A stretch of DNA of 35,488 nucleotides from Bacilli bacterium (GTDB lineage Bacteria > Bacillota_I > Bacilli_A > RFN20 > CAG-826), in NCBI GenBank assembly GCA_045597865.1, contig JAZLKX010000048.1, forward strand, positions 1-35,488. The letters run 5' to 3'. The notes beneath the pieces are model-generated. The model saw nothing but the letters and a program-made list of their open reading frames with translations, was not told the DNA's origin and made no database searches. Made by a program: the position numbers and the translations under genes. Shown here in pieces: positions 1 through 35,488 of this stretch. The first letter of the stretch is position 1. Every line of letters starts with the position of its first letter.

Positions 1-3000
1 CAGCCAGCCTTCCAGTTCCTTCACGTTATAGTCTTCGCCATTAACGTTGATAACCTCTGGGCGCTCTGTCTTCTTCTGTGCTTTCTCCTTCAGCCAGTCG
101 CTCAATCCAATCCACTTATCTTCCTCTGCCTTCAAGCCACCATTCTTCTGTATCATGGCAAGCCACTGCTGTGGAGTAGCCTTGTCCTGCTTGATATTTC
201 TTACGGCATTGGCAGCATTGCTGTAGAATGGGTCAGACATGGTTGTCTCCTGTCTCTCCGCTCCCTCTGCAAACCTCTGAGCATCTGCCTGAGATACAAC
301 CTCAACATTGATATTCGGCTGTTCGTTGGCGATTCGCATCACCTCCTCTGTGGCAATGCGCGCCTCCTCTGAATCAATCTCTGTGTATGGCTCTGCAACT
401 GCTTGGCTGAACTCTGCAACGCTGATAGCTTCGTCTCTGCTCTTAGAGTCGTTGCCGAACAAGCTATTATCTTCGCCTACTGCTCCATAGTAATCACCGA
501 ACAATGTCTTTAACTCTTTCTGCGTATTGACTTTATAGCGTCCAGCAAGATATTTTGCTGTGTCGCTGAACCTCTCACCATCTGTCTTGTTGTCAAATAT
601 GGATGTCTGCCTGTTCATGTCGTTAATCACAGCACGTACTTCCTCAAGCGTCTTGGCGTTATTAAAAGCATCTATCCGCTTCATGGTATCAAAAGCAAAA
701 ATAGACTCAACAACGAAGTCTTTCAGTTGCTTTTCTTCTGACAACAAAGCATCACGCCACATGGCTGAAGCAATGGCATTCTGAGCCTTGCTTGGTAATG
801 TGTTGAACAATGCGCGAGTATTGTCTGGAGTGCCATTAAAGATATGTTCGAGTAATAGATTCTCACAATCTTCAACAAATTCTTTTGTAGGCTCTCCATT
901 ATCTCTGAACGCTGATTGATACTGAGTGTCACTTATGGCATTCTGTGCCCTGAGTCTATCCGCAATATCTCTTGCGTTGGCTCTTATTGTCTCTTTGAGT
1001 GTAGCTGCATCATCTTCGCTTACGAGCATATTCTGCACTATGCTTCCAAAGTTAGAACCCAGCTTCTTTGCAGTTTTCTTTGCATCAATGCGTTCTACGC
1101 CACCGCTCTCTGTGTCCTGCGAAGACATCTGACCGAGACGTATTGCCTCTTCGTCTATAACATCTGCAATACGGACAAGCACAGGAGACTTAATGTTGTC
1201 AATCTGCTCTGCTGTAAGACCGAACTCCTGAGCATGATCCTTGAGATACTGCTTGTAGTTGTCTGCTTTGCCAATCTCGTGAGACTCCTTTAGAGCTGCA
1301 CTTCTGTTGTTGCCTTGAATAACCTCGCCACGAGTATTGATTACTGGAGTGCCGACATACGCGGTTACACCTTGTGTGACTTGTGATGGGTCTATGTTCT
1401 GCGCAATCTGTGATGCTCTCGTTGTAGAAGCCTTGTCTGTTCTTTCCTTTGGCTGTGCCTCTGGAATGAAGTGATTAATGTTCACGTTGCCACCGATATG
1501 TGAAGGTTGCAACTCTGAAGCATCAACAACAGCAAACTTGCCTTTTACCTTGTCTTTGTTCGAGAAAATGATTTCCGTATCAGAACCGACCTCTGCTTTA
1601 ACATTGCCTTGTCTGTTGATTCTTTCATCACCTCTCATTCGATAACCGCGCTCACGAGCTCTTGAAGATGTATCTTCAGTCCACTCTGGAACTTCGTTTT
1701 TAGGCTCAATTTCTTTGTTTTTAGAAGATTTGTTTTTACCTTTGTGGTTGGAGGTTGCAGAGCGAGTCTCCTCTGCACTTGCAGTGTCAGAGTGTGGTGT
1801 CGTGTCGCTGCTTCCTTCTTTCTCAATCTCGTATGCAGTTACGACCCAATTCTTATCAACATGAGTCGATGCGTCTCCATCGCCCCAGACTCTCTTAACT
1901 ACAACCTTTTTGCTACCTTTAACGAACTCTGATGTGTTTTCGTGTTCGCCTTGTTCTATAAACCTACCATTGTTTATTATATCTTCTATTTCAGAAGCCA
2001 ATTCCTCTTTTGTTCCGAACTCGTCTTTATGTTTATCCCATATATGAGCAAGACCATAACCTTTGTGCTTTTCACTATTCGTTACTTTGCCCCAGACCAA
2101 ATCTATGTTTCCAAGTTCATCGCGATGGAATACGCCGAGCAAATCGCCATCCTTGTGTTCAAACAACCATTTGAACGCCTCTTTCGCCTTGCCCTTGAAC
2201 TGGTCATACACAGCACCGAATGAGCTTGTTCCTATAGGCTTTATCTCTTCTTCCTTGCTTTCCTTCTTCTCCTCTGCCTTTGGCATCTGCTTCTTCAACT
2301 CATCGAGAATGGCATTGTACTTGTCGAGTTCAGCAAGATGCTCGTCAAGTTCAGCATCCAGTTTCTCAAGTTCTTTCTCCTTGCGCTGGTCTGTCTTGTT
2401 GAGCTTGTCGCGTGTCTTGGCAATATCGTTGTTGATGTTCTTGATAGTAGCCTCAATATTCTTCACTGCCTGCTCCACACTGCCAGCTCTGCGAACAACC
2501 TTATCAACCTCGCTATCCTCTTTCTTCTCTTCCTTCTTCTCTTCCGTATTCTCCGAAGTCTCTCCAATCTGCTCTTGAGTGTCTGCTTCTGGCTGAGCCT
2601 CTTCCTGCTGACTGCGAGCATTCTCTCTCGCTTGTTCCTCAACATCATCGAGACGCATCTGCTTAATCTCGTTAAGTACCGAGCTGTAGTATTCACCCAT
2701 CTGACGAGCATTGTCTGCTCTTGTTGCCTCGGCAATTACGTCTTGGAAGCCGTTGCCACTCTTAGCACCCATCTTGAGAGCTGTTGCTCTATGCTTGGCT
2801 TCTGCTTCAATGGCAGTCTTGATTGCATCATTGATACGTGCTTCAGCAACTCCATAAGGATCTTCAGGGAAAAGACGTTTCATCTGAGCGATTACATTCT
2901 CGGCATGAGTACGTGGGTCTTCGTCTGGAGTGTCATACTCCTTGTTGCGCTTCTCTTCCTCCGCTGCTCTGCGTGCATTCTCTTCATCCTCCTGACGTTG

Positions 3001-6000
3001 CTTAGCCTCTGCCTCTGCTGTGCCTTGTGAGCGCAACACAAGAATGTCAGCCTCACCAAGCAACTGCTGTTGAGGTGTAGATATTTTCTTACCGCTATTG
3101 TCTCTGTCTCTCTTCACAACGACGTTTCCGTCCTCGTCAATCTGAGAGACCATATACATATCGCGTGTACCTTCCTCTCCGTCCATCATGCCGTTTCGGT
3201 AGTCAACTCTGTATCTTCTACCGCCCTGCTCAAACACTTCACCCACGTTGACACTACGAGCGAACTTGTTTGCCTTGATGCCATTCTCAAACTCGCTGAG
3301 AGGTATTGTCATGTCGTATGGCAAACCGTTGTTCATTCTTGTTGAGATATGGATGTTACCGCCATACACGCCAAGTACAGACCACACACTTCCGTTATTG
3401 TCTTGGAATGTGTCGCCAGTTCTATACTCCATCATTGCATTGTAGTCGTCAATGAGTCCATTGCGTGTACCGACTAAGCCTTCCTCAGAAAGGTCATACA
3501 CCTTATCCTCTCTGTATTGCGATGGGTCTATCTCAAATTCCTTGCCATCATTGCCTTGTGTCTTGACGATAATCTTGCCTTCCTCTGTCTGTCCTTTGTA
3601 CCAGACATTAGTGAATTTGTCAGTATTAGGCAATACTGCACGTCCAGCTATTGCAACACCTTCTTCTATAGCGTTAGCCTCTGCCTCTGCCAGTTCATTG
3701 TCTGCATATATGGTAGATAGCAATGAGCGTTTCATCGCATTGTCACCCTTTTGCCCAAGACCATAAACGATGGCTGTAGGTGTCGTATTCAAATCCTCGC
3801 TCATGGCAGCGACATCTTCCTCGCTGATTCCCCAACCTTCAGACAATGCCTGTACTGCTTGAGCATCATTCTTTACAAGTTGCTCTGCTCCATTAGTACC
3901 TTCACCTTCGTCGAGTATCTGCAATGACTTTCTGCGACTCGCAACCTCAACCAATGCAGGAATTATCTGGTGCATCTTCTCAATAGGAACTCCACCCAAT
4001 GTGTTCTTGACGAGTTCTGCCATGTCTTTAGCATCGTATGCCTGTGCTGCCGATGTCATGAATCCCTTGATATCAATATCAACGCCTGCATCAGCAAGGG
4101 CAGTATTCAAGTCTCTTACTGCACCATTGAGATTTGCGTTTGCCTTTATTCGCGAACCAACGCCAGTAGCAAAAGGAATTATAGACATCGCAGAGAAGCC
4201 GACGAACAACTCTTCGAGATTGCCAGCAGAAAAGAAATTCTCCAAGTCGTCGCTTGTTCTCAAGCCCAAGACGTAACGTCCAAGCTCGCCATACATCTCT
4301 TCTGTGACTTCCTCGAATGTACCATGAAAGCCAGCTGCCTTCAACATGCTTGATGTCTTGAATAACGCATTGCCGAGATTAGCGAACACTTGGAATTTAG
4401 TACCTCTCAACTTACTGCTTATGCCAAACAAGTTCATAAATCTGGAAGTAACATCACCGCTTCGCTCGGACATTACCTCGATAGTTCCATCCCAGAACTC
4501 TGCATATTCTTGGTCGGACATTCCTCTGTCTATGACAATCTTTCCCTTGTCGTCAAACTTGAGTGAACGCAACGAAGCCTTTTCTTCCATAGCTCTCGCT
4601 CTGCCTCCAAGTCCGCTCTGTACTGCACCACCTACAACTGCGTCCGTTACAGCTTCACCAACACCTACTGCTGCATCAGCAACCGCTCTGCCAACACCTC
4701 TGTTAAGACCCTCCTTTACAGCCTTTTCCTTTGCTGCTGCTGAGATATATGTGCGCTCGCCATATCTCTTTAGTGAATCTCTGAGTTTGCCAACCTTCTG
4801 AACCATCTTAGCGAACTTATAGCCAGTAGTGCCAGCCTTTACGCCTGCCATGATAGCCTTCTTAGCCAACATGCCCATGCCTTTTTCGGCGATACTGACG
4901 ATAGCACCAGTAGGCGCGTACTCTGCCATCATCGCTACAGACTGACCAGTCATTTCTCCATTGTCAGACCATACAGATGATGTGCCCATTCTGTCCATGT
5001 CTGCCATGATGTTCCAAGCATACGCTCTGATTACATCCGACTCTGCATCTGTAAGGTCAACCTGCACATCACCATTAAAGTATGACTCTATGCCATTCTT
5101 GCCAACCTTCTTCTCAATCTTCTCAAGGATACCGTCTATTATCTGCTGATCGAGAAGTTCCTGCAAACCGAATGAGTAGTTATCCTCGTTGAATGCCTCT
5201 CTGCCGAATCCATTAACAAACGAACCGAAGTTGCCGTTAGTGAAATCTGCCTTGCTGTATGTGTATTTAGCTCGGTCAGCAAGTTTGGCTGCGAGTGCCC
5301 ACGTCGCACCTTCGCCCTTATACTCTCTCTTGACAAATTGCTGGGCATTCATGCCTACAGTTGTTGTGTATGTGACATTTTTAGCCTCATTAAGTCTTGC
5401 TGTATCAAGCAGAGGATCTATAGCCTTAACATTAGCTGCCCACCCTTTGCGTTCATTTTCGAGAGTCTTGACAGCAAGCACCTTATAATAGAAGTCATTG
5501 TTGACTTTATCCTTCATGGTGATGCCGTTCTTGGCATCCATTCGCTTCATTGCTTCAGCAAGCTCGTCATACTTGGCAGCAGCTCTCTTGTCGTCAAGGT
5601 CAATCCATTGATTACCTTTGAATGTCAACGCTCTCTTGTCGTCAGCCAATTTGCCTTTGCTGTCAACATACTGACCTCTAACAACGTCTCCATCTGTGAT
5701 GCCATATATTCTGTCAACTTCCTCGCGTGCGCTCTTGAAGTCGTCACCATCTATATTGACACCTCTGTCCGCTGCGTCTCTATACTTGATTTTTGGAGTG
5801 TAAAGCTGTCTTTCACCCTTATCATCATATATAGGTAACGCTCCATATCGCAGTCTTACAATGTCAGCCTTCTGTTTGTCCGTCGTATTTTCATCCCAGA
5901 GACCGCGCTTCTTGTAAGTCTCATCCATGAACGATATGAACTTAGACATATACTCAGGCTTTGAAAGCATCGTCTGAAGGTCGCTCGCATCATTGATAGT

Positions 6001-6300
6001 CTCACCAAACAAGATAGACAAGTCCTTTTTCGACTTGTTGATTCTACTCTCTATGGAGTCTTTAATCTCGTTCGCCTTCTTCGTAAACTCATTCTCCTTC
6101 TCAACGGCATCAATAACTACATCATTGTTCTTCAACGGAACTTCTGCCTTTGCGTTACTGCCCACCTGACTCGGAGTGTAGCCTTCCAAGTTTTTCTCAA
6201 ACTTATCGTTGCCACCGCTATTCTGTGACGATTGTAATACACCACTGAAGGTTTTATCTACTTTCCCTCCCTGTGTCTCATCTTTCCTTATATCTGGCAT
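1..6300 (-). CDS. Giant polyvalent virion-ejected protein (>2100 aa, 3'-partial) with PBECR-like RNase and ddrB-like ParB domains
   Basis: ATG at 6300 (MPDIRKDETQGG...). Every segment I translated is in the same frame down to base 1 (...PEVINVNGEDYNVKELEGWL), and the track lists no ORF in this frame, consistent with no stop. Motifs: IDLVWGK...GYGLAHIWDKH...NWVVTAYE (~1815-2250); FAVVDASELQPSH...PEAQPKER...GTPVINTRGEVIQGNNRSAAL (~1100-1560); Gly/Ala-rich hydrophobic segments (~4600-4960). Confidence 0.88.
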   Translation of the reverse strand, partial: MPDIRKDETQGGKVDKTFSGVLQSSQNSGGNDKFEKNLEGYTPSQVGSNAKAEVPLKNNDVVIDAVEKENEFTKKANEIKDSIESRINKSKKDLSILFGETINDASDLQTMLSKPEYMSKFISFMDETYKKRGLWDENTTDKQKADIVRLRYGALPIYDDKGERQLYTPKIKYRDAADRGVNIDGDDFKSAREEVDRIYGITDGDVVRGQYVDSKGKLADDKRALTFKGNQWIDLDDKRAAAKYDELAEAMKRMDAKNGITMKDKVNNDFYYKVLAVKTLENERKGWAANVKAIDPLLDTARLNEAKNVTYTTTVGMNAQQFVKREYKGEGATWALAAKLADRAKYTYSKADFTNGNFGSFVNGFGREAFNEDNYSFGLQELLDQQIIDGILEKIEKKVGKNGIESYFNGDVQVDLTDAESDVIRAYAWNIMADMDRMGTSSVWSDNGEMTGQSVAMMAEYAPTGAIVSIAEKGMGMLAKKAIMAGVKAGTTGYKFAKMVQKVGKLRDSLKRYGERTYISAAAKEKAVKEGLNRGVGRAVADAAVGVGEAVTDAVVGGAVQSGLGGRARAMEEKASLRSLKFDDKGKIVIDRGMSDQEYAEFWDGTIEVMSERSGDVTSRFMNLFGISSKLRGTKFQVFANLGNALFKTSSMLKAAGFHGTFEEVTEEMYGELGRYVLGLRTSDDLENFFSAGNLEELFVGFSAMSIIPFATGVGSRIKANANLNGAVRDLNTALADAGVDIDIKGFMTSAAQAYDAKDMAELVKNTLGGVPIEKMHQIIPALVEVASRRKSLQILDEGEGTNGAEQLVKNDAQAVQALSEGWGISEEDVAAMSEDLNTTPTAIVYGLGQKGDNAMKRSLLSTIYADNELAEAEANAIEEGVAIAGRAVLPNTDKFTNVWYKGQTEEGKIIVKTQGNDGKEFEIDPSQYREDKVYDLSEEGLVGTRNGLIDDYNAMMEYRTGDTFQDNNGSVWSVLGVYGGNIHISTRMNNGLPYDMTIPLSEFENGIKANKFARSVNVGEVFEQGGRRYRVDYRNGMMDGEEGTRDMYMVSQIDEDGNVVVKRDRDNSGKKISTPQQQLLGEADILVLRSQGTAEAEAKQRQEDEENARRAAEEEKRNKEYDTPDEDPRTHAENVIAQMKRLFPEDPYGVAEARINDAIKTAIEAEAKHRATALKMGAKSGNGFQDVIAEATRADNARQMGEYYSSVLNEIKQMRLDDVEEQARENARSQQEEAQPEADTQEQIGETSENTEEKKEEKKEDSEVDKVVRRAGSVEQAVKNIEATIKNINNDIAKTRDKLNKTDQRKEKELEKLDAELDEHLAELDKYNAILDELKKQMPKAEEKKESKEEEIKPIGTSSFGAVYDQFKGKAKEAFKWLFEHKDGDLLGVFHRDELGNIDLVWGKVTNSEKHKGYGLAHIWDKHKDEFGTKEELASEIEDIINNGRFIEQGEHENTSEFVKGSKKVVVKRVWGDGDASTHVDKNWVVTAYEIEKEGSSDTTPHSDTASAEETRSATSNHKGKNKSSKNKEIEPKNEVPEWTEDTSSRARERGYRMRGDERINRQGNVKAEVGSDTEIIFSNKDKVKGKFAVVDASELQPSHIGGNVNINHFIPEAQPKERTDKASTTRASQIAQNIDPSQVTQGVTAYVGTPVINTRGEVIQGNNRSAALKESHEIGKADNYKQYLKDHAQEFGLTAEQIDNIKSPVLVRIADVIDEEAIRLGQMSSQDTESGGVERIDAKKTAKKLGSNFGSIVQNMLVSEDDAATLKETIRANARDIADRLRAQNAISDTQYQSAFRDNGEPTKEFVEDCENLLLEHIFNGTPDNTRALFNTLPSKAQNAIASAMWRDALLSEEKQLKDFVVESIFAFDTMKRIDAFNNAKTLEEVRAVINDMNRQTSIFDNKTDGERFSDTAKYLAGRYKVNTQKELKTLFGDYYGAVGEDNSLFGNDSKSRDEAISVAEFSQAVAEPYTEIDSEEARIATEEVMRIANEQPNINVEVVSQADAQRFAEGAERQETTMSDPFYSNAANAVRNIKQDKATPQQWLAMIQKNGGLKAEEDKWIGLSDWLKEKAQKKTERPEVINVNGEDYNVKELEGWL

Positions 6301-6319
6301 AGCTATATATGTTGTTTGA

Positions 6320-8071
6320 TTATTCTATATTACCTGCATTTGGCTTCTGCTCACCATTGTTTTTCTTGTCGCCTCCGTATGGAATAGTGCCGAACTGATC
6401 CCAGGCATATTGTCCTACCGTGCTACCGAACTTAGCTCTCTTGATAGTAGCATTCTCATCGTTTTCTCTCATAGACACAAACGCGGTAACGTCGTCTGGT
6501 ATTATTCCGTTTCTCTTCAATAACTCAAGATTGTTAGGGTCGTTGAATATATTTCTGAGAGTATCTATACCACTTGCTCCTTGATCGAGTGCTCGCATAT
6601 AATCCTGCAATGCACTAAGTCTTTCTGCTTCTGGTCTAATGTGAGCCAATGCGTTTGCAAGCCATATCTTTTCCTCCTCGCCAATAGAGAATGTTCCAGC
6701 ATCCACACCTGCATACAACTCACACTTCCTCATGAAGGCTGGATTACCACTCTGAATAAGGTACTGAGTTGCAATAGATGGGTATTTCTTCATCAATCCC
6801 ATCAACGCACCGCGAACGGACATCTGGTCGCTCTTGGCAAGCAGAGCATTGAGCTGTTCATCCGTAAGGTGTGTGATGTCAGTACCAAGCACATAGTCAC
6901 CATTCTCTGCGAAGTTGCGCAACACGTCTCTAAGAGCATTTCTATCCGTCATGAAAATACCGACTGCTGTCTCGTTGAGTGACTTCTCCTGCTTTGGTGT
7001 TACCCAGAAGTGATTTGGGAATCTGTCACTGTCAGTTCCGTATGCGGTAAACAGGATGTTCGCATCCTCCGAACCACTGCCTCCGCGTCTTGCAACATTG
7101 GCAGCATCGCGTGGAGTGAGCTTGCCCCATGAGATTGATTCCTTCCAAGTGTCCTTGTACTGAGGTATCATCTTTTCTGTAATCTTTCTCTGTCGTTCAA
7201 GGTCGTTCTTGTATGCTGTGTATAGTCCGTTTCGATACTCCTTATCCATAGTGAGGTAGTCGCTGTATTGCTTGGCAAATGTCTGCTTGAGGTTGTTGAT
7301 GTGAGTATCAATAACAGACATCTCCTTCTCACCTTGTGGCTTCTCAAATACAAAACCACCATTCTGTACTGTCTTTGTATCATGGATAACTCCACCGAGC
7401 TTACCGAGAGCAATGATAGCCTTCTGCCAGTTCAATGCCTTCTCTCTGCGTGGATCATACTCTGGCTCTGTCGGTGGTGTGTGCGTCTTTCTGTATGCGT
7501 CAGCCTCTGGTGTTCCACCGAAGATGCCATTGTCAATGAAATTATATATCTCACTGCTTGCTCTGTCATTGTTGAAAGAAGTACCGCTTGACGAACCGCT
7601 ACCACTCTTCAGATTTGGATTCGCCATATTTACCCTTGCCGTATCTACAGAAGGCGTGCCAACCTTATCCCTCTGTGATATTGGAGTCTCTTCGACAGCT
7701 CTCTCACCGAGCAAGTCCGATGGCTTCACATTGTCAAGCTGTCTTGCCTCGTAAGCCTCTGCGTCTTTATTGTATGCGTCGAGAACTGCAATGGAAGCAT
7801 CAATATTTGCCTTGTCGTAGGCATCAAACTGATTGTTCACTTCTTGCTGTAACTGCTGATTGGTCTCTTCCTTGAGACCTTTCTCCTTTGCTATGCCCTC
7901 AGCATTCGCCAATCCTGCCTGATATGATTCTTCTTCAGCAAGTCCTTGCTCCTTGGCTCTCCCTTCCTCCTGAGCCTGCAACATCTGCTCCTCACGTTCT
8001 TTCTCAGCGTAGGCATCATCGAGTTTCCTCTGCTCCCTCCTCGCCCTTATATTCTCTCTTAGTTTTCCCAT
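6320..8071 (-). CDS. Putative internal virion/ejection protein (583 aa)
   Basis: Long helical, charged ORF directly upstream of the giant protein (19-bp gap); imperfect N-terminal repeat EGRAKEQGLAEE/EGIAKEKGLKEE; amphipathic stretch AIIALGKLGGVI. Function inferred from synteny. Confidence 0.6.
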   Translation of the reverse strand: MGKLRENIRARREQRKLDDAYAEKEREEQMLQAQEEGRAKEQGLAEEESYQAGLANAEGIAKEKGLKEETNQQLQQEVNNQFDAYDKANIDASIAVLDAYNKDAEAYEARQLDNVKPSDLLGERAVEETPISQRDKVGTPSVDTARVNMANPNLKSGSGSSSGTSFNNDRASSEIYNFIDNGIFGGTPEADAYRKTHTPPTEPEYDPRREKALNWQKAIIALGKLGGVIHDTKTVQNGGFVFEKPQGEKEMSVIDTHINNLKQTFAKQYSDYLTMDKEYRNGLYTAYKNDLERQRKITEKMIPQYKDTWKESISWGKLTPRDAANVARRGGSGSEDANILFTAYGTDSDRFPNHFWVTPKQEKSLNETAVGIFMTDRNALRDVLRNFAENGDYVLGTDITHLTDEQLNALLAKSDQMSVRGALMGLMKKYPSIATQYLIQSGNPAFMRKCELYAGVDAGTFSIGEEEKIWLANALAHIRPEAERLSALQDYMRALDQGASGIDTLRNIFNDPNNLELLKRNGIIPDDVTAFVSMRENDENATIKRAKFGSTVGQYAWDQFGTIPYGGDKKNNGEQKPNAGNIE

Positions 8072-8095
8072 GATGCGTATGTCGATTTTATTTTA

Positions 8096-8137
8096 TATCT
8101 TTGTATTTATTTAGTCTAAATAAACATTACAAAACTA
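8096..8137. promoter_or_regulatory. Face-to-face Bacteroidota promoters around a perfect 19-bp palindrome
   Basis: TATCTTTG (+) at 8096-8103; TAGTTTTG (-) at 8130-8137; TTTATTTAG-T-CTAAATAAA at 8106-8124. Confidence 0.65.
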
Positions 8138-8143
8138 CTAAAT

Positions 8144-8656
8144 ATGAAAGATATATCCAAAACCCATGATGTGTTTATCTACATTATCGTGCTAACTTGC
8201 TTTGCAATGGCTCATTATGATGGTGCAGGATATGCTTATGGCTCTACATATCAGAGGTTTATTTATATGTTTGCACACGCCAACATACTTCACCTTGCAA
8301 TGAATCTCATTGCCTACTTTTCCATATCACAGATGGTGAAGGGAACAGCCATGCAGTACACTCCATTCCTTGCTGCATTCCTTGCCACATTCGGGACAGA
8401 ATGTGATATTCCTACTGTTGGTCTGTCTGGCGTTATATATGCCATGCTTGCCACAACGACATATTACTTTGAGCAATCACGATGGAGGATATTGTCGTTT
8501 GCCGTAGTAGCTAATGGTCTGTACTATCTGATAGGCAGTGTCAATGTAGGACTGCACGTCCTCTCTTTTGCATACTCGTTGATATTCACATTAATATATG
8601 ACTTATATGAAAGAAGAAAAAACTCCAACATTCAAGGAAGAGTACGAGTTTTCTAA
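8144..8656 (+). CDS. Rhomboid-family intramembrane serine protease (170 aa)
   Basis: YMFAHANILHLAMN (HxxxxHxxxN), catalytic TVGLSG (GxSG), and LHVLSF His in the last helix; multiple hydrophobic helices. Confidence 0.88.
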   Translation: MKDISKTHDVFIYIIVLTCFAMAHYDGAGYAYGSTYQRFIYMFAHANILHLAMNLIAYFSISQMVKGTAMQYTPFLAAFLATFGTECDIPTVGLSGVIYAMLATTTYYFEQSRWRILSFAVVANGLYYLIGSVNVGLHVLSFAYSLIFTLIYDLYERRKNSNIQGRVRVF

Positions 8657-8948
8657 GCAGGCTCTCGCTCGCCTTGAGGTAAACATGGACTACTTGGTAA
8701 AACTTAATCTCATCATGAAGAATGATGGTTGTATCAGTAATCCGAATGTGTTGAAACTTATTATTGATTTGATTGAATGTGACGGCTACTCTGTGGCTAA
8801 ACTCATAAAGCCACTGACGAGAGCATATCGCAGAGCAATAGGAAGAAAGAAGGTCGTTGTAAGAAGCTATGGTATCTTGGTAGGAGAGAAGGAAGAGAAG
8901 AGGGAAGCACGTAATGAAGAAGGAGAAAAGAGAACTGACGATAGGTGA
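8598..8948 (+). CDS. Hypothetical basic protein (alternative start 8607)
   Basis: Bridges and overlaps both rhomboid and terminase on the same strand; no recognisable motif. Confidence 0.6.
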   Translation: MTYMKEEKTPTFKEEYEFSKQALARLEVNMDYLVKLNLIMKNDGCISNPNVLKLIIDLIECDGYSVAKLIKPLTRAYRRAIGRKKVVVRSYGILVGEKEEKREARNEEGEKRTDDR

Positions 8949-10950
8949 AATCGTCATAGAGAATCGAAGGCGTAATGAGGAGCGCAATGCACCATACGAC
9001 CCAGTGACTGGTCTTGGTTCTACTGCCGTTCCTCGAACACTCGTGCATCTATCTGATTCACCTATCGGCAGCGACCTTTATCTGCCTGACGAAATGCTCG
9101 AATACGAGGCTGTCAAGAATGCAGTCGAGTGTGGCTCTATCAAACAATCACTAACTAATGGTGGTCTATATCCTACCGATGAGAATGTCATTGGCTTCTG
9201 GAAGGAGTTCTGCAAGCTCCGCATCCAGTATGACTTCGAGTTCTGGGCAGCATCATTCGTAGTTATCCAAGACAAGGAGACAGCAGCCGATATTCCTTTC
9301 AAGCTGAACAGAGGTCAGCGGAGACTGCTTGACAAGTTTGAAGAGATGAGACGCAAGGGCAAACCTATTCGTATCATTCTCCTGAAGGCTCGTCAGTGGG
9401 GTGGTTCTACTCTTACACAAGTATATATCGCTTGGCTTCAGCTGGTAATCAAACGTCAGTGGTCTTCCGTTATCTGTGCCCATACGGAGAACACATCACG
9501 CAACGTGCGAGGTATGTACTCCAAACTTTTGGAGAATTATCCTCTATGGCTATGCGATGCAGAGAAGCGTGATGACATTAAGCTATCCAACTATGAAAAC
9601 TCACAGAAGACTCGTATCATCAAAAACAGAGGCTGTAAGATTTCAATCGGTTCTGCCATGAAACCTGATGGTCTTCGTGGTCTTGATGTTGCCTGTGCAC
9701 ACTTGTCCGAGATTGGTCTGTTCCCATCTACGATACAGACAAAGCCAGAAGACCTTGTTCAGTCTATCACGTCTGGTATTCAGAATAAGCCTAATACCAT
9801 TATCGTATATGAATCAACTGCCAAGGGTGTAGGTAATTTCTTCCATCGTGAATGGAAACGTGCCACTACGTCCAATCCGCAGGAGCGTTCCAACTTCGAG
9901 CCAGTATTTGTGCCTTGGCATCTGCTTGATCAATATACTCTTGAGATTGAGGACTCAGTAGCGTTCGCAAAGACTCTTACTGAAGAGGAGATTGAACTGT
10001 TTGAAGAGGGAGCAACTCTTGAAGGTATCGCATGGTGTAGGGAGAAGATGCTTGAATACTCTGATATATGGCGTTTCCATTCGGAGTTTCCACACAATCC
10101 TACCGTTGCATTCCAATCAACGGGACATCCGTTCTACAATCCAGACGACGTGTCACGTCTTGCCAAGACTTGCACGAAGCCTACAATCATTGGCGACCTC
10201 GTTGCTGATGAGCCTTTCGGTGGATATGCTGCATTGGAGAATATCCACCTTGTTCCTAATGACAGAGGTCTGTTCAGAGTATGGAACAAGCCAGCCACAT
10301 ACGAGGCTGTCACAGATAGATATGTCGTGGTAGTGGATATTGGTGGTATGTCACAGCAGGCTGACCGATCAGTGATATGCGTGTTCGACAGATACCACAT
10401 GGCTAATGGTGGTGTTCCTGAAGTGGTTGCTGAATGGTGTGGGCATATAGCTCACTATAAACTTGCATGGCTTGCCATTCAGGTAGCTACGTGGTATCAT
10501 GATGCCTTGCTCGTAATAGAGTCAAACACACTTGAATCACACAGGACGGAGGGCGTTCACTCTGAGTTTATCATGGACGAGATTTCTCGTTACTACAGCA
10601 ATATGTATTGCCGTACTCCTGCCGAGCAGGTAAGGCAAGGTCTGCCTCCTAAGTGGGGTTTCCACACTAACAGACAGACCAAGACTATGGTGTGTGACCA
10701 TCAACGTAAGGCTCTCGAACATAGCCTATATCTTGAGCGATGCGAGGAAGCCGTTGATGAACATCGTACACTTGAGATTAAATCAAGCGGAGAGATAGGT
10801 GCTTCAGATGGCAGCCATGACGACCGTCACATCACTCGCGCCATCGGTGTGTGGGTATGCTATCAATATCTTAGCGTTCCACAGAAGTATGACGACTTGA
10901 AGGACGATCAGACATGGAGCGTATCTTCTACCTCTATGGCTTCGTTTTGA
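8914..10950 (+). CDS. terL: Terminase large subunit (678 aa)
   Basis: FKLNRGQ adenine-binding motif, Walker A LKARQWGGST, Walker B AHLSE, coupling motif YESTAKG, RNase H-like nuclease VVVDIGG...VIESN...HDDR. Confidence 0.95.
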   Translation: MKKEKRELTIGEIVIENRRRNEERNAPYDPVTGLGSTAVPRTLVHLSDSPIGSDLYLPDEMLEYEAVKNAVECGSIKQSLTNGGLYPTDENVIGFWKEFCKLRIQYDFEFWAASFVVIQDKETAADIPFKLNRGQRRLLDKFEEMRRKGKPIRIILLKARQWGGSTLTQVYIAWLQLVIKRQWSSVICAHTENTSRNVRGMYSKLLENYPLWLCDAEKRDDIKLSNYENSQKTRIIKNRGCKISIGSAMKPDGLRGLDVACAHLSEIGLFPSTIQTKPEDLVQSITSGIQNKPNTIIVYESTAKGVGNFFHREWKRATTSNPQERSNFEPVFVPWHLLDQYTLEIEDSVAFAKTLTEEEIELFEEGATLEGIAWCREKMLEYSDIWRFHSEFPHNPTVAFQSTGHPFYNPDDVSRLAKTCTKPTIIGDLVADEPFGGYAALENIHLVPNDRGLFRVWNKPATYEAVTDRYVVVVDIGGMSQQADRSVICVFDRYHMANGGVPEVVAEWCGHIAHYKLAWLAIQVATWYHDALLVIESNTLESHRTEGVHSEFIMDEISRYYSNMYCRTPAEQVRQGLPPKWGFHTNRQTKTMVCDHQRKALEHSLYLERCEEAVDEHRTLEIKSSGEIGASDGSHDDRHITRAIGVWVCYQYLSVPQKYDDLKDDQTWSVSSTSMASF

Positions 10951-11290
10951 TGCGTTTTAAGGTTAGAGAGTCGAACGTGGATTTACTGAGTGCTATTCCA
11001 TCATTACCTGCGTGACGCATTAGGTAATGGAAAGCATAGTTCGTTCGACTTCTCCATACCTTACTTCTCCTCGTGAGCCATGCACTGCCGAATGGCTTAT
11101 CGCTTACAATGACAGAAGGCAATACTCCGTTCCTAACTGCATATACCACCATCTCATTGCCACCCTTCCTGGCAACAATGCAGTTCACCTTGTGGCGTAC
11201 CTCCAGCTTCAGACCTCTAATTACATCCGCAGTCTGGAAGTACAGGTCTCTGATTTTCCTCATGAATGATTTTGATTTCTTTTCTTTCAT
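10934..11290 (-). CDS. Hypothetical basic protein (118 aa)
   Basis: Last ORF of the leftward operon; overlaps the terL 3' end convergently. Confidence 0.55.
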   Translation of the reverse strand: MKEKKSKSFMRKIRDLYFQTADVIRGLKLEVRHKVNCIVARKGGNEMVVYAVRNGVLPSVIVSDKPFGSAWLTRRSKVWRSRTNYAFHYLMRHAGNDGIALSKSTFDSLTLKRIKTKP

Positions 11291-11831
11291 CTCTATTCTG
11301 ATTATTTGTATCGGTTTCTATAAAGTCCTTTATCTTTCGTGGCTTTGCACATCTGTGGAAATGTCTGTCAATCATCTCCTCTGCTATAGGCATGACAGCT
11401 CCTCTGCCTTGCTTTCTTCTTATATTGTCAAGAATGACATCATCCTGCACTGAGAGCGCAATACGTTCGTCTCTCGTAGCCTGTTCCTCTGCAAAGTATT
11501 CTCTAACTATGCCGACGAAATCTTCAAACGAACGAGCCACATTTACCTTATAGCCTTCTTTTCTCAGCTTGTCAATGACGTTCTGCTGATTATCGCTCAA
11601 TCGTCCTGAGTTGCCGTTCTTCATCTCGATATACAGTCCATGATAGCCACCCATTGCACATGGCACACATAGGTCTGGCACTCCTGAGAGTACACCTTCA
11701 TCTTTGAGATTCTTTGCCGTTATTACATTGCGGAACGAGCCATTGGGTATGGCAAATATTATCTTGTCCGCATATTGGTATCTAAACCATCTGACGCAAT
11801 TAACTTGCAGTCTGTGTTCCAAGTCCTTCAT
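11217..11831 (-). CDS. VRR-NUC domain nuclease with C-terminal extension
   Basis: EHRLQ...FAIPNG...GVLSGVPDL...GLYIEMK...GRLSDNQ PD-(D/E)xK signature; GGAGGGAGAAG upstream of the ATG. Confidence 0.88.
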   Translation of the reverse strand: MKDLEHRLQVNCVRWFRYQYADKIIFAIPNGSFRNVITAKNLKDEGVLSGVPDLCVPCAMGGYHGLYIEMKNGNSGRLSDNQQNVIDKLRKEGYKVNVARSFEDFVGIVREYFAEEQATRDERIALSVQDDVILDNIRRKQGRGAVMPIAEEMIDRHFHRCAKPRKIKDFIETDTNNQNRDERKEIKIIHEENQRPVLPDCGCN

Positions 11832-12360
11832 CTTCTCCCTCCATTAATTCTAAAAGTTCCCATTCATGTATTCCGCAGTCCTGGGCAATACGCACCCTGC
11901 TTCCGTTTCTGCTTATTATAGTCGCTTTCTTGCCTGCATATTGCATACGTATCTTGTATCGTTCTCTCTGCCAGTTGCCATTGTCATCAATGAGACCAAG
12001 GTCTTTCAATAGCCAACCCTTGTCTTCATACCATGATGCTGGTCTGAGAGTATGCGATGTTCCTACGCCAAACACTCCGCACTCCCAATACTTGACACGT
12101 TGCTCTATCTCTTTGGCTTTAGCACCTACTCCAGTCATTATATATTCACTCCATCGGTCTTTGAAGCCGAAGAGGTTTCCCACTTCGGACTTCAACTCCT
12201 TGCGTAAGGTGCGATTCTCAAATGGCAAGCACCCTAATATTGTCTTGTATGTATGTCGCAGTACTGCCTGTCTGTCCTTTACGCTTTTCACCGATAGACC
12301 ATAGTCATAAATACACTCATCAGCAATAGCGTTGATATATCTTATGACACCTTTATCCAT
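11800..12360 (-). CDS. Hypothetical protein (186 aa)
   Basis: Start overlaps the stop of the upstream 1372-aa gene; Trp-rich; no motif recognised. Confidence 0.7.
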   Translation of the reverse strand: MDKGVIRYINAIADECIYDYGLSVKSVKDRQAVLRHTYKTILGCLPFENRTLRKELKSEVGNLFGFKDRWSEYIMTGVGAKAKEIEQRVKYWECGVFGVGTSHTLRPASWYEDKGWLLKDLGLIDDNGNWQRERYKIRMQYAGKKATIISRNGSRVRIAQDCGIHEWELLELMEGEDEGLGTQTAS

Positions 12361-15300
12361 TATCTTACCTTCTTACTGCTTTTTTCACCCCAACTCATCT
12401 TGGCTTCTACTCCGAGACATTCAAGTTCACTATGAGCTCTCAATCGTCCTGCAAAGGCAATGCGTATATATCTCATACTCATTCTGTGGAGCTTGGCAAT
12501 TATGTTGCGTGTCTCGCCTCGTACACCGCCAATGCCTATCATTGAGAACTTCGTTCCGTCCTGTGAGCCATACACAATGATGCTTGCCTTGTGGACGAAC
12601 TTCCTGTCCTCGTCTGTAAGCGGTCTGTTTAGAGCAACGCTGAAGTTGCCGTAGAGCCATGCCTCTGTGAATGTCTTGGCAAGTTCTCCGTCAATGACAA
12701 TAGGACGTGTGAGGAAGAAGCAGTCTGTAATGACAGCATCATTGTTCTTGCCCATGTCATACACTTCATAAGAAACATCACCATCACTTTCGCTTTTGCT
12801 TACGAAATACGTTCTTGGGTAGTCATTGATGAAGTACTCAATCTTTCTCATCACCTTAGACCAACCGCCATCAGAGAATATGTATGTGTAATCCTTGTCT
12901 GGATTGCTCACCCACACCTCAGAATGCGTATATCCCCAACCACATTTGGCGTTCTTGATATACTCCTTGAAGTCCTCATCAGTAGGAGCAGTCCGCATAC
13001 ATTCATTGAGCCATGAGTCATTGCGTACCTCACCATTGTTACCTCTCTTGTTGAGTATCACTGGCATTGAATCCAATCTCTCATAGCCATACTCTTCTGC
13101 GAATTGCAGAGGTCTGCCTTCAACTGGCTTGCTTATCTCATGATTCTGCGAACCGCTAATCATGAAGAGACCTCTCTCCGATGGATATACAACCGCATCA
13201 TCAATAGGTGTGATGCCAAGTGAGTTGTTGCATACCTCTCGTGATATTGGTCGCGCGTATGGATATACAAGCTGACCAGATGAGTCAACAAACAAGCCAT
13301 AGATGCCATCGCTACAGAAGACATACAGAGGAGCATCGCCCCACTGACCAGTAGATAATGCAACAGTATTGCTGCACATTCCTACAATCTCTCCATTGCC
13401 TACTTGGTATGTATTCTCAGCAGGGAAGAATAGCGGTGACTCCGTTGCAGATACCTTGAGTACATTACGTCTGTATGTCTTGTTGTTAACTTCGCTGATA
13501 CCGACAATCTCATTGCCTTCAACCATAAACAAGTCGTTTGCATCGTATGATGTCTCATGGAAGTAATAGTCCTGCTTGTTTACATTGTTCCCAAAGATGT
13601 CCGTCTTGTTACTTGCTTCAGCATCTTGCCACCAGCATATAGGTTTCAGGTCACCACTGACAAACGAAGCACACTCAACAGCCTTGAATGGCTTGAGCTC
13701 AAACACAGACTCCTTAACCTTTACCTTGCCATTCTCGACAGCAGTAACATATCCGATACGCATCTTTGTTGCTTGCGAGCTCGGATATGAAATCATCGGG
13801 TTGAGTGGCTTGTATTCTGTGGCGTTCTTCTTGCAGAGTCTGCCTACCGTTATGTTTCCGTCTTCTGTCTTTATGTCAACGATTACATAGCTTGTAACAC
13901 TACCGCTAACGCCAGTCATGCTTGTCATTGCCCACTGCTCACACACTGGATATGCGCAGGCTTCACGAGACTGAATGTAGTAGTTTGCATAGTTCGCTTT
14001 GAACTTTCCAGAAGCAATATCGATGTTTTCTTTCTTCTTGAACTCATCGTCACTCAGAGTTATCTTTTCAGACTCATATATGGTAGTGATGTCTTGGTTG
14101 TTTGACTCTGTAGTTATTGAAACTATATAGTTGTAGTGAGTAGATGATACGCTAATAGGTTCTGTAGATATAACACCATCGTATGAAATTACTGTGAACA
14201 TGTTTGACTGACCTTGCTTGGAAACCTTAATATCCTTCGCGTTCCTGTTCGCTGTGTCAGTTATCCATTCGCTTTCGTATAGGTATGCGTAATAAACGCA
14301 GTTGTTGTACGTGAACTTGTATGCGTCGCGATCGGCAGAATATGTCTGTCCGTTCACGTTTACCTCGCCACTTGCCTCATCTATTCTATATAGCTTGTTG
14401 TCAACCTTGATATAGTAACCAGTACTGCTAATGAAACGCATCCAATACTTGTTATTGTCCTTGCTTTTTGCCGAATATGGAGCGCGAGAATGTTTTGACA
14501 TTGCAGTAAGAGACCATTGCTCTGGTATCTCCATTTCATTCAATGGATAACCGCTGAACTTGGTTTCCGTTATGTTTCCGATGTGAAGTCTTCCGTTATA
14601 CATATATGCACACTCTGCCATGAAGCCGTTGCGTTGCATCGTTGCATCAACAGGAAGTGTCTCGCTTTCTTCAAGGATATTTAGAATTTCGTCCATCTTG
14701 ATGTCTATCCATTCTCCCTTGCGTATTGTCTTGCATGGAGCTGAATAAATCTTGTAGAGGACAGCAGTGTCTTCTATCTCCTTCTTTATCTCTTCGTCTT
14801 TCTTTGGCTTTGCATAGATTGTATAACCGCTATGCTGAAGCTCTCTTGCTGCGTGCGAACTGCCAGTACTCTTCACTTCGTATGTCTCAATGAGGTCGCT
14901 CGACATACCGCTCTCGTTGGCATAATAGATTTCGCTCGACATGAACACACAGACATTCTTGACTATATCATCAACTACATCGTCAAGCATATCGTCAATT
15001 CTTATCTGTAGCTTCTGTCCTGCCAGCACACCCCAGCAAGTATGGAAGTTGTCTGCCTGCTCTCCAGAAGATATATGGCTTCTTGATGTTCCAACCTGAG
15101 CTATTGTTCCTGTAATAGCAAATGCGTTTGGTGGATTGAAGCAGTCTGGGTGCATGATAAGCCAGTTCTTATTGAAGAGCCTCTTGTTCTTGTATGAGTT
15201 AAACGTGCTCTTTGTGGTCATTTGTTCGCAGCAACTGCACGAACGCATTGTAGCATACTGGTCTGCATATTCAAAAGAATCCAAGTCCTTGCTATCGTCG

Positions 15301-16478
15301 AATGTGTATTGCTGAAAAGCGTATGGGACAACAACATCATTCTTTATTGAGTCACCTTTTTCCAAGCCAAACAGATCAAGACGTGCATACGTAGCTGAGT
15401 TACTGCCTTCGCCTTGACCACCCATGCTTAGCATACCATAGGTCATTGCAGCATTCGTCTTGTAGCCATAGCTGAAATTGATAGCCTCGTTGGTCTCTTT
15501 CTCAATCTTTTCACCTAAATACACTTTTGTTAATCCACCCCAAGTAACCTCTGGACGTATCAAGTCCATGCCTTTAGGGTTTTCATTGTATGTGTATGGC
15601 TTGGATAGAATCTGACCGCCTTGCTTGCATTCATCCTTTACGGTATCTATGTTATTTCCAAAAACCTCCCTCTCGTAGCCTCTGTCTGTCTTGTATCGTG
15701 TACCGCTATCGTTTGCTTGTGGCAGCATGACTGGCATACCTGTATAGGCATAGCTCCCATCGTACAATTCAAGAGCAACTACTGCAATGGTAAAGCCATT
15801 CACCCAACCAAGTTCCTTCGCTGTCTTTCTTGCTTGGGCAATACAGCCAAGACCATTGTTTGATGCAGTCAGCTCGTTAAAACCGAGACCTTCCCACGTA
15901 CCACTCTTGTTGTCTTCATCGAGGTTGCCTGGAGTAAGAAGCAGCTGAGGAACGCCTTTATCATTCGTGATAGGCTTTACTCTCAGCTTCATGTTTCCTA
16001 TAGGGCTGAGCTTATCACTCCACACGTCACCATTGTAGTCAATGTCTATATGGACATATTTATTGTTGTTCTTCCACTGAATGAACTGAACCTTGTTTTT
16101 ATCATTGATGCAAAGCAGATTGCCAACCTGATGCACTTGCACAAAGTCCTGCTTGGCAAAGACACCAGTCGCTCTATTCCCATCTGGAATAATCTCTACA
16201 TTATCATTGTCAATGATGTTGGCTACATAATCAACCCCAAAGCCATCCTTTAGCACACCAAGAATATGCTTGTAGTTCTTGCCAGTATGTACGAATAATT
16301 GAGAATAGAACTCAAGTTCAGGCTCTATTCCGTTCCATATACGGACGTTCTCTGTCAGAGGCTTCCACTTTCCCTCCTCACGTCGGAGATTGACAATCTC
16401 CTCCATATCTCCATTGTTGAGGTTGCTCTTGGTGGTATTCCTCACAATCTTACCTATCTCTATAAGTTTCTCTGCCAT
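12360..16478 (-). CDS. Tail nozzle / stabilization protein-like (P22 gp10 / T7 gp12-like), 1372 aa
   Basis: N-terminal GDMEEIVNLR; YMYNGRLHIGN; C-terminal NVLKVS...NTVALSTGQWGDAPLYVFCSDGIY...ISREVC...YPSERGL, a pattern I recognise from Bacteroidota podophage tail proteins; beta-rich. Confidence 0.65.
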   Translation of the reverse strand: MAEKLIEIGKIVRNTTKSNLNNGDMEEIVNLRREEGKWKPLTENVRIWNGIEPELEFYSQLFVHTGKNYKHILGVLKDGFGVDYVANIIDNDNVEIIPDGNRATGVFAKQDFVQVHQVGNLLCINDKNKVQFIQWKNNNKYVHIDIDYNGDVWSDKLSPIGNMKLRVKPITNDKGVPQLLLTPGNLDEDNKSGTWEGLGFNELTASNNGLGCIAQARKTAKELGWVNGFTIAVVALELYDGSYAYTGMPVMLPQANDSGTRYKTDRGYEREVFGNNIDTVKDECKQGGQILSKPYTYNENPKGMDLIRPEVTWGGLTKVYLGEKIEKETNEAINFSYGYKTNAAMTYGMLSMGGQGEGSNSATYARLDLFGLEKGDSIKNDVVVPYAFQQYTFDDSKDLDSFEYADQYATMRSCSCCEQMTTKSTFNSYKNKRLFNKNWLIMHPDCFNPPNAFAITGTIAQVGTSRSHISSGEQADNFHTCWGVLAGQKLQIRIDDMLDDVVDDIVKNVCVFMSSEIYYANESGMSSDLIETYEVKSTGSSHAARELQHSGYTIYAKPKKDEEIKKEIEDTAVLYKIYSAPCKTIRKGEWIDIKMDEILNILEESETLPVDATMQRNGFMAECAYMYNGRLHIGNITETKFSGYPLNEMEIPEQWSLTAMSKHSRAPYSAKSKDNNKYWMRFISSTGYYIKVDNKLYRIDEASGEVNVNGQTYSADRDAYKFTYNNCVYYAYLYESEWITDTANRNAKDIKVSKQGQSNMFTVISYDGVISTEPISVSSTHYNYIVSITTESNNQDITTIYESEKITLSDDEFKKKENIDIASGKFKANYANYYIQSREACAYPVCEQWAMTSMTGVSGSVTSYVIVDIKTEDGNITVGRLCKKNATEYKPLNPMISYPSSQATKMRIGYVTAVENGKVKVKESVFELKPFKAVECASFVSGDLKPICWWQDAEASNKTDIFGNNVNKQDYYFHETSYDANDLFMVEGNEIVGISEVNNKTYRRNVLKVSATESPLFFPAENTYQVGNGEIVGMCSNTVALSTGQWGDAPLYVFCSDGIYGLFVDSSGQLVYPYARPISREVCNNSLGITPIDDAVVYPSERGLFMISGSQNHEISKPVEGRPLQFAEEYGYERLDSMPVILNKRGNNGEVRNDSWLNECMRTAPTDEDFKEYIKNAKCGWGYTHSEVWVSNPDKDYTYIFSDGGWSKVMRKIEYFINDYPRTYFVSKSESDGDVSYEVYDMGKNNDAVITDCFFLTRPIVIDGELAKTFTEAWLYGNFSVALNRPLTDEDRKFVHKASIIVYGSQDGTKFSMIGIGGVRGETRNIIAKLHRMSMRYIRIAFAGRLRAHSELECLGVEAKMSWGEKSSKKVR

Positions 16479-16499
16479 ATTTCCCTCTGTAAATCAATA

Positions 16500-16507
16500 C
16501 AAAAATA
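16500..16507 (-). promoter_or_regulatory. Putative -7 promoter box for the 1372-aa gene
   Basis: TATTTTTG on the minus strand 21 bp upstream of the ATG, just after a terminator. Confidence 0.4.
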
Positions 16508-16509
16508 AT

Positions 16510-16540
16510 AAAAAAAGGTGACACATTTCTGCATCACCTT
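16510..16540 (-). terminator. Intrinsic terminator
   Basis: Minus strand AAGGTGATGCA-GAAA-TGTGTCACCTT followed by a T run, just after the 364-aa gene stop. Confidence 0.75.
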
Positions 16541-16546
16541 AATTAT

Positions 16547-17641
16547 TCAGCAATACCACAGCGGTCTCTCCATTATCACTCCTTGTTGCGATGACAGAAG
16601 CTCTTTTATCATCTCCATTCGCTTCAGGAACTCTTCGTACCATATCTGCGCCTCTTCTGGTCTTACCAGCAAGAACCACCTGTAGATGCAGTATGTGATG
16701 ATGGCGTTCTCAATATGCGTATCGAGAGCCTTCAATGCTGCCGTACTATTGGCAAACGGCATGAAGAGTATGTAGTGAATCGTCTTGCGGAAATCAAACG
16801 GCATGAACTCATAGTAATAAGGACAGCCGAACTTGTTGTTCGATGTGCAGTTGGTATGAGCCACATACAACTCGGTAAGGTCTTCGTCATATTTGAGTTC
16901 AAGCCAGTCTCCTGCATTGATTCGATGTGGGTGAACGTCCTGTGTCTTTGTCTTTACTGAAACGACGATCACGTCAAAGACTCGCTCTGCACCAATGCCG
17001 TTATCCTCAAAATCAGCCTCGTAGTCTGGAATGAACTTCTTGGTGTACGTATAGACCGTCTTGCCGTCAATCTCCTCAGTGCGCATTGAAGCATTGCTCA
17101 TGTCAATACGCTCAACGGCAGTAGTGCGTTTCTTGTAAATGTCACCGATAACGTCCTCAACCTTGTATTCAAGTTCAACGCTTGCCTCAACGTAGTGTTC
17201 AGGAGCAATCTGCTTGTTGCTTCGGAGCGCAATCTCTACGCTGTTGTCAGCATTGTCAAACGTGAACTTGGTCGTGAACTTATATCCTCTGTCAACAACC
17301 TTATTGTAGCTCTTGAAATCTTCCTCGTCATAGAGGTAGCTCTCTGCGAGTGACTGAGTAAACTCAAGAAGAGGAATGAATACCTGTGCCATTGCGTCCT
17401 TTGTCAATGGTCTGTTAAGGTCAAACTCATCATTTGAGTAAGTCATTCTGTCAACAAGGAGATTGCCGTTCTGATCCGCTCTGTTTGCACCGATATAGTT
17501 GGTGCGTTTCTTGACCTCCTTGATAATATCATCAATGCGGTATGCAAAGTGAACGAGCTTCCTGTTCTTGATATTGCGCTTGCAAATATCCAACTTGACA
17601 ATATCTGTCAAGTGTTTCGTATCGTCTGCTAATAGTAACAT
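16547..17641 (-). CDS. Putative tail adaptor / connector protein (364 aa)
   Basis: Directly upstream of the nozzle-like gene; helical N- and C-termini (LDTHIENAIITYCIYRWF...EEAQIWYEEF) flanking a beta-rich insert. Confidence 0.5.
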   Translation of the reverse strand: MLLLADDTKHLTDIVKLDICKRNIKNRKLVHFAYRIDDIIKEVKKRTNYIGANRADQNGNLLVDRMTYSNDEFDLNRPLTKDAMAQVFIPLLEFTQSLAESYLYDEEDFKSYNKVVDRGYKFTTKFTFDNADNSVEIALRSNKQIAPEHYVEASVELEYKVEDVIGDIYKKRTTAVERIDMSNASMRTEEIDGKTVYTYTKKFIPDYEADFEDNGIGAERVFDVIVVSVKTKTQDVHPHRINAGDWLELKYDEDLTELYVAHTNCTSNNKFGCPYYYEFMPFDFRKTIHYILFMPFANSTAALKALDTHIENAIITYCIYRWFLLVRPEEAQIWYEEFLKRMEMIKELLSSQQGVIMERPLWYC

Positions 17642-17652
17642 CTTTCCCTCCT

Positions 17653-17898
17653 TTAAATTGCTTTCTTACCAAAGTAAACATTCATCGCTGCCTCGTTGGA
17701 TTTCTTGTTGTTCTTCTCGTCAGCAGCATCCACATCGCTCTTAGGCATCAATGTCTTAGCCAAGTCTGTCATCAGCTTCATTCTGTCCTTTGCATCGAGC
17801 TGTGCAATATCATCCTCGCTATTGGCATACAGGCTGTCAAACACCTTGAGCATCTTTTCCTTGACAGATAGTCTGTCCTTTCCGTTTATCTCGTTCAT
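17653..17898 (-). CDS. Small helical protein, possible terminase small subunit-like
   Basis: DIAQLDAKDRMKLMTDLAKTLMPK resembles the 'L..kdRl....l....PK' pattern of small packaging-associated proteins. The ORF is well supported; the function is tentative. Confidence 0.45.
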   Translation of the reverse strand: MNEINGKDRLSVKEKMLKVFDSLYANSEDDIAQLDAKDRMKLMTDLAKTLMPKSDVDAADEKNNKKSNEAAMNVYFGKKAI

Positions 17899-18659
17899 TA
17901 TCGTATAGGTTTAATGGTTGGGTTCTTTATTCTCTGCTGCAACCAAGGGTCTTGGTAAGTTCCGAACGAACTCAGCTTACCACCATTCTGTAGTGCGTAT
18001 TGATTTGCAGTGCTCAAGCTCTGGTCGTATGTCGGATATTGAGGCTGTTGCTGTACTTGCTTTGTATCTGCCATGTTGCCACCTTCTGGCTTGGCATTTG
18101 TTCCGTTCATCAAACCGCTACTTATAGCACCCTGTGCAACTTGTCCGAAGTTCTGTATGTTCTTGACCGCATTTGCAGCACTCTGCATCTGCAACTTCTG
18201 CTGAGCATCATCTGCATTCATCTGACGCTGGAACTGATTGTTCTGTGCAGCCATCCAGTTCTGACCAATGTGTCTACGAGTTCTCTCTGCGTTGGCTCTG
18301 ATATTGCTTACTGCATCCGAGTATGCGCTCATAGCTCTGCCTTGCTGAGCAACAGCCTGTTCGTGGGTAGCACCAGTAATGACACCTCTGTTCTGCTGAA
18401 TGTCGGTCATTCTCTGGTTATACTCTCTCACCTGTTTCAAGGCATTGGCACCTTCTGCCGTACGCATCGGGTCTCTGTAATACTCCATGCGGTAGAAAGC
18501 ATTCTCTTGAGCAGCCTTTGCATCAATCTTTCTCTGCTTGTCTGCCTCGTAGTCCTTCTGTCGGTCGCTTGCTTTCTTCTGAACGACTGCTGAACTCGTA
18601 GCTGTTGCAGCAGCAATAGCCGTACTTGCAATCAATAGTCCTGCCGTAAGTCCACACAT
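17898..18659 (-). CDS. Internal virion (ejection) protein, T7 gp14 / P22 gp7-like
   Basis: Met-Cys start, hydrophobic Ala-rich N-terminus (MCGLTAGLLIASTAIAAATA), then a Gln/Ala-rich coiled coil. Confidence 0.65.
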   Translation of the reverse strand: MCGLTAGLLIASTAIAAATATSSAVVQKKASDRQKDYEADKQRKIDAKAAQENAFYRMEYYRDPMRTAEGANALKQVREYNQRMTDIQQNRGVITGATHEQAVAQQGRAMSAYSDAVSNIRANAERTRRHIGQNWMAAQNNQFQRQMNADDAQQKLQMQSAANAVKNIQNFGQVAQGAISSGLMNGTNAKPEGGNMADTKQVQQQPQYPTYDQSLSTANQYALQNGGKLSSFGTYQDPWLQQRIKNPTIKPIR

Positions 18660-18662
18660 AGT

Positions 18663-19166
18663 CTATTCCTCCTGTTTCTTTTTTGTATTTTTCTTCATTC
18701 CCTTGAAATCATCTTCGTCAATGTCTATGTCGAGATGTCTCTTCGTCTTGTCAACAAGTATCTTCTGCAATACCTTTGCCCATCGTTCGTCTGAGCATGA
18801 TGATATGTTCTCCAATATACTCCACACCTGTAACATACAGAAAACTGCACTCATGATGTTTGCAAGATACATCTCTACGAATGTGAGTATGTGCGTGTCA
18901 ATCATATACATAAGAACAATCAGTGAGCTTATTCTCAGCATTGTTCCGATAATCTTGCTTGCATCTGCCGAGTTGAATTTCTTTGCCTTCTGCTTTGGAT
19001 AATACAGGGCAACACGCCTGCTTAAATCCCATGCCGATATAGCATCAAGCACTATCGCAATGATACATATTGCCAAGTATGGAAACATCGGAGCAACATA
19101 GCCAATGAAGGCAGCAACGATACATGATATGAACTTATACACGTTATAAACGAAATTCTCTTCCAT
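18663..19166 (-). CDS. Holin (phage holin 4_1-like), 167 aa from MEENF
   Basis: Three to four hydrophobic helices, IVLDAISAW, WSILENISS, highly charged C-terminal tail; GGAGGGTAAA directly before ATG 19166. Confidence 0.8.
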   Translation of the reverse strand: MEENFVYNVYKFISCIVAAFIGYVAPMFPYLAICIIAIVLDAISAWDLSRRVALYYPKQKAKKFNSADASKIIGTMLRISSLIVLMYMIDTHILTFVEMYLANIMSAVFCMLQVWSILENISSCSDERWAKVLQKILVDKTKRHLDIDIDEDDFKGMKKNTKKKQEE

Positions 19167-19232
19167 TTTACCCTCCTTCCCTGTGTGTATGTGCCAGGCA
19201 GATGGGGAAACCATCTGCCTTGTCACATCATG

Positions 19233-21761
19233 TTAATCTGTCAATTCGCTCTTAACTGCGTTTAGAAGAGACTGATTGCCACCAAAGAACATATCAATGA
19301 TATTATCGTATGACGCTGGATTTGCAATTAGTTCTATTGAGTTTTCATACTCTGAAGATGAAATGTCAACAACCTTTGTTGCCAATACGCTTGTGTTCTT
19401 GTCAACATATACTGCCGTAAACTTGTTGCCAAGCCATACCACAACACACTTGTCGTTGATTGACATAACCTGAACATCACCACGATACACAACCACAACG
19501 CTAAGTCTTGCTCTACTGCTTGAGTTAGGACGAAGCACTGTTGGTATTACGACAGCAGCACTGCCATTGATTGTGTCAGACTCATCATTAAATATAATCT
19601 GCTGAGTACCGTCTGTCATGCTTAACGACTTCAAATCTCCAAGATAGTAATCCTTGACATGGCGTCTCGACATAACCGAATACTGACCTATGCCTTGTAG
19701 TGAAGGAGCATCATATCGCAAAGCATCAACGTATGGCAAGTCATATACAATACACTCTACATTGAATAGAATATTCTCCGTAACGAGGTTTCTTATCTGG
19801 TAGTTGTATATCTTTAAAACAACTCTCTCCTTGCTATCGAAACGAAGATAGAACGACTGGCTTGAAGAGTTACCTATGAGCTTGAGCTTTGTCGGCTCTG
19901 TTCCATATATGTCCTCTTCGTCAACAATCTTCAGGTCTGTTCCATTGTTGACACCTGTATCGTTTGAGTTGAATGTAACAAGAATGTTGTTGTTCGCACC
20001 AGATGTAGTGACAATTCTGATATGCGTATCATCGAGCTTTGTTACAACAGAACCATTACCTTCTGCTGTTACGTCTCCAATAGCATTCTCAACAACCTTA
20101 TCTGCTATACTGAAAACAACTTGTATATCTCCAGTCTGCTTTGCAGGGATAGTAAACACGATATTGTTGACATTATCACTGGTAACTGAAGCAGGGTTAA
20201 ATCCACCTTTGGTACTAGAACCTACAGAAAGAGTTTGAGTGCCAACATTAAACGCTGCAATACCTACATTCACATTCTGAGAGTCTTCAGAATATGTATA
20301 TTCAGTTGCATACGTTCCATTGTGGAGGCTTGCATCCATTGGTTGACCAGTGGTGTTCAAGAAGTAACGTATCTCGTACTTGGCTCTGCTTGCATAGAAG
20401 CTGATACTTGTCCTTCCTCCATACGACAATGTAACAGGATTGTCTTCTGAATAATTATCTGAAGAGTTGTAACCTGCCACATATACAGGATAGACATATA
20501 CACGCTGACTACTATTAGGCGTTAGATTGAATGATGATGAGTTTAAGAAAGTCCAACTGCCATTTTCAATCTTATACTTCACTCCTTCAACTCCAGTACC
20601 CTTTGAAATTGTGACAGTGTATGTATCTAATTTCGTTACAGGCTTCCAACTCTGGTTAGATGCGCCCATACTGCCAGCCTTGCTCGCACTACCTTCTATC
20701 TTATAACCATTCTTTACAGATGCTGTAAGTTCGTAATAGTAACCATACTTGATAGTGACATCGCGATTCGTGTCTGTATATCCAGATACTACACTTGTTG
20801 TCTTACTGCTATTCGTCCACACCTTATACGAAACGCCCTGAATGCCTGCATCGCTACAATCAATAGTGAACTTATAGTCAATGGCGTTCCACTGAGCAAT
20901 AAACTCCACATTACCCTGAACGGTATATGATGATCCGGCAGCGTACGTTGTACCTCCGTTTATTTTCCATCCACCGAATACGTGTCCAGTTCTTGACATC
21001 GTATTCGATGCAGGCAGAGTTATCGTATCACCCTCCGTTTTTGCAACACTGCTTGTAGATGCGCTTCCGTTATACGTACCGCCATTTGGATTGTATTTAA
21101 CCGTATATGTGTTTGGAATCTTCCTCCAAACAGCATATACTGTTTTACTTGATTTCCATCCGCTATACGTTATTGACGTTCCATAGTTAGATGAAGTGGC
21201 AGAGCTTGAATCTGCCCAGCCAAGAAAGTTATATCCTGCTCTTGTCGGTGCTGAGCTATATGTTCTTCCATCAACAGCTTCTTCTTGATAAGTAGTAGCT
21301 CCACCAGAGAACGCTCCTCCGTTTGCATTGTATGTGCAATATACAGCTAATGACAGACCTCCAAGAGTTTGAGTAAAACTGCTTCCACTCTTTTGAGTAA
21401 GAGTTATACGACACTCAAATGATGTTCCATACTTTGATTCGTAGCCTTGGTCGCTACTTCCCAATATATATATACACAACAATTCAGGATGATACTGCTC
21501 TCCATTAACAATGTTTTTATATAGCACATTATTAACATAGTCATTTTTAAATTCGCTTTTGACTAAGGCTGTCTTATCATTTACTCCATCAAGGTTGAAT
21601 TTATACACGTAACTCTTTCCCTGCTCAACCTTTATGCCAGAGCCTTTGGCTGTAGATGCGCTACTTCCAACACTTCTGTAATTATTTGTGTTAAAAGTTG
21701 AAGCGTTAAAGTCGTCGTAGCTCGTCTTCCCTGAACCGTATTCATAAAGTACATATCCCAT
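19233..21761 (-). CDS. Fibre/adhesin-like virion protein with Listeria-Bacteroides (InlB B) repeats, 842 aa
   Basis: YNANGG...PTRAGYNFLGW...VYAVW and YNPNGG...RTGHVFGGW...FIAQW, followed by more divergent beta repeats; Ser/Thr/Tyr/Gly-rich. Confidence 0.75.
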   Translation of the reverse strand: MGYVLYEYGSGKTSYDDFNASTFNTNNYRSVGSSASTAKGSGIKVEQGKSYVYKFNLDGVNDKTALVKSEFKNDYVNNVLYKNIVNGEQYHPELLCIYILGSSDQGYESKYGTSFECRITLTQKSGSSFTQTLGGLSLAVYCTYNANGGAFSGGATTYQEEAVDGRTYSSAPTRAGYNFLGWADSSSATSSNYGTSITYSGWKSSKTVYAVWRKIPNTYTVKYNPNGGTYNGSASTSSVAKTEGDTITLPASNTMSRTGHVFGGWKINGGTTYAAGSSYTVQGNVEFIAQWNAIDYKFTIDCSDAGIQGVSYKVWTNSSKTTSVVSGYTDTNRDVTIKYGYYYELTASVKNGYKIEGSASKAGSMGASNQSWKPVTKLDTYTVTISKGTGVEGVKYKIENGSWTFLNSSSFNLTPNSSQRVYVYPVYVAGYNSSDNYSEDNPVTLSYGGRTSISFYASRAKYEIRYFLNTTGQPMDASLHNGTYATEYTYSEDSQNVNVGIAAFNVGTQTLSVGSSTKGGFNPASVTSDNVNNIVFTIPAKQTGDIQVVFSIADKVVENAIGDVTAEGNGSVVTKLDDTHIRIVTTSGANNNILVTFNSNDTGVNNGTDLKIVDEEDIYGTEPTKLKLIGNSSSQSFYLRFDSKERVVLKIYNYQIRNLVTENILFNVECIVYDLPYVDALRYDAPSLQGIGQYSVMSRRHVKDYYLGDLKSLSMTDGTQQIIFNDESDTINGSAAVVIPTVLRPNSSSRARLSVVVVYRGDVQVMSINDKCVVVWLGNKFTAVYVDKNTSVLATKVVDISSSEYENSIELIANPASYDNIIDMFFGGNQSLLNAVKSELTD

Positions 21762-21774
21762 ATCTTATGTCCTC

Positions 21775-22920
21775 CTATTCTGATTTAGTTACTGTTAATA
21801 TTCCATAGCCGTCAATAGTGCTGTCTATCTCGCCAAGAGAGAGAATCTTTGACGTGCTAACGCCATCAGACCAAGTAAATATTCGTTCTTTTGTCGTTGT
21901 AGCGAACGGAATGACAAGCGATGAACCACACTCGCATCTGATAATGATATTGGCATCACCTTCTCCGTTGATTTTGCACTTGATTTCAATACCTCCAACG
22001 CCATACTCATTGCTTACTATCGTTGGCAGCTGAATGAACTCCACACTTATAACTGAAATATCGTCACTCTGTATGTCTATGATATTGTCATAAGAGTTAT
22101 CTGGAATGAGTTCATCTTCCAACGTGTATGAGTTATGCTCTACGAAATACGTTACGTATGTCTTACCGAACATATCTCGTGTGATGCCGTCTGTGATGTC
22201 AACCTCTGCATCCGTATCGTCTGTGAACTTGCGTCTATCCTCAACCTCCTCAAGTCTGTTGACAACATCTTCGCAAATAAGTTTTAGTGTGATCTCATTA
22301 CCTTGCCTGTTCTTTATCTTGATGGTGTATGCATTACCACCCATTGCGATGTTATTGAATCCAACAATCTCAATGGAACGAACATCTTCGCCTTCTCCTC
22401 TAACACTATTCTCGCTATTGATTGTGAATGATGAACTGAATGTGCCTATTGTTTCTCCATTGTCAACAATGCTGGCTTCATTACATGACACATCAATAGA
22501 ACTGCTTGATTCGATAAGTATCTTTGTGGCGTTGTCTCTTTTGATTTTTACAAGCAACTCCTGACCATCTACATACAAGTTATCCTTGAAGCGTATGTAA
22601 CCATCATCGTCACTACCGCACTTACACATATTCTCATCTACATATTCCTTCAGGTTCTTCAGCTTGGCATCTACCGCTGTCTTGGTGTAGTAGTTGTCAA
22701 ACATCTTTCTGAGCCATTTAAGAAACTCTCGGAAATCGAAATAAGTCATGTGGTCATGACCTACTCGGTTCGGTATCTTATGGCTGTCGAAGAGAAGGAT
22801 ATAGTCGCTCTCAAGATTGCTCGACTTACCATCCTCAACGAGTTTCATTATAAGGCTGTCAATACGCTCCTTGCACATCTGCCAGAGCTTTTCCAGCATC
22901 TTCTTCATCGTATTCTCCAT
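21775..22920 (-). CDS. Hypothetical acidic virion protein (381 aa)
   Basis: Lies in the structural operon; NYYTKTAVDAKL motif typical of fibre proteins; beta-rich C-terminus. Confidence 0.6.
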   Translation of the reverse strand: MENTMKKMLEKLWQMCKERIDSLIMKLVEDGKSSNLESDYILLFDSHKIPNRVGHDHMTYFDFREFLKWLRKMFDNYYTKTAVDAKLKNLKEYVDENMCKCGSDDDGYIRFKDNLYVDGQELLVKIKRDNATKILIESSSSIDVSCNEASIVDNGETIGTFSSSFTINSENSVRGEGEDVRSIEIVGFNNIAMGGNAYTIKIKNRQGNEITLKLICEDVVNRLEEVEDRRKFTDDTDAEVDITDGITRDMFGKTYVTYFVEHNSYTLEDELIPDNSYDNIIDIQSDDISVISVEFIQLPTIVSNEYGVGGIEIKCKINGEGDANIIIRCECGSSLVIPFATTTKERIFTWSDGVSTSKILSLGEIDSTIDGYGILTVTKSE

Positions 22921-22932
22921 GTTTCCCTCCTA

Positions 22933-23610
22933 TTATACATTCCACATCTGAAGCATGACGCTTATCTGTTCGTCAAACACTTGGCTCTGCTGAGCTTCAC
23001 CAAACACCTTCTCCACTATGCTCGCACATACGAGAGTGACGAACTCGTCAAACTCTTCTGGCAAGTCCTCTGCCTTCGTGATTGGTATATACCTGGCAAA
23101 CATGACTGGCTCATTGTCTCGGCACGAATAGACCTCTATGTTACCGAAAGCTACAGCCACCTTTGGCTTGCTCTGTATGCCCTTGCTGTGTATGAACTGC
23201 TGATTCTTATACTCATCGTCTGTCACTTTGAGCGTATCAGCAATGGCTCTCTCCCAGCATTTCATCCTTATGCCGAACAACTTGATGAAGTCGCTTGGCA
23301 CAGGAATATAGCCAACTCCGTTCTCAATGACTGGCAATGTAGTGATGGTCTCTCCATCAACCTCAACCTCTCTCAGAGGAAGACTCTTGGCTACCTTGTC
23401 AAGTCTATGATGCGGAACTATTGTCAGAACCTTTCGCGCTGCTTCGTCAAGATACTCATTGATATAGGTTGCGATAGGGTAGAAGGCTCTATCCTCGCTA
23501 CCTTCATCAAGAAGAAAGTCTGTGTCCTCTCCGCGAGTCCACTCCTCAAGCCTTAGTCTTGTCTTCTCAATGAGAAATCTTCTGCGCTCATCTATCCCTC
23601 TCAAATCCAT
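22933..23610 (-). CDS. Putative head-tail adaptor (225 aa)
   Basis: INEYLDEAARKV...GYIPVPSDFIKL...KPKVA...DLPEEFDEFV pattern of adaptor / tubular-A-like proteins; two genes downstream of the capsid gene. Confidence 0.55.
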   Translation of the reverse strand: MDLRGIDERRRFLIEKTRLRLEEWTRGEDTDFLLDEGSEDRAFYPIATYINEYLDEAARKVLTIVPHHRLDKVAKSLPLREVEVDGETITTLPVIENGVGYIPVPSDFIKLFGIRMKCWERAIADTLKVTDDEYKNQQFIHSKGIQSKPKVAVAFGNIEVYSCRDNEPVMFARYIPITKAEDLPEEFDEFVTLVCASIVEKVFGEAQQSQVFDEQISVMLQMWNV

Positions 23611-23611
23611 A

Positions 23612-24022
23612 TTACTTCAAATTAGGAAAAGACACGCCAAGCTCTTCAGCCTTTGCAAGCATCTTCTCGCGAGTATCAACTTCTTCCATCTCACAACCGA
23701 ACTGCGTAACGAGAATGTTGACTGCGCTGTTCACGCTCTTGACGCGTGGCATCGAACGTGAAGGCTCTGTATTCTTGCAATCGTCAGCCTTCTTGTCTGC
23801 ATCAACCTCACCGCCAGTAGTACGGAACAACTTGATGATACCCTTGCAGAACCAAGGATGTGCCTCAATAGCTCGCTGTACTTCATCGTTTGAGGTAGAG
23901 TATTTACACGTGCAGTCGAGTGGCTCGAAGTTGTCAAACGTGATACCTTTCTTGTAATCGTGAACAACAACCTTGATGAACGCTCTCTGCATTCCCGTAA
24001 TCTTATATGTCTTTGTTACCAT
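23612..24022 (-). CDS. Phage hypothetical protein downstream of the capsid gene (136 aa)
   Basis: YSTSNDEVQRAIEAHPWF and C-terminal AKAEELGVSFPNLK; operon position. Confidence 0.7.
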   Translation of the reverse strand: MVTKTYKITGMQRAFIKVVVHDYKKGITFDNFEPLDCTCKYSTSNDEVQRAIEAHPWFCKGIIKLFRTTGGEVDADKKADDCKNTEPSRSMPRVKSVNSAVNILVTQFGCEMEEVDTREKMLAKAEELGVSFPNLK

Positions 24023-24036
24023 GTCGCAAATGTTTT

Positions 24037-24077
24037 AAAAAGAAAGGGAGGTACTGCACTATGGCAGCAGCCTCCCC
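24037..24077 (-). terminator. Intrinsic terminator after the major capsid gene
   Basis: Minus strand GGGAGGCTGCTGC-CATAGT-GCAGTACCTCCC followed by TTTCTTTTT. Confidence 0.75.
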
Positions 24078-24108
24078 ATGTCTATCTATTATGGTTAATC
24101 AGAATTGA

Positions 24109-25530
24109 CTATTCTGGCATGATAAGCGCGTGGCACTTAGCATACTTCAAGCAGATTGCCGATACCTCTGACAATACGTTAGAGTCAGCATCCATGATAC
24201 CAGAAGAACGAAGGTCGAGCTTCTGACGAGACATTGCACGATAGACGCGCTTGTCAAGGTGCTGTGGGTCAATAACGATTGCCGAATTGCTCCACTTCTC
24301 ATCGTACTCACCGACTACGTTGAAGATAGGGAGTGGTATGAGGTTGAGAGTACCATGATTTGATACCCACTTACGCCATGTCAAACCGAATACCTTGTCA
24401 GTCTCAGTAGCGTTGATCTGACGCTGGAGTGATGGGAGCTTAGAGAGTGCAGTGATAAAGCCTGCACCTGCAAGCAAGATACGGTTGTTAGAACCGCTGT
24501 TGCCTACGAAAATCTTCTCCATGAGCTCAACAGCATCGCCATCGTCGAATGTGTTAGCGTTGTATGTGAGAACTGAACCGCCCTTCTCTACAATCTGCTG
24601 GATGATACCAGAGCAAGAGTAAACAGGGAGACCGCCATGCTCTGCATCAACATTGAATGTCTTACCGAGCTTACCCCAGATAAACGTCTTTTCGATGTCG
24701 AGCTTGTAGTTCTCAATTGCCAACTCGTCATCGTCTGCCATTGTCCAGCCTGCTTCGTTTGGAGTCTGCTGTGACCAGCCTGACTGAAGTGTTGAAGACA
24801 TGAACTTCTGGCAGTAGCCGAAGTCCTTACGTGGCAATGCCGAGTAAGAAGGTGTCTTCAAGGCAAGCTCGTCTGCCATGTGACCGAGACGAATGACATC
24901 AGAATCAGCTGTAATGAGAGCTTCGTTGAATGTCATGTGCTCTGGAGAATCAGGCTTCTTTGTACCGTTGATTGGAATACAAGTCAACGTCTTTGTCTCG
25001 AAGTCGATAGACTTCACATACATTGTGAGAGGTGATGTACCGCCAGTCGTAGCTTCACCCTTGAGAGTGTAGCCATTCACGTTAGGGAACATGATCTGGT
25101 CTGTAACATCGAATACACTCACGTTGTCAACGCGAACAGCGAATGTATCAGGCAAACCTTCGTTTTCAGTCTTTACGACAGCACCTACTGTCTTAGCGTG
25201 AATCTTACGAGTGTCCTGCGAGTAATACTTGAACTCAACAGAGTTTACATGAACAATTTTTCCTGTACGTGTAATTGTATCAACTGGAGAGATGTAAGAC
25301 TTAATTATCAGCACTCCCTTGTCAAGAGTATCCAGCTTGTACTGAGTGCCGAGTGAGTTGTCGCCATCACGACGCTCAAGAGCATCAGTCTTCACCTTGT
25401 CGCTGATGTGCATGCCCACATCTTCCTTACCATTTGGCTCGAAAGCCATTGCCATCATAGCACCTCCGTCAATGGCAGCAAGCACTGCCGTAACGAGGAG
25501 TGAAAGCAAATTCATCAAATACTTCTTCAT
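24109..25530 (-). CDS. Major capsid protein (HK97 fold, SU10/DUF5309-like), 473 aa, with hydrophobic N-terminal leader
   Basis: GYCQKFM...YKLDIEKTFIWG...YSCSGI...IFVGNSGSNNRILLAG...FGLTW...HGTLNL...SEVSAICLKYAKCHALI; has its own promoter and terminator. Start moved to 25530 because AGAGGGAAAT precedes it and the track's start overlaps the -7 box. Confidence 0.85.
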   Translation of the reverse strand: MKKYLMNLLSLLVTAVLAAIDGGAMMAMAFEPNGKEDVGMHISDKVKTDALERRDGDNSLGTQYKLDTLDKGVLIIKSYISPVDTITRTGKIVHVNSVEFKYYSQDTRKIHAKTVGAVVKTENEGLPDTFAVRVDNVSVFDVTDQIMFPNVNGYTLKGEATTGGTSPLTMYVKSIDFETKTLTCIPINGTKKPDSPEHMTFNEALITADSDVIRLGHMADELALKTPSYSALPRKDFGYCQKFMSSTLQSGWSQQTPNEAGWTMADDDELAIENYKLDIEKTFIWGKLGKTFNVDAEHGGLPVYSCSGIIQQIVEKGGSVLTYNANTFDDGDAVELMEKIFVGNSGSNNRILLAGAGFITALSKLPSLQRQINATETDKVFGLTWRKWVSNHGTLNLIPLPIFNVVGEYDEKWSNSAIVIDPQHLDKRVYRAMSRQKLDLRSSGIMDADSNVLSEVSAICLKYAKCHALIMPE

Positions 25531-25572
25531 ATTTCCCTCTATTTTAGTTTGTTTGATATTTCCCTCGTGATG

Positions 25573-25602
25573 CAAAGATAATTATTTATTTAGATTAAAT
25601 AA
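25573..25602 (-). promoter_or_regulatory. Capsid gene promoter with adjacent palindromic operator
   Basis: TATCTTTG (-) at 25573-25580; TTATTTAGATTAAATAA at 25586-25602. Confidence 0.7.
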
Positions 25603-25622
25603 AAATAAAGTGGGAATAATTA

Positions 25623-25781
25623 TCATTTGCAGTCTTTTTCTTCCTTATCTTCCTCTTGTTTATATGCCAGATACCTAAACATATCATCTACCCATATCAC
25701 CAATCTGACACAGAAGAAGGCATACACCACCACTATTGCGATGATGCACGCCAATATTCCGATAATCTCAAGCAATCCCAT
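25623..25781 (-). CDS. Small single-pass membrane protein (52 aa; not in ORF track)
   Basis: MGLLEIIGILACIIAIVVVYAFFCVRLVIWVDDMFRYLAYKQEEDKEEKDCK*; starts 7 bp after the upstream stop, with AGGAGG upstream. Confidence 0.7.
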   Translation of the reverse strand: MGLLEIIGILACIIAIVVVYAFFCVRLVIWVDDMFRYLAYKQEEDKEEKDCK

Positions 25782-25788
25782 ACAGACG

Positions 25789-26043
25789 CTATTCCTCCTC
25801 TTCCTCTTCTTCGGGTGCTGTCCACTCTGGAGTCTGCATCAAGGCAACCCTCTCTGCATTGTCCATCACATACAGGTCATTCGTTAGATGTGACTTGCCG
25901 AATTTCTTCGCCCTTGCGTCCGTTGTCAACTTAGCAACAACCGTCATAGTGTTGTCATTGTTGTAGCGGTGAGTGCTTGCAATTGCAGCACCCCAAATCT
26001 CTGTGTCGATTTCTTTCGACATTAAGTAAAATTGCGTTGTCAT
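25789..26043 (-). CDS. Hypothetical protein (84 aa, acidic tail)
   Basis: Operon position; TAGGGAAA before ATG; ends LMQTPEWTAPEEEEEE. Confidence 0.7.
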   Translation of the reverse strand: MTTQFYLMSKEIDTEIWGAAIASTHRYNNDNTMTVVAKLTTDARAKKFGKSHLTNDLYVMDNAERVALMQTPEWTAPEEEEEEE

Positions 26044-26059
26044 TTTCCTATTATTTTGG

Positions 26060-26866
26060 TTAGATGTTAATCATGTTATCGCGTACCCATGCGCTTTCTG
26101 TGTCGGTGAGGTCACGAAGGAACAAAGCAAAAAAGTGAAAAATCATGTTCGAACGAATCTGTGATGAAGTGTATGCAAGCCTTATTGCCGAATCTGTATC
26201 TAAGACACGTGTTCTTGTTGCAACAGTTTCTCTATCGTTGAACTTGCGAATATCCGACGGATAACGGAACTCGAATGTAACATCCTGGTTGTTGATTAGA
26301 TACGACACATCTTCACTTCCTAAAAATGTTCCTCGGACGCGGGAGTTATCGGTATTACGCATTAATATAACATAAGCAACTTGTGTGCTGACATATTGCC
26401 GTGATAACGCAAGTGGAATATCTGACACACGACAGATAACCGAACAAGCAGTAACTCCCGAGAATGGGAATGCATTCTGTGTAATAGCATAATCATCTAC
26501 TCCGTCAAACACCAGCTGCCCTTCCTCGTTAATATATCCGTCATCTTCCAATCCACTCATGCCAGATACTCTCATATCATATCTTGAGTCACCTTGCAAA
26601 TTTTCAAGATAGAAAGTTCCGCTTTCAATAGCTTGCTCCTGTATATATTCATTCGTCAAACCTTGCAGACGTGGGTCGTACCAAAGTCTGAGTGACGCAT
26701 ACAATGCAGGTTGCTCTGCTTGCATCTTAGCGAGAATGCGTGCTGGCGTAGGTGTCGGGGGTACAGGCGCACCCTTCTTCCTGCCTGGAACACCGATGCA
26801 GCCTACGGAACGCACACCAATGTTGCGAAGTCCGAGGCTCTTCATGCCTATGCTCTTGTCTATCAT
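26060..26866 (-). CDS. Putative virion decoration protein with LamG/concanavalin-like domain (268 aa)
   Basis: N-terminal (I/L/V)G repeats, PVPPTPTP linker, LVFDGVDDYA and LFLRDLTDTE motifs bracketing a beta-sandwich. Confidence 0.6.
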   Translation of the reverse strand: MIDKSIGMKSLGLRNIGVRSVGCIGVPGRKKGAPVPPTPTPARILAKMQAEQPALYASLRLWYDPRLQGLTNEYIQEQAIESGTFYLENLQGDSRYDMRVSGMSGLEDDGYINEEGQLVFDGVDDYAITQNAFPFSGVTACSVICRVSDIPLALSRQYVSTQVAYVILMRNTDNSRVRGTFLGSEDVSYLINNQDVTFEFRYPSDIRKFNDRETVATRTRVLDTDSAIRLAYTSSQIRSNMIFHFFALFLRDLTDTESAWVRDNMINI

Positions 26867-27138
26867 AGTATTGCTCCGCTGGTTGGCTGGTTGAGTGTCT
26901 TGACCACAATGGACAGTCCTTCAACTGCTCCTGAGTATGTCATGTCATAGATTCTCTCGCTGAACTTGACAGACGAGCAGAGGACATGGTTACTGCCTGT
27001 TGCTGAACGATAGATGCGGATGTCATTGTCACGAGCATCATCCTTGTCAAATTCGAGGTGGAGCGCGAAGTCTCCGCTTACCTCAATCGGTGCGCTCTCG
27101 TAGAATCGTGCGCCCTTAGTGAACGATAGTTCTGTCAT
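26863..27138 (-). CDS. Hypothetical small beta-rich protein (91 aa)
   Basis: ATGA overlap with the next gene; structural operon. Confidence 0.7.
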   Translation of the reverse strand: MTELSFTKGARFYESAPIEVSGDFALHLEFDKDDARDNDIRIYRSATGSNHVLCSSVKFSERIYDMTYSGAVEGLSIVVKTLNQPTSGAIL

Positions 27139-27234
27139 TTTCTTCGGATTTTTGATTGTTAGTATTGTTCCTTACATAATCACCAACATCATAGCAATCG
27201 TGGCAATTATCATCTGGATATATTCCCTATTCTG

Positions 27235-27298
27235 TTGCCCATAGTGGAATCGAACCACTGCCTGAGTCACACCGTGCCACCACCAACACCAATGAGCA
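27235..27298 (-). ncRNA. tRNA-like element lacking an anticodon arm
   Basis: Acceptor TGCTCAT/ATGGGCA, D arm GTGT-TGGTGGTG-GCAC, T arm AGTGG-TTCGATT-CCACT; only ~14 nt between the D and T arms. Confidence 0.6.
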
Positions 27299-27345
27299 TA
27301 ACCTTAATAAAACTTTATGGCACAGCCTACCGCCGTAAGAACTGT

Positions 27346-28104
27346 CTATCCAAACATCGGGTGAGGTCTGCTATTGGCAATGACTGCATTCAGCCAGTCG
27401 TTATCCGTACCTTCACCTTTCTCTTCCTTGACACCAGTCTGTGTCTCTGTTGCTGGAAGACCATCAATGCCTTTCTTGAACTTCTCTTTGTCTTCCTCAA
27501 TCTTATCGTTACGACCTGCTGCACGTCCAGCTTCTTCCCACTGAACCTTGTGCTTGTCATAACAGAGACCCTTTGCAACAATCTCAAGAGTGTCCTTTGT
27601 CAGCATACCCTCAGAGATAGGCTTGACAACCTGCTCAACGAACTGGTTAATCAATTCCTCGCCTTCCTCCTTTGGAATGTTATTCTCCTTGAGGTATTCC
27701 TCAATGGCAACCTTACTCTGATTGAGATTCTCATTGAGCTTATTCATGCTCTGCTCTGCTGCCTCTACTCGTCTTGCTCCCTCTGCTTCCATATTAGCGT
27801 ATGCTATCTTATCTGTTTCTGGTAAATCCTCTGGGATATTCTTAGCTGCCTCACTGATTGAACCACCATTGCCTACCGTCTGTATGAACTTGGCAATATC
27901 AGGATCAGCCAATGCTGCCTGCTGAAGTCTCTCCCTCTCTACACGCGCTCCACTGGCATAGCTCTTCTCAGCATCGAAGTCTGCTCCTACCTTGTTATAG
28001 AGCTCATCCTCTGACAACTCATTTCCATACTTGGCTCTGATATTCTGCTCCCATAATGCCTTGCCTGTCAACGGTTGCTGTGTCTGTTCCTCATTATCTT
28101 CCAT
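27346..28104 (-). CDS. Putative capsid scaffolding protein (252 aa from MEDNEEQ)
   Basis: Acidic coiled coil; C-terminal EEAGRAAGRNDKI...DGLP; first gene of the head operon; start set downstream of the -7 box. Confidence 0.65.
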   Translation of the reverse strand: MEDNEEQTQQPLTGKALWEQNIRAKYGNELSEDELYNKVGADFDAEKSYASGARVERERLQQAALADPDIAKFIQTVGNGGSISEAAKNIPEDLPETDKIAYANMEAEGARRVEAAEQSMNKLNENLNQSKVAIEEYLKENNIPKEEGEELINQFVEQVVKPISEGMLTKDTLEIVAKGLCYDKHKVQWEEAGRAAGRNDKIEEDKEKFKKGIDGLPATETQTGVKEEKGEGTDNDWLNAVIANSRPHPMFG

Positions 28105-28124
28105 AACTATCTGTATTTGTGATA

Positions 28125-28153
28125 CAAAGATAATGTTTATTCGGACTAAATAC
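28125..28153 (-). promoter_or_regulatory. Head-operon promoter with adjacent operator
   Basis: TATCTTTG (-) at 28125-28132; TTATTCGGACTAAATAC at 28137-28153. Confidence 0.65.
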
Positions 28154-28485
28154 AAATAAAAAATAAAGAAAATTTATACAGTCCCCTAATTATATTATTA
28201 TTACTAAATATGATTGAGTATAACGAAAGATATATTTAGTAATAATATTATAATTTATATATGGCTAACTCCGCTACCGATAAATCGATAGCTCTATCAC
28301 TTCCATAAGTAAGAAATCATCGTCAAGATACAGACAAAACACTACACATAAAGGAAAGAGAAAAACATGAAAGTATGTTGAGGAAAAGAATGAAAGTATG
28401 CAAAAGAAAAAAAAGAGTTGCCGTGCCCCCTCGCCAGCCACCCAGTGGGGGGGGTGCTACCCCCTCTCTCTGTCTGTCGGTCGTG

Positions 28486-28516
28486 TCTGTCCTCGTCTGT
28501 TCTCTGTCCTCGTCTG
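28486..28516 (+). repeat. 14-bp direct repeat TCTGTCCTCGTCTG x2 next to G/C homopolymer runs
   Basis: Copies at 28486-28499 and 28503-28516; G8 at 28447-28454. Confidence 0.8.
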
Positions 28517-28852
28517 GCTGTCGCTGAAGTAGCACAAGATTATACAGCTATGTTTCTACTGTGAGAAGAAAGCAATGGTCTTTTCCCTCTCTTTCCCTAT
28601 TCCTTTTCCCCTCTTTCTTATCCCTGTTATCGCCGTGTAATATTACCTACACTTAATATATAATCGCACACGTGCACACATATACACGATATATGCAATA
28701 TATAGTGCATAATAAACTGTTTATAAATAAATCGATTACACACAACAAATATATATTGTGTGTAATAATTTGAAAACAAATATATTAGCCATTTGTTTCA
28801 ATTTAGTCTAAATAATAATAAAAGATTTAATGTAAATATTTATCGATTTTAT

Positions 28853-28883
28853 TTTGCAGATTAAAATAATCTCTTTAGCTTTG
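28853..28883 (+). promoter_or_regulatory. Consensus Bacteroidota sigma-A promoter for the small-gene (early) operon
   Basis: TTTG at 28853-28856, 19-bp spacer, TAGCTTTG at 28876-28883. Confidence 0.8.
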
Positions 28884-28952
28884 CATCGTGAACCAATTGA
28901 AACACCAATTGACGCATAGTAATTAAAGCAATTTATTAACAACTAAAATTTT

Positions 28953-29405
28953 ATGGTTATGAAAGCAACTGCGAAAAATTTGGCTCATGTGTTCAACATG
29001 ATGTTGAACGACTTTGGCAAGGATTCGAATTTCTCGCGATTGGCGCGGGCGGTTCGTCGTCAGATCGGAGATCTTGAAGAACTTCGCAATGTTAGAAGCG
29101 CAAGCGATGGCTATACAGGTTTTATCTACTATGGCGAGACTTGCAAATTCTATTGCAAGCATCGTAAGGTGATTACTTCATGTCTTGCTGAAGATTCGGT
29201 GGAGTTCGGGCATGATAGTCTATGCGGTCTTGTAATGTCTTTTAATTGTCTGAAAGACCGAGTTACAGAGGAAGAAGTTTGCAAAACTCTCTATGGCAAC
29301 AAGAGGCTACACGATGAATATGTAGCAAATGCGCTGGCATGGTCTGCCCTCGAAACAGTGGCGTTTCGTTTCTCTGACTATTGCGCTGAAAACATTGAAG
29401 ACTAA
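28953..29405 (+). CDS. Early phage protein (alternative start 28959)
   Basis: GFIYYGETCKFY...NALAWSALETVA motif, which I recall from first-expressed phage proteins. Confidence 0.75.
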   Translation: MVMKATAKNLAHVFNMMLNDFGKDSNFSRLARAVRRQIGDLEELRNVRSASDGYTGFIYYGETCKFYCKHRKVITSCLAEDSVEFGHDSLCGLVMSFNCLKDRVTEEEVCKTLYGNKRLHDEYVANALAWSALETVAFRFSDYCAENIED

Positions 29406-29418
29406 CTAATTAAACATT

Positions 29419-29461
29419 TGGGGTGAATGGTTTTTGGGCGGTTCGATTCCGCCCCACCTGA
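29419..29461 (+). ncRNA. Minimal T-loop / acceptor-like hairpin
   Basis: GGCGG-TTCGATT-CCGCC stacked on GGGTG/CACCT in an AT-rich intergenic gap. Confidence 0.45.
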
Positions 29462-29490
29462 CTAATTTAATAATTTAAAAATTCTCAGAT

Positions 29491-29682
29491 ATGGAAACAA
29501 TTAAAAAAATCTCTGTTGCAACACTTTTTGCCGTGTTCGCGGTTTGTTTTGTTGCCTTGCTTGGCATTGGTGGCATATATGGCGAAATGATAGCCTTTGC
29601 CCCTTTGTTTGTCAAATGGCTTGTTGTGGCTCTTGCTTCCGTTATGTTCGGTTGTTCTATCTTATTAGGTATTCACGACTAA
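29491..29682 (+). CDS. Small two-helix membrane protein (63 aa)
   Basis: Two hydrophobic segments; AT-rich leader. Confidence 0.7.
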   Translation: METIKKISVATLFAVFAVCFVALLGIGGIYGEMIAFAPLFVKWLVVALASVMFGCSILLGIHD

Positions 29683-29693
29683 ATTAAAGAGAT

Positions 29694-29954
29694 ATGGAAA
29701 TGATTTCTAACACTCGCACGGAGTTCGTGTTTCGTCTGTCTGACAATTGCTTTTTTAAAGCTTTTCTCTTTAGGGGCGAAGGCTGGAAGGGTTATGTTAA
29801 TAAACATCGCGTTATCGATGGCGTTGACCATGTTTTTGCCCTTCATCGTCTCGAATTGTTTGCCGACAACAAAAAGAACGCCTTACAATTCGTTCGCGAT
29901 CATGCAAGCGAACTAATAGACGAAGCAAACGAACTTGAAAGCAAACAGAACTAA
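29694..29954 (+). CDS. Hypothetical protein (86 aa)
   Basis: Tandem operon position. Confidence 0.7.
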   Translation: MEMISNTRTEFVFRLSDNCFFKAFLFRGEGWKGYVNKHRVIDGVDHVFALHRLELFADNKKNALQFVRDHASELIDEANELESKQN

Positions 29955-30000
29955 CAAGACGCATTTCTATTGATAAGTTTTTAAACAAATAAATACGACT

Positions 30001-30171
30001 ATGCAAAGATATATTTCATACTCTGAAATAGTGCAATTAGAAGCAGATTTCAATCGCCAGTGCGCCGATCGTTACATTGTATTCAGCGATGAAGAGATTG
30101 AGCAACAAGCACTATGTGATTTTATCGACCAATATATCAATGGCGATGATGAACCTTTTGTTAGAATTTAA
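30001..30171 (+). CDS. Small acidic protein (56 aa; not in ORF track)
   Basis: MQRYISYSEIVQLEADFNRQCADRYIVFSDEEIEQQALCDFIDQYINGDDEPFVRI*; fills the gap between its neighbours. Confidence 0.65.
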   Translation: MQRYISYSEIVQLEADFNRQCADRYIVFSDEEIEQQALCDFIDQYINGDDEPFVRI

Positions 30172-30183
30172 AATTTAATTGTT

Positions 30184-30414
30184 ATGAAGTATTATCAAAT
30201 TCTATTGCCGAACACACACAGGGAAAGTGACGGCAATTTCCCGTGGATCTCAACTTACTTTTACTGCGAAGATAGCAAGATGGTTGAAGTTATGACCGCC
30301 CTGGCTCATGCTTTAGGTGGCAGAGTTAAGCAGACTAAGAACTTCGAAGAGTGTATTTCTTATGAAGTTATCCTCAATCAACTAATGGAAATGTTTGGTT
30401 GGACTAAAATTTAA
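30184..30414 (+). CDS. Hypothetical protein (76 aa)
   Basis: Tandem operon position; AT-rich leader. Confidence 0.7.
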   Translation: MKYYQILLPNTHRESDGNFPWISTYFYCEDSKMVEVMTALAHALGGRVKQTKNFEECISYEVILNQLMEMFGWTKI

Positions 30415-30466
30415 TTATAAATTTGTTGGACTAAAAGATTATGAACAAAATAAAAGCGACAAGAAT

Positions 30467-30772
30467 ATGAAGAAAATTATAAATGGTCGTAAATACGACA
30501 CAGAAACAGCAACAGAAACAGGGGTAGAAAACACATACGCTTACCCATCGGATTTCAACTATGTACATGAAATTCTTTACAAGAAGAAAACGGGTGAATT
30601 TTTTATTCACGGTAAGGGTGGCGCAAATTCTGCATATCACGAGAGCGACGGAAGAAGCCAATGGGGTAGCGAAAAAATCGTTCCTATAAGCGACGGCGAA
30701 GCAATGACATTTGTTGAAAAATATGGCAGTGTTGAACAGTATGAAGAACTGTTTGGCGAAGTAGAAGAGTAA
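30467..30772 (+). CDS. Conserved phage hypothetical protein (101 aa from MKKIINGRKYDTETA)
   Basis: Recognisable widespread pattern KIINGRKYDTETA...EILYKKKTGEFFIHGKGG...YEELFGEVEE; start moved to the ATG at 30467. Confidence 0.8.
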   Translation: MKKIINGRKYDTETATETGVENTYAYPSDFNYVHEILYKKKTGEFFIHGKGGANSAYHESDGRSQWGSEKIVPISDGEAMTFVEKYGSVEQYEELFGEVEE

Positions 30773-30865
30773 ATAAACAGGGGTGGCGAAACCATCACGG
30801 CGTAACCACCCTTAATTAAATTATGAGATTAAATTAAAACAATGCAAATTTAATAATTTATTGAT

Positions 30866-31051
30866 ATGAAAATAGAGGAAACAGAAAATTGCATCTACGC
30901 TACAATGCAGTACGAAGAAGGTGAGTCGTATGTTGGCAAGCACTACGAGTATGAAGATTGTGACTTTACAATCGATGGTGTTAAGCATCACATTCTCGAT
31001 TGTCAAGTCAGCGAGAATGAAGAGAGTGTTACACTTATTCTTGTTAAGTGA
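30866..31051 (+). CDS. Small acidic protein (61 aa)
   Basis: Tandem operon position; Glu/Asp-rich. Confidence 0.65.
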   Translation: MKIEETENCIYATMQYEEGESYVGKHYEYEDCDFTIDGVKHHILDCQVSENEESVTLILVK

Positions 31052-31094
31052 ATGACCAACAAGGGCGAGCAATCGCCCACAAAACCAAAAATAT

Positions 31095-31403
31095 ATGAAA
31101 ACAATAGTAACATACTCCCCATCACTTGGTAATGAAGTAACAACGGACGTAACTTTTGACAATGTAGGTAAAACCAAAACTATATATAGCAGCGATGATA
31201 GATGGGTGCGTGCTACACTCGTAAGAGTCATCGAAGAATCAACTTCATTGCAAACAGGCAGTTGTATGGTGACATTGGAATACTCCAACGGTCGCAAATT
31301 TACCGATACGCACATAATTGCAAAAAAAAAGAAAGAGACAAAAACCGTTAATCTGCGATTGCCAGCAGAGCAGATGGAAGGAGAGTATAAATTAGACTTA
31401 TGA
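31095..31403 (+). CDS. Hypothetical protein (102 aa)
   Basis: ATGA overlap with the next ORF. Confidence 0.65.
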   Translation: MKTIVTYSPSLGNEVTTDVTFDNVGKTKTIYSSDDRWVRATLVRVIEESTSLQTGSCMVTLEYSNGRKFTDTHIIAKKKKETKTVNLRLPAEQMEGEYKLDL

Positions 31404-31612
31404 AAAATTTACGTGAATTGGCACAAGAGTATGCCGACAAAAATTTTCCGATCAGTGAAGACAGTACATACAATGTAGTAAAGAATGATGTAGCATTTCA
31501 TTCGTTTTCGGATGGATTTAATGAGGCTATGAGGATTCTTATGCAAATAGGAAGACAAAGGTCTTTGGATAAAAGAATAAATGAATTTAATTTCATTGAA
31601 GTGGAGGAATAA
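31400..31612 (+). CDS. Hypothetical protein (70 aa)
   Basis: ELAQEYA...SFSDGFNEA pattern common in phage accessory genes; coupled stop/start. Confidence 0.7.
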   Translation: MKNLRELAQEYADKNFPISEDSTYNVVKNDVAFHSFSDGFNEAMRILMQIGRQRSLDKRINEFNFIEVEE

Positions 31613-31968
31613 TGAATAAGTACACAATTTTATGCACACCCGAGCAGACTAAGAAAGCTCTTGAATTAGGTGCGCAGATAGCAATATATGGTAATGGAGA
31701 GATGTCGGCTGAAATAGCAAAGAAGTATAATTTTACTCCTATAAATGGAGTAACATACATAATCCCTACCGCTGAACAAATGATTGGATGGCTGGAAGAG
31801 CAAGGACTAACCTCGATTGAAATTACATTTTGTAAAGAATCAAAATGGATGTTTGAAATATTTGGTGAAATCTATGATTATGGTGCACCATACTTTTCTC
31901 GCAAAGAAGCTACACTCGCTGCCATTGATGCAGCTCTTGATTATTTACTTAAAGCAAAGGATGAATAG
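31612..31968 (+). CDS. Phage hypothetical protein (118 aa)
   Basis: CTPEQTKKALELGA...PTAEQMIGWL...SRKEATLAAIDAALDYL; coupled to the upstream stop. Confidence 0.75.
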   Translation: MNKYTILCTPEQTKKALELGAQIAIYGNGEMSAEIAKKYNFTPINGVTYIIPTAEQMIGWLEEQGLTSIEITFCKESKWMFEIFGEIYDYGAPYFSRKEATLAAIDAALDYLLKAKDE

Positions 31969-31970
31969 TT

Positions 31971-32165
31971 ATGAAAGCAAGTGAATTGATGCACGGAGAC
32001 CTTTTTAAGTATGGAGGTCATTTGTGCAAGTTCGATATTCGCTCAATGAATGCTGTCATTATGAGAGTAAGCGACAAAAGCGAATATCCTCCTTGTGCCG
32101 TTCTAAATGCAGAGCCAATTCCTCTCACAGAAGAGATTCTTAAGAAAAATGGGTGGACTGACTAA
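31971..32165 (+). CDS. Phage protein with EPIPLTEEIL motif (64 aa, possibly truncated)
   Basis: MKASELMHGD...EPIPLTEEILKKNGW, then a stop almost immediately; proteins I recall with this motif usually continue further. Confidence 0.6.
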   Translation: MKASELMHGDLFKYGGHLCKFDIRSMNAVIMRVSDKSEYPPCAVLNAEPIPLTEEILKKNGWTD

Positions 32166-32195
32166 ACTTGCAGACAATTTCAAAGTAGAATAGAT

Positions 32196-32414
32196 GTGAT
32201 AGTAGAATTAGATAGAGAGGATATTATTTCCTTGATGAAAGGAACTGAGCCAAATTACAATATAATGCATAAGATACCCGAAGATTTGGGGCGTTATGTC
32301 GGTGGCTTTGCTGATAGGTGGGAATGGGATATGATTATACCAACCCAATACTCCGATGAGGAGCTATATAACATTTATCTAATGTGCAAAGAGTCTTATA
32401 GTAATAAGAAATAA
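32196..32414 (+). CDS. Hypothetical protein (72 aa)
   Basis: Last clear ORF of the small-gene cluster. Confidence 0.65.
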   Translation: MIVELDREDIISLMKGTEPNYNIMHKIPEDLGRYVGGFADRWEWDMIIPTQYSDEELYNIYLMCKESYSNKK

Positions 32415-32527
32415 CTTCTTGCTGAATGGAAAGAAGAAATTGACGAAGAAGAACTTGAAAGGCTTGCTATTCAGTAACATTACAGATAAAATTCTGTCCA
32501 TTCTGCGGAAGAAAATTATAGACATGA

Positions 32528-32756
32528 TTTTGTCTCAATTTTGTCTCACGAAGTTATAGATAATTGATATAACTATCTATAATATAATACACTACAAATG
32601 TATATAAAAAAAGAGTATATTTATTAAACCTATATAATTGAGCCATATTTAGGTGCGTGGATAGAAGCGTAATTGATTGAATATCAGTTGCGCTTTTTAT
32701 TTTATATGTTTCTAAATTAGGCTGAATTTGTCTAACTTTTGTCTCAATTTTGTCCC
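32528..32756 (+). other. Putative attP with integrase arm-type repeats
   Basis: TTTTGTCTCA at 32528 and 32539; TTTGTCT/TTTGTCC at 32727, 32738 and 32749 (11-bp period); AT-rich core directly upstream of the integrase. Confidence 0.75.
32665..32703 (+). terminator. Terminator-like hairpin inside attP
   Basis: AAGCGTAATTGAT-TGAAT-ATCAGTTGCGCTT (two G-U pairs) followed by a T-rich run. Confidence 0.6.
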
Positions 32757-32763
32757 GTGTTTG

Positions 32764-32771
32764 TATCTTTG
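32764..32771 (+). promoter_or_regulatory. -7 box of the integrase promoter
   Basis: TATCTTTG 33 bp upstream of the ATG; a TTTG in the arm repeats could act as -33. Confidence 0.6.
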
Positions 32772-32804
32772 CATCCGAACTAACAAGACGCAAAACTTAC
32801 TATT

Positions 32805-33899
32805 ATGGCAAGAGATTCAAGACAGAGATTTGTTGTTAAGAATGATGCTGAAGTCGTTAAGATCCGCTTCAGAGAAAACCGCAATGGTGCATGGTCTATC
32901 TACTTCGATACTTATCTATCTGGCAAGAGAGTTAAGGAAAGCATAGGCAGAGAGTTGGTGGCAGAGAAAACTCCAATGGATCGAGCGCAGAACGAGAATA
33001 CCATGATGGCGGTAAGAGTATTGCGAGCTGAGAAGGTGAAGGAGATTGCAAGCAGAGGTATCATAGCTAACAATTCTGTCAAGTTGTATGACTTCGCGAA
33101 GGATAAGGTTCATGATATTGCATCGGGACGCGCCTTGATGAAGATGTTAGAGAAAAACAACATGAAGATGTCTGCCGTAAACGAACTTGCTATAACTAAG
33201 ATGTTTCATGCCGAGTTTGCTGAGACATACCGCAAGAAGTATATCGAGACTATCATAGCTGAACTTAATCTTATATTCAAGACTGCTATCAAGCAAGGTC
33301 TAATACTGACTAATCCGATAAACAGACAAGACATATTGAAACATTACGCGAAACAGAAAGAGGTCTGCTATCTGACAATAGACGAACTGAGAATGTTTGA
33401 GGAGGCATACATGAACGAGAAAAAACCGCACAAGAAGAGAGCCATGCACTTGTTTTTATTCTCTTGCTACACTGGCTTGAGAATATCGGATATCAGGTCA
33501 CTCAAGGTAAGCAATATCGTAACAGAAAACGGCAAGCCTATTGCCATCGACAAGATTATGGATAAGCCAGACACCAGGGTAGTCATACCACTGAGCAATA
33601 AGGCTATTGCATTGTTGCCAGACATATCGTCAATGGACAAAGATTCAAATGTGTTCTTTGTCAGTACCGCAACACAGAGTACAATCATCAATATAATCAG
33701 CAAGGAGCTGAATTTTGGCAAGCATATATCATTCCACGTTGCGAGACACACATTTGCCACGACCGCATTGACGTTAGGAGCAGACTTATATACAGTCTCT
33801 AAGCTATTAGGTCATGCAAGCATAGCAACGACACAGATATATGCCAAGATAGTTGATAGCAAGAAGAAATCTGCTATTGACCTTTTCGACAACTTGTGA
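32805..33899 (+). CDS. int: Tyrosine integrase (Bacteroidota type)
   Basis: N-terminal arm-binding domain (SIYFDTYLSGKRVKE); YTGLRISDI; SFHVARHTFAT; VSKLLGHASIATTQIYAK. Confidence 0.96.
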   Translation: MARDSRQRFVVKNDAEVVKIRFRENRNGAWSIYFDTYLSGKRVKESIGRELVAEKTPMDRAQNENTMMAVRVLRAEKVKEIASRGIIANNSVKLYDFAKDKVHDIASGRALMKMLEKNNMKMSAVNELAITKMFHAEFAETYRKKYIETIIAELNLIFKTAIKQGLILTNPINRQDILKHYAKQKEVCYLTIDELRMFEEAYMNEKKPHKKRAMHLFLFSCYTGLRISDIRSLKVSNIVTENGKPIAIDKIMDKPDTRVVIPLSNKAIALLPDISSMDKDSNVFFVSTATQSTIINIISKELNFGKHISFHVARHTFATTALTLGADLYTVSKLLGHASIATTQIYAKIVDSKKKSAIDLFDNL

Positions 33900-34239
33900 C
33901 GAATCCGAGAAGAATTGTCACGCCAATACAGAACATGATCATTCTCATAGGCTGGAGCAATTCACAGAAGCCTATACACCGCTGAGTATCGACGCATAGG
34001 CTTACGACATAGATGTATGTCACGCATAATCTGTGCCACAGACAGAATCCCATAGCATAACTAGCCAACATTAACATAATAAACGAACATAGACAACTAT
34101 CCGAGATATACTCGAAGTAGTCCGTGCAATATCCGAGATACAGAAGCAGACATCTTAGTGTCATTGCCACCGCTCCGAAGAAAGGAATATACTTAACGGA
34201 GTAGTGGCATATCTTGTGTGGTAATTGGGCATTTTTCAT
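33874..34239 (-). CDS. Cys-rich multi-pass membrane protein (121 aa)
   Basis: Three to four hydrophobic helices; KYIP...GFCLWHRL; overlaps the protease 3' end and the integrase 3' end. Confidence 0.65.
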   Translation of the reverse strand: MKNAQLPHKICHYSVKYIPFFGAVAMTLRCLLLYLGYCTDYFEYISDSCLCSFIMLMLASYAMGFCLWHRLCVTYIYVVSLCVDTQRCIGFCELLQPMRMIMFCIGVTILLGFVTSCRKGQ

Positions 34240-34624
34240 AGTCTATTATAAATTCAAAATACTCATCGCCATTGACGACGAACTTGCCTTTGGTTATTAT
34301 ATCCATACCTATCAGCACTTCCACCCACTCTGGCAAGGGCGTTATCGCAACCTCGACATCGAAAACCGCTTTGTCAAGACTAAGGTATATCCGAGCAAAA
34401 CCAACTTCGTGATTCCCGCTTGAGTTGGTCAAACAATCCATTCTCGATGCCCTTATTCCTAGCCTCAAGGCAGTCTCTACGCTTATCGCAGTATATGTAG
34501 ATCCTGTGTCGAAGAGAGCATGACTTATGGTTGGTACAGTAGTTGCACAAAGGGTCTTGATTACACAGCAAGGGGCGCAAGCGTACCTCTTCTCGTGCAA
34601 TTTTTCTTTCAAATGAACGCGCAT
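34193..34624 (-). CDS. Retropepsin-like (clan AA) aspartyl protease; 5' end uncertain
   Basis: ALFDTGSTYTAIS catalytic motif and VLIGMDII psi-loop motif. Confidence 0.85.
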   Translation of the reverse strand: MRVHLKEKLHEKRYACAPCCVIKTLCATTVPTISHALFDTGSTYTAISVETALRLGIRASRMDCLTNSSGNHEVGFARIYLSLDKAVFDVEVAITPLPEWVEVLIGMDIITKGKFVVNGDEYFEFIIDYEKCPITTQDMPLLR

Positions 34625-34667
34625 GTTCTTGACTTATTAGTAGCATATCTCCCTCCTTTGTTTTCGG

Positions 34668-34675
34668 CAAAGGTA
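34668..34675 (-). promoter_or_regulatory. -7 box upstream of the protease gene
   Basis: TACCTTTG on the minus strand in the gap between repressor and protease. Confidence 0.55.
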
Positions 34676-34685
34676 GGAATTATTC

Positions 34686-35120
34686 CTATGCGTTGTATGG
34701 CTTAATCGGATTACCTTCAGTAGCAACCATCATCTCACGCTCAGAATGCTTCACCTTGGCAAGCTCAATCTCAAGCTCTCTGATACGTCTGTCTCGTTGC
34801 TCCAGAAGATCCTCATAGATGCTGACGGAAGTATCACTTGCATTACCGCACGGAAAGGCTTGTTCAATCTTATTGACCACCTTGCCGAAGAAGCTAGTCG
34901 GCTTAATCATATCCCCCTCACCTCGCAATAGCCATTCGGCAGAGACATTTGGTAATCCAAGCGCGATTAATCTCAACGTGTCAACATTGAATGAGGTATC
35001 GCCCTTTAACTGCTTATAGAGTTTGCTTTGAGTATATCCTATCATAGATGCTAATTTATTAAGCGATATATTCTGCTGCTCAATAGCTTGTTCAACTCTC
35101 TGATTTACAAATCTTTCCAT
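34686..35120 (-). CDS. CI-like XRE HTH repressor without an S24 peptidase domain
   Basis: SLNKLASMIGYTQSKLYKQLKG HTH; VSAEWLLRGEGDM; C-terminal coiled coil; divergent from a small HTH gene. Confidence 0.85.
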   Translation of the reverse strand: MERFVNQRVEQAIEQQNISLNKLASMIGYTQSKLYKQLKGDTSFNVDTLRLIALGLPNVSAEWLLRGEGDMIKPTSFFGKVVNKIEQAFPCGNASDTSVSIYEDLLEQRDRRIRELEIELAKVKHSEREMMVATEGNPIKPYNA

Positions 35121-35181
35121 AATAAACTTTATTTAGATTGTTTATAAATAGATTATATAGATTAAATTTTAATCGAAATTA

Positions 35182-35213
35182 TTTGGTGATTAATCCGACA
35201 TAGAATAACTTTG
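35182..35213 (+). promoter_or_regulatory. Lytic (PR-like) promoter
   Basis: TTTG at 35182-35185, 20-bp spacer, TAACTTTG at 35206-35213. Confidence 0.75.
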
Positions 35214-35281
35214 CATTATCAAAATCAAATGAACAACCATTTGATTTAATCAAACGGCAAAAATAATAAAAAGGTTGCGGT

Positions 35282-35473
35282 ATGAAAATTAAAACTCCAA
35301 AAACAATCAGAGAAAAGAAAGAGGAGAAAGTAAGAATCCTCTTCTCAAAGTATCGCGAGGACAACCCAGAGGTGTCCGACCGACAGATTATAGAGAAGAT
35401 TGCACGAATGCTCGTCATGGGGCATTCAACAGTCTATCGAATAGTAGTCAAGATGAAAAGCGAACAGCAATGA
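35282..35473 (+). CDS. Cro-like small HTH protein (63 aa)
   Basis: IIEKIARMLVMGHSTVYRIV HTH-like; divergent from the repressor. Confidence 0.7.
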   Translation: MKIKTPKTIREKKEEKVRILFSKYREDNPEVSDRQIIEKIARMLVMGHSTVYRIVVKMKSEQQ

Positions 35474-35488
35474 GCAAGGAACTGCAAC
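35470..35488 (+). CDS. Start of the next lytic-operon gene (partial)
   Basis: ATGA overlap with the Cro-like stop; MSKELQ... runs off the window. Confidence 0.45.

What the first reader, a model, noticed from the sequence alone, without database searches (positions are those of the whole stretch)
8144..25530. Candidate new system: rhomboid protease-dependent maturation of a membrane-anchored major capsid protein
Seen: (a) an intact minimal rhomboid (HANILHLAMN, GLSG, LH) is the first gene of the terminase operon; (b) the capsid protein begins MKKYLMNLLSLLVTAVLAAIDGGAMMAMAFEPNG, i.e. a basic tip, a hydrophobic helix, then a helix-breaking GG and Ala/Met-rich segment; (c) no HK97/T4-type prohead protease is recognisable in the head operon; (d) both promoters carry the same palindromic operator. 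Established: rhomboids cleave in or next to TM helices destabilised by Gly/Pro, after small P1 residues (e.g. AarA on TatA), and HK97-fold capsid proteins normally lack membrane anchors. Inference: procapsids assemble tethered to the inner membrane and are released by a phage intramembrane protease co-expressed with the packaging motor. I do not know of a described example. An alternative is cleavage by host signal peptidase at the AMA motif.
Basis: partly seen in the sequence, partly recalled or inferred. Interest (0 to 1): 0.9.

Follow-up and report, generated by a model that had tools for sequence, protein, structure and literature searches.

The report
Phage rhomboid paired with membrane-anchored capsid protein
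A group of gut Bacteroidales phages makes its capsid protein with a signal-peptide-like membrane anchor and also carries its own small rhomboid membrane protease beside the DNA-packaging gene, which suggests an undescribed, still untested way of maturing a phage head.

Summary
All four observations hold. ORF 8144-8656(+) is an intact six-helix rhomboid. It passes Pfam's cut-off, has the GlpG fold, and keeps the His-x3-Asn, Gly-x-Ser-Gly and TM6 His residues in 29 of 29 relatives. ORF 24109-25530(-) is an HK97-fold capsid protein of the SU10 type. It begins with a basic tip, a 17-residue hydrophobic helix, a Gly turn and a small-residue motif.

The pairing recurs. The same small rhomboid lies between a small conserved gene and the large terminase, next to a leader-bearing capsid gene, in:
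- 29 of 44 IMG/VR relatives;
- three cultured Bacteroides phages;
- four prophage modules, three of them found by searching with the rhomboid first;
- one metagenome contig.

Leaderless relatives lack it: 0 of 80 loci, and 2 of 2 syntenic sister contigs.

The most likely reading (about 0.5) is that the rhomboid removes the capsid leader. Several points count against it:
- The rhomboid's active site should face the periplasm.
- The leader looks like a Sec signal peptide with an Ala-x-Ala site.
- Other membrane leaders exist in relatives without a rhomboid.
- The capsid tree needs only three gains or losses.

Nothing was tested biochemically. Seven literature searches found no description.

The parts
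8096..8124 (+). Promoter region of the rhomboid-terminase operon: a TAnnTTTG-type box (8096-8103) followed by a 19-nt palindrome (8106-8124)
   Evidence: The palindrome occurs 6 times (strand-matches) against 0.03 expected.
8144..8656 (+). Small six-helix rhomboid intramembrane serine protease, 170 aa. Invariant residues: His45, His50, Asn54, Gly93, Ser95, His138.
   Evidence: PF01694 at 34 bits. Invariant residues in 29 of 29 sequences. Profile match to GlpG 2nr9, E 1.2e-12. AF2 pLDDT 89.5 and Foldseek match to GlpG, TM 0.65. K+R 8.7 on the inside against 0.55 on the outside.
8598..8948 (+). 116-aa ORF between the rhomboid and the large terminase, overlapping both. Function unknown; possibly a small terminase.
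   Evidence: No Pfam or PHROG match. No BLAST similarity to the phrog_27246-type gene that precedes the rhomboid in relatives.
8914..10950 (+). Large terminase subunit, 678 aa
   Evidence: phrog_2 at E 8e-16. Homologues at E 1e-120 to 1e-197 lie directly downstream of the rhomboid in relatives.
25444..25530 (-). Capsid-protein leader, residues 1-29: basic tip, hydrophobic helix 4-20, Asp-Gly-Gly turn, then the Ala/Met motif that holds the proposed cut site
   Evidence: AF2 helix 2-20.
25336..25443 (-). Disordered, acidic linker of the capsid protein, residues 30-65, ahead of the HK97 core
   Evidence: AF2 pLDDT below 50 for residues 21-65. The Pfam model starts at about residue 61 (62 of the translation scanned, which began one codon early).
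24109..25335 (-). HK97-fold core of the major capsid protein (SU10_MCP type)
   Evidence: PF17236 at E 2.7e-28. Foldseek 9in6 at E 3e-23, also 7qof and 7z45.
25573..25603 (-). Promoter region of the capsid gene: the same palindrome (25585-25603) followed by a TAnnTTTG-type box (25573-25580)
27346..28104 (-). Scaffold-like helical acidic protein. It is a homologue of the gene directly upstream of the capsid gene in Bacteroides phage BKO1-TP3.
   Evidence: BLASTP E 1e-10 against BKO1-TP3 gp48. phrog_22323. A degenerate palindrome and box lie at 28125-28154.

Best explanation
This is a dedicated protease-substrate pair in the head-assembly module of a temperate phage of Bacteroidales type. The capsid protein is made as a precursor. 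Its first roughly 27-29 residues form a signal-peptide-like membrane anchor: a Lys tip, a 17-residue helix and a Gly turn. The phage's own minimal rhomboid is expressed with the terminase from a promoter that carries the same palindrome as the capsid promoter. The rhomboid cuts just beyond the helix, at the conserved Gly-(Val/Ala)-x-(Met/Leu)-Ala(-x-Ala) motif. That frees a capsid protein whose N-terminus starts about where leaderless relatives start. SHOWN: both genes are intact and belong to these families, and they travel together across distant phages. INFERRED: the leader enters the membrane, it is removed, the rhomboid is what removes it, and assembly or its timing depends on this. To keep the capsid body in the cytoplasm, I propose that only the leader and the 35-45-residue disordered linker loop into the membrane or translocon, and that the linker slips back after the cut. 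That step is pure inference.
For: The rhomboid is intact. The leader and motif are kept in capsid relatives down to 43% identity and in IMG/VR relatives at 26-31% identity. The rhomboid is present in 29 of 44 IMG/VR records, and in every one of the 29 it lies 1053-1904 nt upstream of the capsid gene on the opposite strand and directly upstream of the large terminase. Three cultured Bacteroides phages have the same layout. A rhomboid-first search of 401 Bacteroidales genomes gave 6 phage-type hits. Four of them lie beside a leader-bearing capsid gene, two lie in remnants without any capsid gene, and none lies beside a leaderless one. Among leaderless relatives, 0 of 80 loci hold a rhomboid. In 25 of those genomes searched whole, the only strong hit is a separate leader-type prophage. 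Two syntenic sister contigs with leaderless capsid genes have a non-membrane 197-201-aa ORF in the rhomboid's slot. An unrelated metagenome contig, L171, again has leader, rhomboid and terminase together. In four relatives whose loci I listed (L017, L003, L019, L012), and in the head-gene part of two more (L016, L040), the capsid leader is the only predicted membrane segment other than the rhomboid. Leaderless homologues begin 10-14 residues before the conserved Gly-x-His, close to the proposed cut. No S78 or ClpP-type protease was found in 5 of 5 complete relatives.
Against: Topology: K+R counts place the rhomboid's active-site face outside in 29 of 29 sequences. The leader's basic tip and acidic far flank predict N-in insertion, which would place the cut site and everything after it in the periplasm. 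The known bacterial substrates that I recall are N-out. The motif also reads as an Ala-x-Ala signal-peptidase site. Related phages have capsid leaders with membrane segments of other designs and no rhomboid: L001 and L036 with the terminase region covered, L038 in a 93% complete record, L025, and 7 of the 80 loci. So a leader does not require a phage rhomboid. The capsid tree needs only 3 changes of rhomboid state and offers 1-3 independent contrasts, so shared descent could explain much of the pairing. The rhomboid stays with the terminase, not with the capsid gene: in the window they are 16.9 kb apart. A separate scaffold gene means a protease-free head pathway is not unusual in itself.
Confidence: 0.5

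Rival explanations
1. Host signal peptidase I, or another host protease, removes the leader at the Ala-x-Ala site. The phage rhomboid has a different task in the same module, for example clearing the tens of thousands of leftover leader peptides from the membrane, or cutting another phage or host membrane protein.
For: The leader has the three-part layout of a Sec signal peptide, and its motif ends in Ala-x-Ala in most lineages. Capsid leaders with membrane segments occur in relatives that lack a phage rhomboid. 21 of the 25 Bacteroidales host genomes searched hold their own rhomboid-like genes. The window has other membrane proteins: a holin-like ORF at 18663-19226 and a 253-aa ORF with a hydrophobic N-terminus at 17898-18659.
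Against: This reading does not explain why the rhomboid is gained or lost together with this one leader design. The position three residues before the first conserved Ala is often Met or Tyr, which I recall as poor for signal peptidase. The position four before it is usually Val, which I recall as a rhomboid preference. Signal peptidase faces the same topological problem.
Confidence: 0.28
2. The leader is not removed. It stays on the capsid protein as an inward-facing hydrophobic helix or a membrane tether, and the rhomboid is unrelated to the capsid.
For: No cleavage has been shown. Several different hydrophobic N-terminal designs exist in this capsid family.
Against: Leaderless homologues build the same fold without it. 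The conserved small-residue motif after a helix breaker is typical of a processing site. A hydrophobic helix on every subunit would crowd the DNA-filled interior (inference).
Confidence: 0.1
3. The pairing is a by-product of descent. The rhomboid is a passenger gene (moron) lodged in the terminase operon of one phage lineage, as annotated in Stenotrophomonas phages DLP3 and DLP5, and has no role in head assembly.
For: Only 3 state changes are needed on the capsid tree. A 175-aa rhomboid of unassigned function lies among unrelated genes in DLP3 (passages of PMC7326821). A pair made of the small conserved gene and the rhomboid survives without other phage genes in a bacterial chromosome (L162).
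Against: The gene keeps all catalytic residues and its exact slot in phages whose capsid proteins are only 26-31% identical. At least 185 clusters at 50% identity exist at E 1e-30 or better. The slot holds something else, or nothing, precisely where the leader differs.
Confidence: 0.12

Closest known systems
E. coli / H. influenzae GlpG (rhomboid family, MEROPS S54)
   Same: Six-helix core, His-x4-His-x3-Asn on TM2, Gly-x-Ser-Gly at the start of TM4, His on TM6, and N-in/C-in topology.
   Different: No cytoplasmic domain and a very short L1 loop. It is phage-encoded inside a terminase operon. Identity is about 15-19%.
Providencia AarA cutting TatA, and rhombosortase cutting GlyGly-CTERM proteins (recalled, not from a call)
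   Same: A dedicated rhomboid paired with a cognate short membrane signal on a partner protein. For rhombosortase the pairing was first recognised by co-occurrence. A Gly-rich helix breaker lies next to the helix.
   Different: Those signals place the cut site at the outer end of an N-out helix. Here the order is mirrored (basic tip, helix, Gly turn, motif, then body), and the body must end up in the cytoplasm.
Prohead proteases of HK97 (S78), T4 gp21 (S77) and the ClpP-like type
   Same: A phage-encoded protease in the head module that would remove an N-terminal part of the capsid protein.
   Different: Those are soluble enzymes packaged inside the procapsid. None is found here or in 5 complete relatives. 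This enzyme is an integral membrane protein.
M13 procoat / host leader peptidase, and membrane-bound initiation of T4 proheads (recalled)
   Same: A phage coat precursor with a cleaved signal peptide (M13), and head assembly that starts at the inner membrane (T4).
   Different: M13 coat is a membrane protein of a filamentous phage and is cut by a host enzyme. T4 attaches through its portal, not through the capsid protein.
PINK1 cut by the mitochondrial rhomboid PARL (recalled)
   Same: A rhomboid cut inside or near a membrane helix lets the large C-terminal part return to the compartment where it was made.
   Different: Eukaryotic organelle, opposite helix orientation, no assembly role.
Rhomboid genes already annotated in phages
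   Same: GenBank calls the homologues in Bacteroides phages BF1-TP2 and BS-TP4 rhomboid proteins. BFVD lists 155-160-aa 'GlpG-like' proteins of uncultured podoviruses at TM 0.68-0.74.
   Different: These are names only. The main text of the paper that describes the isolates has no occurrence of 'rhomboid', and no link to the capsid leader is made.

Membership tests
Rhomboid intramembrane serine protease (PF01694 / S54) | Profile score above the curated cut-off | tested here: met
   34 bits against 22.6. The profile of 29 relatives hits GlpG at E 1.2e-12.
Rhomboid intramembrane serine protease (PF01694 / S54) | Six-helix GlpG-type fold | tested here: met
   AF2 pLDDT 89.5 and pTM 0.85. Foldseek TM 0.65 over 176 columns to 6pj9.
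Rhomboid intramembrane serine protease (PF01694 / S54) | Catalytic Ser in Gly-x-Ser-Gly (TM4), His on TM6, His-x3-Asn on TM2 | tested here: met
   Ser95, His138, His50 and Asn54 are invariant in 29 of 29 sequences. The equivalence to GlpG residues rests on the HMM alignment and on recalled numbering.
Rhomboid intramembrane serine protease (PF01694 / S54) | Proteolytic activity | not testable with these tools
   Needs an enzyme assay.
HK97-fold major capsid protein, SU10_MCP (PF17236) | Profile score above the cut-off, and HK97 fold | tested here: met
   99.7 bits against 24.1. Foldseek matches to phage capsids at E 3e-23 to 1e-8.
Canonical prohead protease (S78, S77, ClpP/S49) | A gene of one of these families in the phage | tested here: not met
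   No hit in the window's ORFs, in the assembly or in 5 of 5 complete relatives for PF04586 and PF00574. The PF03420 search had no positive control. The window is an incomplete phage genome.
Sec signal peptide cut by signal peptidase I | Basic n-region, hydrophobic h-region, c-region with small residues at -3 and -1 | tested here: inconclusive
   The layout is visible by eye. No SignalP or TMHMM tool was available. Only a Kyte-Doolittle scan was run.
Rhombosortase / GlyGly-CTERM system | C-terminal Gly-Gly, helix and basic tail on the substrate | tested here: not met
   The signal here is N-terminal and in mirrored order. It may work in a similar way but is not a member.

The most novel reading that the evidence does not exclude
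In this widespread clade of Bacteroidales phages, HK97-fold capsid subunits are first held at the cytoplasmic membrane by a translocon-engaging leader, and heads form there or are timed from there. A phage-encoded intramembrane protease is the maturation or release enzyme, and the disordered N-arm slides back into the cytoplasm after the cut. That would be a head-maturation route with no soluble prohead protease, and the first viral use of a rhomboid with a defined substrate.
Probability: 0.3. Interest if true: 0.9.

Novelty: new variant of a known kind. Interest (0 to 1): 0.78.

Why it matters
Capsid maturation in tailed phages is thought to rely either on soluble proteases packed inside the procapsid or on no protease at all. 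It is treated as a cytoplasmic process. A conserved pairing of a membrane-anchored HK97 capsid precursor with a phage-borne intramembrane protease would add a third route. It would also give bacterial rhomboids, whose natural substrates are mostly unknown, a clear and abundant candidate substrate. The topological puzzle it poses can be tested directly. Three cultured Bacteroides phages carry the pair, so the experiments are feasible. The family is large: at least 185 clusters at 50% identity score E 1e-30 or better.

Tried and rejected
Complex prediction of the rhomboid with capsid residues 1-70 returned 'no answer' (score 0.15 against a mark of 0.32). It counts neither for nor against binding.

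Single-protein pattern scans of IMG/VR with the capsid protein and with the rhomboid found nothing. So did the 5-sequence rhomboid alignment. Only the capsid alignment reached relatives.

tblastn of the window's rhomboid against the phage collection found nothing. A relative's rhomboid found two isolates.

The window's 583-aa ORF (6320-8071) is not detectably related to the BKO1-TP3 portal, and the 268-aa ORF (26060-26866) is not the scaffold homologue. I could not name the window's portal.

The idea that the host lacks a rhomboid of its own (the only hit over the family's cut-off in the assembly and 30 relatives is the phage's) was dropped as evidence. Contig C48 is a compositional outlier in its bin, with GC 0.43 against about 0.33 and tetranucleotide r 0.62 against 0.92 or more for the other 14 contigs over 30 kb. 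It is probably mis-binned.

The palindrome is not found in any of the other 156 loci.

The sigma-70 and terminator scan of 7900-11400 was at chance level.

The ORF in the rhomboid's slot in leaderless sister phages has no protease signature, so 'replacement by another protease' is not supported.

The Asp_protease_2-like ORF of the window is absent from 5 of 5 complete relatives, so it is not part of the conserved system.

My regular-expression classing of leaders misjudged several rows (for example L016, L022, L074 and P0002). I use only that call's count of rhomboid changes and independent pairs.

For the tree I left out 7 of the 44 IMG/VR rows: L007, L020, L027, L028 and L043 as duplicates or near-duplicates, and L037 and L042 as truncated.

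Supplementary files were not consulted because they are closed. The annotation tables of PMC12694917 may mention the rhomboid.

Full report
WHAT IS IN THE WINDOW. The 35.5-kb window is a fragment of a temperate tailed phage. It carries:
- an integrase (32805-33899);
- an HTH repressor (34686-35120);
- a giant polyvalent protein with ddrB-ParB and PBECR1 domains (1-6300, running off the end);
- a VRR-NUC nuclease, a holin-like protein and a protein with Listeria-Bacteroides repeats;
- a large terminase;
- a capsid protein of the SU10 type.

Promoter boxes of the TAnnTTTG type suggest a Bacteroidales host, and so do the hosts of the nearest cultured relatives. The contig is a compositional outlier in the assembly it was binned with, so I draw nothing about the host from that assembly.

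THE OBSERVATION.

Rhomboid. The 170-aa ORF at 8144-8656 passes Pfam's rhomboid cut-off. In an alignment with 28 relatives the only invariant residues are His45, His50, Asn54, Gly93, Ser95 and His138. These are the positions of the rhomboid TM2 motif, the Gly-x-Ser-Gly serine and the TM6 histidine. A profile of the 29 sequences hits GlpG structures at E 1.2e-12 over the whole six-helix core. The AF2 model (pLDDT 89.5) superposes on GlpG with TM 0.65. The gene overlaps a 116-aa ORF, which overlaps the large terminase.

Capsid protein. The capsid ORF starts at the ATG at 25530. Its model has one N-terminal helix (2-20), a disordered stretch (21-65) and then an HK97 fold that matches phage capsids.

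Protease. No S78, S77 or ClpP-type protease is seen in the window, in its assembly, or in five complete relatives. The S77 search lacked a positive control.

Palindrome. A 19-nt palindrome lies before both genes. Degenerate copies lie before the scaffold-like gene and at 28798-28816. No shuffle reached the observed count.

THE PAIRING RECURS. This is the main result.

Close relatives. The rhomboid's and the capsid protein's nearest homologues come from contigs of the same lengths, 34,759 and 31,258 bases. That suggests the same contigs but does not prove it. Capsid homologues down to 43% identity keep the leader and its motif, while five more distant ones start about 10-30 residues before a conserved Gly-x-His and have no leader.

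IMG/VR. An alignment-based scan gave 44 loci at 21-32% identity. Most begin with two to five Lys/Arg, a 15-20-residue hydrophobic run, a Gly/Ser turn and a motif that reads Gly-(Val/Ala)-x-(Met/Leu)-Ala-x-Ala.

Rhomboid in those records. Searching the whole records for PF01694 found a match in 28 of 44, 23 of them over the cut-off. The family's own profile added one more. In all 29 the rhomboid is a 152-272-aa ORF (most 160-200). It lies 1053-1904 nt upstream of the capsid gene on the other strand and directly upstream of a close homologue of the window's large terminase.

Cultured phages. Bacteroides phages BKO1-TP3, BS-TP4 and BF1-TP2 share the order: small conserved gene (phrog_27246), rhomboid, terminase. 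This block is divergent from scaffold-like gene, capsid gene. In the window the two operons are 16.9 kb apart and convergent, yet both keep the palindrome.

CONTROLS.

(i) Rhomboid first. The rhomboid profile was run over 401 genomes of the order that holds one of the host genomes. It matched at 17 places in 16 genomes at E 1e-12 or better.
- Six places score 75 bits or more in ORFs of 167-195 aa. Four of these lie beside a capsid gene with the leader (L157, L158, L159, L160).
- The other two of the six lie in degraded remnants with no capsid gene (L161, L162).
- The remaining 11 places are longer host-type genes, or small chromosomal rhomboids with no phage genes beside them. I checked three of the latter.

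(ii) Leaderless relatives. Of 80 prophage loci in Bacteroidales genomes with a related capsid protein, none has a rhomboid within the locus. Only 2 of the 80 loci include this terminase type, so I also searched 25 of the genomes whole. They hold only weak host-type matches (29.4 bits or less, ORFs of 253-353 aa), apart from one strong hit that belongs to a separate leader-type prophage.

(iii) Sister clade. Six metagenome loci were found. Five capsid genes are leaderless. Two of those contigs (L167, L168) keep the full synteny and carry a non-membrane 197-201-aa ORF where the rhomboid would be. The sixth, a distant one (L171), has leader, rhomboid and terminase together.

(iv) Other membrane segments. 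In four of the six relatives I listed (L017, L003, L019, L012), the capsid leader is the only predicted membrane segment in the locus apart from the rhomboid. In L016 and L040 this holds for the head-gene part of the locus only.

RESULTS AGAINST A SIMPLE READING.
- Leaders without a rhomboid. Some relatives have capsid leaders of other designs and no rhomboid. L001, L026/L027 and L038 have two hydrophobic segments. L014 and L024/L025/L028 have a long N-terminal extension followed by a helix. L036 has another form. Seven of the 80 loci also have one. L011 has a leader like the paired ones but no rhomboid, on a 9.9-kb contig whose upstream part holds unrelated genes.
- Few independent events. 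On a capsid tree built without the leader columns, rhomboid-positive rows fall in four deep lineages. The fewest changes of state is 3, with 1-3 independent contrasts, which is too few for any test.
- Topology. Lys+Arg counts put the N-terminus, the TM2-3 and TM4-5 loops and the C-terminus inside (mean 8.7) and the other loops outside (mean 0.55) in 29 of 29 sequences. The catalytic serine should therefore face the periplasm, as in GlpG. The leader's basic tip and the acidic residues after it predict N-in insertion. The motif, and formally the whole capsid body, would then be outside, which cannot be true for a DNA-packaging head.
- Signal peptidase. The motif also contains an Ala-x-Ala site that host signal peptidase I could use.

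HOW IT MOST LIKELY WORKS. I consider it most likely (about 0.5) that the leader is the rhomboid's substrate. The proposed sequence is as follows. The leader and the 35-45-residue disordered, acidic linker enter the membrane or a translocon as a loop, while the folded or assembling HK97 body stays in the cytoplasm. The rhomboid, made together with the terminase, cuts at the motif. The linker then slides back, much as I recall PINK1 returning to the cytosol after PARL cleavage.

Two details favour a rhomboid over signal peptidase. The residue four before the conserved Ala is usually Val, and the residue three before it is often Met or Tyr.

The rivals are these:
- host signal peptidase does the cutting and the rhomboid clears leader peptides or cuts something else (0.28);
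- the rhomboid is a passenger gene (0.12);
- the leader is retained (0.10).

COMPARISON WITH WHAT IS KNOWN. The enzyme is a member of the rhomboid family by every feature that sequence and fold can test. The capsid protein is a member of the SU10-type HK97 family. The system is not a member of any prohead-protease family, nor of the rhombosortase/GlyGly-CTERM system, whose signal is C-terminal and in the opposite order. It may nevertheless work like those dedicated pairs.

Small rhomboids in phages are already named in databases. GenBank names them for BF1-TP2 and BS-TP4. BFVD lists 'GlpG-like' proteins of uncultured podoviruses. DLP3 and DLP5 have a 'rhomboid membrane protein' (passages of PMC7326821).

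Seven full-text searches listed no paper that links a phage rhomboid to a capsid protein or describes a membrane-anchored HK97 capsid precursor. The main text of the paper that reports the three isolates has no occurrence of 'rhomboid' (PMC12694917, passages only). In the crAss001 structure paper (PMC10172136, passages only) the transmembrane mentions concern cargo proteins. Every other paper I saw only in search listings.

VERDICT. The pairing is real, widespread and undescribed in the literature I could search: at least 185 clusters at 50% identity score E 1e-30 or better. The mechanism is plausible but unproven, and it carries a genuine topological problem that makes it more interesting, not less.

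Noticed in passing
window 1-35488 (G000:C48): The contig is a compositional outlier in its assembly: GC 0.43 against about 0.33, and tetranucleotide correlation 0.62 against 0.92 or more for the other 14 contigs over 30 kb. It is probably a mis-binned phage contig. The only rhomboid hit over the family's cut-off in the assembly and 30 relatives is this phage gene.
   Followed up: partly
window 34193-34624 (-): A 143-aa retropepsin-like ORF (Asp_protease_2, E 3e-7) lies directly beside the HTH repressor gene in the lysogeny module. It is absent from 5 of 5 complete relatives. It may process the repressor.
   Followed up: partly
window 17898-18659 (-): A 253-aa Gln/Ala-rich protein begins with an uncharged Ala/Thr/Gly-rich hydrophobic helix followed by Lys-Lys, which would predict N-out insertion. 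It lies among the tail genes, next to a holin-like ORF (18663-19226). It is a possible ejection protein or a second rhomboid substrate.
   Followed up: no
window 25623-25781 (-): A 52-aa ORF with one strongly hydrophobic helix and an acidic tail lies just upstream of the capsid promoter. Not verified as a gene.
   Followed up: no
window 1-6300 (-): A giant ORF of more than 2100 aa runs off the window and carries ddrB-ParB and PBECR1 nuclease domains. It resembles the 'DarB-like' 5,500-aa gene of BKO1-TP3, which lies in the same neighbourhood.
   Followed up: partly
L162 7095-8062 (G234:C6): A pair made of the small phrog_27246-like gene and a 188-aa phage-type rhomboid sits alone among ordinary bacterial genes, with no terminase or capsid gene. 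It is either a remnant or a domesticated pair.
   Followed up: no
L001 6398-7807; L026 841-2232; L038 921-2318: Capsid proteins of a neighbouring clade carry two consecutive hydrophobic segments at the N-terminus, a possible helical hairpin that ends in Val/Ile-Pro. No rhomboid is present. Another protease or no cleavage may apply.
   Followed up: partly
L167 7990-8595 (-); L168 7989-8582 (-): In leaderless sister phages the slot between the small conserved gene and the terminase holds a soluble 197-201-aa ORF with no significant family match.
   Followed up: partly
L014 1-10106: This IMG/VR contig is a perfect large inverted duplication: the capsid gene and its neighbours appear twice, head to head. 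It is probably an assembly artefact.
   Followed up: no
window 28798-28816 (+): A fourth, degenerate copy of the palindrome (3 mismatches) lies at the boundary between the structural genes and the early or lysogeny genes.
   Followed up: no
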